Positions 1 through 64,000 of a DNA stretch of 64,000 nucleotides are shown piece by piece. Each line of letters starts with the position of its first letter. Positions within the stretch are counted from its first letter, which is position 1. The stretch comes from Candidatus Micrarchaeota archaeon. GTDB lineage: Archaea; Micrarchaeota; Micrarchaeia; Anstonellales; Bilamarchaeaceae. Position numbers and translations under genes: made by a program. Under the pieces are notes generated by a model. The model was given only the letters and a program-made list of their open reading frames with translations. It did no database searches and was not told the DNA's origin. The DNA is taken from contig JAFGCC010000025.1 in NCBI GenBank assembly GCA_016932815.1, forward strand, positions 7,133 through 71,132. Reading direction: 5' to 3'.

Positions 1-476
<476 letters not shown>

Positions 477-477
477 C

Positions 478-744
478 TTGTACGTCGTAATCGCCTATGA
501 TATCTCGATTGAGCGGGTAAACAAGGTTAAGGGTTATCTGCGTACGCAACTTACTTGGGTGCAGAATTCGCTTTTTGAGGGAGAACTGACCAACTCGCGC
601 TTTTTGGAAGTCAAATCAAGGTTGGCGGAGTTTGTTCAGAGTCCAGACGATAGCATAATAATTTATATCCTTTCTGATAAACGCTTTGTATCGAGGGAGG
701 TCATGGGTATGAAAAAGGGCAGCCCGGAGGATACGATTTTATGA
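478..744 (+). CDS. cas2: CRISPR-associated endoribonuclease Cas2
   Basis: The translation LYVVIAYDISIERVNKVKGYLRTQLTWVQNSLFEGELT...IIIYILSDKRF is a typical Cas2 fold signature (VxxYDI...VQ.SVFE). The likely start is the TTG at 478, right after the cas1 stop at 474-476. The longer ORF from 331 overlaps cas1 and is unlikely. Confidence 0.8.
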   Translation: MYVVIAYDISIERVNKVKGYLRTQLTWVQNSLFEGELTNSRFLEVKSRLAEFVQSPDDSIIIYILSDKRFVSREVMGMKKGSPEDTIL

Positions 745-847
745 CCATCGCGAGTCACGCCGTGTTTTTTCATTATCGGCGTTTCGCGGAAGCAAACATG
801 CCAAAGTTGGGTGTGTGTCAGACGCAGACCCTCCGTGAAAACGGCCT
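745..847 (+). promoter_or_regulatory. CRISPR leader region (between cas2 stop and first repeat)
   Basis: This is a roughly 100-bp non-coding stretch directly upstream of repeat 1. The degenerate repeat lies at the far (3') end of the array, so this end is the leader-proximal, acquisition side. Confidence 0.5.
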
Positions 848-1681
848 GTCAAAATAAGACTATTGTAGGATTGAAACAACGAAAACAAAGCGAGGAACAA
901 GGTGTAAATATGTGCAAGTCAAAATAAGACTATTGTAGGATTGAAACACTATCTATAACATGCTCCAGAAAATCAAAAAAAAGTCAAAATAAGACTATTG
1001 TAGGATTGAAACATAGACATCAACACTACCGTATCATCCAATCTCGTTGATGTCAAAATAAGACTATTGTAGGATTGAAACACAGGGACGCTCTGAAGCC
1101 CCGCAGCACCTCTCGCCTGTCAAAATAAGACTATTGTAGGATTGAAACGTGGCAACTCCCGTAAGAGCGGATTGCCCGGAAAGGTCAAAATAAGACTATT
1201 GTAGGATTGAAACCCCTTGTTCCCCCCATGCTTGAAGGCTTCCGGGGGGTGTCAAAATAAGACTATTGTAGGATTGAAACTCTTCAAAACCGGCGCCTTT
1301 TATGGGGTAGTGGATAAAGTCAAAATAAGACTATTGTAGGATTGAAACAAATCTTTGCGCGCAAGGCCATTAAGCCAATGCTCGGTCAAAATAAGACTAT
1401 TGTAGGATTGAAACTGGAATAGACAAGCAGACCGTGCAGGTGTTAGAGGGGTCAAAATAAGACTATTGTAGGATTGAAACATGGCAGGAGTAGGAGATAT
1501 TTCAGGGCAAAATCTGGCGTCAAAATAAGACTATTGTAGGATTGAAACAAGCTTCATTATTGATTTGGATAGGTATGCCATAGCCGTCAAAATAAGACTA
1601 TTGTAGGATTGAAACAAAACAAACGCCTCCGCGAACTCATAAGCAAGACCGGTCAAAATAAGACTATTGTAGGATTGAATG
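848..1681 (+). CRISPR. CRISPR array with 13 direct repeats of 30 bp (GTCAAAATAAGACTATTGTAGGATTGAAAC) and 12 unique spacers of 35-40 bp
   Basis: Repeats start at 848, 918, 983, 1052, 1119, 1184, 1251, 1319, 1385, 1451, 1519, 1586 and 1652. The last repeat is degenerate at its 3' end (..GATTGAATG). The repeat ends in ATTGAAAC, the usual 8-nt crRNA 5' handle of Cas6-processed type I/III repeats, so transcription is left to right. Confidence 0.97.
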
Positions 1682-3241
1682 TCACAAGAAAGCTTCCAAC
1701 TCCTCCTCGTCTTCCTCATCCGTTTTGGAAGCAGCACTTTCGTATTCAATCGCCTGCAAGTGCAAAGGCTTCCCCTTTTCAAACTTCCGCGACTTCCTGT
1801 CCCGAATCTCCACAAAGATTGGATACCGCACAGCCTCCCCAACGATTATGCCCTCCCCGACCTTCAAGGAAGTAATTGAGCGCGCCATCCGCGAATCAAT
1901 CCCCTCCGCAGACTCTTCAATGTGCTTTAGGTCATTCGGGTTGGTAACTCGTAGTAATACGTGGGTATTACATTGGCTAAGGGTAGTAGTAGAAAGATTA
2001 ACCGGCCTCTGCGAAACAACCCCCAGGCAAATCCCGAATTTCCTCCCCTCGCGCGCAATCTTCTCAATTATGGATTTGGATGGGTTGTGCGCCATCTTCG
2101 CCTTCTCAGGGGCAAAGTTGTGCGCCTCCTCAACGAGCAAAAACACGGGAGGGACCTGCCCCTTCATCCGAAGCTTGAACAACCGGTTAGCCGCATAAGA
2201 AACAATCAGTTTCTTCTTGCGCATATCCTCCAAATCGGACAAATCAAGGACGAGCATCTCGCCTGGGATAACCTGCTTCCTAAATGCAGGGCTCTCCTTG
2301 GACTGCGAAATGAGGTTAATGGATTTCAATTCATAAAGGGCACGAAGAATCGGCTCCTGCACGTTCTTGCGGATGCTGCTTCCTTCCACCCGCTTAATCA
2401 GGTCGGTAATCCCAAAGAGCCTCCTTTCATTTTTCTCCTGGGAAGACATCTCCCGCAGGATTTTCCCAAGCTCGTTCCTCCCGACTCCCGAAACCTCCGG
2501 GAACCATGAAGAAAACATCCCAGGGGTGAGCTGCCTAAAAGGAATGCAAATCTCCGAGCCATTAACAACCCGGACGCGCCTCCCATACGAAGGGTCCCGC
2601 TTAAAGCCCGAATACTCCCCATGAATATCAATTATGACTGTGGCAATCCGCCCATCCTCCAAACGCCTATCAAGCAGTTCCTCAAGCATTACAGAAGCAA
2701 GGTGCGACTTCCCCGCACCGGACTGGGCAAGGATGGCAAGGTGCTTCTGGAAGAGCCGCGTCAAATCAATGCGAGCCTCAACATCATGGTTCTGCAGTTT
2801 CCCAAGCATGAGTCCGTTATCCATAAACCCGACGAAATCCTTAAGCAGGGATTCATCCGCGCTCACAACCGGAGTCCCAGGCGAAGGGGGAAGGGAAACC
2901 CTCTGCTGCATAAAGCGCTCCCCCATCTTTTCCATGCGCCCAAGAACACGGACCTGCGCAACCGCATACTCCCAACTCTTTATGGGAAAATGCGAGGAAA
3001 CCGGGGCTTCTTTCTCATACTCCGCAACCGATTCGGCACGCTCAAAGTAGCGGTTGGCACGGGTAATCTCGGCAACGTAGCCGAAAACAATCCCCTCCTC
3101 GGAAGTAGTCTGCACGAACTGGCCTTTCTTGACCGGGGACTTCTCCTCCAAAACAAAGGAATACTCCAGGGTAGTGGGGGAATCCTCGGTTGAAATTACG
3201 GTTCCAAGGCCATTCATACAATAAAGATTGTCTATAGGCAT
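1682..3241 (-). CDS. herA: HerA-like DUF87 P-loop ATPase (FtsK/HerA superfamily)
   Basis: 519 aa with an N-terminal barrel-like region. Walker A is AILAQSGAGKSHLASVMLEEL and Walker B is VFLLVEEAHNFAP, which is the HerA/DUF87 architecture. A NurA gene lies on the same strand 3.2 kb upstream. The stop codon directly abuts the terminal CRISPR repeat. Confidence 0.65.
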   Translation of the reverse strand: MPIDNLYCMNGLGTVISTEDSPTTLEYSFVLEEKSPVKKGQFVQTTSEEGIVFGYVAEITRANRYFERAESVAEYEKEAPVSSHFPIKSWEYAVAQVRVLGRMEKMGERFMQQRVSLPPSPGTPVVSADESLLKDFVGFMDNGLMLGKLQNHDVEARIDLTRLFQKHLAILAQSGAGKSHLASVMLEELLDRRLEDGRIATVIIDIHGEYSGFKRDPSYGRRVRVVNGSEICIPFRQLTPGMFSSWFPEVSGVGRNELGKILREMSSQEKNERRLFGITDLIKRVEGSSIRKNVQEPILRALYELKSINLISQSKESPAFRKQVIPGEMLVLDLSDLEDMRKKKLIVSYAANRLFKLRMKGQVPPVFLLVEEAHNFAPEKAKMAHNPSKSIIEKIAREGRKFGICLGVVSQRPVNLSTTTLSQCNTHVLLRVTNPNDLKHIEESAEGIDSRMARSITSLKVGEGIIVGEAVRYPIFVEIRDRKSRKFEKGKPLHLQAIEYESAASKTDEEDEEELEAFL

Positions 3242-3279
3242 TTATAAACAATTCGAGGGGAGGTTTCCGGCTTTCCGAA

Positions 3280-3609
3280 TTACCCCAGTATCGAGGATAT
3301 CCCCCTCACAACCCCGTCCCCGTATTCCCTGGAAACCTTTGCAACTCTCCGTATTAATTCTGTTTTGGCAACCCTTCTGATTGTATCATGCCTTACTCCG
3401 CTGCCTGGACATACGCTTCCAAGTGTCAAGTCCATCTTGCCTATCTCCAAAAAACAATCGTGGCTGCTGTTGCTCGTGATTGAACAGATAATGACGTCCG
3501 GGTGGCTATTGTTGTATCTCTTGCCTGAAATTATCAAGGCCGGACGGACTTTGCTTCCAGAGGAATCTATAAAGCTCACGTCCACTAGCCACACCTCCCT
3601 GCAGTTCAT
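3280..3609 (-). CDS. MazF/PemK-family toxin (mRNA interferase)
   Basis: EVWLVDVSFIDSSGSKVRPALIIS...VIICSITS matches the MazF/PemK consensus. There is a 4-nt overlap with the upstream antitoxin ORF. Confidence 0.7.
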   Translation of the reverse strand: MNCREVWLVDVSFIDSSGSKVRPALIISGKRYNNSHPDVIICSITSNSSHDCFLEIGKMDLTLGSVCPGSGVRHDTIRRVAKTELIRRVAKVSREYGDGVVRGISSILG

Positions 3610-3863
3610 ACTTCTTTGCCCTCATAAAATTTTGATGCTTTCTCATCTGCTGGGTTATCCCAGACTTCCCTGAACGAACGCTCTGCTAGAAGGCGGTATT
3701 CCGCTTCTTCGGATAGCCCCAGCTCCTTGTCGAGATTTGCCAGTGCCATGCGCACAACTTCTGTTTTGGAGGTTGCATATCCCCTTTCTATTGCTCTTTC
3801 CACGATTCTTTCCATGACGCCCCTCAATTGCAAGTGTATATTCATTGTATCACAGATATACAT
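3606..3863 (-). CDS. Ribbon-helix-helix (CopG-like) antitoxin partner of the MazF toxin
   Basis: This small ORF (MNIHLQLRGVMERIVERAIERGYATSKTEVVRMALANL) looks like an RHH fold. It is translationally coupled to the toxin by an ATGA overlap. An alternative start lies at Met7 (3845). Confidence 0.55.
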   Translation of the reverse strand: MYICDTMNIHLQLRGVMERIVERAIERGYATSKTEVVRMALANLDKELGLSEEAEYRLLAERSFREVWDNPADEKASKFYEGKEV

Positions 3864-3977
3864 TAGATGTACATATGCTTATAATCTTATCATCTGCATG
3901 TGGCCTTTAAAACAGGAGGAGAGGGTGCCTTTCCGTTGTGCCCCTAAATGGGCACCAACCAGCGTAATGGGATGCAC

Positions 3978-4370
3978 TTATGGTGTTTCCCCAAGTTCCT
4001 TAATCATGTTCTTGTCGTAGGTAGCTGCCCCGCACCCCATTCTCCTGCAAAGGTAGATTACGGTACAATCCGCATAACTAAGCTGGTGCCTCTGTTTCTT
4101 GAAAATCGAGATTATGCAGGAAATCTCGTGCTTGCTCTCAATCGGGAAGATGCCAAAATTCTCTTTTGCATAATCCAGGAAGGCAGAGGCCTGTTTCAAT
4201 CCAGCGTGGTATAAGATTACGGTCGCGGTTTCCCCCAGAATGGATTCACTTACCGTAAAGTAGCCATCTTCCTCTTCATACTTCCGCATTTCCTCAATAG
4301 CCCTCCCATGCAGCGAATCGCTCTCATCAAAAAGCGCAACAAGGAACGAACTATCAAGCACCCTCATCAT
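3978..4370 (-). CDS. vapC: PIN-domain VapC-like toxin
   Basis: M(M)RVLDSSFLVALFDESD...EISCIISIF is a PIN-domain acidic signature. The start was chosen at the Met preceding RVLDSSF. The longer ORF to 4391 is possible. It overlaps the 3' end of the upstream antitoxin ORF. Confidence 0.6.
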   Translation of the reverse strand: MMRVLDSSFLVALFDESDSLHGRAIEEMRKYEEEDGYFTVSESILGETATVILYHAGLKQASAFLDYAKENFGIFPIESKHEISCIISIFKKQRHQLSYADCTVIYLCRRMGCGAATYDKNMIKELGETP

Positions 4371-4638
4371 GCCCACCTTTGCGCTTCCCATACAAAACCG
4401 TATCTATTTCCCTGCTGAGATTCGGGTTTCCGCTGGAGAATTTTATCTTCTCATATGCACTAAACACGCTGGTAGAGCGCTTGCCCTTTTTCTCCTGCAT
4501 TTTTTTCTGGGCAAGAAGGGCAATCTCGCGCATTGCTTCTGCCATGCTCAGCTTGTGCTCCCTTGCATAGTTGGAAATAAACTCCTTTGTTGCATCATCC
4601 AGATTCCGCACCGCGAAGAAATTCGTCATGTTTAACAT
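4354..4638 (-). CDS. VapB-like antitoxin (small DNA-binding protein)
   Basis: MLNMTNFFAVRNLDDATKEFISNYAREHKLSMAEAMREIALLAQ is a small basic protein upstream of and overlapping vapC. A TATA-like TTAAAAAA lies about 20 nt upstream of the ATG on the minus strand. The ORF track extends it to 4722, but the N-terminal extension looks non-native. Confidence 0.5.
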   Translation of the reverse strand: MLNMTNFFAVRNLDDATKEFISNYAREHKLSMAEAMREIALLAQKKMQEKKGKRSTSVFSAYEKIKFSSGNPNLSREIDTVLYGKRKGGHDEGA

Positions 4639-4746
4639 GTTTAACAAACCTTTTTTAATGCTTATGGCAAGTGGCTTGCAGGAGGACACATAAAAAGCGA
4701 TTAAGAGGGGGGCTTTCCGCATTTCCGCACTACTCCATGAGGTAGG

Positions 4747-5127
4747 TCAGATGTATTCGCTATCCACCAAAACCATCTGTTTGGAGGGGTTGTGCACACG
4801 GAAGGAGAGCCGTACTTCATCAGTATCCATGCCCGGAATCTCTTCGCGCATTAATTTGTATGCGAGCAGCCTGATGACTTGCCTGTCATCATCTATCAAA
4901 TAGTTCGATTTCGTCTTTTTCCTATCGTTTGAAATGGCATCCAGAACTACTTTTGAGATATTGTCCACGTCTTGCCATGCGTATCTTTGTTTGTTGACAT
5001 ATATCAAGATGGAAACGTCTAGTTCCTTGTCCCGGATGCCTTCGAATTTGTTATTTTCCATCCACTCGCGTATGTTTCGGATTATTCTTTCTTTGCTTTC
5101 CGCCTTTTTGCTGGTGCATACTTCCAT
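4747..5127 (-). CDS. rusA: RusA-family Holliday-junction resolvase-like endonuclease
   Basis: DVDNISKVVLDAISND...YLIDDDRQVIRL aligns with the RusA catalytic motifs (DLDNLxKAxxDAL...DDxQV). The start was chosen at an internal Met, giving about 126 aa. The ORF is open to 5208. Confidence 0.55.
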   Translation of the reverse strand: MEVCTSKKAESKERIIRNIREWMENNKFEGIRDKELDVSILIYVNKQRYAWQDVDNISKVVLDAISNDRKKTKSNYLIDDDRQVIRLLAYKLMREEIPGMDTDEVRLSFRVHNPSKQMVLVDSEYI

Positions 5128-5304
5128 TAAGATGTTGGAGGCCCCCATGGCATCTTCCAATCGAAGGTTGGCACTATTGGCTGTTTTACCTTTCATCAAG
5201 TGCTGCAAGCCATCATCTCCCGTCTGTTGCTGTTGAGCTTTGGAGTCTAGGCATTAACCCGAATATTTTAATAGCTTGCGAAGGAAGCGTTAAGCGGTGA
5301 TATA

Positions 5305-5625
5305 TTGGCGGTCAAAAAGAGAAACCCCCTTTTCGTGATAGTGGCAAGCTTCATCACGTTCGGGATATATGCGCTATACTGGTTCTATAGCACGACCAAG
5401 GAACTCGGGGAAGTGAACAAGTCCGAGGTTAACCCAATCGTCTGGACCATTGCGCTATTCATCCCGTTTGTGAACCTCTATTTCCTCTGGAAGTACTCAG
5501 GTGAAGCGGAGAAGCTCATGAACAAGAAGCACAGCCAGCTCGTGCTATTTATTGCATGGCTAGTGTTCTTCCCGATTGTGCAGTATCTGGTGCAGAATGA
5601 GCTAAATGCAAAGGCTGCGGCATAA
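5305..5625 (+). CDS. DUF4234-like small membrane protein
   Basis: The FITFGIYALYWFY motif and two further TM helices are present. A TTG start is inferred. Confidence 0.4.
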   Translation: MAVKKRNPLFVIVASFITFGIYALYWFYSTTKELGEVNKSEVNPIVWTIALFIPFVNLYFLWKYSGEAEKLMNKKHSQLVLFIAWLVFFPIVQYLVQNELNAKAAA

Positions 5626-5676
5626 ACGCTGCAGCCCCAATTTTCCTTTTTTCCTTTTGATTAGAAGCAGGTTTGC

Positions 5677-6279
5677 CTAGTCGCTCCCGGTCCTGCGGAG
5701 CATCTTATGGGGAGAAGCCTTCTTCGGGGGCATGGGGATGTCCCTGCGCATCCTAACCGATTTTAGCCCCCCCTCCAGGTCCATCCCGTAGCGGCGGATT
5801 ATCGCTTCAAGCTTCGCCTTCTCCTTGGTTGATGAAAGCTGGAAGATGGTGCTCACAGTGGAGCGCATCTTGTTTGCGGCTTCCTTCTCTCCGGAGTCGC
5901 TAATCTCTTCTAGCAGTATGGGGACTGCCCGCTCCACGAAATCCTTCGCCAGGACCATCGCAGCGCTTTCTGCGGTGGTGCTTACCGAGTCGTCGGAATC
6001 CCCTATTGCGCGCACGATAACGCGGATGCTGCCGTCGTTTATGCAGCGCGGGTTCCCAAGAAGGGTGTTCATAAGCCCCCAGATTGCGCACTCGCGCACT
6101 TCGGCTTCGCAGCCGCGCTCAACCAAGGAGCTGAGGCCGGACACTGCAATCGTAAACCTCCTTGAGGCTACCCCCTCATCCGCAAGCTTGGCTAGGATAT
6201 GGACCCTTGCTAGCTCCTCTGCCGGGGATTTCCGTATAACGCCTTTTGGATGAATATGACTAACACTCCCACACATCAA
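5677..6279 (-). CDS. Hypothetical protein with HEAT/PBS-lyase-like repeats
   Basis: 200 aa with repeating VRxxAIxALGxIGD-like segments. It sits between nurA and the AT-rich islet on the same strand. Confidence 0.35.
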   Translation of the reverse strand: MMCGSVSHIHPKGVIRKSPAEELARVHILAKLADEGVASRRFTIAVSGLSSLVERGCEAEVRECAIWGLMNTLLGNPRCINDGSIRVIVRAIGDSDDSVSTTAESAAMVLAKDFVERAVPILLEEISDSGEKEAANKMRSTVSTIFQLSSTKEKAKLEAIIRRYGMDLEGGLKSVRMRRDIPMPPKKASPHKMLRRTGSD

Positions 6280-6424
6280 ACCTATTTGGGTAGGGAAACC
6301 CTTTTAATACCACATTTTGGGACAAACTACGCCCATTTTTGCACAAAACCGCCTTTTAGTGGGAATGCGGCACCAGCGCTGCAAACCTCCCACGCCTGCG
6401 GAGGGAGCCCGAAAAATCCTCTTT

Positions 6425-7450
6425 TCACCTAAACGGACGTGAGTTCCTCTTTAGGTCCAGGAGCGTGGGCCCTGCAAAGAGGGACAGCGATTTCTTCGCC
6501 CTCTCAAGCTCGTTTGGGTCCATCATTGCGCGCAAATCCGCATCAATTAATACCGCGGGATAAGCGTAAAAGCGGTTTATCGCGCAAAGCGAGGACAATG
6601 TATCCGCAATCCCGGAAAAGCCCGCCTGCCCGTTCAAGAATTCCATCCTGACTGGCCTGTCTCCCGCAACCGGCTTGGAATAAAGGGCGCATATTTTCTC
6701 CCCCCACGCCCCAAGCTCCCGCAGAACGTTGTTTTTCTGCGGAGAATCCGAATACCGGAATGCAAATGTCCTCTCCCCCCCGCCAAGAAGGTGGTTCAGG
6801 AATACGGTATCAGAAGAGCGCTCCCCGGCTCCGGGGGGCAGCATCTCAACAAACCGCCTGGAGCGCGAATCCTTTATTATGCCCGCAAGGACAATGGAAT
6901 TCTCCATGCAATAGGAATAGAGTTCCTTATACAAATTCAAAAGCCCCATGTATTTGGGGAAAAGCTTGGATTCCTCTGCCGGCCTGTCCGATGCAAGCGG
7001 GCACAATGAGCCATCTAGGAGCAAATACGATGGCTTCTCCTTCTTCGCCGTCTCAAGCGCGTTCCCAATCTCAAGCTCAAGGCGGACAAGCGACTTGTGC
7101 CAGAGGAGTTCGCGTTCATCAAGCCCGGTTTCCACGCGGTATTCCGGCTGGGGGAAAGCCCGCGGGAAGTAGGTATGCGAAACTACTCTTCCAGAAGAAT
7201 ATGTAAAAGTGGATGAAACCGCCTTCGCAATCAACAGGTCCGCCCCGTGCATCTCATAGGAGAGTATCCCCCCATCCACTGCGGAAACCTTCCCCTCCAC
7301 CCTTTTGGAAGCGTCAACGGGCAGTATGAATTCCGGCTCAAGCGAACCCCCCGGCAGCTTCCCGGATTCTTTTACCCTTGCTGCGGCCTTAGCGCGCGAA
7401 TCCTCAATCTCGCGTATGTGCGCCGCCGCCATCCGAAGCTGCTCAAGCAT
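6425..7450 (-). CDS. nurA: NurA 5'-3' nuclease
   Basis: The NurA-domain motifs AVDGG, YLLLDGSL, IIKDSRSR and YPAVLIDADLRA are present. It is on the same strand as the HerA-like ATPase. Confidence 0.65.
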   Translation of the reverse strand: MLEQLRMAAAHIREIEDSRAKAAARVKESGKLPGGSLEPEFILPVDASKRVEGKVSAVDGGILSYEMHGADLLIAKAVSSTFTYSSGRVVSHTYFPRAFPQPEYRVETGLDERELLWHKSLVRLELEIGNALETAKKEKPSYLLLDGSLCPLASDRPAEESKLFPKYMGLLNLYKELYSYCMENSIVLAGIIKDSRSRRFVEMLPPGAGERSSDTVFLNHLLGGGERTFAFRYSDSPQKNNVLRELGAWGEKICALYSKPVAGDRPVRMEFLNGQAGFSGIADTLSSLCAINRFYAYPAVLIDADLRAMMDPNELERAKKSLSLFAGPTLLDLKRNSRPFR

Positions 7451-7602
7451 AAGCGCATCTTTTGCATTCCACCTTTAAAAACCAATTGAGGGCGGCATTC
7501 CGCAAAACCCCCCTGGAAGCCAACCTCCCATAAACCCTGCCCGCAGGAACGCGCTTACCCCCCCGCTTATTAATCTTGCTGCCCAATCCCAAAGGTGGTC
7601 AA

Positions 7603-8265
7603 ATGATTGAGGAAACCTGCAGGAAGATGTTCCTGTCCCTGCTCCCGGAAAACATAGACAAGTTCTCAAAAGAGAAAAAGAGTTCCCCCAAAGACGGGCT
7701 GAAAGTTTACGCCCTAGCATGGGCGGCAACCTTCACCCTCTCATTAATCGTCCTTGCAATAGGAATATTCCGCGACGGGATGGACACCGCGGTAAGCAAC
7801 TACCTGGGATTCGCCGTTTCCGGAGCCTTCTCCTTTGCAGCATTCCTCCTAATCTCCATTTTCGGGCTAATATGGGGGATTGCGGCAACCTACGCCGCGC
7901 AGTATGCGGGCAACTGGGTTGCGAAAAACGCATTCAACGGGAAAGCCGATTTCCCAAGCCAGTTCTGGCTAATAATGCTATTTAGCGGGGCGCTAATGGT
8001 CGCAGATTCAATCCTAGGGCTCCTAAGCTACCTTGCCCCCATCCTGGAAATCCCAATAGGCCTCTTTTCCCTCCTCCTTGGGATTTACGGGGTCTACCTT
8101 ATGTATTATGGGATGAAGTCCATCCACAAGCTTGAGGCTTCCGGGGCGATAGTATCAGTTCTCTCAATCATGCTGGTCCAGGCATTAATCTTCATGGCAA
8201 TAGCGTTCTTTGTGGGGATGCTCATGGTGCTCCTTGGCGTGACTGCGCTCGCCCCTCAACTGTGA
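7603..8265 (+). CDS. Yip1-domain-like multi-pass membrane protein
   Basis: Five or six predicted TM helices. GGTGG lies 8 nt upstream of the ATG at 7603. Confidence 0.35.
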   Translation: MIEETCRKMFLSLLPENIDKFSKEKKSSPKDGLKVYALAWAATFTLSLIVLAIGIFRDGMDTAVSNYLGFAVSGAFSFAAFLLISIFGLIWGIAATYAAQYAGNWVAKNAFNGKADFPSQFWLIMLFSGALMVADSILGLLSYLAPILEIPIGLFSLLLGIYGVYLMYYGMKSIHKLEASGAIVSVLSIMLVQALIFMAIAFFVGMLMVLLGVTALAPQL

Positions 8266-8374
8266 GCAAAGCTCTCCGCGCTGCGGCAGCTTGCCCCAGA
8301 GATGGATAGCCGCCATTGAAGGCAGGAATCCCCTGCCCCACCCCTTTTTCTTCTTTTGCTTCCTAATCCAACAC

Positions 8375-8722
8375 ATGTTTTCATACAAACAGGCAATCGT
8401 GCTGCGCACCGACCTTGGGATGGGCAAGGGGAAGCTGGTTGCGCAGGGCTCCCACGCCGCCCTGGTTGCTTATTCCAAAGCCGGAGAGGTTGAAAAGAAG
8501 GCATGGGATTTATCCGGCCAGAAAAAAATAGTGCTCAAAGCATCCTCGGAAGAGGAACTGCTTGAATTCTTCATGCGGTGCAAGGAAGCGGGGCTCAAGC
8601 CCGCCCTAATCCGCGATGCCGGGCACACCCAGATTCCAGCAGGCAGCATAACCGCTTTCGCAGTAGGCCCCGCAGAAGAGGGGAAAATCGATTCGATTTT
8701 GGGGCAGCTCAAGCTCCTCTGA
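8375..8722 (+). CDS. pth2: Peptidyl-tRNA hydrolase, archaeal type (Pth2)
   Basis: KQAIVLRTDLGMGKGKLVAQGSHAALVAY...LIRDAGHTQIPAGSITAFAVGP is a near-canonical Pth2 sequence. Confidence 0.85.
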   Translation: MFSYKQAIVLRTDLGMGKGKLVAQGSHAALVAYSKAGEVEKKAWDLSGQKKIVLKASSEEELLEFFMRCKEAGLKPALIRDAGHTQIPAGSITAFAVGPAEEGKIDSILGQLKLL

Positions 8723-8799
8723 AGGGGAAGGATGCTACCTATTTAAAAAAGTTCTTCCACATATCTTGTCTTCTAACAACTTAATGGAGACGGATTGCG

Positions 8800-9477
8800 A
8801 TGGATGATGAGTTCATAGAGGATTATGGGGAGTTTGTGGACAATGCAAGGGATTCTTCTAAATCCCTGAGGGAGAGGGAAACGAGTGCCTCCCTGCTGCT
8901 CGAAGACGATTTTGCAACTTCAAAGCTGGACCTAGAAACCCTGGTGATATGCAGGCTGCTGCGCGCGCAGGGCGAAGACCTTTCCGATTTGATGGGTGGT
9001 GCGGCCACCAGGAACAAACTGCACGAAGTGCGCAGCATACTGCACAAGGTTGCCCTAACCGAGAATGAACCCGACGTCCTAGTAAGGGTTTCGGACCTGC
9101 TCTCTTTCTGCGGCTGCAGGGATTCAATTAGCTCCCTCATCCTCATAATCAGCAGGGACGAGAGTGCAGGCAGCAGGGCGGCAAACGCCGCAATCGACGC
9201 CATCTCGGCACTAGCGGTAAATGCGCGCCCCAAGGACGTGGACGTTTTCTCAAAGAGGGTGCAGGCTGCAAGGTCCCAAAAGGAAATCTCCCGCTATTAC
9301 GGAAAGCCATTGGAGAGAGTCCTCTCCGTACTCGCGCAGAAAAAGAAATGCCCCGATACCCCCGAACTAATGAGGTGGGTAGCAAGGAACAAGCCTGAAC
9401 TCTCCGGGCGCATCGAAGGCCCAAAAAGGAGGATGGCCGCAAGGCAGATGGCCTGCATGGGAACGGCCAAGCGGTAA
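8800..9477 (+). CDS. Hypothetical HEAT-like repeat protein, tandem paralog A (225 aa)
   Basis: It shares the CRLLRA, AANAAIDA and NKPELSGRIEGPKRRMAARQ motifs with the adjacent ORF. A TATA-like ATTTAAAAAA lies at 8741-8750. Confidence 0.5.
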   Translation: MDDEFIEDYGEFVDNARDSSKSLRERETSASLLLEDDFATSKLDLETLVICRLLRAQGEDLSDLMGGAATRNKLHEVRSILHKVALTENEPDVLVRVSDLLSFCGCRDSISSLILIISRDESAGSRAANAAIDAISALAVNARPKDVDVFSKRVQAARSQKEISRYYGKPLERVLSVLAQKKKCPDTPELMRWVARNKPELSGRIEGPKRRMAARQMACMGTAKR

Positions 9478-9506
9478 TATCCGCAAAAACAGGAGGACCG
9501 GTTGAA

Positions 9507-10184
9507 ATGGATAATCCGCATAATTATGGATCCTCGGAAACAAGGAAGCTGGAAACGATAAGCGACCCTTTAGTGCCGCTGCAAATTAGGAAAAAACTTG
9601 CATCAGAAGCGATAGTGGAGTTCGTCAGCCTATTTGACAGGGAGATGTCCGTGCTATGCAGGCTCCTGCGCGCGGACCCAAAAGATTTTTCGTACCTGCT
9701 TGACCCGGAAGAGTTCCTCCCGACAGAACTCCTGCCGGTATTGCACCGCTTCCTCATGCGGGAAGAGGACGAGAGGGTCCACCTGCGCGCCTGCGACGTG
9801 CTCGCCTTCCGCGGAGACAGGACTTCCGTAACCCCCCTCAGCATACTGCTTGCGATGCGGGGCATAGGAGATACGGCCGCAAATGCCGCAATCGACGCTT
9901 TCTTCATGCTCTCAATTAGGTCCCCCAAGCCGGAACTGCACGTTTTCCTGCGGGGCCTTAACGCAGCAAAGCGCGATAGGTCAATAGCTGCCCAGCACAG
10001 GGAAACAATTTCGCAGATTTCCGATGTCATCTACACTAGGAAGAGGTTCAATATGTCCATGGGGGAAACCCTTTACTGGATGGAAAAGAACCGCCCCGGG
10101 CTGGAAAAAAGGTTCAACCGCCCAAAAAGAAGGATGGAGAAGAGGGGCGTGCCCGGTTTCGTGAGAGCAAGGCAAACCTGCTAA
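9507..10184 (+). CDS. Hypothetical HEAT-like repeat protein, tandem paralog B (225 aa)
   Basis: Same length and shared motifs as paralog A (CRLLRAD, AANAAIDAF, NRPGLEKRFNRPKRRMEKR). Confidence 0.5.
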   Translation: MDNPHNYGSSETRKLETISDPLVPLQIRKKLASEAIVEFVSLFDREMSVLCRLLRADPKDFSYLLDPEEFLPTELLPVLHRFLMREEDERVHLRACDVLAFRGDRTSVTPLSILLAMRGIGDTAANAAIDAFFMLSIRSPKPELHVFLRGLNAAKRDRSIAAQHRETISQISDVIYTRKRFNMSMGETLYWMEKNRPGLEKRFNRPKRRMEKRGVPGFVRARQTC

Positions 10185-10256
10185 GCACCAAAAAAGAAAA
10201 CGAATGAAAGATAAAATTAAAGGGGGGGGCGGGAGGCCAAAAGGGAGCGGGGAAAA

Positions 10257-11177
10257 CTATTCCCCAAGCTCCTTTTTGCGCTCGGTATCGACTTTCTCCC
10301 GCCATACCCAGCCTTCCCAGCGCTCATCTACCATTTTCTGGATTTCGGAAACGTCTTCGGGGGTAAGGTGCTTGAACCTCTTTTGCCCCTTAAGGTAAGT
10401 TTCCACGGGCTTCTTCTCCGGCTTCATGTTCATCTTGAGATACCCATTCTCAATCTCAAGCAGGGGCCAGACATGAGTATCCACAGCGTCTTTCAAATAC
10501 TGTATGCTCAGTGATGGGTCGGTTCCCCACCCCGGCACGCACGTACATAACACGTTTAGGAACTTGGGCCCCCTAATAGAGAGCGCCTTCTTTACTTTCA
10601 TCTCCAAATCCGTATAATGCGCGCTAGTTGAGCTTGCAACATATGGAATCCCGTGTGCTGCGACAATCTCGGTCATGGGCTTCTTGTTCTGCAGTTTCCC
10701 GCGGATTTTGCTCCCAACCTGCGAAGTAGTCGTATACGCTTTCCACGGGGTTGCCCCGCTCCTCTGCACGCCCGTGTTCATGTATGCCTCATTGTCATAG
10801 GAGATATACAGGACGTCGTGCCCGCGCTCTAGCATCCCGGATAGGTGCCCAAAGCCGATATCATAGGAAGCGCCGTCTCCGGCTAGCACGACCACTTTCG
10901 TGTGGTCGTTGCCCATGGCACGCAGGGCTTCCACTACCCCGGCAGCCACCGGAGCCGCGTTCTCAAATACGCAGTGCACATACGGGACTTCCCATGCGCT
11001 CTTAGGATATGCGCTGGTAAAGATTTCACTGCACCCGGTTGCATTCACGATTACGCAGTCTTTCCCAACGGCACGCATTATGTGCCTGAATCCCGTGGCG
11101 ACCGCACATCCTGCGCACGCGGTGTGCCCGCTCTTGAAGAGTTCCTTGTTTTCAAATACGCCGCTCATTTTAGTCAC
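10257..11177 (-). CDS. porB: Pyruvate/2-oxoacid:ferredoxin oxidoreductase beta subunit (TPP-binding)
   Basis: GHTACAGCAVATGFRH and the TPP motif VVLAGDGASYDIGFGHL are present. It follows porA. Confidence 0.9.
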   Translation of the reverse strand: MTKMSGVFENKELFKSGHTACAGCAVATGFRHIMRAVGKDCVIVNATGCSEIFTSAYPKSAWEVPYVHCVFENAAPVAAGVVEALRAMGNDHTKVVVLAGDGASYDIGFGHLSGMLERGHDVLYISYDNEAYMNTGVQRSGATPWKAYTTTSQVGSKIRGKLQNKKPMTEIVAAHGIPYVASSTSAHYTDLEMKVKKALSIRGPKFLNVLCTCVPGWGTDPSLSIQYLKDAVDTHVWPLLEIENGYLKMNMKPEKKPVETYLKGQKRFKHLTPEDVSEIQKMVDERWEGWVWREKVDTERKKELGE

Positions 11178-12303
11178 CCCACACTTTCTTCACCACGCCG
11201 GCTTCCGCTTCCGAAAGCATCGCCTCAATGTCCGCAACGGTCACGTCCTTTCCGCCGAGCCCCCCGATAATAGAGGAGAGCTCGCAGTCCACCCCGGCTT
11301 CCTTTGCGCAGGTGCAAAGTTCCGAGTAGAGCGGCGCATCCGCTCCCATGCTCAGGGCCTTCTCAAACACGACCGCTTTCTTTCCCGCAAGGGCCTTTAC
11401 CGCTTCTGAGGGGAAAGGCCTGTAGCACCTAATGCGCAGGATTCCCGCTTTCTTGCCATCTTTTCTCATCTTCTCAATTGCAAGTTCCGCGTTCTCCATC
11501 ACGCTTCCCATGCCGATGAAAACGACTTCCGCATCGGAGAGCCCAATCTCCTCCCAGAGCCCGTTTCCATAAGAGCGCCCGGAAACCTTTGCCCAGGCTT
11601 CCATCTCTTCTTTGATGTTCTTCGCAGAAGCAATTACGTCCTCATGCAAATCAATCCTGAATCCCTGGTATGTTGCGGGCAGCGCATACATCCCCATCGT
11701 AATCGGGTTCTCCGGGTCCAGTTTATACAAAGCCTTCCTTGGGGGAAGGTAGCCGGAAATCATGTCCCTCTGCGGAACGTCTATCTGCTCAACTAAGTGC
11801 GTAAGGTAGAATCCGTCCATGCACACCATCACCGGGATGTTCGTGTCTTCTGATATCTTGAATGCCTGCGGAACGGTATCCACGACCTCCTGGTTGTTCT
11901 TGCAGTAAAGCTGTATCCAGCCCGAATCCCTCTCGGAAACCGAGTCCTGGTGGTCGTTCCAGATGCTCAAAGGCGCGCTAAGGGAGCGGTTCGCATTCAC
12001 AATGACCATGGGCAGCCTCATTCCCGAAGCCGCAAAAATCACCTCGTGCATGAGCGCCAGCCCCTGCGAGTCGGTCGTGGTAAAAGCGCGCGCACCGGCA
12101 GCGCTTGCCCCAACAATCATTGAAATAGCGGAGAACTCGCTCTCAACAGCCGTGTAGCTTTTTATCTCCCCGTTTGCGTACATCTTGTCCAATTCCTCGG
12201 CAATGTGCGTGGAGGGCGTAATCGGGAAGCACGCAACAACATCGGGAGAGCAATCGCGCACGACTTCCGCCACGGCAAAGCTGCCTTCAATAGTCTTCTT
12301 CAT
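11170..12303 (-). CDS. porA: Pyruvate:ferredoxin oxidoreductase alpha subunit
   Basis: MKKTIEGSFAVAEVVRDCSPDVVACFPITPSTHIAEEL is a PorA N-terminus. The start is chosen at the internal Met just after the porD stop. Confidence 0.9.
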   Translation of the reverse strand: MKKTIEGSFAVAEVVRDCSPDVVACFPITPSTHIAEELDKMYANGEIKSYTAVESEFSAISMIVGASAAGARAFTTTDSQGLALMHEVIFAASGMRLPMVIVNANRSLSAPLSIWNDHQDSVSERDSGWIQLYCKNNQEVVDTVPQAFKISEDTNIPVMVCMDGFYLTHLVEQIDVPQRDMISGYLPPRKALYKLDPENPITMGMYALPATYQGFRIDLHEDVIASAKNIKEEMEAWAKVSGRSYGNGLWEEIGLSDAEVVFIGMGSVMENAELAIEKMRKDGKKAGILRIRCYRPFPSEAVKALAGKKAVVFEKALSMGADAPLYSELCTCAKEAGVDCELSSIIGGLGGKDVTVADIEAMLSEAEAGVVKKVWGD

Positions 12304-12308
12304 GAAAA

Positions 12309-12557
12309 TCACTTCTCCTCCGTAACCATCTTTATGCATTTTACCGGGCACACCTGCGAGCAGATTCCGCAGCCCTTGCAGTATTCGTAGTTGGGCTGTG
12401 CTCCGTTGGGGGTCACGAATATGCACCCATCGGGGCAGTTCATCGCGCATTGCCCGCACTTGATGCATTTCTCCTTGTCCACAACCGGCATCTGCGTCCT
12501 CCAGGAGCCGGTCTTGTTCTCCATGCTCGTTCCGGGTTTTCCGTTTGCCGGTTTCAT
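12309..12557 (-). CDS. porD: Pyruvate:ferredoxin oxidoreductase delta subunit (2x[4Fe-4S] ferredoxin)
   Basis: Two CxxCxxCxxxCP clusters (CIKCGQCAMNCP and CKGCGICSQVCP). Confidence 0.85.
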   Translation of the reverse strand: MKPANGKPGTSMENKTGSWRTQMPVVDKEKCIKCGQCAMNCPDGCIFVTPNGAQPNYEYCKGCGICSQVCPVKCIKMVTEEK

Positions 12558-13093
12558 TCTTTCACCTGTTCATAGCACGCCTTTACGGCTTCCACGTTCT
12601 TCTCCCCCAATTTCTCCCCGAAGTGCTCTTTCACTTCTTCTAGGAGCCCCTCAAGCCCCACGGCCCCGGTAACTTTAACGAATGCGCCAAGCATCGCCGT
12701 ATTCACAATCGGCCTGCCGAGTTTGTCTAGCGCAACCGAAGTCGCATCCACAGTATATACGCTGAAATCGCCTTCCAGCCCCAGCGAACCAGGCTCCGCT
12801 TTCGTATTTACTATAATCTTGCCGCCCTTCTTGAGCCCCGCTGCCACATCCACCGCGCCAATTAGGCTAGCGTCCATGACGACTACCAGGTCCGGCTCGT
12901 AGAGCTCCTGGTGTATCCTGATTCTCTCCGAATCAATCCGGCAGTAGCTCTGCACGGGTGCGCCCCTCCTCTCAACCCCGAACTTGGGGAAAGACTGGGA
13001 CCACTTGCCTTCTTTTCCCGCGGTCTTTGCAAGCAGTTCGCCTGCTGTGACCGCTCCCTGCCCGCCTCTTCCATGAAGCCGTATCTCAAGCAT
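12554..13093 (-). CDS. porG: Pyruvate:ferredoxin oxidoreductase gamma subunit
   Basis: MLEIRLHGRGGQGAVTAGELLA is a PorG signature. AGGTGA lies upstream of the ATG at 13093. Together with the three genes above this gives the canonical porGDAB order. Confidence 0.85.
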   Translation of the reverse strand: MLEIRLHGRGGQGAVTAGELLAKTAGKEGKWSQSFPKFGVERRGAPVQSYCRIDSERIRIHQELYEPDLVVVMDASLIGAVDVAAGLKKGGKIIVNTKAEPGSLGLEGDFSVYTVDATSVALDKLGRPIVNTAMLGAFVKVTGAVGLEGLLEEVKEHFGEKLGEKNVEAVKACYEQVKE

Positions 13094-13261
13094 TGGTTCA
13101 CCTTGTGTTTTTGCCCAAATCGCACCCAACTATTAAAATCCTTATTAGGGGAATTTCGGCAAAGAGCGAAATTCCGCCTGCCTTCCCGGTGCTCCCTACG
13201 CCTCCCTGCTGGAGGGAACTGCCACTGAATGCTTTTTATAATTTGCCTGAAAGTCCCCCCC

Positions 13262-16200
13262 ATGCAAAAATGCAATATACCTCCCTTTTTGGTGCTCATG
13301 GTTGCACTAATCATGAGCGCAGCTTCATTCTCTTACTATGAGTATGGGGGAGCCCTCTACTGCAACACTACCTGCGACGACTGCGAGGACGCGCTCAACA
13401 ACGCAACCTACACTACCGTTTACCTGAACTCCTCCCTTTCTTCGCCAGGCGCAACCTGCATAAGCAATCCCAGCGGCTTCTCCAACAAGGTCTTTGACTG
13501 CCAGGGGAACACAATCACGGGCACGGGAAGCGGCTACGGAATCTACATCTACTCCCCAGCCAAGACCAACCTCACAATAAAGAACTGCCAGGTTTCGGGC
13601 TTCAACTACAACGTATATGCAAGATACCTATCATATTCCCACCTGGACAACCTCACAATCTTCAACTCCTCCACGGATACGCTGTACATCCGCCAGATGG
13701 GCAACTCCACTATCTCCAACACCACGGCCTGCAACTCCTCCCACGAGGCGTTCGGCTTCGACTATTCCGGTGACACCCTCATAATAAACAACACATTCTG
13801 CAATGCCACCCAGCAGGCCCTAGAAGTAAGGGGGTCAATCAACAACACTTTCATCTACAATAACTTCTACAATGCGACTGCGGGAATAGACTTCCACTAT
13901 GCGATGGAGGACTACCTCTACAACACGATTGCCAACAACACGATTTACGACGTTTACCGCGGAATCGCCTTAGCCGAGGGTTTCGTGCACAACCTGATAG
14001 TGAACAATACAATAACCAGCCTCGCCTATTGCCCCCTCGACAGCCGTGAAGGCCACTACCTCTCCATGGAATACTATTATGCTTCAAGCTGTGACAACAC
14101 GATTGAGAACAATACCGGGGACGGAAGGCCCATCTACCACTACCACGATGAAGCGGTGGACCTCAGCGATTTCGAGGCGGCAGAACTCATGCTCTGCAAT
14201 GCGGACGACAGCACGGTGCAGAACGTAACCCTGATAGGGGGAGGAGGAGGCCTATTCAGCATGTTCTCAGACAACCTCATCGTAAACTCGAGCTACTCTT
14301 ACAATGCATCCTGCGGATTCAGGATAAACTACTGCGCATTTACCCTGGTAAACAGCGTAGCCCAGGAAAACGCCCACAGGGACGTGGGCATCAGCCCCTA
14401 TTCCGAAGCCTTCAACATAATCTGCGACCAGCTGAACATCACCAACGTCACGGGTTCCGGAGGCCTCCCCATAAACTTCACCAACGTGCCGGTGGAATGG
14501 AGCGATTTCGAATCATCGCAGGTAATCCTGTGTGGCGCCAACTATTCCAACATAAGCGGGATGACCGTTTCCGGCTCCAGCACGCACAGGAACAACGGCG
14601 TTGACTTATACTCCGCTTACAACATCAACATAAGCTCGTCCACGTCCGATTCCAACTTTTTCGGTTTCCACTACTATTACTGCCACAACATCTGGCTCTA
14701 CAACAGTTCTGCAAGCGGCAATGCGGCAGATGGGATTTACGCGTATTCGTACCCCTACAGCAACAACCTCTCCATAATAGGGAACACCGCAAACGGCAAC
14801 GGGGAGCACGGCATCTACCTGTGGCCGGCAAGGGACAGCACGATTTCGTCCAACACCGCCTCGGACAACGAGTTTTCGGGCATAAACGTGGATTACGAGT
14901 CATCCAACATAACAGTGGATTCGAACACCGCCTCCGGAAACGGAATGGAGGGAATCGGGGTATATTCCTCCTTCAACGTAACCGTTTCCAACAACAGGGT
15001 ATATTCCAACGGGGATTCGGATTCCGAAGTAATCGCGGACGACCCGTTTTTCAATTTTGACTGGTTCCCATACCCCGCCTTTGCGGGGATAAGGATTGAG
15101 TATTCCGACTCATCCTACAGCGCGGACATAACGCTGGCCAACAACACGGTTTACGGAAACGAGTATTACGGCATAGTCGCAAACCTCTCGGACAACGTCT
15201 CCTCCACCAACGACCGCGTTTATGGCAACGGCTTAGCGGAGATATACGCGGGTACCGACGGTACGGCAAGGGAGGTTTACTTTACCGCAATGCTCCTTGA
15301 TTCCTCGGATTACCCGAACGTGACAATCAGCGACCGGCTCGACTCCAGCACTGCATATACAATCGCGAAGGTTTCGTCTCCCAACACCAACTATCCAGGC
15401 GGAACCGCAGTCCAGAACAGGCTAATCAACGTAACCTACATAACCGGCTCCCCGACAATAGATTCATTAACCTGGGCCTGGGGAAACCCGGAGCAGAACG
15501 ATTACGATGAGTCCACTTTCGACTTGTGGAGGTACGTAATAAGCTGGGTGGACCTCAATGCAACCAGCAACACTGCCTCCAATGAACTCAACTACTCTTC
15601 AATAAGCACTGCGGGGGTTTATGGGATGCTCGGAACTTATTTCTGGGGAGACACGGACGATGGCGGCAACGGGCCTGAGCCTGAGTGCGAATCCGATTCC
15701 GACTGCGGAACCTGCGAGGAATGCAGTCGGGGCGAATGCATCCTCCCAAGCGGGGCGTGCCGCTCCGTTTCGGGCTGCACCGGAGCCGGATACTTATGCA
15801 TATCCTGCGAATGCGTCCCTCCCGAATGCATATCTGATTCCGATTGCAATGAGGGATACGAATGCGAGGATTACGAGTGCGTTGAAATTTACATTGAGCC
15901 AGAATGCGCCTCGGACCAAGACTGTGGAGGATGCGAAGAATGCATTGGGGGTGAGTGCGTTCTCCCAAGCGGGGTTTGCTTGTCCGATTCGGAGTGTGCA
16001 GGCGAGGGGGAAGTGTGCGAATCGTGCGGATGCGTGCCTCCCGAGTGCACCAGGGATTCCGACTGCACGGGGGAAGGCGAATCCTGCGTGGATTATGCAT
16101 GCATCCTGCCCGAATGCACAACGGATTCGGAGTGCGCACAGAATGAAGAATGCAGCGATTATGCCTGCGTGGAAAACAAATCCCCACAGGGGGGCACCAC

Positions 16201-16387
16201 CGGAGGCAATGAGCGGGGGCAATCCCAGGAAGTCCCGGGCGCTGGAACCGGAGAGCCCGGAGCCGGTGAAGAAACCGGGGCCGGAATGCCCTCCCCAATC
16301 GAACTGCTCCTTGGAGCGGGAATCGGGGTGGCGGTGCTCTACTTCGCCTGGAAGTTCCTCCTGGGAGGAGCCAGTGCGGGAAAGTGA
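13262..16387 (+). CDS. Large secreted surface protein, paralog 1: signal peptide, right-handed beta-helix (NosD/PbH1-like) repeats, conserved GSPTID..W.W module, Cys-rich repeats, C-terminal TM anchor
   Basis: N-terminal signal peptide MQKCNIPPFLVLMVALIMSAASFS. Many NxxT/NxS-containing beta-helix turns. C-terminal tandem CxSDSDCxxCEECxxGECxLPSGxC units. Terminal hydrophobic helix GAGIGVAVLYFAWKFLLGG. Very high N-glycosylation sequon density. Confidence 0.75.
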   Translation: MQKCNIPPFLVLMVALIMSAASFSYYEYGGALYCNTTCDDCEDALNNATYTTVYLNSSLSSPGATCISNPSGFSNKVFDCQGNTITGTGSGYGIYIYSPAKTNLTIKNCQVSGFNYNVYARYLSYSHLDNLTIFNSSTDTLYIRQMGNSTISNTTACNSSHEAFGFDYSGDTLIINNTFCNATQQALEVRGSINNTFIYNNFYNATAGIDFHYAMEDYLYNTIANNTIYDVYRGIALAEGFVHNLIVNNTITSLAYCPLDSREGHYLSMEYYYASSCDNTIENNTGDGRPIYHYHDEAVDLSDFEAAELMLCNADDSTVQNVTLIGGGGGLFSMFSDNLIVNSSYSYNASCGFRINYCAFTLVNSVAQENAHRDVGISPYSEAFNIICDQLNITNVTGSGGLPINFTNVPVEWSDFESSQVILCGANYSNISGMTVSGSSTHRNNGVDLYSAYNINISSSTSDSNFFGFHYYYCHNIWLYNSSASGNAADGIYAYSYPYSNNLSIIGNTANGNGEHGIYLWPARDSTISSNTASDNEFSGINVDYESSNITVDSNTASGNGMEGIGVYSSFNVTVSNNRVYSNGDSDSEVIADDPFFNFDWFPYPAFAGIRIEYSDSSYSADITLANNTVYGNEYYGIVANLSDNVSSTNDRVYGNGLAEIYAGTDGTAREVYFTAMLLDSSDYPNVTISDRLDSSTAYTIAKVSSPNTNYPGGTAVQNRLINVTYITGSPTIDSLTWAWGNPEQNDYDESTFDLWRYVISWVDLNATSNTASNELNYSSISTAGVYGMLGTYFWGDTDDGGNGPEPECESDSDCGTCEECSRGECILPSGACRSVSGCTGAGYLCISCECVPPECISDSDCNEGYECEDYECVEIYIEPECASDQDCGGCEECIGGECVLPSGVCLSDSECAGEGEVCESCGCVPPECTRDSDCTGEGESCVDYACILPECTTDSECAQNEECSDYACVENKSPQGGTTGGNERGQSQEVPGAGTGEPGAGEETGAGMPSPIELLLGAGIGVAVLYFAWKFLLGGASAGK

Positions 16388-16477
16388 AGCCTCCAAAAGC
16401 CCCCCCAACGGGGCATCTTTATTATCCTGCCCGCAGCCGCACGCGAAGGGGGGAGGCGCCCCCCATGCTTGCGCGTT

Positions 16478-16939
16478 TCATATCCCCTCAAACTCGTCAA
16501 GGCGCTTGACAACGTTCAGCACGATATTCGTATTCGTCTTGTCCACTCCCTCTATTGCAAGTAGCTTTTTTACAAGGGCGGACAATTCCCCCCTGCTCCG
16601 GCATATTAGTATCGCAACCGCGTCGTATTTTCCGGTGGTGTCGTAAACCGCCGCAACCCCGCGCAATTTCGCCATTTTCTCCTGCACTTTGAGCATGTCC
16701 CCTGAAATTGCTATCTGGGTTACCGCCATGAATTCAAAACCGAGCTTTAGGTAGTTGATTCTCGCAGAATAGCCCTCAATCACCCCGCGGCCCTCAAGCT
16801 TCTTTATCCTCTCTATTACTGCGGCCGGGCTCATCCCGATTTCCGCTGCAAGCTCCCTATAAGAGCGCCTGCAGTTCTTCCGCAGTTCCAAGAGTATCAG
16901 CCTGTCCTGTTCTTTTAGCTCCACGTGTTTGCTTTCCAT
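16478..16939 (-). CDS. lrp: Lrp/AsnC-family transcriptional regulator
   Basis: N-terminal HTH (LDRLILLELRKNCRRSYRELAAEIGMSPAAVIERIKKLE) plus a C-terminal RAM domain. Confidence 0.85.
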   Translation of the reverse strand: MESKHVELKEQDRLILLELRKNCRRSYRELAAEIGMSPAAVIERIKKLEGRGVIEGYSARINYLKLGFEFMAVTQIAISGDMLKVQEKMAKLRGVAAVYDTTGKYDAVAILICRSRGELSALVKKLLAIEGVDKTNTNIVLNVVKRLDEFEGI

Positions 16940-17017
16940 ATAAACTCACCGCACAATCCCAAACATTTGTGATAAAAGTTTATTAATCTTCCTAATCTTT
17001 GTCTGGAAAATTTGAGA

Positions 17018-17031
17018 AAAATAATAAATAC
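17018..17031 (+). promoter_or_regulatory. Putative archaeal TATA box for glnA
   Basis: AAAAATAATAAATA lies about 45 nt upstream of the glnA ATG, in a 135-bp AT-rich divergent intergenic region shared with lrp. Confidence 0.35.
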
Positions 17032-17073
17032 TTCCAAATTTCCACCCCAATCACAAACAAAAGGGTGCGAACA

Positions 17074-18399
17074 ATGCAAGATGAGATACTAGAGCGGGCG
17101 GAAAAGGACAACGTGGATTTCGTGAACCTGCAGTTCACGGACCTGATGGGAACGGTGAAGTCCCTCACAATCCCCGTGGGGCATCTCCAGAATTCCCTTG
17201 AATACGGGACCTGGTTTGACGGCTCCTCAATTGAGGGGTTCACGAGGATACACGAGAGCGACATGTACCTCAAGCCGGACACATCCACCTACGCGATTTT
17301 GCCCTGGCAGAGCTCGGAGGGGGGAGTGACCGCCCGCTTCATCTGCGACGTTTACCGCCCGGACGGGACTCCTTTTGAAGGCGACCCGCGCGGAATCCTA
17401 AAGAGGGCAATGGCTGCCGCAAAAGAGCAGGGCTTTGAATATAATACCGGGCCGGAGCTTGAATTCTTCCTTCTGCGCAAGGAAAACGGGAAGCTCCTCC
17501 CCCTGCCGCATGACAAGGGCGGCTATTTCGATTTCACCGCAGATGATGCCTTCCACATAAGAAAGGAAATGGGGCTTGCGCTAAAGAACTTCAACATAGA
17601 CTTAGAGGCAAGCCACCACGAAGTGGCGCTTGGCCAGCATGAAATAGATTTCAAGTATGCAGACGCGCTAACTTCCGCGGACAACGCGACCACGGTGAAA
17701 TTCGTCGCCAAGGCGGTTGCGCAAAAGCACGGGCTCCACGCAACCTTCATGCCCAAGCCGATTGCGGGAATAAACGGCTCCGGGATGCACGTGCACCAGA
17801 GCCTCTTCAAAGACGGAACGAATGCATTCGTGGACGAATCCGACAAGTATTCTTTATCGGAAACCGCATACGGGTTCATAGCAGGGCAGCTATCCCATGC
17901 AAGGGCGCTCTCTGCAATCTTGTCTCCTACCGTGAATTCTTATAAGCGCTTAGTCCCGGGATACGAGGCCCCTGTTTACGTCTGCTGGGGAAGGGTGAAC
18001 CGCTCCGCCCTAATCCGCATCCCCCGCTATTCCAATGGGAAAACGCAGTCCGCCCGCTGCGAGCTTCGCTGCCCGGACCCCGCCTGCAACCCGTATCTCG
18101 CGTTTGCCGCGATGCTGCACGCCGGGCTTGATGGCATAAGCAAGAAGATGTCCCCGCCCGAACCAATTGAAGAGAACATCTACCATTTCGATGGCAAGAT
18201 GCTAAAAGAGAGGAAGGTGGAAACCCTGCCCGGCTCCCTTGGCGAGGCAATTGCCTGCATGAAGGAGGACGCGGTGGTTACAGGTGCCCTCGGCAAGCAC
18301 GCAACCTCAAAATTCATTGAGGCAAAGAGCTGCGAGTGGGACTCGTACCGCCTCCAGGTATCCCCCTGGGAGATAGACGCCTACCTGGATAGGTATTGA
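17074..18399 (+). CDS. glnA: Glutamine synthetase type I
   Basis: VDFVNLQFTDLMGTVKSLTIPV...GSSIEGF and the downstream GS catalytic-domain motifs. Confidence 0.9.
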   Translation: MQDEILERAEKDNVDFVNLQFTDLMGTVKSLTIPVGHLQNSLEYGTWFDGSSIEGFTRIHESDMYLKPDTSTYAILPWQSSEGGVTARFICDVYRPDGTPFEGDPRGILKRAMAAAKEQGFEYNTGPELEFFLLRKENGKLLPLPHDKGGYFDFTADDAFHIRKEMGLALKNFNIDLEASHHEVALGQHEIDFKYADALTSADNATTVKFVAKAVAQKHGLHATFMPKPIAGINGSGMHVHQSLFKDGTNAFVDESDKYSLSETAYGFIAGQLSHARALSAILSPTVNSYKRLVPGYEAPVYVCWGRVNRSALIRIPRYSNGKTQSARCELRCPDPACNPYLAFAAMLHAGLDGISKKMSPPEPIEENIYHFDGKMLKERKVETLPGSLGEAIACMKEDAVVTGALGKHATSKFIEAKSCEWDSYRLQVSPWEIDAYLDRY

Positions 18400-18512
18400 G
18401 CCCGCATCAGGCTGCAGCATCCTTGGGGCCGGAAGCTTCCCCCTTGAATACTGGGGGGAACTCCGGTCCCTCCCTGCATTTTGTTTTTCCTTGCTGCCTC
18501 TATGTTGCCGGC

Positions 18513-19028
18513 TTACTGCTTCCTTGCTATTTTTCCGTGTTTGGCATAAGGTTTGGAAGTAGGAGATTCAAGCCGAGAGAAAACGACCTGGCTAATCCTC
18601 ATTCCCGAATTCAGAACAATCGTAAACGGCGCATTATTGACAATCTCGAAAACCTGGTGGTTGCTGCTTCCCGGCTGTACGACCGCAGAGGTGACGTGCA
18701 CTCCCAGCCCCATCCTCGCATACCTGCTGCGCCCCTCCAACCTTCCCATCAGGTTCGGCGCAAGCGTGAGCTTTTCCCTGCTTACTCCCAGGCACATCTC
18801 TCCCTCGCCTAAAACCACGGAGTCCGCCACCACCTTTTTTGTGGCACTCTTGAAATCCACCTTGCCCAAATCCACCACGGAATTCAGGTATTTCTCCTTG
18901 AAGAACCAGAACACGCTGCCCAGGCTCAAGTCCACGCTTGCCTGCCCGATTTGCCCAGGCTCAAGGGGCGAGATTTTCAATTCCCCCTTCTTTATCGCCT
19001 TCTTTATGTCAACATCCGAAAGGAACAT
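18513..19028 (-). CDS. dcd: dCTP deaminase (dUTPase superfamily)
   Basis: MFLSDVDIKKAIKKGELKISPLEPGQIGQASVDLSLG matches the Dcd N-terminal consensus. Confidence 0.8.
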   Translation of the reverse strand: MFLSDVDIKKAIKKGELKISPLEPGQIGQASVDLSLGSVFWFFKEKYLNSVVDLGKVDFKSATKKVVADSVVLGEGEMCLGVSREKLTLAPNLMGRLEGRSRYARMGLGVHVTSAVVQPGSSNHQVFEIVNNAPFTIVLNSGMRISQVVFSRLESPTSKPYAKHGKIARKQ

Positions 19029-19131
19029 GGTTCAAGTAATTCAGGGGAAACTTTATTTAGGTTCGCAAAACACTTCCCTGCAGAGTGCAACAAACCAAAC
19101 GTTTTTATAGATTGCCTCCAAATCCCGAAGT

Positions 19132-22071
19132 ATGTGCAAAAACTACGCATTTACCGCAGCAATTTTGCTGTTTCTGGCGTTCTCGGCATCGTTTGCGATA
19201 GACGTTTCCTCGTGCAACACCACGATTAACGCCTCCGGCGAATACGTCCTGACCTCCAACCTGAGTGGCGCAGGAATTAGCGTAACCGGAATCGACCAGG
19301 TCGCTGAGGCGTGCATACTAATCCAGGCGAGCGACGTTTCAATTGACTGCAACGGGTACAACATTTCCAACAACGGCACATCCGATGCAGCGGGAATAGC
19401 CGCAAACGGCACGGCTTCCAGCACATACACCAACATAACAATCAAGAACTGCCCTTCAATAGACGGATACTTCTCCCAGGTAATACTCAACCACACTGCC
19501 AATGGCAGCATACAAAACGTAAGCGCCCACAACAGCGCTGCGGTAGGCGTATACCTTATCTACACTTCCGGCACCAACCTGACCAACAGCACGTTCTATG
19601 ACGTGGATTATGGGGCATATATCTACAAGTCCAACTCCACTTTCGTTGCTAACACCACAGCATATGCAATCGGGACCATGGGCATACTCCTTGAAAATTC
19701 AAGCTACTGCACAGTGGCAGAGAACATGGTGCACAACTGCTCCACGTATGGGGGCATTGCCATGTATTACGATTCCGATTACAACATGATAATAAACAAC
19801 AGTGTCTGGAACTCCACAGTCGGGGTTGAGCTAAACAGGGTTTCCCACAACAACTTCACCCGGAACCTGCTCTGGGACAATGCATATGCGGGAGTCTATG
19901 CCAATAACGTGTCATGGGAGAGATTCGAGTCTAATACGATATACAATAATACCGATTGCGGGATGAATCTTAGTGCTTTCTCCAACAACACTCTCCTAAA
20001 CAACACCGTGCGCAACCATACCAACACGTATGGGATATACCTGCACACGTACTCTGGATGGAACAACCTCACCAATAACACGGTTTATGGGAATGAAGAC
20101 AGCATATACTTTACCGGCTCAACATACAATGTCCTGCGCGGGAACTTCGTGTACGACAACGAAGAGGGGATTTACTTTATTGGTTCGGCACACAACCTGG
20201 TGTGGGGAAACTTCGCGTATGACAATAATGATGTAGGGATATATCTGGACACTGGTTGCAATTACACCAATATTACAAATAACACAGTCTATGGTAATTA
20301 CGATGGATTTTTTCTGGAAGGGGGCGTAGGTAATAGGGTCTGGGAGAACCAGGCTCGGGATAATTCTGAAGGATTATACGTGCATTCTACAGGATATAGC
20401 TACTTTTATGACAATGACCTGCACCTTAATGTAGATGGCGGAGTCATATTCGTCAGCCACTCGGACAACAATACTCTGGCAAACAATACCGTGCGCAACT
20501 GCCAGGACTATACGTCGGTATCCATTGCCGATTCCGACAACAACACCATAACTGGCAACATGGTGTATGGTTCGTTGGATTACGAGGGATTCTATTTCGA
20601 CACCGTTATGGAAACGCTCGTTGCAGACAATGTGGTGTATGATTGCGGCGACGATGGGATATCCATGTATTATGGCGTGGAAACAACGATTGCCAATAAT
20701 ACTATATACAATGGTTCCAACGAGGGTATCTACCTCTACCGCTGTACAAACGTTACAGTTGAGGGCAATACAATACACTACAGCCCGGATTATCCTGGTA
20801 TCTCCATGTATCGTTGCCCCAACGTTACCCTATCCAGCAACATCCTCTATGCAAACCTTCAGGCGGTATATCTGCGTGACAGCAACTACACGATGGTGGA
20901 AAATGAACTGCGCGGACCAACCGGGGCACAGGCAGACTACACGGTGCTCTCGGCAGAGGACATATTGAATGTGACGGAGCAGTACAGCATAAACTGGAGC
21001 GATTCCCCCTCAACCTTCCCGAGCGGGAAGGCTTCCTTTGCGGGCAAGTTCATCAACATAACGACCGTTGCGGGAAGCCCCAGCATAGACACGATTTCCT
21101 GGTCCTGGCTCCAGGCCGAACTCTCAGGCTACGATGAGGACACCTTTGAATTATGGAGGTACAACGGCTCCAACTGGACGCTCCTCAACGAAACTCCGGA
21201 CACTTCATCCAACCTGTTTACCCAGGGAGACCTGGTACCCTCAAGCATATACGGAATCCTCCAAACCCCCTCGAATGAATCCGGAGGCACTGATGTGGAG
21301 GACTACGAATGCCTCTCCTCGTCCGAATGCCCCGACTGCTACATCTGCAGCGGCCACGAGTGCGTGCTTCCTTCGGGCTCATGCGCAACTGCCTCGGATT
21401 GCTCAGGAGGATACCCGTTCTACACCTGCGAGGAGTGCTCCTGTGTAGGGCACCAATGCAACGTTGATTCTGATTGCGGCGCGGGATACTCCTGTGAAAA
21501 CGGGGCGTGCGTCCCGCCAGAATGCACGCAGGATTCGGACTGCGATGCGGGATATTCGTGCGAGAATTACGAGTGCACTCCCCCGGAGTGCCTTGAAGAT
21601 TCCGACTGCACAGCAGGAGCAACCTGCTCAAACTACGAATGTACTCCTCCAGAATGCACGGTGGATTCCAACTGCAAATCCGGGGAGATGTGCGAGAACT
21701 ACGTGTGCGTCCCATGGAAGTGCAAGGCCAACGCAGACTGCCAGAATGGCTTCTACTGCGACAAGGGGGCGTGCAAGAAAGAGAGCATCCCCGGAGGCCC
21801 GGGAAGCAGCAGCGGAGGAACTCCCTCGGGAACACCCGGAGGAACCGGGGAAGCGGAAGTTCCCCAACCTGAAGAAGAGGGCCCCGGAACGGAACAGGTG
21901 GAATATGCGTTCCCGTTCCTTGAAGGGGAAGCCGGAAGCGGCATAATGCCCGCAATCCAGGTTAGCGAGGAACTAAAGGTTTCAGGATGGTGGATATTCC
22001 TGTTCCTCCTGATTCTTGTGGGAGCATTCTACTTCCTGCAAACTAGGAACAAGGGAAGGCGGGAAGAGTAG
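19132..22071 (+). CDS. Large secreted surface protein, paralog 2 (beta-helix + GSPSID module + Cys-rich repeats + C-terminal TM anchor)
   Basis: Signal peptide MCKNYAFTAAILLFLAFSASFA. NosD-like PbH1 repeats. The module FINITTVAGSPSIDTISWSWLQ...FELWRYNGSNWTLLNETPDTSSN. A C-terminal cysteine-rich array ending in a TM helix (WWIFLFLLILVGAFYFL) followed by a basic tail. Confidence 0.75.
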   Translation: MCKNYAFTAAILLFLAFSASFAIDVSSCNTTINASGEYVLTSNLSGAGISVTGIDQVAEACILIQASDVSIDCNGYNISNNGTSDAAGIAANGTASSTYTNITIKNCPSIDGYFSQVILNHTANGSIQNVSAHNSAAVGVYLIYTSGTNLTNSTFYDVDYGAYIYKSNSTFVANTTAYAIGTMGILLENSSYCTVAENMVHNCSTYGGIAMYYDSDYNMIINNSVWNSTVGVELNRVSHNNFTRNLLWDNAYAGVYANNVSWERFESNTIYNNTDCGMNLSAFSNNTLLNNTVRNHTNTYGIYLHTYSGWNNLTNNTVYGNEDSIYFTGSTYNVLRGNFVYDNEEGIYFIGSAHNLVWGNFAYDNNDVGIYLDTGCNYTNITNNTVYGNYDGFFLEGGVGNRVWENQARDNSEGLYVHSTGYSYFYDNDLHLNVDGGVIFVSHSDNNTLANNTVRNCQDYTSVSIADSDNNTITGNMVYGSLDYEGFYFDTVMETLVADNVVYDCGDDGISMYYGVETTIANNTIYNGSNEGIYLYRCTNVTVEGNTIHYSPDYPGISMYRCPNVTLSSNILYANLQAVYLRDSNYTMVENELRGPTGAQADYTVLSAEDILNVTEQYSINWSDSPSTFPSGKASFAGKFINITTVAGSPSIDTISWSWLQAELSGYDEDTFELWRYNGSNWTLLNETPDTSSNLFTQGDLVPSSIYGILQTPSNESGGTDVEDYECLSSSECPDCYICSGHECVLPSGSCATASDCSGGYPFYTCEECSCVGHQCNVDSDCGAGYSCENGACVPPECTQDSDCDAGYSCENYECTPPECLEDSDCTAGATCSNYECTPPECTVDSNCKSGEMCENYVCVPWKCKANADCQNGFYCDKGACKKESIPGGPGSSSGGTPSGTPGGTGEAEVPQPEEEGPGTEQVEYAFPFLEGEAGSGIMPAIQVSEELKVSGWWIFLFLLILVGAFYFLQTRNKGRREE
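21290..22071. repeat. Roughly 0.8 kb dispersed repeat copy A (3' Cys-rich/anchor region of surface-protein gene 2), highly similar at DNA level to 29520-30325
   Basis: Long runs of identical nucleotides are visible, for example ..TACATCTGCAGCGGCCA.GAGTGCGTGCTTCCTTCGGG.. and ..TGGAA.TGCAAGGCCAACGC.GACTGCCAGAA.GGCTTCTACTGCGA... Confidence 0.7.
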
Positions 22072-22306
22072 GCGCAGGGGGAATTTCTCCCTGCCCATAT
22101 CCTTTTTCTTATTCTTGGGCCCCAAGGGGCTCCTCCAGCTTTTTTGCAGCCGCAGCCTCAATAAAGTTTATATATTTTTGCCTTGTTATCCTGCTATTGC
22201 AACGGGTGTGGGTCCGAACCGCCGCATAATGGGCATTTGCATAAAATGCGCATTTAACGGGAGAGGCGGCAGCGGATTTGATGGGAATGCTAGCATATTG
22301 CAGCAT

Positions 22307-25300
22307 ATGGTGAAGACAATGAACAAAGGATTGGTTTTGCTTGGAATTCTGGTGCTTTTTGGGGCGGTTTTTTCAGCCGGGATGGGACATAGGGAAGTTT
22401 CGTACAGGGACAACGACAAGGTTGCGGAAATCTGGCACGATTCTTCCAAGATGGCAACCGTTGAAATCAGGAATTCAATGGAAAAGCGCGGCGGCCTCAA
22501 TTACCTGACCGACTGCGGAATCCTTACCTGCTCCCTTTATCTTAGCGTTTCCGCAGAATCCGCAATGGGAATTAGCGGGGCCGCAAGCAACCTCCACGCA
22601 ACGTACGCAGGAACATATTACAAAAGCATAGAACCCGTTGAAATAAAAGAGCCAATCTACGAATTCGTTGAAGAAGAATACACTTATGAAGAATGCGCAA
22701 ACACGACAATCGAGGAGGATGGCAGAAACGAGACCTCCCTCGAGTGCACCGAATCAACAGGCACCAGGACTGCAAGGATAATCACCGGATACGAAACGCA
22801 CATGGAAATGCGGGAAGTGTGGAAAGAGGAGCCCGGAAGGTTCGGCCACGGCCCCGTGGAAGTGAGGATTGATTTCGTAAAAGACGACCCCGCCGCGGTA
22901 GTGGACCTCTTTGCGGTAGTTGACAATGCCCGCATTGAGAGGTGGGCATGGTGGGATAGCAGTTGGCTCTACAAAGTCAGGGTAAACCTCACTTCCGGAG
23001 TGGAGGAAACCCTGAATGATTATCCCGCGCATTTCCAGCTGGACACCGCCACCCTGATTGGCGATTCTAAGATGCAGTCAGACTGCGGCGACCTCCGCGT
23101 AGTAAGCTGCGATGAGAGCGGGGAGGTCCCATTCGAGATGGAATATTGCAACCAGGGCAACACCGACATTTACGCAAGAGCGACCCTTGAGCCTTCCCCC
23201 GCGCTAAACTGCGTCTACGTATACTACGGGAACCCCGGAGCAGAAGACGGGCAGGACACCTGCAACGTCTGGAGCAACAATTTCACGAGGGTTTACCACT
23301 TCGAAGAGCCTATTTATTCGGGAAGCATGTTCGACAGCTCCTGCCACGCAAACGGAAGCTACAACGGGACAGGCTACATGGAAGATGGCATATGGGGAAA
23401 CGGAGTCCGGCTCTACGCCAACTCGGTAACATACGTGGAATTCCCCAATACGTACGAATGGGCGGACGGGAACGCATCATTTAGCATATGGGCAATCGCA
23501 AACTCCTCCCAATATGTGGGCAATACAATCTTCTCCCTGGTCAGCGCCTACACGGACCGCACGGGCCTTTGGGGGTGGAGCGTGAAACTATATCCCCAGA
23601 ACATTATAGCAAACGCGCGCATGGCGGATGTAATAGTTGAGTCACAGCCAAGCGGCGACACGAGCATGACCGGGAAATGGAACTCATGGATGCTCTGGTC
23701 GGTATCCCAGAACTTCTCAGGATACGGAAGCGCAATGTTCGTAAACGGGAGCCTGGTCGCAACCCAGGCCAACTCAGCCGTGAACAACGGCTACCCGGGG
23801 GTGCACATCGGCAACGATTACATATACCAGAATAGGGCCTGGAGAGGGGCCTTTGATGAGTACCGCGAGAGCAACGTAACAAGGAGCGCAAACTGGACGA
23901 TGGCGGAATTCCTGCAGGATTATGTGGTTGGAAACGAGGAATACCCCGAATCCACTCTTGCCAGGACGTCAATGGCCCTATCTCCTTCCACGCTGTACAT
24001 AGACGTGGTGGATGTTACCTGCTCTGTGAGCTATGACTCATCTGTGGACGAAGAATTCACCGCAAGCATGGGCCTGGCCATAAACGGGGTCCCAATAGGG
24101 GAATTCAACGTTACAAACAGCACATACCAGAACAAGGTTGTGTGGAACCAGACTTTCAGCGTGGAGGATTATACGCCCCTGGGGTCAAACCTCTCCTGCT
24201 GGAGCGAGGCCCACGATATTGAAACAACGCTTGAGATAGCATACACCGAGAACAAGAGCATAACCAACCTCGTGCCAGGATGCATGGTCTTAGATGAGGC
24301 GGGAACCTTTGAGCTAGAGGGCGGCATCTACGGAGCAGAAGACGTAAGCGGGGTATCCGGAATCTCAAGCGCGTGCGTGATAATCAACCATGGCGAAGTT
24401 ACGCTAAACTGCAGCGGCTACTCAATGGACGCAAACAACACCCCGGATTCTGCGGGCATACTGGTAAATGCAACCGGGGCATTGATTACTAACTGCCCCT
24501 CAATTTCCAGCTATGAAAAGGGAATCTATTTCCAGAACGTGCAGCAGGGGGCGGCGGAAAATACGAGCGCCTACAATTCAACCGAGGCAATAGCAGTCTA
24601 TGCCTCCTCTGGGATAAACCTCACAGGATGCATCTCCCACAACAGCACAAAAGGGATAATGCTTGATGGTGCGACCGGAATCCGCCTGGAAGGCAACATC
24701 TTCTTTGGCAACGGCTACGATTTCCATGTGGGCAACAGCAACTACACGATGCTCACCAATTACTTTACCCCGGATGGAACATTTACCAATTACACGAACC
24801 TCAGCGTGGCTGATGCCGTAACGCTTTCCGGGGCTTACATGGTTAGCTGGAGCGCAAACCCCGGCGTCGCGATTGCGGGCACGAGCTTTGCACAGAAATT
24901 CATCAACATCACCACAATTGGCGGAACGCCATCAATAGATGAATTGAACTGGAGCTGGAGCTGTTCGGAGTCATTGTGCTACAAGGAGGAAACGCTCAAC
25001 CTCCACCACCTCAATTCCACGGGGGGCTGGACACTCTTGAACGACACCCCGGACACGGCCAACAACGTCCTCACGCTCTATGATTTGGAGCCAGAAGGCG
25101 TTTATGGGATTTTTGACAACAACCTGCCTCCAGGGGTGGGGAACGTGACATTGAACACAACCAACGCAACCAACTCATCTTTGGAAAACCTGACATTGTA
25201 CATGGATTCCTATGACCCCAACGGGAACAGGATAAAGAACATAACCAACTGGTATTATGGCAACAATTACAAGGGCCCCAATGCGCCGACTAGTTCCATA

Positions 25301-26401
25301 ACCGCCCTCAATATGCCCTTTGAAGGCGGAAGCTGCCCGGAGTACACAAAGGACTACTCCAACCACTCCTACAACGGGACCGTGGTCGGGGCGACCTGGA
25401 ACGCAACCGGAGGGCACGACGGGTACGGAGCCTACCATTTTGACGGGGACGATTACATCACGGCTTCCGACTCTTTGCTTAACCTGCCAAGAGGATATAC
25501 GATGTCCGCCTGGTTCAACACTTCGGACAAGAGCCGCGACCACTTCGTCTTGTCCTGGGGGAGCAACACCCCGCTTGGCGCAAGGAGCATATTCGTGGAA
25601 GAAGGTACGGGATATTTCTCCTTCTCAGGATACGTGGAAACCTACCACACGTCTGTTGATGTGGCAGACGGGGAATGGCACCTGCTGAACGCAGTGCACG
25701 CTTCCGATGACATGGTAACCTTCTACGTTGATGGGGAATATGCGGGAGGGGACGGGCTGCCCCTGACTCAGACAATTACCTACACGGAAACGGTAATCGG
25801 GGCCGACCCTGACAAGGCGCAGAACGCCAATGCGACAATAGATGACGTGGTGATTTTCAACCGCGCCCTGAGCGCGGAGCAGATCCAGGCACTCTATGAG
25901 AACCGGACGGACATAATCGTGCCAGAAGAAACAGAGCTTTCGGACAAATGGTACACCTGCGTGACTCCCAACGACGGGACGCTGGATGGGAACGAAACCT
26001 GCTCAAACGACATGTTCCTAAGTGGCATCACATCATGCATGCAATTAAACTCCATAGCGAATTACACCCTGGTAAACGACATATATGGCGCCCCTTTTGA
26101 GCTTGACCCGTCAATGGGCGTTTTAGATGTGTGCCTGGCCCCCTACGCATGGGCAACCATAGACTGCAATGGCCATAGCATAATAAACGATGGCACCCCC
26201 AACGCTGCAGGAGTGATACTCAGGGATTACGGAGAGAACACGCGGGACTGCGCGTTTATTGCAGGCTATGAGGTAGGCATTTACTTCCACGGCGCAGACC
26301 ACTCGGAAATCAGGAATGTAACAACCGCAAACTCGACGGGGTCCGGAATATACATCTATAGCTCCGAACACATTAGTATCGTCAATTCCACCCTCGGGTA
26401 A
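22307..26401 (+). CDS. Large secreted surface protein, paralog 3, with two LamG/ConA-like lectin domains and beta-helix repeats; C-terminally truncated relative to its paralogs
   Basis: Signal peptide MVKTMNKGLVLLGILVLFGAVFSAG (ATG at 22307; the ORF is open from 22016 but overlaps gene 2). It carries the Laminin_G_3 hallmark ATIDDVVIFNRALSAEQIQALYE plus a second degenerate copy. It has a GTPSID module. It ends inside a beta-helix head domain without Cys-rich repeats or a TM anchor. Confidence 0.7.
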   Translation: MVKTMNKGLVLLGILVLFGAVFSAGMGHREVSYRDNDKVAEIWHDSSKMATVEIRNSMEKRGGLNYLTDCGILTCSLYLSVSAESAMGISGAASNLHATYAGTYYKSIEPVEIKEPIYEFVEEEYTYEECANTTIEEDGRNETSLECTESTGTRTARIITGYETHMEMREVWKEEPGRFGHGPVEVRIDFVKDDPAAVVDLFAVVDNARIERWAWWDSSWLYKVRVNLTSGVEETLNDYPAHFQLDTATLIGDSKMQSDCGDLRVVSCDESGEVPFEMEYCNQGNTDIYARATLEPSPALNCVYVYYGNPGAEDGQDTCNVWSNNFTRVYHFEEPIYSGSMFDSSCHANGSYNGTGYMEDGIWGNGVRLYANSVTYVEFPNTYEWADGNASFSIWAIANSSQYVGNTIFSLVSAYTDRTGLWGWSVKLYPQNIIANARMADVIVESQPSGDTSMTGKWNSWMLWSVSQNFSGYGSAMFVNGSLVATQANSAVNNGYPGVHIGNDYIYQNRAWRGAFDEYRESNVTRSANWTMAEFLQDYVVGNEEYPESTLARTSMALSPSTLYIDVVDVTCSVSYDSSVDEEFTASMGLAINGVPIGEFNVTNSTYQNKVVWNQTFSVEDYTPLGSNLSCWSEAHDIETTLEIAYTENKSITNLVPGCMVLDEAGTFELEGGIYGAEDVSGVSGISSACVIINHGEVTLNCSGYSMDANNTPDSAGILVNATGALITNCPSISSYEKGIYFQNVQQGAAENTSAYNSTEAIAVYASSGINLTGCISHNSTKGIMLDGATGIRLEGNIFFGNGYDFHVGNSNYTMLTNYFTPDGTFTNYTNLSVADAVTLSGAYMVSWSANPGVAIAGTSFAQKFINITTIGGTPSIDELNWSWSCSESLCYKEETLNLHHLNSTGGWTLLNDTPDTANNVLTLYDLEPEGVYGIFDNNLPPGVGNVTLNTTNATNSSLENLTLYMDSYDPNGNRIKNITNWYYGNNYKGPNAPTSSITALNMPFEGGSCPEYTKDYSNHSYNGTVVGATWNATGGHDGYGAYHFDGDDYITASDSLLNLPRGYTMSAWFNTSDKSRDHFVLSWGSNTPLGARSIFVEEGTGYFSFSGYVETYHTSVDVADGEWHLLNAVHASDDMVTFYVDGEYAGGDGLPLTQTITYTETVIGADPDKAQNANATIDDVVIFNRALSAEQIQALYENRTDIIVPEETELSDKWYTCVTPNDGTLDGNETCSNDMFLSGITSCMQLNSIANYTLVNDIYGAPFELDPSMGVLDVCLAPYAWATIDCNGHSIINDGTPNAAGVILRDYGENTRDCAFIAGYEVGIYFHGADHSEIRNVTTANSTGSGIYIYSSEHISIVNSTLG

Positions 26402-26632
26402 GCCTGAACCGGGGAGGCAGAGCGCCGCCGGCACGCTGAGCGCATGGCAGCAGGGGCACACGGCAAGCGGGGCGCCCCCCTGCAATCGGCATTCCGCCTG
26501 CGCCTCCCGCTTCCTAGGAAACGGGGCGTGCGGGCGCAGGGGCATCCCGGCATTGGGCGCAATCGCCCCACCCCCGCTTCTCTGAGGGCACCCATCACAA
26601 CATTTATATCCGTTGTCTGCAATCCATTTGGT

Positions 26633-29600
26633 ATGTGCAAGAATTTCGTTAAATTGGCAGTATTGTTGGCATTTTTCGCATTCTCCCTCTCCTTTGCGGT
26701 GGATGTCAGCACGTGCCAGGCGATTACCTCTTCTGACACGTATGACCTTACAACCGACCTTACGGGGGCGCCAATAGCAATAACCGGAATATCGCAGATA
26801 GATCAGGCGTGCCTGGCAATCCAGGCTGACAACGTAGTCATAGACTGCCATGGCCACTCAATTAGCAACACAGGGGTTTCCGATGCTGCAGGGATAGCGA
26901 GGAACCTGACTTCCACAAGCACGGTGACAATCCGCAACTGCAGGATTGCATATTACCACCAGGGTATCTCCCTGAGATACCTCTCGGGGGGAGCCGTGTT
27001 GAACAACACGATATTCAACACCTCGCACTACGGGCTTTCGATGTCCCAGAGCTGCTCTGGCACCGTAGTTTCCAACAACACGTTCCACAACAACACCGAC
27101 CATGCGTTGTACATTGGGGGGAACTCCGATAACAACATCATTACCAACAACACCCTATGCAACACAAGCGGCGCGTTTTCGGCCTTTAATCTGGGCAGCA
27201 ACTGCGAATACAATACTTTCGAAGGGAACCTCCTCTATGGAAACTATGTGGGCATAGAGCTTGGCTATGCCTCCAACAACAGCATCGAGAACAACACCAT
27301 AAGGAACAATAGCTGGCATGCAGTCGTCATGGACCATGGCGGGGACAACAACCTGACCAACAACATAGCCTATGGCAACTATTACGGGTTCTACGTTGAC
27401 CCCTATTCGCAGGGAAACGTTTTCGTAAACAATACTGCCTACGACCACATCTATTACGGGTTTTACGTCTACCGCGATAACGAGGGCACAACCCTAATCA
27501 ATAACACCGCCTACGGCAACAGGTATGGTTTCACGGTCGGTGCAGATTCCCACAACACCACCCTGTGGGGGAACACCGCCTACGAAAACGAGGACGGTTT
27601 CAGCATAGCCTCAAGCGACAACACCCTGACCAACAACACCGCATACAACAACACCCACCGTGGGTTCTACCTGTATACCGGCTACGGGAACACGCTCATA
27701 AACGACACTGCATACAACAATGGGGATGAGTTCTGCGTAATAGGCAGCAACTACACGCTGGAGTCGTTCCTCTTCCTAAACCCGTCCGGCTCCCAGGTGA
27801 ATTACACCAACCTTTCAATAGGCGACATCATGGACACCTCCTCGGAGGAATATGCGATAGGGTGGGGCGAATCCCCCGGCTCTTCCCCCAGCGACAGGAG
27901 TTCATTCGAAAACAAGTACCTCACGATATCCGCTGCGGGCGGCAGCCCAAGCATAGATACAATAACCTGGCACTGGCAGGATTCGGAGACTTCCGGATAT
28001 GTGGAAGCAATGCTTGAACTCTGGAAGTACAATGCTTCGGGTTGGACGCTCCTAAACAACACTCCTGACACTTCCGCCAATACGCTAACGCAGTATGCAA
28101 TGTCCCCTTCAAGCACATATGCGATATTCGAAAACGTTTCCGTGGACTGCGAAGTTATCTCCTCCCCGGGCACTTACAACCTCTCCTCCAACCTCAGCGG
28201 CGCCCCGAACCCGCTCTCCACCGTGGCGGGGACTACCGCCGCGTGCATAATAATCGCCTCTTTGGGCGTAACCCTAGATTGCAAGGGCTTTACCATAACC
28301 AACAACGGCACTTCCGATGCGGTAGGAATAGCCGTAAACGGCTCTTCCACGATAGATTACACCGGAGTGGCGATACAAAACTGCCCGGATATCCATGGCT
28401 ATGAAAACGGGGTGCAGCTATACCGCACCGCCGCAGGCACAATACGGAATTCAAGCATGTCGGATGGGCGGTATGGGATATACGTGTATGCTTCCCAGAA
28501 CAATTCGATAACCAACAACACCGTGCACAACAACTCCCAGGATGGGATATACCTGTATTCAAGCGTGGGCAACAACGTAACGGGCAACACCGTGCACAGC
28601 CATTTCTCAGCAGGGATTGCCCTCAGCACGCTGTCTATGCACAACAACCTCTCCAACAACGTGCTATACAACAATTCCGACCCGAGCTTCTACATCTCGC
28701 TTAGCTCCAACAACACGATTTCCAACAATACCGTCTACAACACTTCTGGTTCCGGGATATACCTCTTCTCATCCTCCGAATGCAACCTTACCGGCAATAC
28801 GGTATATGATAGCACCAGCGGAATAGAACTCAACTCGAATTCAATGCGCAACAGGGTAAGCGGCAACACGCTTTATGATAACGCAATGTGCGGAATCTGG
28901 CTCCAGTCCAGCTCTTCCAACAACACGGTATACGATACCTCGGTGTCCAACAACACTTACGGGATTTTCGCGCTCCAGAGCCACGACAACAACTTTACCG
29001 AAAGCTTCATCTGCAACAATTCGGATTACGGGCTTTACATGGTCTCTAGTTACGGGAACAGGCTGGCCAACTACAGCATCTACGGCGACCAGTATGGCGT
29101 ATACTCTTCGAGCAGCAAGTACGTGCTGGATACTGTCAGCTTCCTTCCCTATGGCGGTGAGTCCGTGGATTATTCCGCCCTCTCGCTCACCGATTCCAAC
29201 GGGGCAGGCGCATACAGGATAAACTGGAGTGCCACCCCGGGAAGCTCCCCTTCCTCGCGGAGCAGTTTCGAGAACAAGTTCCTCAACATTTCAACCGCTT
29301 CCGGGAGCCCCAACATAACCAGCATAGAGTGGAGCTGGGAAGATTCGGAATCATCCGGATACACTGAATCGGACTTTGAGCTCTGGAAGTACAACGCTTC
29401 CGGCTGGACGCTCCTAAACGACACCCCTAATGTCTTTTCCAATACGCTAACCCAGTATGCAATGCTGCCAGGAAGCATATACGGAATCTTCGCATATGAA
29501 ACTCCCACTTCCACAGGAGGGGATGATGAGGATTATTCGTGCATGACTTCCTCGGACTGCCCGGAATGTTACATCTGCAGCGGCCATGAGTGCGTGCTTC

Positions 29601-30325
29601 CTTCGGGTTCGTGTGCAACCTCTTCCGATTGCTCGGGCAGCGCCCCATTCTACAACTGCGAGGGCTGCTCGTGCGTTGGATACGAGTGCAATTCCGCTTC
29701 GGACTGCGGCGCAGGGTACTCATGTGAAGAAGGCGAATGCGTGCCCCCAGAATGCACGCAGGATTCCGACTGCGATTCCTTTGGGGCAGGATATTCATGC
29801 GAGAACTATGAATGCGTGCCCCCGCAGTGCCTAAATGACTCTGCCTGCGGTGCAGGCGGAACCTGCTCAAACTACGTTTGCATCCCCCCAGAATGCACAA
29901 GCAATTCCAATTGCGGTTCAGGCAAGGTGTGCGAAAACTACAAGTGCGTGCCCTGGAAATGCAAGGCCAACGCCGACTGCCAGAACGGCTTCTACTGCGA
30001 CAGCGGAGTATGCAGGAAAGAGAGCATACCCGGAGGCCCTGGCGGAAGCAGCGGGGGCAACGGAGGCTCCGGAGGCAAGCAGGCAGGTGAATCAGTTGGC
30101 GAAGCGGAAGTGCCACAGGAGCAGGAGCCAGAAACCGAGCAGGTAACCCAGCCATTCCCGTTCCTAGAAGGAGACACTGAGGGGGGAATAATCCCCAACG
30201 TAGTGATAAACGAGGAAACCAAGATTTCAGGCGGATGGGTGTTCCTATTTGCGCTTGCGGCAGTTGCGGTGCTCTACTTTGCGTTCCACAGGGGAAGGAG
30301 AAGGGGAAGGGAAAAAGAGGAGTAG
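26633..30325 (+). CDS. Large secreted surface protein, paralog 4 (internally duplicated beta-helix + module, Cys-rich repeats, C-terminal TM anchor)
   Basis: Signal peptide MCKNFVKLAVLLAFFAFSLSFA, homologous to the gene 2 N-terminus. Two beta-helix plus GSPSID/GSPNIT module units. The C-terminal Cys-rich region is near-identical to gene 2. TM helix GWVFLFALAAVAVLYFAF followed by RGRRRGREKEE. Confidence 0.75.
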   Translation: MCKNFVKLAVLLAFFAFSLSFAVDVSTCQAITSSDTYDLTTDLTGAPIAITGISQIDQACLAIQADNVVIDCHGHSISNTGVSDAAGIARNLTSTSTVTIRNCRIAYYHQGISLRYLSGGAVLNNTIFNTSHYGLSMSQSCSGTVVSNNTFHNNTDHALYIGGNSDNNIITNNTLCNTSGAFSAFNLGSNCEYNTFEGNLLYGNYVGIELGYASNNSIENNTIRNNSWHAVVMDHGGDNNLTNNIAYGNYYGFYVDPYSQGNVFVNNTAYDHIYYGFYVYRDNEGTTLINNTAYGNRYGFTVGADSHNTTLWGNTAYENEDGFSIASSDNTLTNNTAYNNTHRGFYLYTGYGNTLINDTAYNNGDEFCVIGSNYTLESFLFLNPSGSQVNYTNLSIGDIMDTSSEEYAIGWGESPGSSPSDRSSFENKYLTISAAGGSPSIDTITWHWQDSETSGYVEAMLELWKYNASGWTLLNNTPDTSANTLTQYAMSPSSTYAIFENVSVDCEVISSPGTYNLSSNLSGAPNPLSTVAGTTAACIIIASLGVTLDCKGFTITNNGTSDAVGIAVNGSSTIDYTGVAIQNCPDIHGYENGVQLYRTAAGTIRNSSMSDGRYGIYVYASQNNSITNNTVHNNSQDGIYLYSSVGNNVTGNTVHSHFSAGIALSTLSMHNNLSNNVLYNNSDPSFYISLSSNNTISNNTVYNTSGSGIYLFSSSECNLTGNTVYDSTSGIELNSNSMRNRVSGNTLYDNAMCGIWLQSSSSNNTVYDTSVSNNTYGIFALQSHDNNFTESFICNNSDYGLYMVSSYGNRLANYSIYGDQYGVYSSSSKYVLDTVSFLPYGGESVDYSALSLTDSNGAGAYRINWSATPGSSPSSRSSFENKFLNISTASGSPNITSIEWSWEDSESSGYTESDFELWKYNASGWTLLNDTPNVFSNTLTQYAMLPGSIYGIFAYETPTSTGGDDEDYSCMTSSDCPECYICSGHECVLPSGSCATSSDCSGSAPFYNCEGCSCVGYECNSASDCGAGYSCEEGECVPPECTQDSDCDSFGAGYSCENYECVPPQCLNDSACGAGGTCSNYVCIPPECTSNSNCGSGKVCENYKCVPWKCKANADCQNGFYCDSGVCRKESIPGGPGGSSGGNGGSGGKQAGESVGEAEVPQEQEPETEQVTQPFPFLEGDTEGGIIPNVVINEETKISGGWVFLFALAAVAVLYFAFHRGRRRGREKEE
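29520..30325. repeat. Roughly 0.8 kb dispersed repeat copy B (3' region of surface-protein gene 4)
   Basis: It pairs with 21290-22071. The encoded peptides differ at only a handful of positions. Confidence 0.7.
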
Positions 30326-30475
30326 CTGCCAGGAGGGGAAAGGATAGCCGCGGGAAAAGGGGAATGGGCAGGGGCGAAGAGAAGAATGGCAGGCCAAAGT
30401 GGGGGGAGCATAGCGGAAGAGCGGAAAGCCACCCCCTCAATCGCTTAAAAAGGCTCCTCTGCGCCCCCAATCCGT

Positions 30476-31732
30476 ATGGTCCCCATGGAAAAGGTGCGCA
30501 AGCTCTCCGAATTGTCCTCATTCGACATGGAGCAGGAGGAGAGCCTAAAAAGCGTCCGCCTGGGGCTAAGAGGGGGCACACTCCCCCTCTATCAAGCTAA
30601 AACCCCAAGGGGCAAATGCACGCTTTTCAAAACCCTGATGGCCAATTCCTGCAAGATGGATTGCCGCTATTGCGTGAACTCCAAATGCTCAAGGGGGCAG
30701 CAGGATTACGCTTACACCCCGGAAGAACTCGCCCACGTATTCATGCTATTATACAGGCGCCGCGCAGCAGAAGGGCTGTTTTTGAGCTCTGCAATTGTGG
30801 ACCCGATAAACAGCATGGAGGGGATATTGGAAGCTGCGCACATCCTTCGCACAAAGGAGGGTTACAGGGGTTATATGCACCTCAAAATCCTCCCCGGCTC
30901 TTCCATGGACCAGGTAAAGAGGGCGGCATCCCTGGCCAACCGGGTATCAATAAACCTGGAAACCGTTTCCCCTTCGCACCTATCCGAAATCGCCTCCAAC
31001 AAGGATTTCCGCAACGACATACTAAAGAGGCAGGCATGGGTGCGGGGAATCGTGAATTCTGCAAAAAGCGGGAAGGCTTCCGAATGGGGCCCCTCCTGCA
31101 ATCAAGAGCGGGAATCCACCCGCAATCACGCTCAAGGGCACTCCGGGGGCACACCTTGTACCCCTCCCCGGAGTCCCGCACAGTCCGAAGCCGATGGCTC
31201 TTGTCGCCTTCGGACTGTGTCCCACACGTCCCAGGTAATGGTCGGGGTAAACGGGGAGTCGGACAGGGAAATCTTCTCCCTCGCAGCCTCGGAATACGAC
31301 CACATTGGGCTAAACCGGATGTATTATTCGGCATTCAAGCCGCTTGAAGGGACTCCGCTTGAGGATGTTCCCGCAGCGCCCCTGTGGAGGCAGAACCGCC
31401 TCTACCAGCTGGATTGGCTCTACAGGGTGTATGGATATTCAAGGGAGGAGGCGCACCTCGCATTTGAGGGTGACTTCCTGGAGAACCTTGACCCGAAGAC
31501 CGCCATAGCCAGGACTTTTTTTGAACGGCCCCTGGAAATAAACGGTGCCGAGGAAGGGGACCTCTTGCGGGTCCCCGGAATCGGCCCCAAAACCGCGAAA
31601 TCGATTGCACGCTCAAAAGAAAAGCTCAAGGGCCTCACCGACCTAAAGAGGCATGGGGCAATACTCCCGCGCGCCCTTCCTTTCATAAAGATAAACGGGC
31701 GCGTGCAGACAACACTCCATTCGTTCAACTGA
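30476..31732 (+). CDS. Radical SAM protein of the putative DNA modification/repair type (TIGR03916-like) with C-terminal helix-hairpin-helix
   Basis: CKMDCRYC radical-SAM cluster motif. C-terminal LLRVPGIGPKTAKSI HhH. An odd Ser/Pro/Gly-rich insertion lies around residues 200-250. Confidence 0.65.
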   Translation: MVPMEKVRKLSELSSFDMEQEESLKSVRLGLRGGTLPLYQAKTPRGKCTLFKTLMANSCKMDCRYCVNSKCSRGQQDYAYTPEELAHVFMLLYRRRAAEGLFLSSAIVDPINSMEGILEAAHILRTKEGYRGYMHLKILPGSSMDQVKRAASLANRVSINLETVSPSHLSEIASNKDFRNDILKRQAWVRGIVNSAKSGKASEWGPSCNQERESTRNHAQGHSGGTPCTPPRSPAQSEADGSCRLRTVSHTSQVMVGVNGESDREIFSLAASEYDHIGLNRMYYSAFKPLEGTPLEDVPAAPLWRQNRLYQLDWLYRVYGYSREEAHLAFEGDFLENLDPKTAIARTFFERPLEINGAEEGDLLRVPGIGPKTAKSIARSKEKLKGLTDLKRHGAILPRALPFIKINGRVQTTLHSFN

Positions 31733-31792
31733 ATATCGGAGATAATCCACAAAAAGCAACGTTTAAAAACATGTTCTTCCACATTTTAATGC

Positions 31793-32851
31793 ATGAGCGA
31801 AAAGACGCGCAAAGTGCGCGAGGCACCCCCTAAAAAGATGCAGCCCCCCAAGGCAAGGAGGGATGGCATCCGGCCTTTTGCAAATGCCCACCGCGTAAGG
31901 GTTCCCCTGCTGCTAAATGAGGAGCAGCTGAAAGCAAACGCCTACACCGCACGGTTCATGCACCCAGATAACATGGAAACGGCAGAGCGCATTGCAGTCT
32001 CCTGCTTCTCCTGGGACTCCTTCCTAAAGGATGCTGGAAAATCGAAAAAGGCTGAGATGAAGGATGCGCTAGAAGAGTTCATAACCTCCGCATTTTCCCT
32101 AATCCAGCACTCAGGCAATATGCGCGTTGCAAAGGGAATGCTCGCTTCGCTTTATATGCTCATGCCCCATGCCCCCCGCAAAACGTTTTCCTCGATGGTG
32201 GAGCTCTGCTGCAGCCGCGAACAAGACGCAGTTTCAGCCCGCGCATCTTCATTAATCGTGCAGTCCTACAAGTGGCTGCTCACGTTCCCGCCCGGTGAGG
32301 AATCGGTATACAATGCAGTTGAGTTCTTCGCAGGCAACCTTGAGCAGGATGCCGCAAGAGGCGCTCCCACGGAGCTTGAAACCTCCAAGAAGTTCAGCTC
32401 TTTCATGGCGGCTGCCTCTACGCGGATACTAGGCGATTCCGGGCTTCTAGAGGGGGGCACCCTCCTAGTGCCAGAAGAGCACACCAGTATAATAGCATAC
32501 GGGATACTATTCGGAATCGGGTTCACGCAGGAAGCGCGCCTCTCTGCCATGGACCAGGCCCAGGAGATTCTCACAAGGGAGGGGCAGGTTGCCCTCTTCT
32601 CGCGAATCCATGCTGCCGGAATCCTGCTTCCCACAATGATTGAACACCCAAAGAGCGAAGGGTATCGCCTAATGGAAATCCCCGAGAGCGGCCCCCTCCT
32701 CCAAATCTGGAAGGAGGAGCTTGAGGCGAGGGAGCAGGGCCCGCAGGATGAGAGGATACGCAAGCAGATGATTTCCTCTGCCGCCATGCACCTTGATGCG
32801 CTTGGGATATCCCCCACCCTAAGAGGCAAGGATTCCCCAACGCTCCAGTAA
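31793..32851 (+). CDS. Hypothetical protein (352 aa)
   Basis: Long ORF with coding-like composition. No recognisable motif. Confidence 0.4.
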   Translation: MSEKTRKVREAPPKKMQPPKARRDGIRPFANAHRVRVPLLLNEEQLKANAYTARFMHPDNMETAERIAVSCFSWDSFLKDAGKSKKAEMKDALEEFITSAFSLIQHSGNMRVAKGMLASLYMLMPHAPRKTFSSMVELCCSREQDAVSARASSLIVQSYKWLLTFPPGEESVYNAVEFFAGNLEQDAARGAPTELETSKKFSSFMAAASTRILGDSGLLEGGTLLVPEEHTSIIAYGILFGIGFTQEARLSAMDQAQEILTREGQVALFSRIHAAGILLPTMIEHPKSEGYRLMEIPESGPLLQIWKEELEAREQGPQDERIRKQMISSAAMHLDALGISPTLRGKDSPTLQ

Positions 32852-32883
32852 GCGTTAATAACCCAATCGCAGTAGCTCCTAGC

Positions 32884-34197
32884 ATGGCGGGCAAAGGCAA
32901 CAGGCGCAGGGCGCTCATAATGGGTGCAGCCGGAAGGGATTTCCACAATTTCAACTCGTTTTTCCGCAACAACAAAGAGTATGAGGTGGTGTGCTTCACC
33001 GCCGCCCAAATCCCCGGAATAGCTGGCAGGAAGTATCCTCCTTGCCTTGCTGGGAGGCTTTACCCCAAGGGAATCCCCATATATCCTGAAGAAAAGCTCG
33101 AATCCCTCATAAACTCCAAGAGGATAGACGAGGTTTTCTTTTCCTATTCGGACGTTTCCCATGAATACGTTATGCACATGGCTTGCCGCGCAATGGCCGC
33201 AGGCGCATCGTTTTCCCTCCTAGGCCCCAATGACACGTGCATAAAAAGCAAAAAGCCCGTATTCGCAATCTGCGCAACCCGCACCGGGGCCGGAAAGTCC
33301 CCCCTCTCAAAATTAATCTCGAAAAAGCTCGTGGAAAAAGGCGCAAGGCTCGCGGTAATCCGCCACCCCATGCCCTATGGCGACCTAAAAGCCCAGGCGG
33401 TGCAGAGATTCTCCCGCCTAGAAGACCTGGACAAATACAAGTGCACAATCGAAGAGCGCGAGGAATACGAAGGGCACATGCGAAACGGCGCCATCCTCTT
33501 TGCGGGGGTGGACTACCACCGCATAATAAAAGAGGCGGAAAAGGAAGCCGATATAATAATGTGGGACGGGGGAAACAACGACTACCCGTTTTTCTTCCCG
33601 GATTTCCACGTGTGCGTTGCGGATGCCCTGCGCCCAACGCACGCTTCAACCTATTATCCTGGGGAAGTGAATTTCCGCATGGCGGATTTAATCCTAATTA
33701 GCAAGCATTCACAGAATCCCAGGGGCGCAAGGCAGTTGCAGGAACTAGCGCGGGAGCTAAATCCCAAAGCAAATATCCTCAAAGCCAACATTGAAGTTTC
33801 CCGCCCAAGGGGAATCAAGGGAAAGAAAGTGCTAATCGTAGAAGACGGCCCCACCCTTACCCACGGGGGAATGGAATACGGAGCAGGCCTCTTAGCTGCA
33901 AGGCGCGCGGGAGCAAAGCCGATAAACCCCCAAAAGTACGCAGAAGGCTCGCTAAAGAAGGTATTCGCGGCATACCCCCACCTAAGGGAGGTGCTCCCCG
34001 CAATGGGCTATGGGAAGAAGCAGGTCGCAGAACTCCAGAACTCCATAAACAACTCTCCTGCGGAAATAGTGGTCTCGGGAACGCCCATAAGCCTTTCTTC
34101 CCTCATAAAAACGAACAAGAGGATAGTGGATGTTTCCTATTCGTACCCTGAAAAAAGCGTGGAGGCAATCCTTAAGCGGATATATTCCATGTGCTAA
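32884..34197 (+). CDS. COG2403-family P-loop protein (predicted GTPase / cyclic 2,3-diphosphoglycerate synthetase-like)
   Basis: N-terminal Rossmann-like ALIMGAAGRDFHNF and central P-loop AICATRTGAGKSPLS. The architecture resembles the CPGS/COG2403 family. Confidence 0.4.
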   Translation: MAGKGNRRRALIMGAAGRDFHNFNSFFRNNKEYEVVCFTAAQIPGIAGRKYPPCLAGRLYPKGIPIYPEEKLESLINSKRIDEVFFSYSDVSHEYVMHMACRAMAAGASFSLLGPNDTCIKSKKPVFAICATRTGAGKSPLSKLISKKLVEKGARLAVIRHPMPYGDLKAQAVQRFSRLEDLDKYKCTIEEREEYEGHMRNGAILFAGVDYHRIIKEAEKEADIIMWDGGNNDYPFFFPDFHVCVADALRPTHASTYYPGEVNFRMADLILISKHSQNPRGARQLQELARELNPKANILKANIEVSRPRGIKGKKVLIVEDGPTLTHGGMEYGAGLLAARRAGAKPINPQKYAEGSLKKVFAAYPHLREVLPAMGYGKKQVAELQNSINNSPAEIVVSGTPISLSSLIKTNKRIVDVSYSYPEKSVEAILKRIYSMC

Positions 34198-34225
34198 ACA
34201 GGTCTATTTTTAAATATATCCAAAT

Positions 34226-34642
34226 ATGGATATATCCATGGCTTCCTTCGGCAAGCTCGAAAAGCAAATCCCGCCTTCTATAAAGCCCCTCTTCAAGGGC
34301 TTCTGCTCCGGCAGGGAGAAGAGCCCGGAGAAGATGCTGCACAAGATGGCGATGACGTTTGTGCTCTGGATAATGAACCGGGAGCCAATGACCGGCTATG
34401 AGCTCATGAAGCTGCTGAAGAGCGATCACCACGGCCCCTCCGCAACGCCTTCGCGCATTTATCCCCTCTTATCCGCTATGGAGGAAGATGGGCTGCTGCG
34501 CTCAAAAATCCTTAAAAAGGGAAAGAGGGAAAGCAAGCAGTATTCGATAACCGCAAAGGGAAAGCTCGTATTGAAAGTGACCAACCGGATTCTCTCGAAA
34601 ATGAGGTGGGGGGAATTCCTCAGGGATATCTCAAGGAAGTGA
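34226..34642 (+). CDS. PadR-family transcriptional regulator
   Basis: LWIMNREPMTGYELMKLLKS...IYPLLSAMEEDGLLRS...YSITAKGK is the PadR wHTH signature. The true start may be the internal Met at 34334. Confidence 0.65.
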   Translation: MDISMASFGKLEKQIPPSIKPLFKGFCSGREKSPEKMLHKMAMTFVLWIMNREPMTGYELMKLLKSDHHGPSATPSRIYPLLSAMEEDGLLRSKILKKGKRESKQYSITAKGKLVLKVTNRILSKMRWGEFLRDISRK

Positions 34643-34646
34643 AAAT

Positions 34647-35399
34647 GTGGCAGGAAAAAAAGACGCCCCCGTGCTTGAGCTTCGGAACGTTTCCAAGGTG
34701 TACAAGATGGGGGAGGAGGAGGTCCACGCGCTCTGCGGCTTCAACCTCATAGTAGACGACAACGATTACATGAGCATAGTGGGGCCTTCTGGAAGCGGGA
34801 AGAGCACCCTGCTGCACATGCTGGGCCTGCTTGACGTTCCCACGGGCGGGGAGATATTCATAGACGGCACTCCCGTCTCCAGGCTATCGGAGAACGAGCG
34901 AGCCACGATGCGCGGAAAGAAAATCGGGTTCGTTTTCCAGGTCTTCAATCTCGTCCCATCCCTTACCGCACTCGAGAACGTGGCGCTTCCCATGATGATA
35001 CAGGGCGTTTCGCGGCAAGAGCGGGAGGAGAAAGCCGCAAGGACACTAGAAGGGCTGGGGATGGGAGAGCGCCTCCACCACCTTCCAAGCGAGCTCTCAG
35101 GAGGGCAGCGCCAGCGCGTCGCAATGGCACGCGCCCTGGTAAACGACCCCGAACTAATCCTCGCAGACGAGCCCACCGGAAACCTGGATTCCAAGACGGG
35201 CGAGGAAGTGGTGAAGCTCTTCGACAAATTGCACAAGGAAGGCAGGACGCTAATAATAGTTACGCACGACCCGGACATTGCCCGCCACGCAAAAGAGCAG
35301 GTGCACATACGAGATGGCAGGGTGGAAAAGCACTTGGGCGACCACCGGGGAGACAGGTATTACGATAACGAAAAGAAGGAAAAATGCACTACAAGGTGA
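34647..35399 (+). CDS. ABC transporter ATP-binding protein (MacB/LolD-like)
   Basis: Walker [13 protein letters not shown] signature [15 protein letters not shown], Walker [12 protein letters not shown]. Confidence 0.9.
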
Positions 35400-36884
35400 A
35401 TGATAAAAATGGAACTTCGCTACGCGCTTTTTGCGCTTTTGGTCTTTGGAATGGCGTTTGCCGGCATTAGCATCAGCGATTACACGCTTACCCCCAGCGT
35501 AATAGAGCCTGGGGCATCGGGTGTGCTCGAAATCACGATTGCGAACACCGGCACTACCGACGCGGTAGAAAGCGTTTCGGTTACGGTTGGTTCCGCAACG
35601 GCTTTGGGCATAGACAGGACGTTTGCGGTAGGGGACGTGGAAGCTTCCTCATCCGTAGTGGTCTCGGTGCCATTTACCGCAGAGGATACAATCCCCAGCG
35701 GGTACTATACGGTAAGCGTGCGCGCAATAGGCCGCACCGCGGAGTATTACCTTGGGAGTGACGGGACGCTCAAATCCAGCAAGGAAACCTTTGAGAAGAC
35801 CGCGACCCTGCCCGTGCAGGTGGTCGAAGAGCCCGTAATCTCAATATCCCTCTCAGAAGAGAGCGTAGAGGACCTCACACAGGAGGTATTCACCTTCACC
35901 AACGATGGGGGCAAGGCACAGAAGCTTAAAGTGACAATCCTAAATAGCGGAATCGGGTTCCTCAACGCAGACCAGCTGTATGTGGCGGAACTAGGCGAAT
36001 CCGAATCGGTGGCCGCAACACTGGATGCAAGGGGTGCAACCGAAGGCGCAACCAAGCTCCGGATATACCTGGAATACCAGAACGAGCTTGGAACGCAGAT
36101 GAACGAGACCAAGGAGATTCCCATCACCGTAAAAAAGGCGGAGGGCAATTTCGTTTTCGTCCAGCAAGCCCCGATAGTGACCGGAGAGGACGAGTCGCTG
36201 AAACTTACCTTTACCAACGAGGGAAACGCGGTTTCGGACCTCCGCTTTACCTTCTCAAACGAGTCGGTGCGCTTTAGGGGCCTAAACGAGTTCAAGGTGG
36301 GCAGCGTGGGCGCGGGAGAGGTAAAATCCCTTGAAGTCCCGCTTGTGGCGGAACTCCAGCCGGGAACCCAGAACGTGGTCCTCAGCCTCAAATGGGTTGA
36401 GGCGGGAAAAGACCGCACCGGAACGATTACCGTTCCCCTTGAAGTGGTCTTGGATGCGAGAGTGGGCGTTTTCCTGGAAGCCAAGCCCGCGCCGCTCCAG
36501 GCAGGAGGCGAGCACACGATTTCGGTGACCGTATCCAACCTTGGCTCATACGACATAGAGGGCACGACGGTTGAGTTTGCAAGCGATGCATTGACACTGC
36601 TCACAATACAGCCCCAGCAATACATAGGGGGGCTTGAGAGCGACGACTTTAGCAGCGTCCAGTACAAGGTCCGCGTAGGATGCGTGGAGCCTGGAACCTA
36701 CCCCGCAACCGTGAACGTCACTTTCCGCGACGCTTCGAGCAAGTGGGTTACCGTTGAAACGGAAGCGAACATAGCGGTAGTCTCGCCCCCGCAGGAGGAA
36801 GGCTCGGCAATCCCGCTGCTCTTTGGGCTATTAATAATAGGCGGCGCCCTGTACTGGTGGTTTAAGAAGAGGAAAAAGGCATGA
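35400..36884 (+). CDS. Secreted COG1361/CARDB-like beta-sandwich repeat protein with C-terminal TM anchor, ABC-transporter associated
   Basis: Signal peptide MELRYALFALLVFGMAFAG. Repeated Ig-like segments. C-terminal LLFGLLIIGGALYWWFKKRKKA. Confidence 0.55.
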   Translation: MIKMELRYALFALLVFGMAFAGISISDYTLTPSVIEPGASGVLEITIANTGTTDAVESVSVTVGSATALGIDRTFAVGDVEASSSVVVSVPFTAEDTIPSGYYTVSVRAIGRTAEYYLGSDGTLKSSKETFEKTATLPVQVVEEPVISISLSEESVEDLTQEVFTFTNDGGKAQKLKVTILNSGIGFLNADQLYVAELGESESVAATLDARGATEGATKLRIYLEYQNELGTQMNETKEIPITVKKAEGNFVFVQQAPIVTGEDESLKLTFTNEGNAVSDLRFTFSNESVRFRGLNEFKVGSVGAGEVKSLEVPLVAELQPGTQNVVLSLKWVEAGKDRTGTITVPLEVVLDARVGVFLEAKPAPLQAGGEHTISVTVSNLGSYDIEGTTVEFASDALTLLTIQPQQYIGGLESDDFSSVQYKVRVGCVEPGTYPATVNVTFRDASSKWVTVETEANIAVVSPPQEEGSAIPLLFGLLIIGGALYWWFKKRKKA

Positions 36885-38092
36885 ACTTTTTTGACCTCTT
36901 CAATTATTCGTTCGTCCACCTAAAGCACAGGGGGCTTCGCACCTGGCTTACCCTGCTGGGCATAGTAGTGGGGATTTCCGCGGTGGTGGTGCTAGTGGGG
37001 ATAGCCGACGGGCTCAAGCACAGCGTTTCAGAAGAGCTGGAAATGTTCGGGCCCGACCTCCTCATAATCACCTCCATCTCCACCTCCTCTGACCTCACGG
37101 TCCCTTCGCAGTTCCGCTCCACAGTAGGCAAGCTGTTTGAAAAGGACGCGCAGGTAATAAGCAGGGTTGAAGGAGTGGATACGGTTTCCAACACCATTAC
37201 CACAAGTGCCGTGATGAAATACAAGGATGAGGAAGTAGGGGGCAGCATCTATGGGGTGGAGCTGGACAATTACCTGGATGCTATGGTAACCCTGGAACTC
37301 GAAGAGGGGAGGTTCCTAGAACCCGGCGACCGCAAGGCCGTGCTCTTAGGCGCCAAGGCCGCGACGGACACCTTCGACGACCCCCTGGACGTCAATTCCG
37401 TTTTCGAGATAAGCGGAGAGAAGTTCAGGGTGGTGGGCATCCTAACTGAAACCGGAAGCAGCTACTCGAACATGGATTCAATCATGGTCCTCCCAATCGA
37501 GGATGCGCGCAGGATTGCGGGCAACACCATAGCAAACAGGGAACTCTCGGCAATACGCGTAAAGGTTGCAGAGGGCTATGACCCAGTTGAGGTGGAGGAC
37601 AACATAGAATGGATGCTAATGCAGCACCGCAAGGTCACAGAAGACGAGAAGGATTTCGGGATAGTGAGCGCCCGCTTCATTCAAGAGCAGGTCGACAGCA
37701 TCCTGGGGGCATTGACGCTCTTCCTCTCAATCGTTTCCGGCATCTCCCTGGTAGTTGGCGCAATAGGGATTTCCAACACGATGTTCATGAGCGTCCTTGA
37801 GCGCACAAGGGAAATCGGGGTGCTAAAATCCCTTGGGGCGACATCCAACCAGATACAGGACCTCTTCCTAATGGAGTCCGCATTAATCGGGCTCTCAGGG
37901 GGAATAGGCGGGATGGTAATAGGCGGCCTCCTGCTACAGGTAATAAGCCTCCTGGGCTTTGATGCGGTCATATCAGTGGAAGTGACCGTTTTCGCATTCG
38001 CATTTTCCGTTGCGATAGGGGTTTTCGCAGGCTCTTTCCCCGCAAAGGAGGCATCGCTGAAGCCGGCAATAGAAGCGCTGAGGTACGAATAA
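36881..38092 (+). CDS. ABC transporter permease, FtsX/MacB family
   Basis: N-terminal TM, large extracellular loop and C-terminal FtsX 4-TM domain. The start overlaps the previous stop (ATGA). Confidence 0.85.
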   Translation: MNFFDLFNYSFVHLKHRGLRTWLTLLGIVVGISAVVVLVGIADGLKHSVSEELEMFGPDLLIITSISTSSDLTVPSQFRSTVGKLFEKDAQVISRVEGVDTVSNTITTSAVMKYKDEEVGGSIYGVELDNYLDAMVTLELEEGRFLEPGDRKAVLLGAKAATDTFDDPLDVNSVFEISGEKFRVVGILTETGSSYSNMDSIMVLPIEDARRIAGNTIANRELSAIRVKVAEGYDPVEVEDNIEWMLMQHRKVTEDEKDFGIVSARFIQEQVDSILGALTLFLSIVSGISLVVGAIGISNTMFMSVLERTREIGVLKSLGATSNQIQDLFLMESALIGLSGGIGGMVIGGLLLQVISLLGFDAVISVEVTVFAFAFSVAIGVFAGSFPAKEASLKPAIEALRYE

Positions 38093-38093
38093 C

Positions 38094-39308
38094 ATGAAAA
38101 GCAGCGACATCTTCCGCTATGGATTCCTGAACCTCCAGCGCAGGCAATTGCGCTCCTGGCTAACGATAATAGGAATCATAATAGGCATCGCAACGATAGT
38201 CGTGCTCGTTTCGGTAGGAGAAGGCGTGAAAAAGGACATCTACGACCAGATGGAAGCCTTTGGCTCCAACATGATTATAGTCTACCCGATGAGCATAGAG
38301 GACTTGGGGAGCGTGGGGCCTTCGATGGGCTCTGCGGGCAAGCTTTTTGAGCGCGACATAGATTACATAAAAAAGGTCCCGGGAATAGACGACATATCCA
38401 AATTCATCTACGGGAGGGTTTCGCTGCGGTTTAAAGACAAGGAGCTAGCGGGCCTGGTTTACCCCTCCTCCGCCAACATCTTTGAGATGTTCCCCGACCA
38501 GTATGAAATAGAAGAGGGGCGCTACATACAAGAAGGCGAGAGCAAGGTTGCCTTCCTCATGAACGATGCGGCAAACGAGATGTTCGGAAAAGACAAGGTT
38601 AAAGTGAACAGCTACCTCCATATAGCCGGAGAGAAATTCCGCGTAGTGGGAATTGCCAAGAAAATAGGGGCCTCCATGTCCAGCACCGACGATGCGGCAA
38701 TATATGTTCCCTTTGATGACAAGGACCTGATTATGGGAGACACCATTGCAGAAGGCGAAATAGGGGGCATCATGATTTCCACAGTAGAAGGCGCAGACGT
38801 TGAGGAGGTTGCAGAGCGGATTGAAGAGCAATTAGCCTCCGCCCACAGGACCACGGTGGAGGACGCGGATTTCTCGGTTATGACCTCCAAAACGATAAAC
38901 GAGATGATGGACACCATAACCGGCCTGCTTACAGGCTCGCTTTTCCTAATCGGCCTGATTTCCGCAGTTGTGGGGGGAATAGGAATTGCAAACACCATGT
39001 TCATGGGCGTAATTGAGCGCACAAAGGAAATAGGAATCCTAAAATCGCTTGGCGCAAAATCCTTCCAGATTCTCGCCATCTTCTTAGTTGAAGCGGGATT
39101 GATTGGAGGAGTTGGGGGGCTAATCGGCCTTGGGATAGGGATGGTGGTAATAGGCATAATCCCCTATTTCGGGGTAATCCCCTATCTTTCTGCGGAGGTT
39201 GCAGTGGGCTCGGTCCTCTTTGCGATACTAGTGGGGATGGTTGCGGGGCTGATTCCCGCCCGCAACGCCGCCAAGATTCCGCCGATTGAAGCCCTAAGGT
39301 ACGATTAA
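38094..39308 (+). CDS. ABC transporter permease, FtsX/MacB family (second copy)
   Basis: Same architecture as 36881-38092. The start is 1 nt after the previous stop. Confidence 0.85.
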   Translation: MKSSDIFRYGFLNLQRRQLRSWLTIIGIIIGIATIVVLVSVGEGVKKDIYDQMEAFGSNMIIVYPMSIEDLGSVGPSMGSAGKLFERDIDYIKKVPGIDDISKFIYGRVSLRFKDKELAGLVYPSSANIFEMFPDQYEIEEGRYIQEGESKVAFLMNDAANEMFGKDKVKVNSYLHIAGEKFRVVGIAKKIGASMSSTDDAAIYVPFDDKDLIMGDTIAEGEIGGIMISTVEGADVEEVAERIEEQLASAHRTTVEDADFSVMTSKTINEMMDTITGLLTGSLFLIGLISAVVGGIGIANTMFMGVIERTKEIGILKSLGAKSFQILAIFLVEAGLIGGVGGLIGLGIGMVVIGIIPYFGVIPYLSAEVAVGSVLFAILVGMVAGLIPARNAAKIPPIEALRYD

Positions 39309-39329
39309 TCCGGAGCAGGGTTCTTTTCC

Positions 39330-41009
39330 CTACTTCCTAATCTGGAGCCTCGCTTGCGCACCCGCGGGATTTTGCGGCATCAATGCCCCGGATTCCTTCC
39401 TGCGAATCCTCTGCGGCATCTCCCTTGCGGCTTTGCGGTATGCTTCCACGTTGGTTATCACATCCGACAATGCGTTCCTGCCATTTGGGCCAGAATCCCA
39501 TTCCCTAAGCCTCCTGGCAATCCGCATTGCGGACTCATAATCCACAACCTGTGATGTCTCGGTTTCAAGTAATGCCCTGTTTTCTGTGGCAAACCTGTCG
39601 TTTCCCCTAGCATCCGTGAGCCTTAGGAGTATGTAGACGATAGTTGCCTTGACCTTTATCCCATTAGGGGCATTGCGCGAGAATTCCGCATCATCCATGT
39701 TGAGGAGGGCAAACATCCTATCCTCCATCTTGCGCGCATTTGCCAGTGCTTCCTCTCTTGCCCCTGCCGCCTTGGCGGCATTGTTGCAATCGGATATTAT
39801 CATGTCAATGCGGCCATCTGGCTCTAAGCCCCCAAACCCTTCTTTTTCCAGAGTGCGCATTTCCCTCTTTTCACTCTGCGTCATTCCGTGCTTTCCCTTC
39901 TTCCGGCCAACTTCCCACCTGCTATCCCCATCGGGCAATTGCACGAGCTCCCTGCGCAGCTTCCTCCTTCCACCGCCAATCGGCTTGGAAATGCCCGCAC
40001 CCTCTTCTATGCATTTAATTGCGGATTCAGGCAGGCTGCAACCAACTTGCTTCATGCATCTTAGAACCTTCACATCACCGACCTCTCCTGCAAGGGATTC
40101 TAGTATTCCGCGCAGTTCCCTCCTATCCCCCTCGGATGCCCCCGGCTTCCCAATCCTTGCCAGCACGGATTCTGCTGCGGATTCAATGAACCTTTTCCTC
40201 CCTCTCTCATCCTGGATGCTCCACAGATACAAAATTTTCTCCGCCGCTTCCCCGGACTCGTATTCCAATCCCCCTATTTTTCCTAATACGCTGCCCAATG
40301 AAGGCTGCGGAGCATAATACGCCCTTCGCGTGGGCAATACCCCCCACTCCCTCATCTGGTTTGAGATATTCACAACGGCCCTGCCAAAAACCGCTTCGTC
40401 CCCTTTGAGTATCGCTTTTCGTATATCCTCATTGGATATGCACATTATTATTGGGAATTCAAGGGGTTTCCCATAAGAATCATGCGCCGGCCCAAGAACA
40501 ATATCTATCCTCTTCCTCAAATCGGGGGGGTGCCTGATTCCGGTAAGTATCAAATCCCTCAAAAGTTCGATGCACACTTCCTGGGTGTGCGCAATCTCCA
40601 GGTATTCCACGGCGTTCCCCAGCTTGTGGCCTACAGACTGAAAATTATGTTTCTCATCCTGCATATTCCACTTCCTGAGCCGTTGGATTATCCTGGTTGC
40701 GGAGTCATAATCTATGGACTGGCTGCGGTCAATTATGGCAAGAGTGGAAGGCGGCTCGTAGAGCGCACCGTTCTCGCGGGAGTCAAAGAGCCGCATGATG
40801 ATGTTTGCAACGTCCTCCTTGCGGTGTACCCCCGCAGGCTTGCTGCGGGCGAATTCCGCATCATCCATCTCCAGGAGTTCAAACAGCCTCTCCTCAACGG
40901 CCTCCGCATTTCTTAGGATTTGCTCCCTCTGCGGCCCTTTCCATGGATATAACGCGAAATCACTTATCATTCCGTCAATTTGTTCGTTCATGTTCCTGCA
41001 CCTTTGCAT
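39330..41009 (-). CDS. Hypothetical protein with internally duplicated N- and C-terminal domains
   Basis: N-terminal ...LFELLEMDDAEFARSKPAGV...DYDSATRIIQRLRKW and C-terminal ...MFALLNMDDAEFSRNAPNGI...DYESAMRIARRLREW are clear repeats. The ORF is open to 41123, so the start is uncertain. Confidence 0.4.
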   Translation of the reverse strand: MQRCRNMNEQIDGMISDFALYPWKGPQREQILRNAEAVEERLFELLEMDDAEFARSKPAGVHRKEDVANIIMRLFDSRENGALYEPPSTLAIIDRSQSIDYDSATRIIQRLRKWNMQDEKHNFQSVGHKLGNAVEYLEIAHTQEVCIELLRDLILTGIRHPPDLRKRIDIVLGPAHDSYGKPLEFPIIMCISNEDIRKAILKGDEAVFGRAVVNISNQMREWGVLPTRRAYYAPQPSLGSVLGKIGGLEYESGEAAEKILYLWSIQDERGRKRFIESAAESVLARIGKPGASEGDRRELRGILESLAGEVGDVKVLRCMKQVGCSLPESAIKCIEEGAGISKPIGGGRRKLRRELVQLPDGDSRWEVGRKKGKHGMTQSEKREMRTLEKEGFGGLEPDGRIDMIISDCNNAAKAAGAREEALANARKMEDRMFALLNMDDAEFSRNAPNGIKVKATIVYILLRLTDARGNDRFATENRALLETETSQVVDYESAMRIARRLREWDSGPNGRNALSDVITNVEAYRKAAREMPQRIRRKESGALMPQNPAGAQARLQIRK

Positions 41010-41169
41010 CCTATTGATTCTAGCCCCCAGCCTGCCCGTGAGGGGCTTACTGAGAACAATAGGGTAAATAGTAGTGAATTGTGCCCATATAAGTTTATAA
41101 ACAGGCTTTGTCCCAACTCCCAAAAAATCCGCGGGTTCTAAAAATACAAACGTCCATTTCCCAACTGCA

Positions 41170-42345
41170 ATGGACGAATTGAAGAAGACCTACCTCTCGG
41201 CAATCATATACGGCCTGATTGCGGGGGCGGGCTCGGTGTCGGTGCCCCTCTTCCTGGATTCAATAGGGTACAGCATCTCCAACATAGGCATAATCCTGGG
41301 AATCGCAACGCTAATTAGCGGGGCAATAGGCATAGGGATAGGCGCCCACAGCGACGTTGTGGGAAGGAAGAGGCTCCTCGCATCCACAAGCGTGCTATAT
41401 TCACTAAGCATATTCGCCCTGGTTCCCTTAAAGTCCGTTTTTACCTACGTTTTCTCGCAGGCGGGAGCGAAGTTCTCCTCGGCAACAATCTGGAACCTGT
41501 TTATTACCCGCATAACCGACCTCACAAAAAAGCACGAGCGGGGCAAGCACCTGGGCTATTACACAGCTTCATTTGCAATCGCATTCGCTTCCGCGCACTT
41601 CCTTGCCGGAACAATCTTCGATTCGTTGGGCCCGGACACGGTCTTCCTCCTAATCTCTTTTGCCTGCATAGTGCTTGCGGCATCAACCCTCACCTTCAGG
41701 GAAGCAAAATCCGAAAAGAAGAAGCATGAACTCTCCCTGGACATCCTAAAAACGAGAAACGGGATTGCAAACGCAATCGTGTGCTTCATGAACGGGGGGC
41801 AGAGGAGCATAATCTACGGCTATGCAATCTACCTCTTTTTGGCCCACCAGTATTCGTTTAGCGCCGCGGAAATAGGCTTTTACTGCTCAATCTTCCTGGG
41901 CGTATGGGGAATCTCCTCGGTCTTCCTGGGAAAGGTGGCGGACCGCTGGGGCTCAATGAACACGCTCGTTGCGGGAGCGCTCATAAACGGCTCAATCTGG
42001 ATTGCCGCGGCCTTCCTCCAGTCCTGGGAAGTCTTCTTCACCCTCATGGTGGCCGAGAACCTCCTCTACCCATTATACGGAGTGTCCACGGTAAAGATAA
42101 GCTCAATCCTCGCCCACAAGGAGAACAAGGGGAGGGACGTTTCCATTTTCGGGTATTTTGACCTCCTAGGCGCAATAGCAGCAATATTCGTAGCCGGAAT
42201 CCTGGCCGAAATCTCGTTCTCCTACGTTTTCCTCCTGCGCGCGGCAATGATGCTCTTCTCGGCGGCAGTCGCATTCTTCTTCATAAGGCTCGGCGAAGAT
42301 GGCGGCAGGGAAGTCCCGTATAAGACCGAGGGAATGGTCGCATAG
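41170..42345 (+). CDS. MFS transporter
   Basis: 12 predicted TM helices and the VVGRKR motif in loop 2-3. Confidence 0.8.
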   Translation: MDELKKTYLSAIIYGLIAGAGSVSVPLFLDSIGYSISNIGIILGIATLISGAIGIGIGAHSDVVGRKRLLASTSVLYSLSIFALVPLKSVFTYVFSQAGAKFSSATIWNLFITRITDLTKKHERGKHLGYYTASFAIAFASAHFLAGTIFDSLGPDTVFLLISFACIVLAASTLTFREAKSEKKKHELSLDILKTRNGIANAIVCFMNGGQRSIIYGYAIYLFLAHQYSFSAAEIGFYCSIFLGVWGISSVFLGKVADRWGSMNTLVAGALINGSIWIAAAFLQSWEVFFTLMVAENLLYPLYGVSTVKISSILAHKENKGRDVSIFGYFDLLGAIAAIFVAGILAEISFSYVFLLRAAMMLFSAAVAFFFIRLGEDGGREVPYKTEGMVA

Positions 42346-42421
42346 GGACAAGCCCTACCGCAGCAGCAGCGCACGGATTTATATTGATTATCCAATAAAG
42401 TCCCCCCAAGGGTGTTTTTAC

Positions 42422-43528
42422 ATGTATGATGTTGATGAGACTGGGCCAGAGAGAATCATAGAAGTATATGACCAGAAAACCAATATGCACGGCGTTGCGG
42501 TAATAGACAATACCGCAAGGGGGCCTGGAAAGGGGGGAATCCGCATGGTCCCGGACCTCACGACCGCGGAAGTGCGCGGCCTGGCTCGCGCAATGACCTG
42601 GAAGAATGCAATGGCGGACATTCCCTTTGGCGGCGCAAAAAGCGGCATAAAGGCGGACCCGCGTGCCATGACTCCGCAGCAGAAGGAGGCGGTGGTCCGC
42701 GCATTCGCAAGGAAGATTTCCGAAGTGCTTCCAAAGCACTACATCGCAGGGCCGGACATGAACATGACAGAGAGGGAAATGGCCTACATCGCAGACGAGC
42801 TCCAAGATGGCAGGGTGACAACCGGAAAGCCCTCCCAGATGGGCGGCCTCCCGCACGAACTAGGCTCAACCGGATACGGGGTTGCGCTCTGCACAAAAGT
42901 TGCAGTGGAATTCAAGGGCGAGTCCCTGGAGGGCAAGACCGTTGCAATAGAAGGATATGGGAACGTGGGGACGTTTGCGCACAAGTTTCTGGAAGAATGG
43001 GGCGCAAAAGTGGTCGCAGTCTCCGATTCGAAGGGGACAATCCTTTCCGAATCCAGCCTGGAATACGAAGCGCTCCTAAAGACCAAGATGGAGCAGCGCA
43101 CCGTAACCGCGCACGAAGGAGAGAAGAAGGAGGCGGCAGCCCTCTTTGAACTACCAGTTGACATCCTAATCCCAGGGGCCCGCCCGGACGTAATCCACGC
43201 GGGAAACGTGGCAAACGTGAAGGCGAAATACGTTGCGGAAGCGGCGAACCTCCCGGCCAAATACGAAATTGAGAAGGCGCTAATGGACAAGGGAGTGGTG
43301 GTCCTTCCGGATTTCGTCGCAAACGCGGGAGGCGTAATCTCCTCCTATTGTGAAACCATGGGCTGGAGCCCGGACACGATGTTCAAGGTGGTCACAGAAA
43401 AAATCTCCGCGAACACCAAAATCATGATGGAGAGGGCGCAGCAAGACAACGACACCCGCAAGTCCGCAATGAGTGTTGCGCGCGAGAGAGTGGAAGAAGC
43501 GATGGCATTTAGGGGCTGGAAACAGTAG
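42422..43528 (+). CDS. gdhA: Glutamate dehydrogenase (Glu/Leu/Phe/Val dehydrogenase family)
   Basis: GPGKGGIRMVPDLTTAEVRGLARAMTWKNAMADIPFGGAKSGI is the GDH catalytic motif. The ATG is at 42422. Confidence 0.9.
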   Translation: MYDVDETGPERIIEVYDQKTNMHGVAVIDNTARGPGKGGIRMVPDLTTAEVRGLARAMTWKNAMADIPFGGAKSGIKADPRAMTPQQKEAVVRAFARKISEVLPKHYIAGPDMNMTEREMAYIADELQDGRVTTGKPSQMGGLPHELGSTGYGVALCTKVAVEFKGESLEGKTVAIEGYGNVGTFAHKFLEEWGAKVVAVSDSKGTILSESSLEYEALLKTKMEQRTVTAHEGEKKEAAALFELPVDILIPGARPDVIHAGNVANVKAKYVAEAANLPAKYEIEKALMDKGVVVLPDFVANAGGVISSYCETMGWSPDTMFKVVTEKISANTKIMMERAQQDNDTRKSAMSVARERVEEAMAFRGWKQ

Positions 43529-43560
43529 CCCCTTCCCACCCTTTTTTCCAATCCGGATAG
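43529..43560 (+). terminator. Putative oligo-T archaeal terminator after gdh
   Basis: CCCTTTTTTCC and further T tracts lie immediately after the stop. Confidence 0.3.
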
Positions 43561-43716
43561 GATGCGCGGGGCGAATCCTTTTTCCCCGCAATCCCCTTTT
43601 ATTTGCCCGCCCCCGGCTTACTCTCTTCTATTTGCCCCTTTTCGCAGGCCGGGAATCCCACCCATACACTTATAAATTCCTTTATCTTTAATCCACCTGC
43701 TTAAACATCTAATTCA

Positions 43717-44841
43717 ATGGTGAGCAAAATGGCTGACAAGAATGAGCAGAAGGATGCCGCAGAACCTTGCGGCTGCTCCTTTTGCATTGACGGGAACAAG
43801 GCCCTGATGGCCGGAATCCTTGGGCTGCTAGTGGGCCTGCTCGTAATGTACGTGGCATACCCCGCGCTCGTCCCAGCGGAAACCGCCCCCGGGACCGGGG
43901 AGATTGTGGAGGAGGAATTCCATATCAACGAGGCAAAGGCGCAGGAAATAGGCGAACTGCTCTCCGATACCTTCTTCCTCAACACCGGAGAGGAAGCGGA
44001 CGTGCTCTACTCAAGGTATGAGGACATGGGCTCCCACCTCGCGATCTACTACAACGTGAGCGGGCAGGAGGTCCCCATAATAGTCTCCAAAGACTATGAA
44101 TACCTCTACCCCAGCGCGGTAGTCTACGACCAGATGGTTGCGGAAGTTTCCGAGGCCATGGCCGAATACGAATCCGGGCTTGAGGCGGAACCGGAGCCCG
44201 AAGGCTACCCGACTTCCGCGGAGCCGCAGGTCATGCTCTTTGTAATGAGCAACTGCCCCTACGGCAACCAGGCGGAGAACGGGCTAGTGGACGCGGTAAC
44301 CCTCTTAGCAGACGGCATTGCGTTTGAGCCGGTCTACATAATCTACGATGAGACAATCCACCCCTCATACAGCGCGGAGAACCCCGAATGCTATGTGGAC
44401 TCCGGGAATGTGACCTACTGCTCAATGCACGGCAAATACGAGCTTGACCAGGGCATTCGCGAGAAGATGGTCTACAACCGCTACGGGGAAGCGATGTGGG
44501 CACAATACGCAGTTGCGGTGAACACCCAGTGCTTTGGCACCGGCGCGGACATCGAAACCTGCTGGAAGACCACCGCGGAATCCCTTGGGATAGATGCGCA
44601 GGAAATCGAGGACAACTTTGAGGCGGAGAAGTTTGGCATTCTCGCGCACGAAAAAGGCCTCACTTTCTCCATGCAGCAGTTCGGTTCGCCCGGACTCCTG
44701 ATAAACGGGGTTGATTATTCCGGAAGCAGGAGCTCCGAGGCTTTCAAGACCGCAATCTGCAGCGCATTCGAGACCGAGCCTGAAGACTGCACTACCGAGC
44801 TTTCGGAAGCGGCGTCTGCGGCATCCGGGTCCTGCGGGTAA
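43717..44841 (+). CDS. Membrane-anchored hypothetical protein, possible thioredoxin-fold/DsbA-like domain with degenerate CPYG motif
   Basis: N-terminal TM (LMAGILGLLVGLLVMYVAY), an acidic linker, then MLFVMSNCPYGNQAE. It lacks the second Cys of a CxxC. Confidence 0.4.
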   Translation: MVSKMADKNEQKDAAEPCGCSFCIDGNKALMAGILGLLVGLLVMYVAYPALVPAETAPGTGEIVEEEFHINEAKAQEIGELLSDTFFLNTGEEADVLYSRYEDMGSHLAIYYNVSGQEVPIIVSKDYEYLYPSAVVYDQMVAEVSEAMAEYESGLEAEPEPEGYPTSAEPQVMLFVMSNCPYGNQAENGLVDAVTLLADGIAFEPVYIIYDETIHPSYSAENPECYVDSGNVTYCSMHGKYELDQGIREKMVYNRYGEAMWAQYAVAVNTQCFGTGADIETCWKTTAESLGIDAQEIEDNFEAEKFGILAHEKGLTFSMQQFGSPGLLINGVDYSGSRSSEAFKTAICSAFETEPEDCTTELSEAASAASGSCG

Positions 44842-44973
44842 TTTTTACCCGCACCCCTCTTTTCTTTTTATTTCCTTATTTTCCTTTTCCCACTTTCCAA
44901 TGGCTTCCGCTATTCCTGCAATTATCAACCCTCTCCTTTTTTGGGAAGCTGCCGCCGGGTTTTGGCCTTGGGG
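44842..44973. terminator. T-rich convergent intergenic region (putative bidirectional terminator)
   Basis: TTTTCTTTTTATTTCCTTATTTTCCTTTTCCC lies between convergent genes. Confidence 0.3.
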
Positions 44974-47361
44974 TTAGCAGACTTTTCCATCCTGCACTTT
45001 GGATGCTTTTAGTTCACTGCCAGCGCACATGAGCTTTTTCTCCCCGTGCAGTATGCTTCCCCCTTTTGCGGAGAGCTTGACCTTGGAGAACTCCTTGAAA
45101 GTAATCTGCTTTTTCTGCGCAGAACCGGGAGATTCCCCTTCAAGGTAAATCTTATCGCCCACAGCAGTTCCCTCTAGCACCTCCACTTCCCCCTCTTTCC
45201 CTTCAACCACCAATAGCATTCCCTGCGACTCCACCCCGCGCAGTTTCGCAGGGGCGAGGTTCTTTACGATAATAACCTTCTTCCCAAGGAGCTCCTCTTT
45301 TTCCACTTCTCCCGCAAGGCCGGAAACGACCTGTATTTCTTCACCCCCCATGCGCACCTTCTCAACATACAGCCTGTCCGCATCCGGATGGTTCTCAACC
45401 GAGAGGACTTCTCCCACTTCCAAATCCAAGTCGGAAAAGCCAACCTTCTTCTCCGCGGCATCCTTGGATTCCCCACTTCCGCTTCCGCCTGAGAACCTCT
45501 CTTTGAGTTGCGCAATCTCCTTATCCTCAATCTTCCTAAAGAGTATCTGCGGCTCCCCGATTGCAGAGCCTGAATCGAGCCCAAGCTTCCCGGCTTCTTC
45601 CCATCCGCAGGAGGATTCTCCGCCCCCGCATCCGGGGGCAGGTTCCCCACCTTTGCCATTGAGCATTCCCGCAATCTTCGCGGAAGTTTCCGGCAAATAC
45701 GGCGAGCATAGGATTCCTATGTCCCGGACCTGGTTTGCAAGGACATACAGCACGGTTGCCGCACGCTCCCTATCCTCCTTTACGAGAACCCATGGCGCAT
45801 TCTCCTGGAAATACCTGTTTGCGTTCTTGCAGAATTCAAGGATGTGCTGCAAGCCCTCCTTTAGCTTCACAGAATCCAGCGCGCAGTCCACCTGAGAGAT
45901 AACTTCTTTTTGCGAATTGAGGAATACGATATCCCCCGGAGTTAGCTCGCCCCCTGGAGGCACCCTCCCCTCAAAGTTGTTCTTTATGAACACAAGCGTC
46001 CGATTGACAAGATTCCCAAGGTTCGCAACCAGTTCGTTGTTGTTTTTCTCCCCGAAATCCTGCCACGCGAAATTAGTGTCCGCATTCTCGGGCCTGTTCC
46101 TAATGAGGTAGTATCTCCACACATCGGCACTAACGCCCGATTCCATCGCGCCGTTCCCGAATACCCCCGTATTCCGCGATTTGGAGAACTTCCCGCCTTC
46201 ATAGTTTAGGAACTCGGTCGTGCTAATATGATGCAGGAGCGTCCAGCCCTGCCTGCTCCCAATCAGGCTTGAAGGGAAAACGACCGTGTGGAAGGGGACG
46301 TTGTCTTTTCCCATGAACTGGTATAGCGCAACATCATCTGGGTTCTTCCACCATTTTTCCCAATCCGGAACGCAGTTTGCGGTAATGGAGATGTAGCCTA
46401 TTGGCGCATCAAACCACACGTAGAACTTTTTCCCCTCAAACCCTTCAAGGGGAACGGGGACTCCCCACTCCAAATCGCGCGTAATCGCCCTCTTGCGCAG
46501 CCCCTCGTTCAACCATCCTTTGGTAATCGCAACCGCATTCTCATCCCAGCAGCCCTCCACGGATGCTTTTGCAATCCACTCTTTTAGCTCCCCTTCTATT
46601 TTTGGGAGGCTGATAAAGAGGTGCTTTGTCTTCTTCTTTATTGGCGTGCTCTTTGTAACCTTGCTAACAGGATTCAGGAGTTCGGTGGGGGAAAGGAGCG
46701 TTCCGCATTTTTCGCACTGGTCCCCGCGCGCGCCTTCGTATGAGCACTTGGGGCAGGTCCCCTCAACGTAGCGGTCTGCAAGGAACATCTTCGCTTCCGC
46801 ATCGTAGAGCTGCTCCACTTCCTCTTCTTCAATGTAGCCATTATCGTAGAGCCCCATGAATATTGATTGCGTTATCTCCGCGTGCTTGGGCGTGGACGTC
46901 CTCCCAAAATAATCAAAGGAAATCCCGAACCACTCATAGACGCCCTTGTGTATTGCGTGGTACTTGTCGCAGATTTCCTTGGGCGTTAGCCCCTCTTCGC
47001 GGGCCTTGATTTCGGTTGCAGTCCCGTATTCGTCGGTTCCGCAGATGTAGAGGGTTTCGTATCCTTTTAGCCTGCAATATCTGGCATAAACGTCGGCACT
47101 GAGCACACAGCCCACGATGTTTCCAAGGTGCGGCACGTTATTTACGTACGGAAGCGCGGAGGTAATTAGTATTCTCTTGTCCGCAGGCGTCTGGGTCTTC
47201 CCCTCCCCGTTTCCGGAACCTCCCCCGGAGCCGCCTACAGAACCGCTTGCGCCCCCACCCACGCTTCCCGCTTCCCCTGCTGCCGCTTCCTCTTTCCCGC
47301 TGCTTCCGCAGGCACATCCGCAGCATCCATGAGCATTAGAATCATCTGTAATTTGAACCAC
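44974..47361 (-). CDS. metG: Methionyl-tRNA synthetase with C-terminal EMAP/Trbp111-like tRNA-binding domain and unusual Gly/Ser/Cys-rich N-terminal extension
   Basis: HIGH-region PYVNNVPHLGN and KMSKS-region KFSKS. Zn knuckle CPKCSYEGARGDQCEKCG. C-terminal VLSVENHPDADRLYVEKVRMG. GTG start at 47361, with an alternative GTG about 30 codons downstream. Confidence 0.9.
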   Translation of the reverse strand: MVQITDDSNAHGCCGCACGSSGKEEAAAGEAGSVGGGASGSVGGSGGGSGNGEGKTQTPADKRILITSALPYVNNVPHLGNIVGCVLSADVYARYCRLKGYETLYICGTDEYGTATEIKAREEGLTPKEICDKYHAIHKGVYEWFGISFDYFGRTSTPKHAEITQSIFMGLYDNGYIEEEEVEQLYDAEAKMFLADRYVEGTCPKCSYEGARGDQCEKCGTLLSPTELLNPVSKVTKSTPIKKKTKHLFISLPKIEGELKEWIAKASVEGCWDENAVAITKGWLNEGLRKRAITRDLEWGVPVPLEGFEGKKFYVWFDAPIGYISITANCVPDWEKWWKNPDDVALYQFMGKDNVPFHTVVFPSSLIGSRQGWTLLHHISTTEFLNYEGGKFSKSRNTGVFGNGAMESGVSADVWRYYLIRNRPENADTNFAWQDFGEKNNNELVANLGNLVNRTLVFIKNNFEGRVPPGGELTPGDIVFLNSQKEVISQVDCALDSVKLKEGLQHILEFCKNANRYFQENAPWVLVKEDRERAATVLYVLANQVRDIGILCSPYLPETSAKIAGMLNGKGGEPAPGCGGGESSCGWEEAGKLGLDSGSAIGEPQILFRKIEDKEIAQLKERFSGGSGSGESKDAAEKKVGFSDLDLEVGEVLSVENHPDADRLYVEKVRMGGEEIQVVSGLAGEVEKEELLGKKVIIVKNLAPAKLRGVESQGMLLVVEGKEGEVEVLEGTAVGDKIYLEGESPGSAQKKQITFKEFSKVKLSAKGGSILHGEKKLMCAGSELKASKVQDGKVC

Positions 47362-47468
47362 CTTCTGGTATAGTCTGCCTCAAAGTTTTTTTAAGGCAGT
47401 ATCCCGCTGCTGCCTGCAGCGGCAGGCTCATTCATGCATTTAAATAAACTTCGCGGCAGGTTTTAACC

Positions 47469-48452
47469 ATGAGCGAAGCCAATCGCCCAATCCCCATCCC
47501 CGCAGGCAGGCAGAAGCCCGGCCTAAAGCGCGGCAGGCTCAACTTTAAACTAGGAAGGGGCAGCTACGGAATCAATTGGGGCTCAAAAAAGAGTAATCCG
47601 GAGGGAACAAGGAGGCTTGCGGGCATCAATTTCCATGGGCTCGCAGAGTGCCAGGCAAAAACGCAGGCAGGCATAAACCTCTCCGCAGTTTCCGTTTCAA
47701 GCCACCAGGGGCGGCACGCCGGAAGCCAGTATGGGGTGAATGCCGCACTGGCTTCAACGCGCAGGAGCACCTTTGGCCTCAACATGTCCCTTGGCTCAAT
47801 AGTTTATAGGGCGCAGTCGGGCATCAATCTTGGCGTATTCCAGTGCGGGAGGCACAGCAGCGCATCCCAGAATGGAATATCCATCGGAGCCCTCAATGTC
47901 TTTCCAAAGCAGAGGGGCATCAACATAGGAGCCCTAAATATCGCAAACCAGTTCGGGATAAATATCGGGCTTGTAAACCAGGATTCTAACCAGATTGCCT
48001 ATTGCACAAAAGGCGGCACCCGGTTTAGGGGGCAGAAGGGAGTAACCTTAGGATTGACAAATGCAGTGGACTACCAGGACGGGGTTTCCTTCGGAGTAAT
48101 AGATTTCGTCTGGATTGCGGCAAGGGGGCTAAAAATTTCCATATTTTCCTTTGTCGAGAAGCTCAGGGGGGTGGCATTGGGCGCATTCTTGCGCATAAAC
48201 GATGCAAAGGGAATGGCGCTCTCCGCAGTCTCCAAAATCGCAAACCTTACGGGGCTATCCGTATCAGCCCTTCATGCAAGCGCGCAAACCCTAAGCAAGG
48301 GCGTGCTCATTGCCCCCATAACGCGGGTGGATGAGGGCCGCAATTCAACCGGGCTCCAGATAGGGCTCCTCAACATACGCAATGATGCGAGAATCAGGTA
48401 TCTCCCATTAATCGCAATCAGCGTTAGGAAAACCGGGGATGGGCCCTACTGA
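47469..48452 (+). CDS. Hypothetical repeat protein with roughly 9 tandem GINxG-type repeats
   Basis: GINWG, GINFHG, GINLSAV, GVNAAL, GLNMSLG, GINLGVF, GISIGAL, GINIGAL and GINIGLV recur at a period of about 18-22 aa. Confidence 0.4.
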   Translation: MSEANRPIPIPAGRQKPGLKRGRLNFKLGRGSYGINWGSKKSNPEGTRRLAGINFHGLAECQAKTQAGINLSAVSVSSHQGRHAGSQYGVNAALASTRRSTFGLNMSLGSIVYRAQSGINLGVFQCGRHSSASQNGISIGALNVFPKQRGINIGALNIANQFGINIGLVNQDSNQIAYCTKGGTRFRGQKGVTLGLTNAVDYQDGVSFGVIDFVWIAARGLKISIFSFVEKLRGVALGAFLRINDAKGMALSAVSKIANLTGLSVSALHASAQTLSKGVLIAPITRVDEGRNSTGLQIGLLNIRNDARIRYLPLIAISVRKTGDGPY

Positions 48453-48564
48453 CACCCCACCAATCGCAGAAGAAAAACCGTGCAACTGGCCAAAAAATGG
48501 AAAACGGAAAAATCCGAAAAAAGGGGAGAAAAGAAAACTCCCTCTGGGAAAAGGAGAAAAGAAT

Positions 48565-48948
48565 TCAATTTACGAGAACGCCGTTTACGAGGCCGTCCTG
48601 GCCCACGCGGTTGGTTACGCGGACTTTTCCCAGCGAAGTGTTGAGGATTGCGCCCTTGGTAATTATGTTCTGCCTCGCGTAGTGCGGGTTGTGGCTCTCT
48701 ATTACGCCCTCGATTTTCGCCTTCTGGCTCTTGCCCTCAACGACCACGTTCACGTACGCCGCCCTCTTGATTCTCGGGCGGGTGGTTCCGCCGCGCTTCC
48801 TCATGGTTTCCTTGCGCCCTTCTTCTGCCACCTTGGTAGCGGAGAACACGCCTCCCATGTGAGAGAGCTTCTTGTCCCTGTAGCGGCCCTTTCTTCCCCC
48901 GCTGCCGGAGGAGACCTTCTTTTTGCGAGCTTCATGATATTCGTCCAT
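48565..48948 (-). CDS. rps8e: 30S ribosomal protein S8e
   Basis: NPHYARQNIITKGAILNTSLGKVRVTNRVGQDGLVNGVLV matches the S8e C-terminal consensus. Confidence 0.75.
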   Translation of the reverse strand: MDEYHEARKKKVSSGSGGRKGRYRDKKLSHMGGVFSATKVAEEGRKETMRKRGGTTRPRIKRAAYVNVVVEGKSQKAKIEGVIESHNPHYARQNIITKGAILNTSLGKVRVTNRVGQDGLVNGVLVN

Positions 48949-49031
48949 TCCAATTCCACCTGATTCTATGAATAGTAAGCTTCATTTATAGGATAGTAAT
49001 ATTTTAATACCTGCCCCTTCCCAATCCATCC

Positions 49032-49430
49032 ATGCTCGCGGTTTTTGGCTCCTCGGATTTAAGCGCACAAGAGCTTGAAAAAAAGGCAAAAGGGGAGGGA
49101 ATCCTCCTCATAAACCCCAAAAAGGTAAATTGCCTAGAAGAGCTCAATCTGGCCGAGGCGCTCTCAAGTGCCGCAATAAGAGAGGGGAGGAACATCGCAA
49201 AGAAAGAGGAAGCGGAATTCCTTCTTTGGCTCTCTGCGAAAACCAACATAAAAAGCGCATTCGATTCCCATTCTTTCAAAACCCCAAAAGAGCTGCTCCT
49301 AGTCTCGCTCAACAAAAAGCACTCAAAGCCAAGGCTCTTAGAACTCTTCATGATGAAGGAAGAACAGCCGGAGTTAAGGGAGGAGGCGACCCCGGATGAA
49401 ATAGAGGGAATCTCGCTTTCAAGAATCTAG
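49032..49430 (+). CDS. Possible Cgi121-like KEOPS subunit
   Basis: VFGSSDLSAQELEKK...LINPKKVNCLEELNLAEALSSA...EFLLWLSAKTNIKSAF resembles the Cgi121 pattern. This is a weak assignment. Confidence 0.3.
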   Translation: MLAVFGSSDLSAQELEKKAKGEGILLINPKKVNCLEELNLAEALSSAAIREGRNIAKKEEAEFLLWLSAKTNIKSAFDSHSFKTPKELLLVSLNKKHSKPRLLELFMMKEEQPELREEATPDEIEGISLSRI

Positions 49431-49479
49431 CTCCTGGATAATAGCATGCTCGTTGCAAGCCTTCTGCGGAACCCGCCAC

Positions 49480-51180
49480 TCAGGCGCTTCCTTCTTTTAG
49501 CCCCTCAAGGAGCACGTCCTCATCAATTGGCAGTTCGATTCCCAGGAGCTTGTGTATGAACATGAAGATTTGCACGACTTTTTCGGTGTCCTTGGAGGTC
49601 TGCCTCGCCATCTCACGAAGGTCCATGTCCTTGCCGATTAGCTGGTAGAGCATTACGCCCTCCCTGCCGTATCTCTTGTAAACAGAATACCCGTCTTCCC
49701 CGTATTTCCTCTGGATTTCGGGGCGCGCGGCGGGCTCTAGTTTCACAACCCCGTCGCGCTGCAAAACATCCAGTATCTCGCAAACAGTATAGAGGGGCAG
49801 CCCGGTTTTTATGGAAAGCTCCACCGCGTCCCGGCTCCCGTTGATTAATTCAAGCACCTTTACACCCGGCTGCTTGTATTTTAGCATAAGGTTGGTCTTT
49901 GCCTGGAGCTCCTTTATCATCCCGCCCCCGACCTTGTTTGGCACTGTGAGGGTAAATGCCTTCCCTTCCTCTCCCCCAAGCGGCTTGTCGGGGGTGCTCT
50001 GCTCTTCTAGCATCGGCGCAAAGCCGATGTCCGCTTTGGCAGTGGCCGCAGCGGAGGATGCGGGCGCCGATGGCCCGGAAGACGGCTTTTTCGCCCCCGG
50101 GTGCTCAAGCTTGATTATGCCCTCTTTCTCCATGAAATCGAGCATCTCAATTAGCGTTTTCTCGGTTACCCCGGTTGAGCGCATAATCTCTTCTGCGGTC
50201 CTCTGCCCGTCTATTAAGTTATATACCTTGATTCCCTTCTCCCCGTATTTTGCTTTTATCTTCTTCTCTCCGGGGGTAAGGAAAATGTCCTCTTCGTCTT
50301 CTTCTGAGGATTCCTCACCGGGGCCTTCCCCGCTATCTGGCGCAATCTCCCTCTCGGAAGTGCCGAATTCCTCCTCCCCAGGCTCCTCCTTTTGCTTCCC
50401 CTTCTTGGGCTTTTCCTCCTCTTCCTCTTCGGCAGGCTCTTCCGGCGCGGCTTCCTCCTCGCCGAAATCAAGTGGCATTAGCTCGTCTTCTTCCGCCGCG
50501 GGAGCCTCCTCCTCCTTTGCAGCAGGCTCAGGCTCCTCCTCTTGCTTCCCCTCCTTGGGCTTTTCCTCTTCGGCGGGCTCCTTGGTTTCCCCCTCCTTGG
50601 GCTCCCCTTCCTCCTCTTTCTCTGCGGCCTCTTCCACCCCGAATTCCATTTCAGGGCTGATTTCGGAGTCGTCTCCAATGGGCGTTATCTCCTCTTCCTC
50701 CTCCGGAGCTATTTCCTCTTCGGGAGCAATCGTTATGGGGGTTGGCTCCTTGGGCTTGCCCTTCTTGGGTTTTGGCTCCTCCTCTTCCTCCGGCTCAGGC
50801 TTCTCCTCTTCCTTCTTCCCGGGCGCCTCCTTCTCCCCCTCTTTTTCCTCTTTTGCAGGCGCCTTCTTCGCGGGCTCTTCCTCTTTGGCTTCGCCCACGT
50901 CCTCAATCATCCCTTTTTTCTCAAAGAAGCCTAGTATCTCAAGGACGTCTTTTTTCTCCATGCCGGTTTTCTCAAGGAGCTCCTTTACGCTGATGCCGCT
51001 TTTCCTAACTGAGCGGTATACTTTTAGCCCGTCTTTCTTGAATTTCTTGAGTATTATGTTCTGGTTCTTGAATTTCTGGAGGCTGTTTTTCTCAACCTTC
51101 CGGATTTCCCTTGCGAGTTCCTTGTCGCCTGCCATTTTTTTCGTTTTCTCCTGCTGCTCTTGCGAGTTTACGCATAACAT
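49480..51180 (-). CDS. Hypothetical protein with four repeats of a roughly 50-aa winged-helix-like module separated by very long acidic Glu/Pro/Lys-rich low-complexity linkers
   Basis: The repeats are KKFKKDGLKVYRSVRKSGISVKELLEKTGMEKKDVLEILGFFEKKGMIE, KYGEKGIKVYNLIDGQRTAEEIMRSTGVTEKTLIEMLDFMEKEGIIKL, KYKQPGVKVLELINGSRDAVELSIKTGLPLYTVCEILDVLQRDGVVKL and KYGEDGYSVYKRYGREGVMLYQLIGKDMDLREMARQTSKD. An alternative start is at 51135. Confidence 0.5.
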   Translation of the reverse strand: MLCVNSQEQQEKTKKMAGDKELAREIRKVEKNSLQKFKNQNIILKKFKKDGLKVYRSVRKSGISVKELLEKTGMEKKDVLEILGFFEKKGMIEDVGEAKEEEPAKKAPAKEEKEGEKEAPGKKEEEKPEPEEEEEPKPKKGKPKEPTPITIAPEEEIAPEEEEEITPIGDDSEISPEMEFGVEEAAEKEEEGEPKEGETKEPAEEEKPKEGKQEEEPEPAAKEEEAPAAEEDELMPLDFGEEEAAPEEPAEEEEEEKPKKGKQKEEPGEEEFGTSEREIAPDSGEGPGEESSEEDEEDIFLTPGEKKIKAKYGEKGIKVYNLIDGQRTAEEIMRSTGVTEKTLIEMLDFMEKEGIIKLEHPGAKKPSSGPSAPASSAAATAKADIGFAPMLEEQSTPDKPLGGEEGKAFTLTVPNKVGGGMIKELQAKTNLMLKYKQPGVKVLELINGSRDAVELSIKTGLPLYTVCEILDVLQRDGVVKLEPAARPEIQRKYGEDGYSVYKRYGREGVMLYQLIGKDMDLREMARQTSKDTEKVVQIFMFIHKLLGIELPIDEDVLLEGLKEGSA

Positions 51181-51474
51181 TCCCCATAATCTTTATTAAC
51201 CCGTATTCTCCCTTCCCGCCGCGGAAACGCCCCGCCCGCAGCGCGCAACCATCTCCAGCACCCTCCTTCCCGCCCCCGCCGGCCATGGGGATGGCCGGCG
51301 CTGTAGAAAACATGTTTGGGATGGGGCATCAGGGCAGTTTCGGGTTTTGCGTTGCGGGTTGTGCGCTCCCTCCAGAGCCCAAAACCCTAAACCCAAAACA
51401 AGGGGGCCAGGCATCCTTTCTACAAAGCCGGGATGACCGAAATCTTTTAAATACAAAATGCAGGATTAGCACGC

Positions 51475-53193
51475 ATGGAAATGGAGGACCTCCTAATAAG
51501 CACGGGTGTAGATTCACTCATACGCCTCGTAAAGGAGAGGGGGAAAGTGGAGCTCCTAATGGCCTCCGAACTCCTGGGCCTCCCGCAGGCAACCGTGGAG
51601 GACTGGGCGCACATTCTCGAGGAAGAAGGCATAATAAAGATAGACTACCAGCTCACAAAAGTCCATTTCGTCTGGGTCCCCCCGACAGCCGAGGAAATAG
51701 AAACCAAGAAACAGGTTTTCCAGAGGCGCAAGGGCCAGCTTGAAACCGACATCTCAACGCTTGAGGAAATCCAGGAAACCGGCAAGAGCGAACTCCAGGC
51801 ATACTCGGACGTTCTTGATAAAATCTCGGACAAGTTCTCCAAGGACTTTGAGAAACTAGACGAGCTATCCAAGCAGATTGAAACCGCCAGGGGCGCAAAG
51901 GAGGAAGCCTCCCGCGCATCGCTGGAGAAGATGGAGGGGTTCAATTCCAAGCTGGATGACATGGAGGAATCCCTGCAGGAACTTGAGGCCCAATTAAAGG
52001 GCGCGTCCAGGGATTTCGGGAAATCCGGCGCCAAGGACAAGATGGGCTCAATTGCAAAGTCAAAAGAGCACATAGCCGAACTAGGCGCAAAGCTAGACGA
52101 GCTTGCAAAGCGCGTGGAAACCCTGGGGGGCAAGAAAGGCTCCGGCGGCAAGGTGGACGTAGGGAGCGTAAAATCCGACTTTGAGGCCATGCGCAAGGAT
52201 TTCGCCCGCGTGCGCAAGGAATCCGAAACCCTTGGCTCGATGATTTCGGAGTTCAAGGCAAACGCGGACATGATAAAAGAGGCCATGCCCCACATAAAAC
52301 AGCTCTCAAGCGGCGCCGCACGCGCCAAGAAGGAGCTGGAAGCCGAATACGCGAAACTGGAATCGCTCAAAAAGGAGCTGCCCGCACTTGAGAAGCACAT
52401 AAAAGACGACCTTGAAGTGGCAGGTCAGTACGCGGAAACAATCCGCATCGCCCACGATGTCCTAGACAAGGTCCCCTCAAAGGGGGAAATCCTAAAGCGC
52501 ATGGACGCGCTTGAGAAAGAGGAGGGCCGCATGGCCTCCGAGTTCCGCAAGATGGAATCCCTGCTCTCTGGAGTAGAAGGCAGCGTCCTCTCAATTGGCG
52601 ACCTCATGGAGGAGCTTGAGGCGATGAAGGATGAAATTGAGGGCGCCCGCGAGCAGCTCTCATCCGATGCGGAAGAGGTCCTCTCCTCAATAGAGGAGGA
52701 AACCTCCACCTACTCAACATTCCAGAAGATAAAGGCAAAGGCAAAGACCTCAATAGATGCATACCTCGCCCAGCTTGCGAAAATCCGCAAGGAGAGCGCC
52801 CAGATAAAAAAGGAAATTGAGGAGGCCGAGAAGGCGGGCAGGGACAAGGCGCAGGAGCTATCCAAGTCCGTTTCCCCGCAAACCGCCAAGGAGGCGCTTG
52901 AACTAGTGGAGCAGCTCCGCAAGAAGAGGGAGGAGCTCCAGAAAATCCGCAGGCTAATATCCGATTTGCACTCGCGCTCCAGCATGATAGAGAAAAACGT
53001 AAAGCTGCTATCAAAGGAAGCCAAGCTAATATCCCTCCGCGAAGGGGGGCAGGGAGCCCCTGCCAAAAAGGGGGGTTTGGAAGCGGGCAAAACAAAGGAA
53101 AAAGCGGCGCTAACTACCGAAGAGCAGCAGGACTTCGAGCGCAAAAGGAAGGAATTAAAAAGCCTAATACGTAAGTTATGGGAATCCGACTGA
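51475..53193 (+). CDS. Coiled-coil protein with N-terminal copy of the same winged-helix-like module; first gene of the pilus-type locus
   Basis: The N-terminus LLISTGVDSLIRLVKERGKVELLMASELLGLPQATVEDWAHILEEEGIIKI is followed by about 500 aa of heptad-rich, charged sequence. Confidence 0.5.
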   Translation: MEMEDLLISTGVDSLIRLVKERGKVELLMASELLGLPQATVEDWAHILEEEGIIKIDYQLTKVHFVWVPPTAEEIETKKQVFQRRKGQLETDISTLEEIQETGKSELQAYSDVLDKISDKFSKDFEKLDELSKQIETARGAKEEASRASLEKMEGFNSKLDDMEESLQELEAQLKGASRDFGKSGAKDKMGSIAKSKEHIAELGAKLDELAKRVETLGGKKGSGGKVDVGSVKSDFEAMRKDFARVRKESETLGSMISEFKANADMIKEAMPHIKQLSSGAARAKKELEAEYAKLESLKKELPALEKHIKDDLEVAGQYAETIRIAHDVLDKVPSKGEILKRMDALEKEEGRMASEFRKMESLLSGVEGSVLSIGDLMEELEAMKDEIEGAREQLSSDAEEVLSSIEEETSTYSTFQKIKAKAKTSIDAYLAQLAKIRKESAQIKKEIEEAEKAGRDKAQELSKSVSPQTAKEALELVEQLRKKREELQKIRRLISDLHSRSSMIEKNVKLLSKEAKLISLREGGQGAPAKKGGLEAGKTKEKAALTTEEQQDFERKRKELKSLIRKLWESD

Positions 53194-53203
53194 TGGTGAA
53201 TCA

Positions 53204-55087
53204 ATGGCCAGGAGCAAGAAATCATCCAAAAAACCGGGCAGCAAGCCTGCCTCAAAGAAGACCGTAGAGGAAATAGTCAAGAAAATCAAGGAATCCCGGG
53301 CCATGAGGGAACGGGAGGTTCCCGCAGATGAGCCCGAAGATGATGAAATGCCTGCATTGGAACCCTCCAGCAGGAAAGAAGACTTCCCCCGCATAGAAGA
53401 CGAGGGCGTCCCCCCGCTTGAAGATTCGGAAGAGGAAGGCGGGGATGATGGGGAAGACGATGATGAGGATGAAGGAGTGCCCTCGCCATCAGTGGGCGCT
53501 GCGCCCCCAAGCCCTTCTGAGAAAGCAGAAATTCCAAAAGAGCTTGAAGTTGCGGCAATGGTTGAGCGCACACAGGAGTTTGAGCCCATTGCAGAGAGGC
53601 CCGCCTCCAGGCACAAGGTCCTTGATTCATACACTTTCCTAAGCGAGGCAATCCCGGTTGAAATCTCCATACTCCGGAAGGAGGATTTCGTGCCCATCTA
53701 CTCAATTTCAATCCCCGGAATCGCGGGAGGCACCAAGCTCCTTTTGGAAACCAAGCTCCGGGCAGAGCTGATTTCGGATGTGAAACTCGACATAACCGAA
53801 ATCCTCGACCCAAAGAAGCAGCAGATGGTCAAGGCGAAATTCCAGGATTCGGCCATGCGCGTATTGGGCAGGAACTTTGCCCAGCTCCCGGAATCCAAGA
53901 TGAGGATTCTAGCGTCCTACCTAATCCAGAACACCCTGGGCCTAGGGGAACTGGAAACCCCCCTCCACGATGACTTCCTAGAAGAAGTCGTTGTCAACAA
54001 CTCCCGGGACCCGGTCTGGGTTTACCACAAGAAATACGGCTGGTGCAAGACCAACCTCCGCCTAAAAAACGAGGAGCGCATCTACGATTATGCGGCACTC
54101 GTTGCAAGGAAGGTGGGAAGGCAGATAAACATCCTCTCTCCGCTGCTTGATGCGCACCTCCCAAGCGGGGACCGTGTAAATGCAACCCTGTTCCCGGTTT
54201 CCAACTACGGAAACACGCTTACAATCAGGAGGTTCTCAAGAAACCCCTGGACGATTACCAACCTGATTCGGGGCAAGACGATAAGCCCCGAGGTCGCCGC
54301 CACAATCTGGCTGTGCGTGCAGAGCGAACTCTCATTGGTAGTCGCAGGAGGGACCGGAAGCGGAAAAACCTCGTTCCTAAACGCCCTCTCCGGGCTAATC
54401 CCGGCAAACCAGAGGATAATCTCAATTGAGGACACAAGGGAGCTTACGCTTCCTTCATTCCTGCACTGGGTGCCCATGGTCACAAGGGAGCCAAACCCCG
54501 AAGGCAAGGGTGAAGTCTCCATGCTTGACCTGATGGTCAATGCGCTGCGCCAGAGGCCCGACCGCATAGTTGTCGGAGAAGTCAGGAGGCAGAGGGAAGC
54601 GGAAGTGCTCTTTGAGGCGATGCACACCGGGCACTCGGTATACGCAACCCTCCACGCGGATAACGCCCAGCAGACAATCAGCAGGCTGGTGAACCCGCCA
54701 ATCAACGTGCCGGAGGAGAACCTGGATGCACTTGCGGGCGTGGTCGTCCAGTACCGCCAGAGGAGGAAGAACGTGCGCAGGACCCTTGAGTTTGCGGAAG
54801 TGCAGAAGATGGGCAAGCTAAACACCATCTACCGCTGGGACTCCAAGCGCGATGTGACCGTGAAATCCGGCAACCTCAGCTCAATTGCAAACACGATCGA
54901 ACTCTACTCCGGGCTTACCCCCAGGGAGATAGATGCGGAAATATTGGAGAAGGTGTCCGTCCTCAACTGGATGGTCAAGCACGGCTACGAAGCCGTCAAC
55001 GAGGTAGGTTCGATAGTTTCCCATTACTACCGGGACCCAGAAGAGGTTCTCGGTGCGGTAAAAAGGAAAGCCAAATGGGAGTTCTGA
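53204..55087 (+). CDS. Archaeal FlaI/ArlI-like type II/IV secretion ATPase (GspE/VirB11 superfamily) with acidic N-terminal extension
   Basis: Walker A AGGTGSGKTSFLNAL. Asp and His boxes IVVGEVRRQREAEVLFEAMHTGHSVYATLHA. N-terminal low-complexity D/E-rich region. Confidence 0.85.
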   Translation: MARSKKSSKKPGSKPASKKTVEEIVKKIKESRAMREREVPADEPEDDEMPALEPSSRKEDFPRIEDEGVPPLEDSEEEGGDDGEDDDEDEGVPSPSVGAAPPSPSEKAEIPKELEVAAMVERTQEFEPIAERPASRHKVLDSYTFLSEAIPVEISILRKEDFVPIYSISIPGIAGGTKLLLETKLRAELISDVKLDITEILDPKKQQMVKAKFQDSAMRVLGRNFAQLPESKMRILASYLIQNTLGLGELETPLHDDFLEEVVVNNSRDPVWVYHKKYGWCKTNLRLKNEERIYDYAALVARKVGRQINILSPLLDAHLPSGDRVNATLFPVSNYGNTLTIRRFSRNPWTITNLIRGKTISPEVAATIWLCVQSELSLVVAGGTGSGKTSFLNALSGLIPANQRIISIEDTRELTLPSFLHWVPMVTREPNPEGKGEVSMLDLMVNALRQRPDRIVVGEVRRQREAEVLFEAMHTGHSVYATLHADNAQQTISRLVNPPINVPEENLDALAGVVVQYRQRRKNVRRTLEFAEVQKMGKLNTIYRWDSKRDVTVKSGNLSSIANTIELYSGLTPREIDAEILEKVSVLNWMVKHGYEAVNEVGSIVSHYYRDPEEVLGAVKRKAKWEF

Positions 55088-55096
55088 GGCAGCAAA

Positions 55097-56779
55097 ATGG
55101 ATTTTCGCACGGCAACGGATGAAGTGTACCGGGTTGAGCAGAACGCAAAGGAATACGTTCCCCCAAAGGCACAAATGCAGGAGGCCAAGCGCCCCCTTGA
55201 GCTCTCGCCCCCGGACATAAGCGAAATGGAGTATAAAGACATAATCAGCCAGTATATGCGCCTAGAAAAGATAATTAGCGCCTCAAGCATGGACATGGGC
55301 CTTGGAGGCAGGGGGGGAGCGCCCTCTGCGGCAGCCCCTTCGGCAAAGAAGGTCGCGGAAGTGGAGCAGGAGATGCAGAAAATCGCAATCAAGGGCGCAA
55401 AGGAAGCCGCCCAGATTTCCGCCCCAACCCCCCAGGCAAAAGAGGAGCTTGAAGTCTCAAAGCGCCTCCCAATCACTTCTAGCGGGGCTGAGCGCGAAGA
55501 GCCTGCTTACGGGCCAGAGCCCGAAGAGGAGCCCAAGCCTCCCGAGATTCCCGCGGAGGCAGGGGAAGAAGAGCCCCAGAAGACCGTTGGGGAAGATGAG
55601 ATGGAACTCCCGTTTGAGGAGCCTTCAGCAGAAGAGGGAGAGGCTCCCGCAGAAGCAAAGGAGGAAGAAGAAAGCTGGGAAATCCCCTTAGAGAGCGGGG
55701 GCGAGCCAGCACCTTTGCAGGAGGCAAAGGAGCCGGAGCCCCCCAAGCCCCCAGAACCTACGGAAGAATCCGCAGCGGCAGGTGTGCCCTTCGGGTTTGA
55801 GGAGCTTCCAGATGAGATGCCCTCAACTTCTGCAAAACCTTCCGCCAAGGAGATGGGCATAACCCCGACAATTCGCATACCCGTTCCCGCATTCTTGTCC
55901 GAATCCCCAATAGAGAAGGCGGAAGCCGCAATCTCCAGGCTGGAAGTGCAGGTTGGCGCCCAGATGACCGGGAAGAAGACCAAGAAAGTGGATTCTGCCG
56001 AAACCAAGAAGCGCATGCTGGAACTAACAAGGGAACTCTTCAAGGAGCGCTCAATGAACCGCCGCGCGGAAATCAAGAAGGAAATAGTCATGCTAAAAGA
56101 GCTCCTCACCAAGGGAGGCAAGGGAGCCAAGGCCAAGAGCGGCGGCCTCCCGGAAGGCTCAATGTATTCTGCCCTCCGCAGCGAGCAGGATTATGAATTC
56201 AAGGAAGCCCTTGACAAGGTCCAGGAAATCTATGAGGAAAACAAGAAGATGCTCGTTTCCGCAATGGACGCAAAGCGCGCAATAGAGCACCGCGAGCCCG
56301 CATTTGAGGCATTCTCCAAGAGCATGGTGGATTTGGAGCAGGGGCTTGATTTGCTTGTGGACAAATACCAGGATTTCCTTGCCAAAAAGCACGTTTCCGA
56401 ACTAGAAAAGCTGGATGAGCGCGGGCAGGCAACCAAGGATTCTTCCAAGCTCGCAGCCAGCCTGGAAGACAAATACTCACGCGAGTTTTCCTCGCTAAAG
56501 AACACGATTGGGGAGCAAATCCACTCCCAGATAGAATCCACCCGCGCGGTGCTCTTTGAGTCCGCGGGAGACCCCGCGGCACAGAAGCTCTCGCAGGTGG
56601 CAAACGCTTCGGAGGAAACGGTATTCAACTTCCTCCAGGCAAGGGATTCGCGCACCTACGAGAGATACGCAAGGGGCGAGATTACCCGCGCCCAGGCCCT
56701 ATCAAGTGCCCGCAGGCTCATGGCAAAGGAGCTGGGCGTGGACGAAGATTCCATAAACAAGACATTCGGGGGCAAATAA
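55097..56779 (+). CDS. Hypothetical acidic/coiled-coil protein of the pilus locus
   Basis: E/P-rich low-complexity centre, predicted helical C-terminal half. It sits between the ATPase and the membrane components. Confidence 0.45.
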   Translation: MDFRTATDEVYRVEQNAKEYVPPKAQMQEAKRPLELSPPDISEMEYKDIISQYMRLEKIISASSMDMGLGGRGGAPSAAAPSAKKVAEVEQEMQKIAIKGAKEAAQISAPTPQAKEELEVSKRLPITSSGAEREEPAYGPEPEEEPKPPEIPAEAGEEEPQKTVGEDEMELPFEEPSAEEGEAPAEAKEEEESWEIPLESGGEPAPLQEAKEPEPPKPPEPTEESAAAGVPFGFEELPDEMPSTSAKPSAKEMGITPTIRIPVPAFLSESPIEKAEAAISRLEVQVGAQMTGKKTKKVDSAETKKRMLELTRELFKERSMNRRAEIKKEIVMLKELLTKGGKGAKAKSGGLPEGSMYSALRSEQDYEFKEALDKVQEIYEENKKMLVSAMDAKRAIEHREPAFEAFSKSMVDLEQGLDLLVDKYQDFLAKKHVSELEKLDERGQATKDSSKLAASLEDKYSREFSSLKNTIGEQIHSQIESTRAVLFESAGDPAAQKLSQVANASEETVFNFLQARDSRTYERYARGEITRAQALSSARRLMAKELGVDEDSINKTFGGK

Positions 56780-56804
56780 TCCGCCCCCAAAGCGGTGAAT
56801 ACAC

Positions 56805-57692
56805 ATGAACCAGAAACAACAAGTGACTCCCGTTGCCCTTCCGGCAAGGAACTACGCTTCAAGGAGCGCACTGCGCTCCATCTCAGAATACCTGCTCCCC
56901 TATTTCCCGGCAGTAAGGAAGCAGATGGTCTTGGGGGGAATGGCGGAAACCCCCGAGAGGTTCATGGACAAGGTTGTGCTCTCCGCACTATTTGCGGCGT
57001 TTGCGCTCACAATATTATCCTTCTCGGTGCTGCACGCTCTCCAGATGGAAACTATCCTCTCGCTCCTGGTTTTCCCGCTTTTTGCGATAATCGTTTTCTT
57101 CTACCTGATGATGTACCCCACAGTCATGGTGCTAAAGAGGAAGAGGGCGATAGACTATGAGCTCGTTTTCGCGGTCAGGCACCTCCTAATAGGAATCCGC
57201 TCCGGGATGCCCCTCTTTGATGCGATGGTCGGGGTTTCCCGCGGATATGGGGAAGTGAGCAGGGAGTTTAGCAAAATCGTGGAAAAAGTCACCCTCGGAA
57301 TGCCGATTTCCCAGGCAATGCGCGAAATCGTGCAGGTAAACCCTTCTCCCGCATTCAGGAGGGTAATGATACAGCTTGCAAACGCCGTGGGTTCCGGAGG
57401 CGATGTCGCAGACGCCCTTGAAGTGGTCCTAAACCAGATTTTCAAGGAGCAGGTAATTGAGCTAAAAGCTTATGGGCAGAAGCTCAACCCGCTAATAATG
57501 TTCTACATGATTTTCGGCATAATCTTCCCCTCATTGGGGCTCGCATTTGCGATAATACTGTTCTCCTTCCTGGGTTCTGGGAGGTTTGAGCTCAACGCGT
57601 TTGTGCTCCTGCTGTTTTTGCTGATGGTATCTGTAATACAGTTCATGTTCCTTTCAATAGTGGAGAGCTCAAGGCCGAAGTATGCATTCTGA
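56805..57692 (+). CDS. FlaJ/TadB-like membrane protein (T2SS-F domain), first half of a split FlaJ
   Basis: T2SSF-type cytoplasmic domain (VFAVRHLLIGIRSGMPLFDAMVGV...) flanked by TM helices. Confidence 0.7.
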   Translation: MNQKQQVTPVALPARNYASRSALRSISEYLLPYFPAVRKQMVLGGMAETPERFMDKVVLSALFAAFALTILSFSVLHALQMETILSLLVFPLFAIIVFFYLMMYPTVMVLKRKRAIDYELVFAVRHLLIGIRSGMPLFDAMVGVSRGYGEVSREFSKIVEKVTLGMPISQAMREIVQVNPSPAFRRVMIQLANAVGSGGDVADALEVVLNQIFKEQVIELKAYGQKLNPLIMFYMIFGIIFPSLGLAFAIILFSFLGSGRFELNAFVLLLFLLMVSVIQFMFLSIVESSRPKYAF

Positions 57693-57695
57693 GGG

Positions 57696-58766
57696 ATGAA
57701 AATGAACACGCTAATGGGTTTTTACGAAACAATCGGGAGGCTTCTCTCAAGGAAGAAAATCAAGGCAATTGAGCGCGCCCTAAGCGGGGCGGGAGTCACG
57801 ATTCCCGCAGAATCCTTTGTGGGCTTCTTCCTCATAGTGGGAGCCCTGGCATCGCTTTTCGTGTTCTTGATATTCCTGCACATCTCCGCAGTGCCAAGGT
57901 TCATATACGCGCTATCTCCAGGGATGATGCTTCCTGATTTCGCGCTCATAATCCTGAGCCTAATAGCCGCAATAGTGGTCACTTTCGGGGCAACCTTCCT
58001 TGCGTTCTGGGCGGTAATCCTGCTCCAGACGGAAGCGAGGAAATCCGCGGTAGAAGAGGTCCTTCCGGACTTCCTGACCCTGATGGCCGCCAATATCCGC
58101 TCCGGGATGACAATAGACCAGGCAATGTGGTATGCGGCAAAGCCAGAATACGGCCTCTTTTCAATAGAAGTCCGCAGGGTCGTAAAGAACGCATTCTCCG
58201 GGGAGGCAATTGAGAAATCCCTTGACAGGCTGGATATGCGCTTCAATTCCCGCGTGCTGCACAGGACCCTCCTGCTCCTAAAGCAGGCCCTTGCAACAGG
58301 GGGTGAAACCGCGGAAATCCTGGAGGAGACCGCGCAGGATGCTCGCGACGTTGCAATGCACAAGAAGGACATCGCCTCCACCCTCCTAGTCTACATCATT
58401 TTCCTGGTGTTCGCTTCCGCAGTCGGAGCGCCTTTCCTGTTTTCTGTCTCCAAAACCCTCATTGCGGTATTGGCAAGCGCGTTTGCATACATGCCCGCAG
58501 GGGGACTGGACTCCTCTGCAGGGGTATTCACCAGCTTCCTGATAACCCCCTCTGCGCCATCGGTGAGCACGGATGAATTCTTCTGGTTCAGCATGGCGCT
58601 GGTATTTGTTACTTCGCTTATAGGTTCGCTCCTGCTTGGAATAGTCCAGGCCGGCTCGAAAACCCAGGGCATAAAGTTCTTCCCGCTCATGCTGGGAGCC
58701 TCTTATGCGGTATATTTCCTGGTGTCTTCGGCCCTGGAGTCGATGTTTGCGAGTATGTTCTTCTAG
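57696..58766 (+). CDS. FlaJ/TadC-like membrane protein (T2SS-F domain), second half of a split FlaJ
   Basis: Second T2SSF domain (DFLTLMAANIRSGMTIDQAMWYAA...) with flanking TM helices. The start is 4 nt after the previous stop. Confidence 0.7.
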   Translation: MKMNTLMGFYETIGRLLSRKKIKAIERALSGAGVTIPAESFVGFFLIVGALASLFVFLIFLHISAVPRFIYALSPGMMLPDFALIILSLIAAIVVTFGATFLAFWAVILLQTEARKSAVEEVLPDFLTLMAANIRSGMTIDQAMWYAAKPEYGLFSIEVRRVVKNAFSGEAIEKSLDRLDMRFNSRVLHRTLLLLKQALATGGETAEILEETAQDARDVAMHKKDIASTLLVYIIFLVFASAVGAPFLFSVSKTLIAVLASAFAYMPAGGLDSSAGVFTSFLITPSAPSVSTDEFFWFSMALVFVTSLIGSLLLGIVQAGSKTQGIKFFPLMLGASYAVYFLVSSALESMFASMFF

Positions 58767-58783
58767 AAGAGGTGTAATGAAAT

Positions 58784-59332
58784 ATGAAAATGAAAAAAGG
58801 GCAAGCCGCCATGGAGTACCTAATGACGTACGGGTGGGCGATACTTGCAATCATAATCGTGATTGCCGCTCTCATCTACCTTAATCCGTTTAGCGCTCCT
58901 GAGCTGTGCCTGTTCCAGCAGCAGGGCTTCTCTTGCAGCGAGCCCCAGCCACAGGTTTACCTAAACGACCAGGGCGAGGTCATGATGAACGTCCGCATCT
59001 GGAATAAGCTTGGGAAGAGCATAGAGATCAAGAGGGTGTTCTGCACTACCGCGCAGACTTCCGAAGTGGACTCTAGTAATTCCCATGTGCATGTCGTTCC
59101 CGGTGATGATGGGCACTTGGTCCCCACGGGTTCGTACATGACCTTCAGCGGAGACCCCAACGCACATGATACTGGCATCGCCTGCTACAATGCAGACGAC
59201 AACGAATTGCAGCTGGCCCCGAACCAGGAGTTCCGCGGAAGGCTGATTGTCTGGTACAACTACGAGAATGACCTTGACAAGACAATCCTCCACGAATCTC
59301 AGGCAAACGTAATCTCGCTGGTAGTCGAGTGA
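58784..59332 (+). CDS. Archaeal type IV pilin (class III signal peptide, EppA/FlaK-type substrate)
   Basis: MKMKKGQ|AAMEYLMTYGWAILAIIIVIAALIYL has the basic n-region, KG followed by Q at +1, Glu at +5 and a hydrophobic stretch. It is preceded by the secretion ATPase and FlaJ-like genes. Confidence 0.7.
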   Translation: MKMKKGQAAMEYLMTYGWAILAIIIVIAALIYLNPFSAPELCLFQQQGFSCSEPQPQVYLNDQGEVMMNVRIWNKLGKSIEIKRVFCTTAQTSEVDSSNSHVHVVPGDDGHLVPTGSYMTFSGDPNAHDTGIACYNADDNELQLAPNQEFRGRLIVWYNYENDLDKTILHESQANVISLVVE

Positions 59333-59374
59333 GCCTGGAATTCCTTCTTTATTTTATTTTTTCCTTTTTTATAT

Positions 59375-59386
59375 CCCTTTAAAAAC
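59375..59386 (+). promoter_or_regulatory. Putative TATA box (CCCTTTAAAAAC) about 23 nt upstream of the ATG at 59408
   Basis: Consensus-like archaeal TATA in an AT-rich 75-bp intergenic region. This implies a near-leaderless transcript. Confidence 0.35.
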
Positions 59387-59407
59387 ATTCTCTAACACAT
59401 TTTATCC

Positions 59408-62389
59408 ATGCCGTCTGGACCTACGAGCATTGGCAGGGTAAATTCCATCCGTGCAGTCCCAAGAAGGTGCGCATCTTTCCCCTCCACATCCATAATGGAG
59501 CCAGAGAAGCACAGCCGCTTTTATAATCTGGCGAACTTCCTAAAAGACAGATTTCTGAATGCTATTTTGACATTCTCTGCGGCAATCGTATCCAAACCTG
59601 GAACATCCGGCTTTGGGAGGAAGGGCCTGCTCTTTGCAGGCATGGTCCTGGGTGCGATAGCAGCCTCCTGTTCTTCCCCAGCCCCCAATCCGGATGCTGG
59701 CCAAACCGACCAGAGCCAAGAGATTGTGGTATCGGAGAATGTGCACGTGATTCCAGATGATCAGGCGGCACAGGCAAGGCTCCTTGGGGATGATGTGGTT
59801 TTCCCGGCAGATGGGAACGAAGACTTGATAACTCTGGATAAAGAAGACATAATCGTTTCTGGGTACGAGAGGGGGTTCCTTCGTGAAGTGAGGGGAGTTG
59901 AGGAAACGGACGATGAGATAATCCTCCGTACGAAGCAGGCAACCCTTGAGCAGGTTTTTGAGAAGGCACATTTTGAATACACAATCTCCATCAAGCAAGA
60001 AGAACAGCCTGCATCCCCAGTAACAAGTTACGCCCTGCTTCCGGAAAGGCCAGAAGATGAGATTGATAGCTCCTTTTTTTGGGATTTCAGCGGAACAGTT
60101 CTTTGCGATGGAGAGTCTAGCAAATGTGGTTTGCCACTATATGTTGAGATAGAACATGGAAGAGTGGAGTTCGCCCCCCACCTGGAAGCGGAAATTGTGA
60201 TAACCGATAATCAATTGGATTACTTTAGGTTTGAGGCTGGAGGGGACTTTGCTGCGAGTATAGAGCTGGAGGCCAAGCCCGAAAGACAACTCAAGGCGGA
60301 ATTCAAAGAAGAGATAAAGATTGGTGAATATTGGACTGTGTTCTGGACCCCTAGCGTCCCCCCAATTCCTATAGTTAACGGGACCGTAGGGTATCTGGTG
60401 CCTGGTTTCGAGATAGATGCCGGTGCGGAAGTTTCATTTGGTGCCGGAGCTAAGTCCAGTCTGAGAGTGGGGGCAGAGTACGATTCTGGAAAATGGGAAA
60501 CCATAAACGAGTTCTCTTTTGATTATTCAAGTTATGGTCCCAGTTTGGATTTTGAGGTGGGTGTGGAAGCCAAAGCATATATCTATCCAACATACTACTT
60601 CAATCTTTATGGGGTTGCTGGACCTTATCTTTACATGGGCCCGAATGCATATCTCGATTTGGAGGTATTTCCTGATTGTGAATGGGAATTGGGCGCAGGC
60701 GCATATGGGGAAATTGGGGTTCAGGTTAATGTTCTGGGAGAAACGATAGCAGGGTATGGGGAAACATTATTCAATGAGAGGGTACCGATTACTGAGGGAG
60801 TCTGTTGGGAGGGAGATAGTGCTCTGGATACCGATTATAATTTGGATACTGGAACTTGGGACGAGTTAGATACTGAAAATTGGGATAGTGGGGACGCGGG
60901 CACAGTTCTGGATGCGGGGATCCCCCAGGATACGGACACTGATTCAGAGAATGATAGTGAAGGTGATTCTGAATCAGCAGTAACTGTTGATCTGCCTGGA
61001 ACACTTGCGTGGGCAAAGCACGTTGGCAGCGAAGGTTGGGATTATCCAGAAGACATTGCAGTATTTGAGGATGGATCCTTCACACTCATTGGTGTTGTCC
61101 GGGGTAAGAATGATTGGGAGAGCATATCCTTTGGTGAGGATGAGCAAAACAGAATGGATTTGCCATACGTTGGAGGGCAGTCAGGAGATTTTTTCATTGC
61201 AAGATACGACAAAGAAGGTTCACTATCTTGGGCTAGGTCTGCCGGAAGTGCAGATGGAGATGATGCCCGGGGCGTACTTGCTCTTCCTGATGGCTCGTCA
61301 GTAGTGGTAGGGGAATTTACACGGAGCCCAGTAATCTTCGGGAGGGGCGAATCCGATGAAATTTCTTTGAGCACTGAAAAAGAATCAGATTACGTTTCTT
61401 TTGCTACAGGTCCAGGCCTTGGTTCGTTTATAGCTAAATACTCTCAGGATGGCACTCTTCTCTGGGCTGAAGCTAACGAAGCAGACTGGTGCGAAGATGT
61501 TTCATTCCTTTCCGATGGCTCGTTTGTTATGGTTGGAAACTTTAGGGGTCCCGAAACGGTTTTTGGCGAAGGAATGCCAAACGAAACAATTCTAGCCGAG
61601 ACAGATGGGTCCATTTTTATTGCAAGATATAGTTCTGATGGGGAGTTTCTCTGGGTAAAATCCGCGGGCATGGGCGGAGGAGAGCTTACTGGTCGTTCGT
61701 TATATGATAAGGTTAATGCTGTAGATTCTGTTTCAGGCGATTCAGTGGTGCTCGCAGGACACTCTACTGCGGGGGTTCTTTTCGCTAAAGGGGAATCCAA
61801 TGAAACTATGACCCGCCGTATTGATGGTTTGTTCATAGCAGAATATTCTGCAGACGGAACCTTTGGTGGTGTTAAACTGTTTGATGATGCATATCCTCAT
61901 GATATGGGGGTTTCTTCAGATGGTTCAATTCTTTTAGTGGGGGATCAGAGTCGTTTGGGGGATACTCCCTTTATTTCTAAGTATGTCTCTGGAGATACCT
62001 TCTCTTGGCTTAATTCCGTATCCGGGGAAGGGGAGGGGGTGGCATCCGACCTCGCAGTTTTTCAGGATGGTTCTTCTGCAGTAATAGGCACGTTTGAAGG
62101 TTCCGCGACCTTTGGTGAAGGAGAGGCTAATGAGACGACTTTGGATACCGGGGAGGACGCAGGAACATTTGTTGCCAGGTACACTCAAAGTGGGAGCCTT
62201 CTATGGGTAACTATGGAAGGAAATCCCGCGTATGATTTTGGCAACGCCTTGGAAGCACTCCCTGATGGTTCCCTTCTATTGACTGGAACTTTTACCGGAA
62301 GGGTTGTCTTTGGCAAAGGTACTCAAAACGAAACTATTTTGGAAGCCCCAGAGGATCGCGAGGACATCTTTATTGTGAAGTATTACTAA
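59408..62389 (+). CDS. Large secreted lipobox-containing protein with C-terminal beta-propeller-type repeats; compositionally distinct gene
   Basis: Lipobox-like LGAIAASC. An acidic D/E/T-rich linker. At least 7 repeats of the DGSxxxxGxF.......FIARYxxDGxLxW type. It is noticeably more AT-rich and uses more A/T-ending codons than its neighbours. The exact start is uncertain. Confidence 0.5.
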   Translation: MPSGPTSIGRVNSIRAVPRRCASFPSTSIMEPEKHSRFYNLANFLKDRFLNAILTFSAAIVSKPGTSGFGRKGLLFAGMVLGAIAASCSSPAPNPDAGQTDQSQEIVVSENVHVIPDDQAAQARLLGDDVVFPADGNEDLITLDKEDIIVSGYERGFLREVRGVEETDDEIILRTKQATLEQVFEKAHFEYTISIKQEEQPASPVTSYALLPERPEDEIDSSFFWDFSGTVLCDGESSKCGLPLYVEIEHGRVEFAPHLEAEIVITDNQLDYFRFEAGGDFAASIELEAKPERQLKAEFKEEIKIGEYWTVFWTPSVPPIPIVNGTVGYLVPGFEIDAGAEVSFGAGAKSSLRVGAEYDSGKWETINEFSFDYSSYGPSLDFEVGVEAKAYIYPTYYFNLYGVAGPYLYMGPNAYLDLEVFPDCEWELGAGAYGEIGVQVNVLGETIAGYGETLFNERVPITEGVCWEGDSALDTDYNLDTGTWDELDTENWDSGDAGTVLDAGIPQDTDTDSENDSEGDSESAVTVDLPGTLAWAKHVGSEGWDYPEDIAVFEDGSFTLIGVVRGKNDWESISFGEDEQNRMDLPYVGGQSGDFFIARYDKEGSLSWARSAGSADGDDARGVLALPDGSSVVVGEFTRSPVIFGRGESDEISLSTEKESDYVSFATGPGLGSFIAKYSQDGTLLWAEANEADWCEDVSFLSDGSFVMVGNFRGPETVFGEGMPNETILAETDGSIFIARYSSDGEFLWVKSAGMGGGELTGRSLYDKVNAVDSVSGDSVVLAGHSTAGVLFAKGESNETMTRRIDGLFIAEYSADGTFGGVKLFDDAYPHDMGVSSDGSILLVGDQSRLGDTPFISKYVSGDTFSWLNSVSGEGEGVASDLAVFQDGSSAVIGTFEGSATFGEGEANETTLDTGEDAGTFVARYTQSGSLLWVTMEGNPAYDFGNALEALPDGSLLLTGTFTGRVVFGKGTQNETILEAPEDREDIFIVKYY

Positions 62390-63582
62390 GTCCCAACTTT
62401 CTTCCCGCGCCCCATCGCATTCACAATAACCGGGAACAAATCCCAGCCATCCATGTGCCCCATTCCCCCTTCCATGCAAGAAAATTCATCGAACTTCTTA
62501 ACAGAATCCTTCCTGAACCCGTCCCCGCAGAAGAGTATGGGAACCTCGTGCCCGCTGTGCTTTCCGCTGGCGCATAAGGTGGAGTGGTCCCCGGTAAGGA
62601 CAATCCCCGCTTTCGTTTTCGCAAGGAGCGGGATGAGCTCTTTATCCACCCTTTCTATGAACTTGCGCTTTCCCCCGCAGTCCCCATCATGCGAAAAGCT
62701 GTCCGTAGCTTTTACGTGCACGAAAACGAAATCATGGTTTTTAAGCGCGGCAGCAGCCTTCTTCCCCTTGTTCTTCAAATTGGTATCCTTGGCCCCGGTT
62801 GCCCCCTCAACTTCCAAAACGTCCATCCCGATGTACCTTGCAACCCCTTTATACAGCGCCCCGCCTGCGATGCAAGCGCCGCTAAAGCCGTTTTTCTTTG
62901 CAAAAGGCTCAACCTCGCAGTATGCGCCTGCGCCCCTGCACAAGACCGCGTTTGCGGGCAGTTTCCGCCCCTTGTTCTCAGGCGCCTTGCCAAGTGCCGC
63001 CATCGCCCTTTTAGTGAACTCATTTAGTATTTTGGCAGTCTTCTCCGAGCCCTTCTTTAGCGCCCTAGACTGTGGCACCGCAACCTTTGCGTGCGGGTCG
63101 GTATCAGAAACCTCCGCCCCAAGATTGGAGCCGCGGATAACCAGCATCCCCCTATGCTCAACTGTGCTCCTAAACATCACCGTGCACCCCTCAATCTCCA
63201 TGTCCCTTATATACTTTTCCAACTTCATTGCAGCCGAAGTCTCAATCCTCCCTGCCCTCCTGTCTATGATTTCCCCATTCTCCACAGTGGCAAAGTTCGC
63301 CCTGAATGCAACGTCCCCCTTCCTTAGTTCCATCCCGGAGCCCAGAGCCTCAAGCGGGCCCCTCCCGCAATAAGATTCCCAGTAAGGGTACCCAAGCAGG
63401 GTAAGGTGCGAGGTGTCGCTTCCTGGGACGTTTCCCCTCCCGATGGGAGAGAGCATCCCGCAGATTCCCGCTTTCGCGAGCTTGTCCATGTTCGGGGTTT
63501 TCGCACCCGACAAAGGAGTCTTCCCCCTGGAATCCGGGAGGTCCCCAAGCCCGTCTAGTATAATGAGTATCGCTTTTTGCAT
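62386..63582 (-). CDS. apgM: 2,3-bisphosphoglycerate-independent phosphoglycerate mutase, archaeal type
   Basis: MQKAILIILDGLGD...VFVHVKATDSFSHDGD...GDHSTLCASGKHSGHEVPILF matches ApgM. Confidence 0.85.
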   Translation of the reverse strand: MQKAILIILDGLGDLPDSRGKTPLSGAKTPNMDKLAKAGICGMLSPIGRGNVPGSDTSHLTLLGYPYWESYCGRGPLEALGSGMELRKGDVAFRANFATVENGEIIDRRAGRIETSAAMKLEKYIRDMEIEGCTVMFRSTVEHRGMLVIRGSNLGAEVSDTDPHAKVAVPQSRALKKGSEKTAKILNEFTKRAMAALGKAPENKGRKLPANAVLCRGAGAYCEVEPFAKKNGFSGACIAGGALYKGVARYIGMDVLEVEGATGAKDTNLKNKGKKAAAALKNHDFVFVHVKATDSFSHDGDCGGKRKFIERVDKELIPLLAKTKAGIVLTGDHSTLCASGKHSGHEVPILFCGDGFRKDSVKKFDEFSCMEGGMGHMDGWDLFPVIVNAMGRGKKVGT

Positions 63583-63801
63583 ACTCCCAAACTCCAAAAC
63601 AATAAATTAAAGCTTTTTGGAGTTCAGAGCCTCTCCAAAGCAATATGCCATTTAGGGCCCATAGCCCTCCCCGCCATTAGTATACATATTGCGCAATTTT
63701 AAAGAAATCTGCCAGATGCACAGAATAGCGGAAACGCGATTATCAGACGTAATTGCGGAATAGCGGAAACGTACCCTCTTCTTCCAAATGCTTATTAAAC
63801 C

Positions 63802-64000
63802 ATGCCAATATACATCCTTAATCCTATGAGCGAGCAGGATACTTCTTCTCTGGTTTCGGTCTTCGAGGACTTCTTCACTAATATCTATAAGGAAAGAATC
63901 AACGACGTCCTCTCCTCGTATCCGAGCACCCGGAGCTTAGAGGTGGATTTCGAGGACATAGACAAGTTCGACACAACCGTTGCAGACCAGCTAATCCACG
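63802..64000 (+). CDS. mcm: MCM helicase, N-terminal fragment (gene continues past window end)
   Basis: MPIYILNPMSEQDTSSLVSVFEDFFTNIYKERINDVLSSYPSTRSLEVDFEDIDKFDTTVADQLI fits the MCM N-terminal pattern (..F.EFL.......I..L..YP.KRSL.VDF.DL..FD..LAD.L). Confidence 0.45.
   Translation, partial: MPIYILNPMSEQDTSSLVSVFEDFFTNIYKERINDVLSSYPSTRSLEVDFEDIDKFDTTVADQLIH

Follow-up and report, generated by a model that had tools for sequence, protein, structure and literature searches.

A recent study (PMC12977600) argues that the HerA-NurA system of T. kodakarensis breaks down DNA on both strands and that it may serve against viruses, so 'housekeeping' and 'defence' are not cleanly separable for the HerA-NurA family. 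In the Micrarchaeota (DPANN) genome studied here, herA and nurA lie on the same strand with 3.2 kb between them, within a window of 64 kb (the whole stretch of DNA that was analysed), and the gap contains a MazF pair, an RHH-PIN pair, rusA, a DUF4234 gene and a helical-repeat ORF (orf200). All genes named in the original prediction were found in place and fell into the classes it had assigned. The explanation we favour, and consider reasonably probable, is a housekeeping HerA-NurA machine that is co-regulated via duplicated promoters, with the herA promoter as a hotspot of cassette insertion. The genes of the locus are as follows.

848-1681, plus strand: CRISPR array of 13 repeats of 30 nt, GTCAAAATAAGACTATTGTAGGATTGAAAC, with cas1 and cas2 ahead of it at 60-744.
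1682-3241, minus strand: herA, an ORF of 519 aa with a probable product of 511 aa from 3217.
3255-3920, minus strand: MazF/PemK cassette of 666 bp, with ORFs 3606-3863 (antitoxin) and 3280-3609 (MazF/PemK).
3978-4722, minus strand: RHH-PIN (VapC-like) cassette, with ORFs 4354-4722 (RHH antitoxin) and 3978-4391 (PIN toxin).
4747-5208, minus strand: rusA-like Holliday-junction resolvase gene (Pfam RusA 26.2 bits against a cut-off of 22.8; PHROG 140).
5305-5625, plus strand, opposite to nurA and herA: DUF4234 small membrane protein (Pfam 3e-11).
5677-6279, minus strand: orf200, predicted alpha-helical repeat protein (HEAT/ARM-like) with a basic disordered tail.
6425-7450, minus strand: nurA, 341 aa, NurA-family RNase H-like nuclease.

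The herA product matched the Pfam domains HAS-barrel and DUF87 (4.8e-29 for DUF87), and its best NCBIfam models were those of HerA (6e-52 and 4e-46). A VirB4/TraC class for the ATPase was excluded, with an NCBIfam score of 0.005 for VirB4 vs 6e-52 for HerA, and the domain content indicates an FtsK/HerA-family hexameric translocase. The Walker A (GAGKS) and Walker B (VEEAHNF) motifs are invariant in HerA. The nurA product matched Pfam NurA at 9e-13 (48.7 bits, over a cut-off of 21 bits), and its invariant acidic residues include D59, E127, D146 and D305. More than 3000 HerA homologs were found, the top 120 all from Micrarchaeota/DPANN, and the NurA orthologs (n=86) were nearly all from Micrarchaeota; identities of both proteins across Micrarchaeota/DPANN ranged from 45 to 96%. 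The divergent pth2|nurA pair is kept in the window and in the related loci L002, L003, L049, L071, L075, L084 and L087. By these comparisons both proteins appear to be canonical family members encoded by vertically inherited core genes. As originally predicted, the pair is not accompanied by mre11 or rad50: Mre11/Rad50 domains were absent from all ORFs of at least 200 aa across the 64-kb window.

The distance between the two genes had been taken as exceptional for a pair that is normally adjacent. In all sampled close relatives (nine loci and one gene table) the genes were 2–8 kb apart in the same order, with varying cargo. Of 36 Micrarchaeota/DPANN loci whose upstream sequence spans 9 kb or more, 7 have nurA within ~10 kb of herA and the other 29 do not have it within reach; nurA was never downstream of herA (0 of 57 loci with at least 5 kb of downstream sequence). 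Where both were present, gap sizes lay between -96 and 8001 nt, with nurA in every case on the same strand and on the upstream side. Genes in the gaps of other loci encode a HEAT protein, a cyclase-like protein, a PfkB kinase, an fn3 protein, a PEP-utilising enzyme and a flavin reductase, and are unrelated to defence. The separation therefore appears lineage-typical, and is not particular to this genome. An adjacent arrangement was observed in a few DPANN genomes (L050, L075), as would fit a pair that was ancestral and came apart afterwards. The suggestion of an operon broken by insertion is partly borne out by these adjacent pairs and by mobile DNA in the gap, namely a MazF indel and a tract resembling L002; with inserted mobile DNA between them, and with DUF4234 on the opposite strand, the two genes cannot form one simple operon.

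What is new here is a ~40-nt putative promoter element, cGGAAAgCCnCCCTCaATTgnTTTwTAAA, which lies upstream of both nurA and herA throughout the clade and also precedes a radical-SAM gene. Its architecture is one or two nCGGAAnn units followed by CCnCCCTC, ~7 nt and a TATA box. The copies in the window are as follows.

7471-7509, minus strand: putative nurA promoter, GCGGAATGCCGCCCTCAATTGG with TATA box TTTTTAAA (7474-7481), 31 nt to the ATG (nhmmer E 2.8e-8; PWM 40.9 bits).
3236-3277, minus strand: putative herA promoter, CGGAAAGCCGGAAACCTCCCCTCGAATTG with TATA box TTTATAAA (3241-3248), 31 nt to the ATG at 3217 (nhmmer E 2.4e-8; PWM 37.4 bits).
4691-4727, minus strand: copy before the RHH-PIN cassette (nhmmer E 6.8e-5), GGAAAGCCCCCCTC, matching the core pattern exactly.
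3903-3943, minus strand: hybrid copy at the left junction of the MazF cassette (nhmmer E 7.9e-4).
30414-30455, plus strand: copy at a radical-SAM/HhH gene, with a 1-nt indel (nhmmer E 1.9e-4) and 32 nt from TATA box to ATG.

The copy upstream of nurA is kept in L001, L002, L003, L006, L086, L087, L088 and L100, the copy upstream of herA in L001–L006, L086, L087, L095 and L104, and matching copies stand 5' of RHH-PIN in L001, L002, L086, L087 and L092. The scan covered 64 kb of this genome and ~20 kb per relative. In the 64 kb, GGAAANCCNCCCTC had 5 matches against 0.75 expected, four of them on the coding strand between nurA and herA, and a 28-nt PWM had 4 matches against 0.1 expected; these counts are not independent of the model, as the element was recognised and modelled in the same clade. 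Independent support comes from the loci outside the training set alone, which for the PWM are L004 and L005, and further L086, L088, L092, L095, L100 and L104. All PWM matches of at least 29 bits in 1.34 Mb of related loci stood 5' of nurA, herA or the RHH-PIN cassette, nhmmer matches with E < 1e-3 were confined to nurA, herA, the TA cassettes and the radical-SAM gene, and 4 of 4 metagenome matches from the clade were at herA, nurA or RHH-PIN. Spacing from TATA box to ATG is 30–32 nt at nurA, herA and the radical-SAM gene. The TATA consensus, fixed spacing, orientation and conservation suggest a promoter or operator role for the element. The true start of herA is most likely 3217 rather than 3241, because the ATG at 3241 lies partly within the TATA box; likewise, the RHH N-terminus from 4722 is probably spurious because it overlaps a copy of the element, and the true start is probably near 4640.

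The radical-SAM/HhH gene (30476-31732) fits the model TIGR03916 ('putative DNA modification/repair radical SAM protein') with 6e-71. In L004 the element is likewise found at the ortholog of this gene, which is 58% identical. A weak variant of the element with a longer spacer (E 0.017) precedes mcm. Because the element precedes these two genes, its distribution points to a DNA-metabolism regulon and not to a defence system.

The gap had been described as a single AT-rich islet at 3250-5640. Its GC content is indeed lower (0.46–0.48 vs a window mean of 0.527), but the dip is modest, and in GC3 only rusA and the two TA pairs are shifted (z -1.4 to -1.6; rusA -1.5). DUF4234 has native GC3 (z +0.6), is 69–83% identical in L001, L002, L003 and L006, tracks HerA divergence and adjoins herA directly in L003 and L006; it therefore reads as a conserved resident beside herA and not as cargo. 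The same applies to orf200 as a lineage-specific resident, with native GC3 (z +0.8) and a place in the gap of L001, L002, L003, L006, L086 and L087. This ORF had no match in Pfam, NCBIfam, PHROG or PADLOC, and a set of 5.8 billion proteins yielded only 5 homologs. Its model is an 8-helix alpha-solenoid (pLDDT 68) with helical-repeat, ARM/HEAT/TOG-like matches of moderate confidence. It may be a third component of HerA-NurA; it is fast-evolving (28–81% identity), and its co-occurrence in the gap is found only in this narrow clade. A slight GC3 deficit and a tract that is nearly the same in L002 show that mobility in the gap is limited to the two TA pairs and rusA (3255-5300).

The two TA pairs were predicted to be of type II. 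The toxins were recovered over the Pfam cut-offs (PemK_toxin 6.9e-12; PIN 1.2e-8), but both antitoxins (3606-3863 and 4354-4722) gave weak, sub-threshold RHH/VapB matches, including a FitA-like RHH match of 3.5e-5. Both cassettes lie directly upstream of herA, between duplicated element copies. Compared with L002, the MazF cassette is a clean indel of 666 bp in an otherwise 100% identical stretch, and a duplicate of CCCTC marks each of its two junctions. The cassette was found only in the window and in L086, an independent assembly that is 100% identical to the window and ends inside the CRISPR array. It appears to be the most recent insertion. The hybrid copy fuses a chromosomal upstream half, which does not differ from the L002 herA promoter, to the cassette's own TATA region, and divergence starts right after CCCTC. 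The junctions of the MazF cassette lie at the CCCTC core, as would fit recombination of the herA promoter with a cassette that carries the element; herA would keep an intact promoter.

RHH-PIN, bounded by two element copies, also occurs in L001, L002, L086 and L087, whereas L003 and L006 lack it. The resolvase gene, Pfam-confirmed as predicted and with the residue pattern D-x-D-N...DDD, is variable cargo, missing in L001, L087, L003 and L006. Third-codon identity to L002 is 0.94 for rusA and 0.89–0.94 across rusA, RHH and PIN; for the core genes pth2, Yip1 and nurA it is 0.59–0.67. The rusA and RHH-PIN tract is 91–100% identical to L002 with flanks at ~80%, and a sliding identity profile places it from ~5350 to 2950. 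The rusA-RHH-PIN block spread from one lineage to another through homologous recombination, with DUF4234 and the herA 5' end as its anchors. The gap combines resident genes (orf200, DUF4234) with recent mobile cargo.

A role in defence had been proposed from the neighbouring CRISPR array, which does lie beside herA, its degenerate last repeat stopping a single base short of the herA stop codon. The array is missing from the herA position in L001, L002 and L087, and a convincing CRISPR array or Cas1/Cas2 homolog was found beside 0 of 85 related loci. CRISPR-cas therefore appears to be a strain-specific neighbour outside the nurA/herA unit. With this adjacency unique here, no PADLOC model matching NurA and the element marking a putative DNA-repair gene, the defence-island reading is unsupported.

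Under the favoured housekeeping explanation, the operon would have been lost in this lineage, with nurA and herA each transcribed as a leaderless mRNA from its own promoter. The clade-specific element may be the operator for one common transcription factor, so that co-regulation by duplicated promoters would replace co-transcription. The gene products would form the vertically inherited DNA-end-processing machine of this archaeon, in which a hexameric HerA translocase may feed DNA into a NurA nuclease dimer. That these two proteins work like the enzymes studied elsewhere is an assumption, because HerA and NurA score far below the NCBIfam equivalog cut-offs (177 vs 970 bits). In fold, the AlphaFold model of NurA (pLDDT 92) confirms the predicted assignment, with Sso NurA, Tko NurA and Pfu NurA as top PDB matches (E 2e-13 and TM 0.63–0.67 against Sso NurA 2ygk), and the closest solved structures to HerA are those of T. 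kodakarensis HerA (9x1l, 1.6e-38) and S. solfataricus HerA (4d2i, 2.3e-34).

All open reading frames (ORFs) named in the original prediction were present at their predicted coordinates. The identities of the two central products were assessed against family models, solved structures and orthologues:

1682–3241, minus strand: herA, a 519-aa ORF with HAS-barrel and DUF87 ATPase domains (Pfam)
6425–7450, minus strand: nurA, a 341-aa ORF with a Pfam NurA domain above threshold

As to the source lineage, the top homologues of both proteins were MAG proteins labelled Micrarchaeota, Micrarchaeia, Anstonellales or Bilamarchaeaceae. In the herA product an N-terminal HAS-barrel (26.0 bits, cut-off 25.2) precedes a RecA-like DUF87 domain (102.5 bits), and the Walker A (S174-G175-x-G177-K178-S179) and Walker B (E371-E372-A373-H374) motifs were invariant among 22 orthologues. 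Two canonical archaeal HerA models ranked first in NCBIfam (6e-52 and 4e-46), with the anti-phage HerA models below them (1e-38 and 2e-37) and the other branches scoring 3e-25 (CedD), 4e-4 (CedB) and 5e-3 (VirB4). The closest solved structures were those of Thermococcus kodakarensis (9x1l, 1.6e-38) and Sulfolobus solfataricus (4d2i, 2.3e-34). This ranking and these PDB relatives identify the ATPase as HerA, as had been proposed, and not as a conjugative VirB4/TraC type. It fell under the NCBIfam equivalog cut-offs for 'DSB repair helicase HerA' (177 vs 970 bits and 157 vs 800) and is a family member, not a curated equivalog. At its C-terminus (1682–1720), an acidic stretch is followed by E516, A517, F518 and L519, kept in at least 90 % of the 22 orthologues, which may be a partner-docking tail.

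The NurA domain (PF09376) scored 48.7 bits (cut-off 21) over residues 54–306. Neither the single sequence nor a 25-sequence profile matched any PDB sequence, and the identity of NurA was therefore settled through fold comparison. The best Foldseek matches of the NurA model (pLDDT 92.1) were 2ygk_A (E 2.4e-13, TM 0.63/0.67), 9x1m_G and 3taz_B, the NurA proteins of S. solfataricus, T. kodakarensis and Pyrococcus furiosus. EndoV and Argonaute PIWI were more distant fold relatives, as expected for the RNase H-like NurA fold. Residues D59 (in AVDGG), E127, D146 and D305 were invariant among 25 orthologues; judged from motif position, the first Asp would correspond to D49 of T. kodakarensis and D58 of S. 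solfataricus. No Mre11 or Rad50 domain was found in window ORFs of at least 200 aa, which bears out the predicted absence of mre11 and rad50 within these 64 kb, and no Metallophos/Mre11 or SMC/Rad50 protein adjoined herA or nurA in the relatives inspected. The canonical archaeal DSB-repair operon, a herA-mre11-rad50-nurA four-gene cluster, is thus not what is found here.

The gap between the two genes contains the two toxin–antitoxin (TA) pairs, RusA-like resolvase and DUF4234 protein originally described, as confirmed with Pfam and PHROG. From nurA towards herA these are:

5677–6279, minus strand: orf200, next in the gap after nurA
5305–5625, plus strand: DUF4234 membrane protein gene
4747–5208, minus strand: rusA-like resolvase (Pfam RusA 26.2 bits, cut-off 22.8; PHROG 140)
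4722–3978, minus strand: RHH/PIN pair
3863–3280, minus strand: antitoxin/MazF pair

To determine how nurA and herA are arranged elsewhere, 80 genome loci around HerA orthologues of Micrarchaeota and neighbouring DPANN lineages were surveyed with the NurA HMM. The gene was upstream of herA in 7 of the 36 loci having at least 9 kb of upstream sequence and downstream in none of the 57 having at least 5 kb of downstream sequence. In the linked cases nurA was always upstream on the same strand, with a gap of −96 to 8001 nt, and the genes were truly adjacent only at loci L050 and L075 of the 80 surveyed. The gap at L084 was 1.4 kb and held a flavin reductase. At L083, nurA is followed by an NTase/HEPN pair and herA is absent within 10 kb; at L085, herA stands alone amid housekeeping genes. 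Gap cargo in other lineages was heterogeneous, metabolic or structural and mostly unrelated to defence. The closer relatives were as follows:

Close relatives of the window locus, with protein identity to the window and gap content
L002 (HerA 96 %, NurA 93 %): orf200, DUF4234, rusA, RHH and PIN in the gap; no MazF pair and no CRISPR
L001 (HerA 90 %): gap like that of L002 minus rusA
L087 (NurA 84 %): gap like that of L002 minus rusA
L003 (HerA 79 %): HEAT protein and cyclase-like protein by nurA; orf200-like protein and DUF4234 by herA
P0008 genome (HerA 77 %; locus L004): four other genes between nurA and herA, the order being taken from the gene tables of three contigs
L006 (HerA 72 %): unannotated 383-aa protein by nurA; orf200-like protein and DUF4234 by herA

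All of these close relatives separate nurA from herA, so that the split, which had been regarded as exceptional, is shared. The divergent pth2|nurA pair was also widely kept. The survey and the pth2 synteny indicate that nurA and herA behave as vertically inherited core genes with decayed linkage. Our main explanation, which we consider somewhat better than an even bet, is that the pair, whose split state is the norm of the clade, is the lineage's inherited HerA–NurA machinery, kept co-regulated through the shared promoter element described below. In Micrarchaeota and the sampled DPANN relatives, nurA and herA are usually unlinked or loosely linked and lack nearby mre11 and rad50, so that operon context cannot be used to annotate or interpret them there. 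TA pairs were also observed near nurA in distant Micrarchaeota, namely the NTase/HEPN pair directly downstream of nurA in L083 (11196–12168) and, in L084 (8372–8997), a VapB/PIN pair that lies two genes ahead of pth2|nurA.

The composition of the gap was compared with the rest of the window. GC content was 0.46–0.48 over 3000–5000 vs 0.527 for the whole window. Relative to a GC3 background of 35 genes (mean 0.649, SD 0.055), GC3 was mildly low only in mazF, PIN, RHH and rusA (z −1.4 to −1.6) and native for DUF4234 (z +0.6) and orf200 (z +0.8); the low overall GC of DUF4234 is due to its amino-acid composition (GC2 0.29). This pattern places the atypical stretch at about 3255–5300. The AT-rich islet proposed for 3250–5640 is therefore real as a GC dip, but the dip is modest and the atypical part shorter. 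Elsewhere in the window, a 993-aa ORF at 59408–62389 (plus strand) had a GC3 of 0.42, against the background of 0.65±0.055, and only a faint DUF5122 beta-propeller match; it makes a far better candidate for foreign DNA than any gene of the nurA–herA gap.

Only five homologues of orf200 were found among 5.8 billion proteins. Its weak relatives in L003 and L006 (28–29 % identity) stay with DUF4234 and herA, not with nurA. The orf200 model is an eight-helix alpha-solenoid with a basic disordered tail (pLDDT 68), and its top structural matches were designed helical-repeat, armadillo and TOG/HEAT proteins, so that the HEAT-like label given to it earlier is plausible from the predicted fold; the further suggestion of a third component would be compatible with the data but finds no support in them. 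It was also considered as a paralogue of the neighbouring 225-aa proteins (8800–10184), to which it has no similarity. Those proteins are themselves tandem paralogues by pth2 (8800–9477 and 9507–10184, plus strand; 31 % identity) without a family match; L002 retains one copy, and the P0008 genome has HEAT_2-annotated proteins at that position. DUF4234 was 69–83 % identical in relatives. It originally lay directly beside herA, in divergent orientation, and was later parted from it by the TA cassettes, so that tight linkage is evidently dispensable.

Both toxins scored above their domain cut-offs, as expected of type II TA pairs (PemK_toxin 46 bits, PIN 36 bits). The upstream antitoxin ORFs (85 aa and approximately 95 aa) share 4 and 38 nt with the toxin genes, and their domain matches were sub-threshold. 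The RusA sequence shows QDVDNISKVVLDA...LIDDDRQV, in which the Asp cluster is presumably catalytic by analogy with Escherichia coli RusA. Compared with L002, the MazF cassette is a clean 666-bp insertion (3255–3920) with CCCTC at both junctions. This motif belongs to an element of about 40 nt that precedes nurA, herA and the TA cassettes and is described below. At the left junction, the chromosomal upstream half-element runs into the TATA region of the cassette itself; at the right, an upstream half-element carried by the cassette meets the chromosomal TATA box of herA. Such a structure is as expected if a cassette bearing the motif had recombined with the herA promoter, which would have left that promoter complete. 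The RHH-PIN cassette is likewise bounded by two copies of the element in the window, L001, L002 and L087, and in L001 the RHH-PIN and herA copies are identical at 27 of 28 positions.

The history of this cargo was examined by comparison with L002. Third-codon identity was 0.59–0.67 for pth2, Yip1 and nurA, 0.94 for rusA, 0.89 for RHH, 0.92 for PIN and 0.77 for herA. Sliding identity was approximately 0.8 over 8300–5450, rose to 0.91–1.00 from about 5350 to about 2950, with 100 % over the herA promoter and the initial ~300 nt of the gene, and then decayed again. This profile is the signature of a recent import by homologous recombination anchored in DUF4234 and herA. By these sequence comparisons, the rusA-RHH-PIN block has a history different from that of its flanks, and the islet is smaller than proposed, consisting of recently exchanged TA and rusA cargo. 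No integrase, no tRNA or Rfam element as an integration target and no long terminal repeats were found at the interval, and the whole gap was flanked by no long direct or inverted repeats beyond short chance matches. Viral-contig relatives of rusA or MazF were also not found, and a viral origin of the cargo is unsupported beyond generic PHROG family matches.

These observations bear on the proposal that the whole gap of about 3250–5640 is one small mobile element that disrupted an intact nurA-herA operon in this genome. The low GC of the gap relative to its flanks, its content of TA, RusA and small membrane protein genes and the adjacency of nurA and herA in L050 and L075 would all fit such an event. 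However, DUF4234 and orf200 have native GC3 and are kept in the gap down to 72 % HerA identity, with divergence that tracks HerA. The gap was moreover assembled stepwise, since L003 and L006 lack the TA genes and rusA, L001 and L087 lack rusA and MazF, and L002 lacks MazF. The recent tract begins only at about 5350 and extends into herA, and the whole gap has none of the integrase, tRNA or terminal repeats of an integrated element. The single-element reading is largely refuted, and we regard it as very improbable.

The element itself, roughly cGGAAAgCCnCCCTCaATTgnTTTwTAAA, emerged when upstream regions were aligned; nurA and herA each have it, in the window as in all clade members. A core GGAANCCNCCCTC-type pattern (GGAAANCCNCCCTC, at most one mismatch) had five sites in the 64 kb vs 0.75 expected. 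Four of these are on the coding strand in the nurA–herA interval, upstream of nurA, RHH-PIN, antitoxin-MazF and herA, and the fifth precedes the gene at 30476. The pattern CCCTCNAWTNNTTTWTAA had only two exact matches in the 64 kb, at nurA and herA, and a 28-nt weight matrix had four window sites vs 0.1 expected. Among 1.34 Mb of related loci, all sites of at least 29 bits directly preceded nurA, herA or the RHH-PIN cassette, including those in L004 and L005, which were outside the training set of the matrix. Because the gapless matrix and the strict pattern missed copies with 1-nt indels, an indel-tolerant profile (nhmmer) was used instead, and sites with E<1e-3 were found only at nurA, herA, the TA cassettes and the radical-SAM gene. 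A pattern scan of the metagenome collection gave 19 matches, of which four were in the clade, at herA (L095, L104), nurA (L100) and RHH-PIN (L092). The other 15 fall in unrelated contigs, most of them AT-rich, that lack an ORF at promoter distance, and were treated as chance matches. The nurA copies of the element in L003 and L006 are more similar to one another than to the herA copies.

The gene at the fifth site encodes a radical-SAM and HhH protein:

30476–31732, plus strand: match to TIGR03916, 'putative DNA modification/repair radical SAM protein' (6e-71), with the element at 30414–30455

Its orthologue in L004 (2852–4069; 58 % identity) also carries the element. In that genome the orthologue is only about 1 kb from herA, which suggests an older nurA...herA-rSAM neighbourhood since rearranged in the genome of the window. 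The element recurs as a weak variant (E 0.017) at 63755–63779 (plus strand), with tandem GCGGAAnn units, CCCTC and a longer spacer to the TATA box. It precedes an ORF running from 63826 to the window end, a 58-residue fragment that matched MCM_N just under the cut-off (E 6.5e-5), so that mcm may belong to the same regulon.

The element terminates in a consensus TATA box. At nurA, herA and the radical-SAM gene, the first T of this box stands 30–32 nt ahead of the ATG, as would be expected of leaderless archaeal mRNAs, and the three mRNAs would accordingly be predicted to be leaderless. The ATG at 3241 overlaps the TATA box, which most likely puts the herA start at 3217, and the promoter geometry likewise indicates that the N-terminus of the RHH ORF is spurious. 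Judging from its sequence and positions, we infer that the element is a gene-specific operator and promoter, through which nurA and herA, although split, would stay under common control together with one or more further genes of DNA metabolism. The shared element linking nurA, herA and a repair-type radical-SAM gene is a new observation, and whether it serves as operator, recombination target or both is the chief uncertainty of the main explanation.

Two other readings of the element were weighed. It could be a generic strong-promoter (BRE/TATA) consensus of the lineage, uninformative on co-regulation of nurA and herA, as its canonical TATA box and a loosely similar C-rich/A-rich/TATA layout upstream of herA in the distant loci L007, L049 and L071 might suggest; about 60 genes of the window genome were examined. 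Against this, unfiltered nhmmer (--max) returned no other window site with E below 6, about 150 kb of clade flanking DNA had no strong matrix site before any other gene, and the exact pattern was confined to nurA and herA, which makes a generic promoter a distinctly improbable account. The element could instead be primarily an integron-attC-like or att-like recombination site, at which cassettes running from promoter-less to promoter inserted in tandem, so that cassette biology, and not co-regulation, would explain why nurA, herA and the radical-SAM gene carry it. The tandem array motif-RHH-PIN-motif-antitoxin-MazF-motif-herA, with both cassettes motif-bounded and each stop codon directly against the next motif, the MazF junctions exactly at CCCTC, as a circular cassette and the herA promoter would yield, and the near identity of the L001 copies are in its favour. 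However, no integrase or recombinase, tRNA or flanking inverted repeats occur in or near the interval, and nurA, herA and the radical-SAM gene are core genes of stable position, with motif copies that are retained as orthologues. The element also ends in a consensus TATA box at fixed spacing to the ATG. Only two cassette types were seen, at one site, and a 5-bp microhomology fits illegitimate recombination too. We consider a primary role as a recombination site unlikely. We give similarly low credence to a dual role as DNA-metabolism operator/promoter (of nurA, herA, the radical-SAM gene and possibly mcm) and preferred recombination target of TA cassettes. If true, a DPANN archaeon would possess an integrase-less, integron-like cassette hotspot that commandeers a core promoter and leaves it functional.

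The CRISPR neighbour was then considered. The array lies directly beside herA, as originally noted, and abuts its stop codon:

60–744, left of herA: cas1 and cas2
848–1681: CRISPR array of 13 repeats, the degenerate last repeat ending one base before the herA stop codon

The leader is on the cas2 side (744–848), and the degenerate terminal repeat is at 1652–1681. L086, an independent Logan assembly of the same locus, was 100 % identical over 1589–11929 and breaks inside the array. A repeat-array scan found no convincing CRISPR array in 85 related herA/nurA loci (a doubtful three-copy repeat occurs in L059), and no Cas1/Cas2 homologue was found in them. Downstream of herA there is APH and/or IF-2 in L002 and L087 and an unrelated ATPase in L001. 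As relatives carry IF-2/APH at the herA 3′ end, the cas-CRISPR block was gained here or lost in relatives, precisely at this position; its other junction falls beyond the window. The CRISPR neighbour of herA is incidental.

A defensive role was nevertheless weighed, in which HerA–NurA, associated with CRISPR or forming a defence island, degrades invading linear DNA with the TA pairs as abortive-infection companions. Besides the abutting array and the two TA pairs between the genes, HerA scored 188 bits against generic PADLOC HerA models; this is near its canonical HerA model score, so that PADLOC was set aside as uninformative for separating defence from housekeeping HerA. T. kodakarensis HerA–NurA is reported to degrade both DNA strands, and an antiviral role was proposed for it, in a 2026 study (PMC12977600). 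According to the account in that article, which cites Bernick 2012 and Liu 2020, Pyrobaculum has CRISPR-linked nurA-csm6-herA clusters and Csa3a of Sulfolobus binds the nurA and herA promoters. However, the CRISPR link was found in none of the 85 related loci, and NurA matched no PADLOC model. The TA cassettes vary among relatives and are of recent arrival; nurA and herA, by contrast, are stable, vertically inherited genes with pth2 synteny kept. The cargo of gaps elsewhere is metabolic or structural. The element also marks a DNA-repair-type radical-SAM gene and was not detected by nhmmer in the CRISPR leader or anywhere left of 3236. A defence module is therefore improbable here, and the defence-island flavour of the original prediction was not upheld; its description of the locus was correct and its interpretation largely incorrect.

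Vertical inheritance of a separated pair recasts a defence-island HerA–NurA beside CRISPR as a documented case of ordinary genome microevolution. The cellular role of HerA–NurA is currently debated, and the shared element bears on that debate: its co-marking of a repair-type radical-SAM gene would, in silico, favour DNA metabolism over antiviral defence. A clade-specific element also opens gene regulation in an uncultivated DPANN lineage to concrete tests. The precise motif-bounded TA insertion at the herA promoter goes beyond routine annotation, and together the motif-bounded cassettes and the sharply bounded tract of 96–100 % identity show by what route very small archaeal genomes can gain and pass on accessory genes, here without disrupting a core promoter.

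Further gene clusters were observed in the remainder of the window. Four NosD/right-handed beta-helix proteins of 979–1461 aa occur in a row on the plus strand (13229–16387, 19132–22071, 22016–26401 and 26444–30325), one with a Laminin_G_3 domain, and GC falls to 0.47 at 19–21 kb. They are probably surface or adhesion proteins of a putatively symbiotic archaeon. A type IV pilus/archaellum-like cluster at 53204–58766 (plus strand) comprises a T2SSE ATPase, an unknown 560-aa protein and two T2SSF membrane proteins, and is preceded by a 566-aa multi-winged-helix protein (49480–51180, minus strand) and a coiled-coil protein (51475–53193).

A literature search on HerA/NurA in DPANN returned nothing specific, and the locus was compared with known systems from other lineages. 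Like the TA cassettes of integrons and superintegrons, the cassettes here are in tandem, bounded by an element of about 40 nt and joined at a fixed core. Unlike integrons, the region has no integrase domain, the host is archaeal, only two cassettes were observed, and the element occurs as direct copies without an attC-like imperfect palindrome, has a TATA box and precedes stable core genes. The HerA-family ATPase core is shared with anti-phage HerA (SIR2-HerA and DUF4297-HerA; PDB 8xau, 8wiv, 9c1m and others), which scored modestly lower than archaeal HerA (115 vs 136 bits), but the partner is NurA and neither effector domain is present. As in the Pyrobaculum nurA-csm6-herA clusters, to the extent that these are described in the article consulted, herA and nurA lie physically by a CRISPR array. 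A shared site on nurA, herA and a repair-type gene is conceptually like that of the transcription factor Csa3a on nurA/herA and other DNA-repair genes of Sulfolobus, within the same account. The window locus differs in that no csm6 or CARF gene lies between the genes, the CRISPR adjacency is kept in no relative and the motif was undetected in the CRISPR leader.

The pair is also found without adjacent Mre11-Rad50 in Deinococcus-Thermus, and the NurA fold matched 7f6d_G of the D. radiodurans complex (7f6d). The nurA and herA genes of Deinococcus-Thermus are adjacent and co-transcribed (PMC12977600), whereas those of the window are predicted to be separate transcription units sharing a promoter element. 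Compared with archaeal HerA–NurA (S. solfataricus 4d2i/2ygk, T. kodakarensis 9x1l–9x1p, P. furiosus NurA 3tai), the window genes are outside any herA-mre11-rad50-nurA operon, lie 3.2 kb apart with an opposite-strand gene between them and a predicted promoter each, and are very divergent, as reflected in the PDB sequence search for NurA and the equivalog score of HerA. Nonetheless, the families and domain layout are those of these systems, with Walker A and B motifs that do not vary and a NurA that is RNase H-like and has invariant acidic residues; wherever the genes are linked, their relative order and strand agree as well.

Follow-up and report, generated by a model that had tools for sequence, protein, structure and literature searches.

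Four paralogous beta-helix proteins sharing a previously uncatalogued cap domain in a Micrarchaeota genome

Archaea of the DPANN group live on the surface of other archaea, yet to our knowledge few of the molecules by which they attach and choose a host have been identified. A stretch of 64,000 nucleotides (the window) from a Candidatus Micrarchaeota archaeon, a DPANN member, contains four neighbouring genes encoding very large proteins rich in N-glycosylation sequons. What are these proteins, and might they be among the molecules by which such an organism engages its host?

Gene cluster and domain architecture

The ORF calls agreed with the original prediction of four neighbouring genes encoding 1041, 979, about 1365 and 1230 aa, the cluster being interrupted by lrp, glnA and dcd. 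All four genes are on the plus strand, and NCBI assigns them to a Candidatus Micrarchaeota archaeon. The genes, with NCBI accessions for g1 to g4, are the following.

13262..16387, plus strand: g1, 1041 aa (NCBI MBN2122555.1)
16478-16939, minus strand: lrp, between g1 and g2
16999-18399, plus strand: glnA, between g1 and g2
18513-19028, minus strand: dcd, between g1 and g2
19132..22071, plus strand: g2, 979 aa (NCBI MBN2122559.1)
22307..26401, plus strand: g3, 1364 aa, or 1360 aa if translation begins at ATG 22319, the start given by NCBI and Logan (NCBI MBN2122560.1)
26633..30325, plus strand: g4, 1230 aa (NCBI MBN2122561.1)

Across positions 17770-28535, including the g3 stop codon, the sequence agrees without a difference with an independent Logan assembly of SRR13394437. 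The four proteins are paralogues (pairwise BLASTP identities of 27-46%, with E values down to 1e-165). All four match Pfam Beta_helix (PF13229; 40-243 bits, cut-off 25.9) and NosD (PF05048; 35-207 bits, cut-off 23.6) above the gathering cut-offs and all contain the module described below. Hence, the proposals of a single family built from a common domain kit and of NosD/PbH1-like beta-helices were both borne out.

The prototype single-unit protein is g2, which consists of a signal peptide (aa 1-22), a beta-helix of about 24 rungs (aa 23-589), one module (aa 590-712), a Cys-rich stalk, a linker, a transmembrane (TM) helix and a basic tail. An AlphaFold2 model of g2 residues 22-716 (pLDDT 91.5, pTM 0.85) is a continuous beta-helix of three strands per rung, with regular E-E-E rungs up to residue ~573, followed by a beta-sandwich. 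The signal peptide of g1 precedes NosD-like beta-helix regions, which are followed by a single module, a seven-unit Cys stalk, a Gly-rich/acidic linker and a C-terminal TM helix. The g4 protein has two units: after the signal peptide come helix 1 with its module and helix 2 with its module, and then the stalk, linker, TM helix and basic tail. In g3 the signal peptide is followed by an N-terminal region having no assigned domain, DUF2341, a ConA-like region, a short beta-helix, the module, Laminin_G_3 and a terminal beta-helix head of about 125 aa. The domains peculiar to g3 are located as follows.

23081..23308, plus strand: DUF2341, a borderline match (24.9 bits versus a cut-off of 23.4, segment scanned alone)
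25442..25888, plus strand: Laminin_G_3 (PF13385; ConA-like lectin/glucanase), Pfam 91 bits versus a cut-off of 27.6 (83 bits for the segment alone)
26015..26398, plus strand: C-terminal partial beta-helix head, alignable with the heads at the N termini of g2 and g4

The proteins resemble other PF05048/PF13229 proteins (NosD, AlgG/AlgE and tailspikes) in having HMM matches well above the cut-offs, in the three-strand-per-rung fold and in their structural neighbours. Tailspikes, which are trimeric, also close with a C-terminal beta-sandwich, as does the unit seen here. The proteins are not NosD orthologues: NosD proper (TIGR04247) scored only 81.6 bits for g2 and 88.3 bits for g4 versus a cut-off of 300. 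No nos genes were found among the neighbours of the cluster, which lacks the copper-maturation operon context of NosD.

The cap domain and its distribution

The recurrent module had been described as a segment of about 60 aa, but the real domain is twofold longer at 123 aa. In a six-frame scan of the window a local HMM detected exactly the five predicted copies and none elsewhere.

15272..15637, plus strand: copy 1 (g1), local HMM iE 7e-49, the most divergent copy (alignments A1/A2)
20899..21267, plus strand: copy 2 (g2), local HMM iE 2e-57, the AlphaFold2 target
24752..25123, plus strand: copy 3 (g3), local HMM iE 1e-53
27761..28135, plus strand: copy 4 (g4, unit 1), local HMM iE 4e-56, with the next beta-helix head directly after it
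29129..29497, plus strand: copy 5 (g4, unit 2), local HMM iE 1e-53

Modelled alone, the g2 copy is a beta-sandwich (pLDDT 90.7). Searches of Pfam, NCBIfam and the sequences of solved structures were all negative, in keeping with the original prediction that the module has no named-family match. An exhaustive module HMM search recovered 538 representative proteins (clusters) at E<=1e-3, of which 235 scored at <=1e-30, and the named organisms were almost all Micrarchaeota (including Micrarchaeia) or Iainarchaeum. These relatives carry up to 13 modules per protein and reach ~7000 aa in length. The median module-to-module spacing is 403 aa, and in the giant relatives the helix plus module unit of ~600-750 aa is repeated head-to-tail. 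The repeating unit is thus a beta-helix with the module as its C-terminal cap. The module represents a previously uncatalogued domain family, found in neither Pfam nor NCBIfam and largely limited to Micrarchaeota and Iainarchaeota. It provides an HMM-searchable marker of a large family of predicted surface proteins in these two groups, and the repeating unit could be modelled with high confidence. Note that the NCBI product label of family members is merely "beta-helix repeat-containing".

Signal segments, stalk, anchor and sequons

An N-terminal signal-like segment is present in all four proteins, as had been predicted, when judged by hydrophobicity and by eye rather than by a trained archaeal predictor. 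By hydrophobicity only g1, g2 and g4 have a C-terminal TM helix, one in each, and the same three proteins have the Cys-rich stalk.

15686..16168, plus strand: g1 Cys-rich stalk, seven 4-Cys units of ~22 aa each
16298..16366, plus strand: g1 C-terminal TM helix (Kyte-Doolittle 19-aa window 1.87)
21310..21774, plus strand: g2 Cys-rich stalk, seven units, TIGR04201 Myxo_Cys_RPT 40.3 bits (cut-off 25)
21982..22041, plus strand: C-terminal TM helix of g2; the tail after it reads QTRNKGRREE
29540..30013, plus strand: g4 Cys-rich stalk, seven units, TIGR04201 29.4 bits (cut-off 25)
30230..30289, plus strand: C-terminal TM helix of g4; the tail after it reads HRGRRRGREKEE

The proposed succession of stalk, linker, TM helix and basic tail in three of the four proteins holds for g2 and g4; in g1 the TM helix is present but the tail is not basic. 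Likewise, tandem Cys-rich stalks do occur in three proteins, but their description as EGF-like was incorrect. Each stalk has seven units of four Cys per 22 aa versus the six-Cys EGF signature, and no EGF-family Pfam model matched even at E<=10. The repeat (C-x5-C-x5-6-C-x4-C) instead resembles TIGR04201/DUF7107. TIGR04201 exceeds the NCBIfam cut-off in g2 and g4 (no match was reported for g1), and Pfam DUF7107 falls just under its cut-off (23.2 versus 24.6 bits). The only Pfam matches to the stalk at E<=10 were DUF7107, Dickkopf_N and Dumpy_DPY, each below its cut-off. Stalk homologues are few and carry PF23416, one being a deltaproteobacterial Pal lipoprotein. Unlike other TIGR04201/DUF7107 repeats, those found here form a fixed seven-unit block between a head and a predicted membrane anchor, and do so in an archaeon. 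No CTERM model in NCBIfam matched the proteins and the PGF tripeptide is absent, giving no sign of an archaeosortase sorting signal (PGF-CTERM and related). By hydrophobicity g3 has no TM helix, and it lacks a stalk. Its end point is kept in a 70% identical orthologue (P0149), and thus the lack of stalk and anchor is genuine.

The proteins contain 37-49 N-glycosylation sequons each (3.5-4.6 per 100 aa), a density about 10-fold that of the other window proteins and 2-2.5-fold the composition-shuffled expectation (z 4.9-7.8). Sequons were said to occur every few residues, but the average spacing is 22-28 residues. Within the module six sequon positions are each present in 56-85% of 61 diverse modules, with a mean of 6.4 sequons per module. 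Some sequons may be structural by-products, because the Asn-rich "NNT" motif of the helix rungs supplies part of the excess. These counts suggest that the four proteins are probably heavily N-glycosylated. No AglB gene was found among the window ORFs scanned.

Head divergence and possible functions

Comparison with a single syntenic genome (L004) showed that the heads diverge faster than the stalks and the neighbouring genes. The neighbouring genes retain 85-90% amino acid identity, except for a 352-aa ORF at 31793-32851 (47%), and g3 is 70% identical. Within g4 the stalk and anchor are 78-90% identical, the modules 62-67% and the helices only 40-45%. Moreover, the L004 counterpart of g4 has one unit rather than two, one whole unit being missing. 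These differences give an initial sign of much faster evolution in the heads than in the stalks and of a unit number that varies between close relatives. The rapid head divergence could instead be due to relaxed constraint or to phage or immune-type pressure rather than to host matching.

We favor the view, to which we assign a probability of roughly 55%, that the four are adhesin-like or recognition-like surface proteins having variable glycan-binding heads on a conserved stalk. The proteins are predicted to be exported through Sec and would be placed on the cell surface. Their building block would be a NosD-type right-handed beta-helix rod with the 123-residue beta-sandwich cap at its C-terminal end. 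One such unit (g1 and g2) or two (g4) would sit atop a stalk of seven disulfide-type 4-Cys repeats followed by a flexible Gly/Pro/acidic linker and the single C-terminal TM helix. Thus, g1, g2 and g4 would be type I anchored proteins with the helix held away from the membrane. In this scheme g3 would join DUF2341 and the lectin-like LamG domain to a short unit and, lacking an anchor, would be released or retained by other proteins. The beta-helix, module and LamG heads may bind glycans or glycoproteins on the surface of a host or partner cell, and would diversify quickly by sequence divergence and by unit gain and loss as the stalk and anchor are conserved. The suggestion that these are adhesin or host-recognition candidates is reasonable. 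The organism belongs to the Micrarchaeota, a DPANN group known as episymbionts; Micrarchaeota have been described as symbionts attached to their hosts in which LamG and other surface proteins are expanded (PMC5498576). A more tentative extension treats the beta-helix plus module as a shuffling cassette present in 1-13 copies per protein, such that rapid turnover of its sequence and changes in copy number on a conserved stalk set host or partner specificity. The module would then be a domain specific to Micrarchaeota and Iainarchaeota in which the sites of glycan attachment are conserved. Such a cassette would be analogous in function to the swapping of phage tailspikes and receptor-binding proteins, although on a cellular symbiont.

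Beta-helices of this type also serve as enzymes and structural proteins. The proteins might be surface polysaccharide-active enzymes (lyases, hydrolases or epimerases of the CASH/pectin-lyase fold) that cleave or modify extracellular polysaccharide or the glycans of the host envelope, with the module as an accessory beta-sandwich of the kind found beside glycoside hydrolases. A Foldseek search with the whole g2 unit gave 141 PDB matches at E<=0.001, and the best 50 listed are all carbohydrate-active proteins of the tailspike, lyase or epimerase type. The closest solved analogues, which also speak for glycan-binding heads, are carbohydrate-binding or -processing beta-helices: phage tailspikes (including the HK620 tailspike endoglycosidase), K1 capsule lyase, AlgG, AlgE4 and DFA-IIIase. 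A degradative role has also been proposed for the pectin-lyase-like proteins of Nanobdella (10.1101/2023.10.27.564410). However, the TM-scores to tailspikes are low (0.14-0.2), and the weak NCBIfam matches to the mannuronan C5-epimerase AlgG (NF038177) reach only 16-26 bits versus a cut-off of 700. The catalytic DPHD is missing, the DPH[DE] epimerase motif being absent from all four proteins, and the Pfam and NCBIfam scans found no glycoside hydrolase or polysaccharide lyase family. Helices of 40-45% identity beside housekeeping genes of 85-90% in close relatives, together with a whole unit that can be gained or lost, would be unusual for a conserved active site. An enzymatic role thus seems unlikely.

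Somewhat less likely still is that these are S-layer or main structural envelope proteins with the stalk and TM helix as lattice anchor, a function also put forward in the original prediction. Archaeal S-layer glycoproteins classically combine a signal peptide and numerous sequons with a long stalk and a TM anchor at the C terminus. The surface-layer proteins of Methanosarcina include beta-helix, PKD and beta-propeller domains (Jing et al. 2002, as cited in PMC5498576), and bacterial beta-helix S-layer proteins exist (10.1101/2024.05.28.596244). However, the structure-based survey in the latter report (bioRxiv) places Micrarchaeota in an MSTP-like beta-sandwich class rather than a beta-helix class, and this placement, together with heads that far outpace the neighbouring genes in divergence, disfavors the S-layer role. 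No Pfam match to the MSTP-like/DUF1608 S-layer tile domain was found in any of the four proteins. Moreover, g3 has no anchor, and four different architectures with relatives of 1-13 units and up to ~7000 aa fit one lattice poorly. It is very improbable that the module corresponds, in a prokaryote, to the autoproteolytic or force-sensing ZU5/FIIND/GAIN-B domains (ankyrin, UNC5, NLRP1/CARD8 and adhesion GPCRs), cleaving itself or freeing the beta-helix head from the stalk. The structural scores are marginal, with no Foldseek match at E<=0.001 and sequence identities of 6-13%. Among 333 modules the cleavage motif H[FL][STC] was found in just 10, and no alignment column has a conserved Cys or a conserved His (at most 40%, at a variable position). 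In multi-unit proteins the module lies between helices rather than solely beside the stalk. The module further differs from these domains in its archaeal, predicted extracellular setting and its roughly six conserved sequons.

An adhesin or recognition role would have precedents, and the locus is not a new kind of system: other DPANN lineages are already on record as having beta-helix glycoproteins of a comparable sort. In Nanobdella aerobiophila, MJ1_0451, MJ1_0701 and MJ1_0776 are surface proteins with a pectin-lyase fold, 908-1320 aa in length and bearing 36-52 sequons, for which host interaction has been proposed (bioRxiv 10.1101/2023.10.27.564410). Nanohaloarchaeum has been the subject of a similar proposal (10.1101/2023.02.24.529834). 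Our proteins (979-1364 aa, 37-49 sequons) are similar in DPANN origin, size, tens of sequons, predicted surface location and the combination of parallel beta-helix and beta-sandwich domains. The phyla differ (Micrarchaeota here, Nanobdellota there), and the likeness is drawn from the published description. The Nanobdella account mentions neither the 123-aa module nor the 4-Cys stalk, nor a tandem helix plus module unit. The Laminin_G_3 domain and second ConA-like region of g3 recall the LamG-like surface proteins expanded in Mia14, also of the Micrarchaeota, and in other DPANN (PMC5498576), for which a host-interaction role has likewise been proposed; this likeness is by description rather than by direct comparison, and the g3 LamG is embedded among the beta-helix units and the module.

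Gene structures and protein make-up

The four predicted surface-protein genes (g1-g4) are flanked upstream by pyruvate:ferredoxin oxidoreductase subunit genes and downstream by a radical-SAM gene. As originally predicted, the cluster is broken by lrp, glnA and dcd, which sit between g1 and g2-g4:

13262-16387, +, g1, 1041 aa
16478-16939, -, lrp, between g1 and g2
16999-18399, +, glnA, between g1 and g2
18513-19028, -, dcd, between g1 and g2
19132-22071, +, g2, 979 aa
22307 or 22319-26401, +, g3, 1364 or 1360 aa
26633-30325, +, g4, 1230 aa

Window positions 17770-28535 are base-for-base identical in an independent Logan assembly of run SRR13394437, and thus the gene structures, including the g3 stop codon, are no artefact of a single assembly. 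The exact proteins are found at NCBI (MBN2122555, g1; MBN2122559, g2; MBN2122560, g3; MBN2122561, g4), where the contig is 126.7 kb and all four are named 'right-handed parallel beta-helix repeat-containing protein [Candidatus Micrarchaeota ...]'. The remaining genes of the window, among them HerA-NurA, MetRS, GDH and a type IV pilus-like ATPase plus membrane-protein pair, fit an archaeon.

TATA-box-like elements (TTTTTATA or TTTATAT) occur at 13230-13240, 19100-19110, 26598-26608 and 22160-22175. The ATG codons of g1, g2 and g4 each lie 25-33 nt downstream of such an element, a spacing that points to a promoter for each of these genes and to very short leaders. For g3 the sole element is some 145 nt ahead of the ATG at 22307, and so this gene may have a long leader; alternatively, translation may begin at the 22229 ATG, and the signal peptide would then be preceded by 26 more residues. 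The g3-g4 spacer (26402-26632) and the g1-lrp spacer (16388-16477) are 68% and 67% GC, respectively, versus 53% for the window. A structured RNA in the g3-g4 spacer was considered and rejected, as there was no Rfam match, the fold z-score was 0.57 versus shuffles and the nucleotides are not conserved in the syntenic metagenome contig L004.

The original description of the cluster was right in substance, with four details (module length, sequon spacing, the g1 tail and the EGF-like label) in need of correction. The four proteins do form one family (27-46% pairwise identity, E down to 1e-165), and Pfam Beta_helix and NosD repeats score above their gathering cut-offs in every one. Judged by hydrophobicity, each of the four N-termini has a single hydrophobic segment, a short n-region of basic character and small residues ahead of the probable cleavage site, and g1, g2 and g4 (not g3) have one more hydrophobic helix at the extreme C-terminus. 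The only other stretch above the hydrophobicity threshold is g4 aa 528-555, in the second beta-helix head. The signal-like N-termini would direct Sec export, and the single C-terminal TM helix with its basic tail would give type I anchoring. Note that a basic tail had also been assigned to g1, the tail of which is not basic. A PGF-CTERM sorting signal was sought in g1-g4 and not found.

Between the module, a domain that caps the beta-helix, and the anchor of g1, g2 and g4 is a stalk of exactly seven C-x5-C-x5-6-C-x4-C units of about 22 aa each; the even and regular Cys spacing would be consistent with disulfide-stabilized repeats. These had been called EGF-like, but no EGF family was matched. 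The repeats match TIGR04201 Myxo_Cys_RPT above its cut-off in g2 and g4 and come near DUF7107 and Dickkopf_N but under their cut-offs. Stalk homologues in the large database are few and carry PF23416; one is a deltaproteobacterial Pal.

The proteins have 37-49 N-x-S/T sites each (3.5-4.6 per 100 aa), which is 2-2.5-fold the number expected when the composition of each protein is shuffled (z 4.9-7.8) and about tenfold the density in 19 other window proteins (0-1.2 per 100 aa). The predicted sequon richness is therefore real, although the sites fall roughly every 25 residues rather than every few. Archaeal AglB uses N-x-S/T for N-glycosylation, and the proteins would be modified in this manner. 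All are strongly acidic, with 113-170 Asp plus Glu residues versus 29-59 Lys plus Arg residues.

The order of elements in g3 is signal peptide, about 230 residues without assignment, a borderline DUF2341, a ConA-like region, a short helix, the module, Laminin_G_3 (91 bits) and, as the last element, a helix head of 125 aa. The possibility that g3 is a truncated pseudogene was rejected, given the same stop in the independent assembly, the like ending of an orthologue and the lack of any beta-helix continuation downstream in any frame. As that orthologue (P0149, from another metagenome; 70% identity along the full length) terminates at the same position, the g3 ending is judged to be genuine.

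The module and its family

The module had been described as about 60 aa. Alignment of the copies showed conservation far past that core, from F-x-N-P-x-G-x3-NYTNLS to Y-G-I-L, giving a domain of about 123 aa. A local HMM run over the six frames of the window found exactly the five copies expected:

15272-15637, +, module copy 1 (g1)
20899-21267, +, module copy 2 (g2)
24752-25123, +, module copy 3 (g3)
27761-28135, +, module copy 4 (g4, unit 1)
29129-29497, +, module copy 5 (g4, unit 2)

As had been proposed, the module matches no named family: Pfam gave no match at E<=10, no NCBIfam match of the full-length proteins covers it and PDB sequence searches with a 5-sequence or a 61-sequence module profile gave nothing. 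PDB sequence searches of g2 and g3 likewise gave nothing significant. The HMM search that the original prediction put forward as a check was made exhaustively over 1.84 billion cluster representatives, and 538 proteins at E<=1e-3 (235 at E<=1e-30) carry the module, in up to 13 copies and in proteins reaching about 7000 aa. These 538 clusters rule out an extremely rare module; the three relatives returned by a word-indexed protein search with the module profile are a sensitivity artefact. Indexed searching thus badly underestimates the size of this low-complexity, Asn/Ser/Thr-rich family (3 versus 538).

Family taxonomy was read from the names that sources give for a small subset of members, which is not a random sample. 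Carriers so named are Candidatus Micrarchaeota/Micrarchaeia (P0006, P0010, P0013, P0014, P0025 and the window proteins) and Candidatus Iainarchaeum (P0020 and P0031). One carrier, the 2711-aa P0023 on a 24.5-kb MAG contig, bears the NCBI label 'Patescibacteria group', which may be due to mis-binning or to genuine transfer between two lineages of episymbionts. A scan of GTDB genomes, a collection to which the genome of the window does not belong, gave a single match, on a Micrarchaeota contig.

Six module positions each have a sequon at a frequency of 56-85% (61 diverse modules), and the mean module has 6.4 sequons, which suggests selection for glycan attachment at fixed sites. AlphaFold2 with the 61-sequence alignment modelled the module alone with a pLDDT of 90.7 and a pTM of 0.84. 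Nine strands and one short helix make up this model. In comparison with solved structures only, its topology is read as that of a ZU5-like sandwich, with no homology that can be demonstrated.

When the g2 ectodomain was compared with the family by BLAST, head, helix and module proved to make up a unit of 600-750 aa that repeats head-to-tail in the giant relatives (P0043, 814-1498 and 1500-2283; P0014, 2313-3057 and 3063-3817; P0110, 23-726 and 733-1386), with a median module-to-module gap of 403 aa. In g4, which has two units, the first module leads directly into the second helix head. A C-terminal hydrophobic helix, usually followed by a basic tail, is present in 69 of the best 150 relatives. 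Many other relatives, giant ones among them (e.g., P0004, P0006, P0008, P0011, P0026 and P0038), end in a conserved segment given as '...DFELMVPT...ETYYFYANL' or, with alternatives at its variable positions, as '...(D/N)FE(L/I)(M/L)VPT...ETYYFYANL', and the carriers have no TM anchor. This segment, absent from the window, may be a different anchoring or sorting domain.

Divergence of heads and stalks

The metagenome contig L004 (JGI 3300039093) is syntenic with the window, having a g3 orthologue, a gene in the g4 position, radical SAM, two hypotheticals, PadR and the ABC/CARDB/MacB group.

Amino acid identity of window proteins and regions to L004
Radical SAM: 90.5%
ABC ATPase: 88.8%
CARDB protein: 87.2%
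437-aa hypothetical: 84.9%
g4 stalk, linker and anchor: 78-90%
g3: 70.5%
g4 second module: 62-67%
g4 second helix: 40-45%

The L004 protein in the g4 position is at least 958 aa and has one unit versus two in g4. At the nucleotide level window 26091-29336 has essentially no match to L004 save 246 nt at 27887-28131 (69% identity), which align module to module. The family is dispersed beyond this cluster, since two single-unit paralogues with stalk and anchor are encoded at unrelated loci. One (P0133, contig L005, GC 52.5%) lies beside exosome and SBDS genes in the Logan assembly of SRR13394437 and, given the same run and similar GC, may belong to the genome of the window. The other (P0146, contig L006) comes from the L004 sample and lies beside a 1508-aa gene without annotation. 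In this comparison with one genome, it appears that stalks are conserved, heads change fast, the number of units varies and paralogues are dispersed.

A 352-aa ORF (31793-32851, +) without a Pfam match is only 47% identical to its L004 counterpart versus 85-90% for flanking genes and is thus another fast-evolving gene beside the cluster. At 34647-39308 (+) are genes for an ABC ATPase, two MacB/FtsX permeases and a CARDB-domain protein whose N-terminus is signal-like, all syntenic with g3/g4 in L004; this block may be an export or surface-associated module.

Probable function

N-glycosylated beta-helix surface proteins are already known in DPANN and other archaea, and g1-g4 carry generic annotations. 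What is new is that the 123-aa domain, missing from the domain libraries checked, represents a sizeable family with its centre in Micrarchaeota and Iainarchaeota, that it caps a tandemly repeating helix unit, that its sequon positions are conserved and that heads and stalks contrast in divergence. These findings are of use in annotation and in the design of host-interaction experiments and should not surprise the specialist.

Structure prediction of helix plus module, also put forward originally, was done with g2 aa 22-716 (17 aligned sequences; pLDDT 91.5, pTM 0.85). The model runs from the head through a regular beta-helix of about 24 rungs and a short low-confidence loop (residues 578-580) to the sandwich. 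Its neighbours in the PDB are beta-helices that bind or process carbohydrates: the Klebsiella K1 capsule lyase, the tailspikes of HK620 and Det7, AlgG, AlgE4 and DFA-IIIase. TM-scores against the tailspikes are low, at 0.14-0.2, and against the epimerases moderate, at about 0.5 (target-length normalized).

Recognition proteins typically have variable heads on conserved stalks. We think it somewhat probable (about 0.55) that the heads recognize glycans or glycoproteins on the surface of a partner cell, given this arrangement, a carbohydrate-directed fold class and what has been reported for Micrarchaeota and other DPANN. Micrarchaeota are symbionts attached to hosts and have expanded LamG and other surface proteins (PMC5498576), and similar pectin-lyase-fold glycoproteins of other DPANN have been proposed to act in host recognition or wall degradation (10.1101/2023.10.27.564410; 10.1101/2023.02.24.529834). 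The fold neighbours would also favour an enzymatic depolymerase or modifier, but the helix is poorly conserved and the family tests failed, which makes this activity unlikely: NosD proper (TIGR04247) was rejected at 82-88 bits versus a cut-off of 300, and an AlgG-like epimerase at 16-26 bits versus a cut-off of 700 with the DPH[DE] motif absent. Formation of an S-layer lattice, the classical features of which are present, seems slightly less likely again. A self-cleaving ZU5/GAIN-like module is very improbable, since 333 modules have no conserved His or Cys column and only 10 have the H[FL][STC] autoproteolysis motif, leaving GAIN/FIIND-type cleavage unsupported.

About 21 kb from the cluster is a type IV pilus/archaellum-like locus (51475-58766, +) with a T2SSE ATPase (53204-55087), a T2SSF membrane protein (56805-57692) and flanking ORFs without assignment. 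LamG surface proteins of the Micrarchaeota Mia14 were reported to be linked to such loci. A 993-aa ORF (59408-62389, +) with only a weak DUF5122 beta-propeller match has an ordinary sequon density (0.6 per 100 aa) and may represent a further large protein, secreted or at the surface, of another kind.

What the first reader, a model, noticed from the sequence alone, without database searches (positions are those of the whole stretch)
26100..26640. Paralog 3 ends inside a beta-helix head domain with a single in-frame stop, lacks stalk and anchor, and sits in the same reading frame as paralog 4, which starts 230 nt later
From about 26100, gene 3 starts a new beta-helix head unit (…IDCNGHSIINDGTPNAAGVIL…). 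It terminates at TAA 26399-26401 after only about 90 residues of that unit, with no Cys-rich stalk or TM anchor. Gene 4 (own signal peptide, ATG 26633) is in the same frame (frame 2). This looks like a recombination scar or a decaying copy. Either an ancestral C-terminus was replaced when gene 4 was inserted, or gene 3 is a truncated, possibly secreted non-anchored variant. Its two LamG/ConA-like lectin domains are unique in the cluster.
Basis: seen in the sequence. Interest (0 to 1): 0.5.

Follow-up and report, generated by a model that had tools for sequence, protein, structure and literature searches.

The report
Conserved anchor-less archaeal lectin surface protein
Gene 3 really does stop part-way through a beta-helix domain and has no membrane anchor, but a relative from another metagenome ends at exactly the same residue, so this is an old, maintained short form of an ordinary archaeal surface protein, not an error or a decaying gene.

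Summary
The coordinates are right. Gene 3 (22319-26401, 1360 aa; NCBI labels the identical protein Candidatus Micrarchaeota) ends at TAA 26399-26401, after about four coils of a beta-helix head. It has no beta-sandwich, no Cys-rich stalk and no C-terminal TM helix. Gene 4 starts at ATG 26633 in the same frame.

Two details do not hold. There are two in-frame stops, not one (TAA, GCC, TGA 26405-26407). The shared frame is chance: in the ortholog the spacer is 128 nt, not 231, and the frames differ.

A 70%-identical ortholog (P0002, JGI metagenome) sits in the same gene2-gene3-gene4 order and ends at the same residue (…VNSTLG* / …INCTTG*). The stub evolves faster than the rest of the protein (43% vs about 72% aa identity). 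It is still under purifying selection: pN/pS 0.54 (CI 0.41-0.72), only in-frame indels, and no recent gene conversion. AlphaFold2 folds it confidently through to the C-terminus.

In distant DPANN relatives the same LamG-to-head module continues with more coils and a beta-sandwich. So the stub is truncated relative to its ancestral form, but the truncation is old and fixed.

Verdict: a genuine anchor-less, lectin-bearing member of an ordinary archaeal surface-protein cluster. Low to moderate interest.

The parts
22319..26401 (+). Gene 3 CDS (1360 aa plus TAA). Domain order: signal peptide, N-terminal domain, DUF2341-like, LamG 1, Ig-like, short beta-helix head plus beta-sandwich, LamG 2, C-terminal beta-helix stub. 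No stalk and no anchor.
   Evidence: Identical to P0001 (NCBI, Candidatus Micrarchaeota archaeon). Pfam domains. The ATG at 22319 has GGTGA 6 nt upstream and is conserved in L001. The only hydrophobic segment is aa 1-24.
23249..23953 (+). LamG / ConA-like lectin domain 1 (aa ~311-545)
   Evidence: Pfam Laminin_G_3 (two stretches in gene 3) and a weak Toxin_R_bind_N match. dN/dS 0.12 against the ortholog.
24269..25123 (+). Internal complete head: about 6 beta-helix coils (aa 651-815) plus a beta-sandwich (aa 816-935)
   Evidence: Pfam Beta_helix/NosD. In the alignment it serves as the reference for a complete head.
25328..25909 (+). LamG / ConA-like lectin domain 2 (aa ~1004-1197)
   Evidence: Pfam Laminin_G_3, E = 1e-25 for the whole protein. 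The AF2 model matches lectin domains of trans-sialidases, pentraxins, neurexin LNS and neurotoxin Hc by Foldseek.
26027..26398 (+). C-terminal beta-helix stub (aa 1237-1360): an N-terminal cap plus about four coils, ending at a coil boundary
   Evidence: Aligns with the first ~125 aa of complete heads. 43% identical to the ortholog's stub, with the same end. pN/pS 0.54, CI 0.41-0.72. AF2 pLDDT 86-97 through to the last residues.
26399..26407 (+). Double stop: TAA 26399-26401, GCC, TGA 26405-26407
   Evidence: Read directly from the sequence. The ortholog also uses TAA at the aligned position.
26402..26595 (.). Non-coding GC-rich spacer (about 74% GC), with no recognisable relic of a head, stalk or anchor
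   Evidence: Most GC-rich 180 nt of the window. No beta-helix-like translation in any frame. No Rfam hit. Fold z = +0.34. Not alignable with the L001 spacer. No Pfam hit for ORFs over it.
26596..26632 (+). Gene 4 promoter region: TATA box TTTATAT at 26603-26609, about 27 nt before the ATG
   Evidence: Conserved with L001 (TTTATATC.GTTG.CTGCAAT), and by eye resembles the region upstream of gene 2.
26633..30325 (+). Gene 4 CDS (1230 aa): signal peptide, two head plus sandwich units, Cys-rich stalk, G/S/E/P linker, C-terminal TM helix and basic tail. Candidate membrane-anchored partner.
   Evidence: Translation. Pfam Beta_helix/NosD. TM-like segment at aa 1196-1221. Paralogous to gene 2 over most of its length.

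Best explanation
Gene 3 is a functional, natively anchor-less secreted glycoprotein of a Micrarchaeota (DPANN) archaeon. It belongs to a tandem cluster of beta-helix surface proteins.

Shown here:
- Its reading frame ends at a real stop after a four-coil beta-helix stub.
- This end was fixed before the window lineage and its nearest known relative diverged (dS about 1).
- It has been kept since by purifying selection, although the stub changes roughly twice as fast at non-synonymous sites as the rest of the protein.
- The stub is a shortened version of the head that normally follows the LamG module in giant DPANN surface proteins. So a truncating rearrangement happened once, long ago.

Inferred, not shown:
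- The protein is exported through its N-terminal Sec-type signal peptide and N-glycosylated (48 N-x-S/T sequons).
- Having no anchor of its own, it is either released or held on the cell by non-covalent binding to an anchored protein. The neighbouring stalk-and-anchor paralog, gene 4, is the obvious candidate.
- Its two lectin domains would bind glycans on the host or on its own surface.
For: 1. The stop and the missing stalk and anchor are in the sequence.
2. A Logan contig of run SRR13394437 is identical over 7083 nt including stop and spacer.
3. Ortholog P0002 (70% identity, 1352 aa, JGI 3300039093) ends at the aligned residue with TAA. It lies in the same order: gene-2 anchor end, gene 3, gene 4, then radical SAM and further shared genes.
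4. Nei-Gojobori for the stub: pN 0.336, pS 0.620, dN/dS 0.34. Bootstrap pN/pS is 0.54 (0.41-0.72), with 0 of 2000 replicates reaching 1. There are three small indels, all in frame.
5. A substitution-only neutral simulation at d = 1.0 keeps the ORF and the stop position in 0.08% of runs.
6. No long DNA tracts are shared with other heads, so gene conversion does not explain the intact ORF.
7. The stub's 43% identity is in the range of the heads of the anchored neighbour gene 4 against its ortholog (32-39%).
8. AF2 gives the stub pLDDT 86-97 through to the C-terminus.
9. No downstream frame continues the helix. This contrasts with L021, where a look-alike short protein is a frameshift-split giant gene.
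10. Relatives L012, L013 and L018 have the same LamG-to-head junction, but with further coils and a beta-sandwich.
Against: - Only one orthologous locus exists in the collections searched, so 'conserved' rests on a single pairwise comparison.
- dS is near saturation (pS 0.62), so the dN/dS value itself is imprecise.
- The stub's non-synonymous rate is significantly higher than that of the rest of the protein (permutation P < 0.0002). That is compatible with relaxed constraint as well as with diversifying pressure.
- AlphaFold confidence says nothing about the stability of an open-ended helix.
- There is no expression, proteomic or read-level evidence.
- The Logan contig may derive from the same reads as the NCBI genome, so it is not a fully independent check.
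- The partner-binding step is pure inference.
Confidence: 0.75

Rival explanations
1. Decaying copy: gene 3 lost its C-terminus and the remaining stub, or the whole gene, is drifting towards a pseudogene.
For: The stub is truncated relative to the ancestral LamG-head-sandwich module. It is the least conserved part of the protein: 43% aa identity and the highest dN/dS, 0.34.
Against: - The ortholog has the same end residue at dS about 1.
- pN/pS is 0.54 with a CI that excludes 1.
- All indels are in frame.
- The neutral simulation keeps the ORF and stop position in 0.08% of runs.
- The rest of the gene has dN/dS 0.12-0.31.
- Head domains of the intact neighbour diverge even more.
- No gene conversion is propping the ORF up.
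Confidence: 0.07
2. Artefact: an assembly error, frameshift or sequencing error cuts a longer gene, which really continues into an anchor or into gene 4.
For: Tandem paralogs are prone to misassembly. A look-alike case elsewhere (P0132 in L021, a 3.3x-coverage contig) is indeed a frameshift-split gene.
Against: - A Logan contig of run SRR13394437 is identical.
- An ortholog from a different metagenome has the same end.
- Two stops lie within 9 nt.
- No frame downstream encodes helix-like sequence.
- Gene 4 has its own conserved TATA box, ATG and signal peptide, like gene 2.
Confidence: 0.03
3. Recoding: stop-codon readthrough fuses gene 3 to the in-frame gene 4, giving an anchored giant protein.
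For: In the window, gene 3 and gene 4 share a frame, and that frame is open from 26408 to the ATG at 26633.
Against: - Two stops (TAA and TGA) would have to be read through.
- In L001 the genes are in different frames, and the gene-3 frame hits another TAA before the TATA box.
- The spacer's translation is not conserved beyond the promoter DNA.
- An open frame in 73%-GC DNA is expected by chance.
Confidence: 0.01
4. Gene fission or replacement scar that happens to be tolerated. An ancestral giant LamG-head-sandwich-…-stalk-anchor gene was broken when a gene-2-like unit (promoter, signal peptide, heads, stalk, anchor) recombined into its last head. The stub is retained only because removing it would destabilise LamG 2.
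For: - Genes 2 and 4 are paralogous over most of their length, and their promoter regions look alike by eye.
- Head number differs between gene 4 and its ortholog.
- Giant relatives carry LamG followed by several heads.
Against: - I found no relic of the lost part and no junction homology.
- This is compatible with the best explanation as its historical prelude, and does not compete with it.
- Selection on beta-helix signature positions (C..NGHSI.N.G…AAG, NST.SG) in the stub argues for a folded, used domain.
Confidence: 0.14

Closest known systems
Archaeal cell-surface / S-layer-type proteins built from right-handed beta-helix (PbH1/CASH, NosD-like) modules, e.g. the Methanosarcina surface proteins analysed by Jing et al. 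2002 (cited in PMC5498576)
   Same: Signal peptide, Beta_helix/NosD repeats and dense N-x-S/T sequons. Genes 1, 2 and 4 also have a stalk and a C-terminal TM anchor. The genes lie in tandem paralog clusters.
   Different: Gene 3 adds DUF2341-like and two LamG domains and has no anchor. Its last beta-helix is cut to four coils. No solved structure is detectable by sequence for gene 3, and gene 4 has only a weak AlgG epimerase match.
Modular LamG-repeat giant surface proteins of DPANN archaea (Woesearchaeota, Nanoarchaeota, Micrarchaeota)
   Same: The unit 'LamG, then IVSQETE..W.C.TPNDG..G..CSN, then beta-helix head' is shared at 27-42% identity. 17,997 library proteins match at E<=1e-3, some carrying many copies of the module.
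   Different: Those proteins run to several thousand residues and continue after the head with more coils and a beta-sandwich. Gene 3 is 1360 aa and stops inside the head.
Two-component S-layers with an anchor-less large subunit and a membrane-anchored stalk subunit encoded by the adjacent gene (Sulfolobales SlaA/SlaB, Veith et al. 2009). The same arrangement was proposed for the Micrarchaeum harzensis S-layer protein in bioRxiv 10.1101/2021.04.28.441871.
   Same: A large (1360 aa) glycoprotein with a signal peptide only sits directly upstream of a gene for a stalk-plus-TM-anchor protein. No oligo-T run separates them. The cited preprint raises exactly this kind of anchoring for a Micrarchaeon, whose S-layer protein also has a copper-binding-protein-like domain.
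   Different: I did not test homology to SlaA/SlaB. A phmmer search of gene 3 and gene 4 against the sequences of all solved structures returned only the weak AlgG match for gene 4. No lattice, abundance or interaction data exist. Gene 4 has its own promoter. This is an analogy of mechanism only.

Membership tests
Right-handed parallel beta-helix repeat proteins (Pfam Beta_helix PF13229 / NosD PF05048) | Significant match to the family HMMs above the gathering score | tested here: met
   Gene 3: PF13229 at 40.0 bits (cut-off 25.9) and PF05048 at 34.6 bits (cut-off 23.6). Genes 1, 2 and 4 score much higher.
Right-handed parallel beta-helix repeat proteins (Pfam Beta_helix PF13229 / NosD PF05048) | The C-terminal stub itself adopts the coiled beta-helix fold | tested here: met
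   The stub aligns colinearly with complete heads. The AF2 model shows regular short strands with pLDDT 86-97 over residues 300-425 of the model. This is a prediction only.
LamG / ConA-like lectin superfamily (Pfam Laminin_G_3 PF13385) | HMM match above the gathering score, and a jelly-roll fold | tested here: met
   PF13385 at 91.1 bits (cut-off 27.6), two stretches. Foldseek places LamG 2 with the lectin domains of trans-sialidase, pentraxins, neurexin LNS and neurotoxin Hc.
LamG / ConA-like lectin superfamily (Pfam Laminin_G_3 PF13385) | Carbohydrate or other ligand binding | not testable with these tools
   Needs glycan arrays or binding assays.
Anchored head-stalk-anchor paralogs of this cluster (genes 1, 2, 4) | A beta-sandwich domain closing each head | tested here: not met
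   It is present after gene 3's internal head but absent after the terminal stub.
Anchored head-stalk-anchor paralogs of this cluster (genes 1, 2, 4) | Cys-rich stalk repeats and a C-terminal TM helix with a basic tail | tested here: not met
   Gene 3 has 6 Cys in its last 350 aa against 30-32 in the others, and no C-terminal hydrophobic segment.
SlaA/SlaB-type two-component S-layer | Sequence or structural homology to SlaA or SlaB | not tested
   No direct comparison was made. phmmer of gene 3 and gene 4 against the sequences of all solved structures returned only a weak AlgG match for gene 4.
SlaA/SlaB-type two-component S-layer | Physical complex of the anchor-less subunit with the anchored stalk subunit, forming a lattice | not testable with these tools
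   Needs cryo-ET, pull-downs or complex prediction.
Pseudogene / decaying paralog | Neutral evolution (dN/dS about 1), frame-disrupting changes, and an end that varies among relatives | tested here: not met
   pN/pS 0.54 (0.41-0.72), in-frame indels only, identical end in the ortholog.

The most novel reading that the evidence does not exclude
The four-coil, open-ended C-terminal beta-helix is not a leftover. It is a dedicated docking element through which the anchor-less lectin protein (gene 3) is held on the membrane-anchored stalk protein encoded next to it (gene 4, or paralogs 1 and 2). That would give Micrarchaeota a two-component surface adhesin or S-layer, analogous to SlaA/SlaB, that presents lectin domains to the host. 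The conserved N-x-T sequon five residues from the C-terminus, and the stub's faster evolution, would then reflect co-evolution with the partner's equally fast-evolving heads.
Probability: 0.12. Interest if true: 0.55.

Novelty: new member of a known kind. Interest (0 to 1): 0.25.

Why it matters
Surface proteins are the main candidates for how DPANN episymbionts recognise and hold their hosts. How Micrarchaeota anchor their outer proteins is an open point (bioRxiv 10.1101/2021.04.28.441871).

This locus gives a clean, conserved example of an anchor-less lectin-bearing protein encoded directly upstream of a stalk-and-anchor paralog. That makes a concrete pair to test for a two-component arrangement.

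For annotation, the lesson is that a beta-helix that 'ends too early' need not be a pseudogene or a misassembly. The contrast case L021 shows what a real frameshift split looks like.

Beyond that, the finding is ordinary: one more domain-shuffled member of a very large, fast-evolving family.

Tried and rejected
- **More orthologs.** The full-length query found only P0001 and P0002 among 5.8 billion proteins. The first scans of genome and metagenome contigs with the full-length alignment found nothing. The second scans, with the C-terminal 358 aa, found only distant LamG-module relatives. A profile search of the word-indexed database returned LamG-only hits.
- **Representative-library search**. 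P0132 and P0147 looked like further proteins ending soon after the head start. P0132 turned out to be a frameshift-split giant gene. P0147 was not followed up and looks like a fragment.
- **Relic of a lost C-terminus in the spacer.** I tried six-frame translation, blastn against the window, and Smith-Waterman against the 3' flanks and linker/anchor regions of genes 1, 2 and 4, with shuffles. The only result was a 19-nt motif shared with the region upstream of gene 1.
- **Spacer as an RNA or a small gene.** No Rfam hit, folding no better than shuffles, and no Pfam hit for ORFs on either strand.
- **Bacterial promoter/terminator scan.** Uninformative for an archaeon.
- **Gene conversion as the reason the stub ORF is intact.** No supporting DNA tracts.
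- **Longer gene 4 starting at ATG 26444.** The upstream extension is not conserved in L001, and the TATA box lies inside it.


Full report
**Observation**

The window carries four paralogous surface-protein genes on the + strand: gene 1 (13229-16387), gene 2 (19132-22071), gene 3 (22319-26401) and gene 4 (26633-30325). All four match Pfam Beta_helix/NosD. Only gene 3 also has two Laminin_G_3 stretches and a weak DUF2341 match.

Gene 3 ends at TAA 26399-26401. Gene 4 starts at ATG 26633, 231 nt later, and both genes are in frame 2.

A hydropathy scan finds an N-terminal signal segment in all four proteins. A C-terminal TM-like segment is found only in genes 1, 2 and 4. The last 350 residues hold 30-32 Cys in those three and 6 in gene 3.

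Two details do not stand.
- A second in-frame stop, TGA 26405-26407, follows one codon after the TAA, so the stop is not single.
- The shared frame is a 1-in-3 coincidence, and an open frame over 75 codons of 73%-GC DNA is also expected by chance.

**Where the protein stops relative to a complete head**

The last 124 residues align colinearly with the first ~125 residues of every other head in the cluster (28-31% identity) and with the ortholog's stub (42%). In a multiple alignment with gene 3's own internal head and with heads from distant relatives, the stop falls at a coil boundary after the fourth coil. Complete heads continue with at least two more coils and a ~120-residue beta-sandwich (…NYTNLS…W.W…YGIF).

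The junction 'LamG, IVSQETE..W.C.TPNDG..G..CSN, head' is an old and very common module. It occurs at 27-42% identity in a Nanoarchaeota single-cell genome (L013), another Micrarchaeota MAG (L018) and a Woesearchaeota MAG (L012). In each the ORF runs off the locus and the head is complete. An exhaustive profile search found 17,997 proteins at E<=1e-3, many of them 3,000-7,800 aa with up to about 20 matched stretches. The stub is therefore a shortened derivative of a normally longer unit.

**Is the short end real, and is it maintained?**

The identical protein is in NCBI as 'right-handed parallel beta-helix repeat-containing protein [Candidatus Micrarchaeota archaeon]' (P0001). A Logan contig of run SRR13394437 is identical to the window over 7083 nt, including the stop, the spacer and the start of gene 4.

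The only close relative in 5.8 billion proteins is P0002: 70% identity, 1352 aa, from JGI metagenome 3300039093. It covers the whole query and ends at the aligned residue, …VNSTLG* against …INCTTG*, both with TAA. Its locus (L001) is syntenic. It holds the C-terminal anchor of a gene-2 ortholog, gene 3, a gene-4 ortholog, then radical-SAM, two unknown genes, PadR and ABC-transporter genes, as in the window.

Nei-Gojobori estimates between the two genes:

| Region | aa identity | pN | pS | dN/dS |
|---|---|---|---|---|
| Whole gene | 70% | 0.175 | 0.563 | 0.19 (dS about 1.0) |
| Nine segments upstream of the stub | 63-77% | 0.127-0.240 | 0.415-0.680 | 0.12-0.31 |
| Stub (aa 1237-1360) | 43% | 0.336 | 0.620 | 0.34 |

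Further tests are.
- Bootstrapping codons gives pN/pS 0.54 (95% CI 0.41-0.72) for the stub, with 0 of 2000 replicates reaching 1. The rest of the gene gives 0.29 (0.25-0.32).
- The stub's pN is higher than that of any of 5000 random sets of 122 codons.
- The three indels in the stub are all in frame.
- A substitution-only neutral simulation at d = 1.0 kept the ORF open with the stop in place in 0.08% of runs.

Gene conversion from other heads could mimic constraint, but there are no long similar DNA tracts. There are none in the window at E<=0.01, and one 149-nt tract of 66% identity in L001.

The stub's divergence is also not unusual for heads here. The heads of gene 4 and its ortholog are only 32-39% identical.

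AlphaFold2, run on gene 3 aa 936-1360 with a shallow 15-row alignment, gives the stub pLDDT 86-97 through to the C-terminus. LamG 2 is less confident, at about 55-82. Foldseek against the PDB returns ConA-like lectin domains for the LamG part.

**The spacer and gene 4**

The 231-nt spacer shows no beta-helix-like translation in any frame. That contrasts with L021. There P0132, a protein that at first looked like a second example of the short architecture, simply continues in another frame into the next gene. It is a frameshift-split giant gene on a 3.3x-coverage contig.

The spacer is the most GC-rich 180 nt of the whole window, 74% against 53% overall. The L001 spacer is also 70% GC, but it is 128 nt long and puts gene 4 in a different frame from gene 3. 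It aligns with the window only over the last ~45 nt, which hold a TATA box about 27 nt before the ATG.

No Rfam family matches. Folding is no better than for shuffled sequences. ORFs over the spacer have no Pfam hit. It is not significantly similar to the 3' flanks or the linker/anchor-coding regions of genes 1, 2 and 4. The one exception is a 19-nt motif that also lies upstream of gene 1. There is no oligo-T run between the gene-3 stop and the gene-4 TATA box in either genome, so co-transcription is possible but untested.

Genes 2 and 4 are paralogous over most of their length. The gene-4 ortholog in L001 (972 aa) is colinear with gene 2 and has one head unit fewer than the window's gene 4. 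Head number therefore changes quickly in this cluster.

**What it is and how it probably works**

Shown:
- Gene 3 is a genuine gene whose product lacks any C-terminal anchor.
- It ends in a truncated beta-helix.
- That architecture is shared with the nearest relative and is under purifying selection.

Inferred:
- It is exported by a Sec-type signal peptide and heavily N-glycosylated (48 sequons).
- It is either released or held at the surface by non-covalent binding to an anchored protein.

The arrangement is a large anchor-less protein directly upstream of a stalk-plus-anchor protein. This resembles the SlaA/SlaB two-component S-layer of Sulfolobales. The same mode of anchoring has been suggested for the S-layer protein of Ca. 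Micrarchaeum harzensis, which also has only an N-terminal hydrophobic segment and a copper-binding-protein-like domain (bioRxiv 10.1101/2021.04.28.441871). A laminin-G-encoding locus has also been noted in the Micrarchaeon Mia14 (PMC5498576). This is an analogy of mechanism only; no homology to SlaA/SlaB was tested.

**Rivals**

- Decay is contradicted by the conserved end and the selection signal.
- Misassembly or frameshift is contradicted by the identical Logan contig, the ortholog, the double stop and the absence of a continuing frame.
- Readthrough into gene 4 is contradicted by the double stop and by the frame difference in L001.
- A historical fission or replacement event is plausible, given the longer ancestral module, the gene 2/gene 4 paralogy and the variable head number. 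It is not a competitor but the likely origin of the present form. No junction relic was found, so it can be neither dated nor oriented.

**Limits**

- Conservation rests on one ortholog.
- dS is close to saturation.
- The Logan contig may share reads with the NCBI genome.
- AlphaFold confidence is not evidence of stability.
- No expression or localisation data exist.

**Verdict**

The finding is a correct reading of the sequence with two small errors. The object is a new member of a known and very large kind of archaeal surface protein. Interest is low to moderate. The one reading that would raise it, that the stub is a docking module in a two-component surface structure, is untested.

Noticed in passing
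window 26402-26595; L001 4419-4505: The gene 3 / gene 4 spacer is the most GC-rich 180 nt of the 64-kb window (74% vs 53%). The orthologous spacer is also 70% GC, but it differs in length (128 vs 231 nt) and cannot be aligned apart from the promoter. Composition is conserved without sequence conservation. No RNA family, no stable fold and no coding signal were found. Unexplained.
   Followed up: partly
window 26491-26509 and 13171-13188: A ~19-nt motif (ATTCCGCCTGC…CTCCC) in the spacer recurs upstream of gene 1 (local alignment z = 5 against shuffles). It may be a shared regulatory site. I did not see it clearly in L001.
   Followed up: no
window 26633-30325 vs L001 4547-7465: Gene 4 has two head plus sandwich units (1230 aa). 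Its ortholog has one long head (972 aa) and is colinear with window gene 2 (45% identity). Head number and head sequence (32-39% identity) change quickly, while the stalk/anchor end appears much better conserved.
   Followed up: partly
L021 7800-8500 (ENA ERZ26692762 ctg81746, 3.3x coverage): P0132 (1742 aa: four LamG domains, then a short beta-helix and a stop) looked like the same short architecture. But its beta-helix continues in another frame into the next 3051-aa gene, so it is a frameshift-split giant gene, either a sequencing error or a real split.
   Followed up: yes
window 22160-22321; L001 200-362: Gene 3 has a conserved TATA-like box about 140 nt upstream and a GGTGA Shine-Dalgarno 6 nt before ATG 22319. 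Genes 2 and 4 have their TATA box only about 27 nt before the ATG, which looks leaderless. The two kinds of gene in the cluster may use different modes of translation initiation.
   Followed up: partly
L001 4041-4415 vs L001 2320-2680: The ortholog's stub is more similar to its own internal head (47.5% aa) than to the window's stub (42%). At DNA level there is only one 149-nt tract of 66% identity, so this is either an old intragenic exchange or faster divergence in the window lineage.
   Followed up: partly
window 26381-26398; L001 4398-4415: Both stubs carry an N-x-T glycosylation sequon five residues from the C-terminus (VNSTLG / INCTTG). A glycan there could shield the open end of the helix. 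This is speculative.
   Followed up: no
window 16999-18399: A glutamine synthetase gene (Gln-synt_N plus Gln-synt_C, E = 5e-131) sits between surface-protein paralogs 1 and 2, so the 'cluster' is not contiguous.
   Followed up: no
window 22319-22390: The gene 3 N-terminus MNKG/LVLLGILVLFGAVFSAG could also be read as a class III (prepilin-like) signal, K-G followed by a hydrophobic stretch. The ortholog has K-R-S at that position, so a Sec-type signal cleaved near FSA/G seems more likely. Not tested.
   Followed up: no
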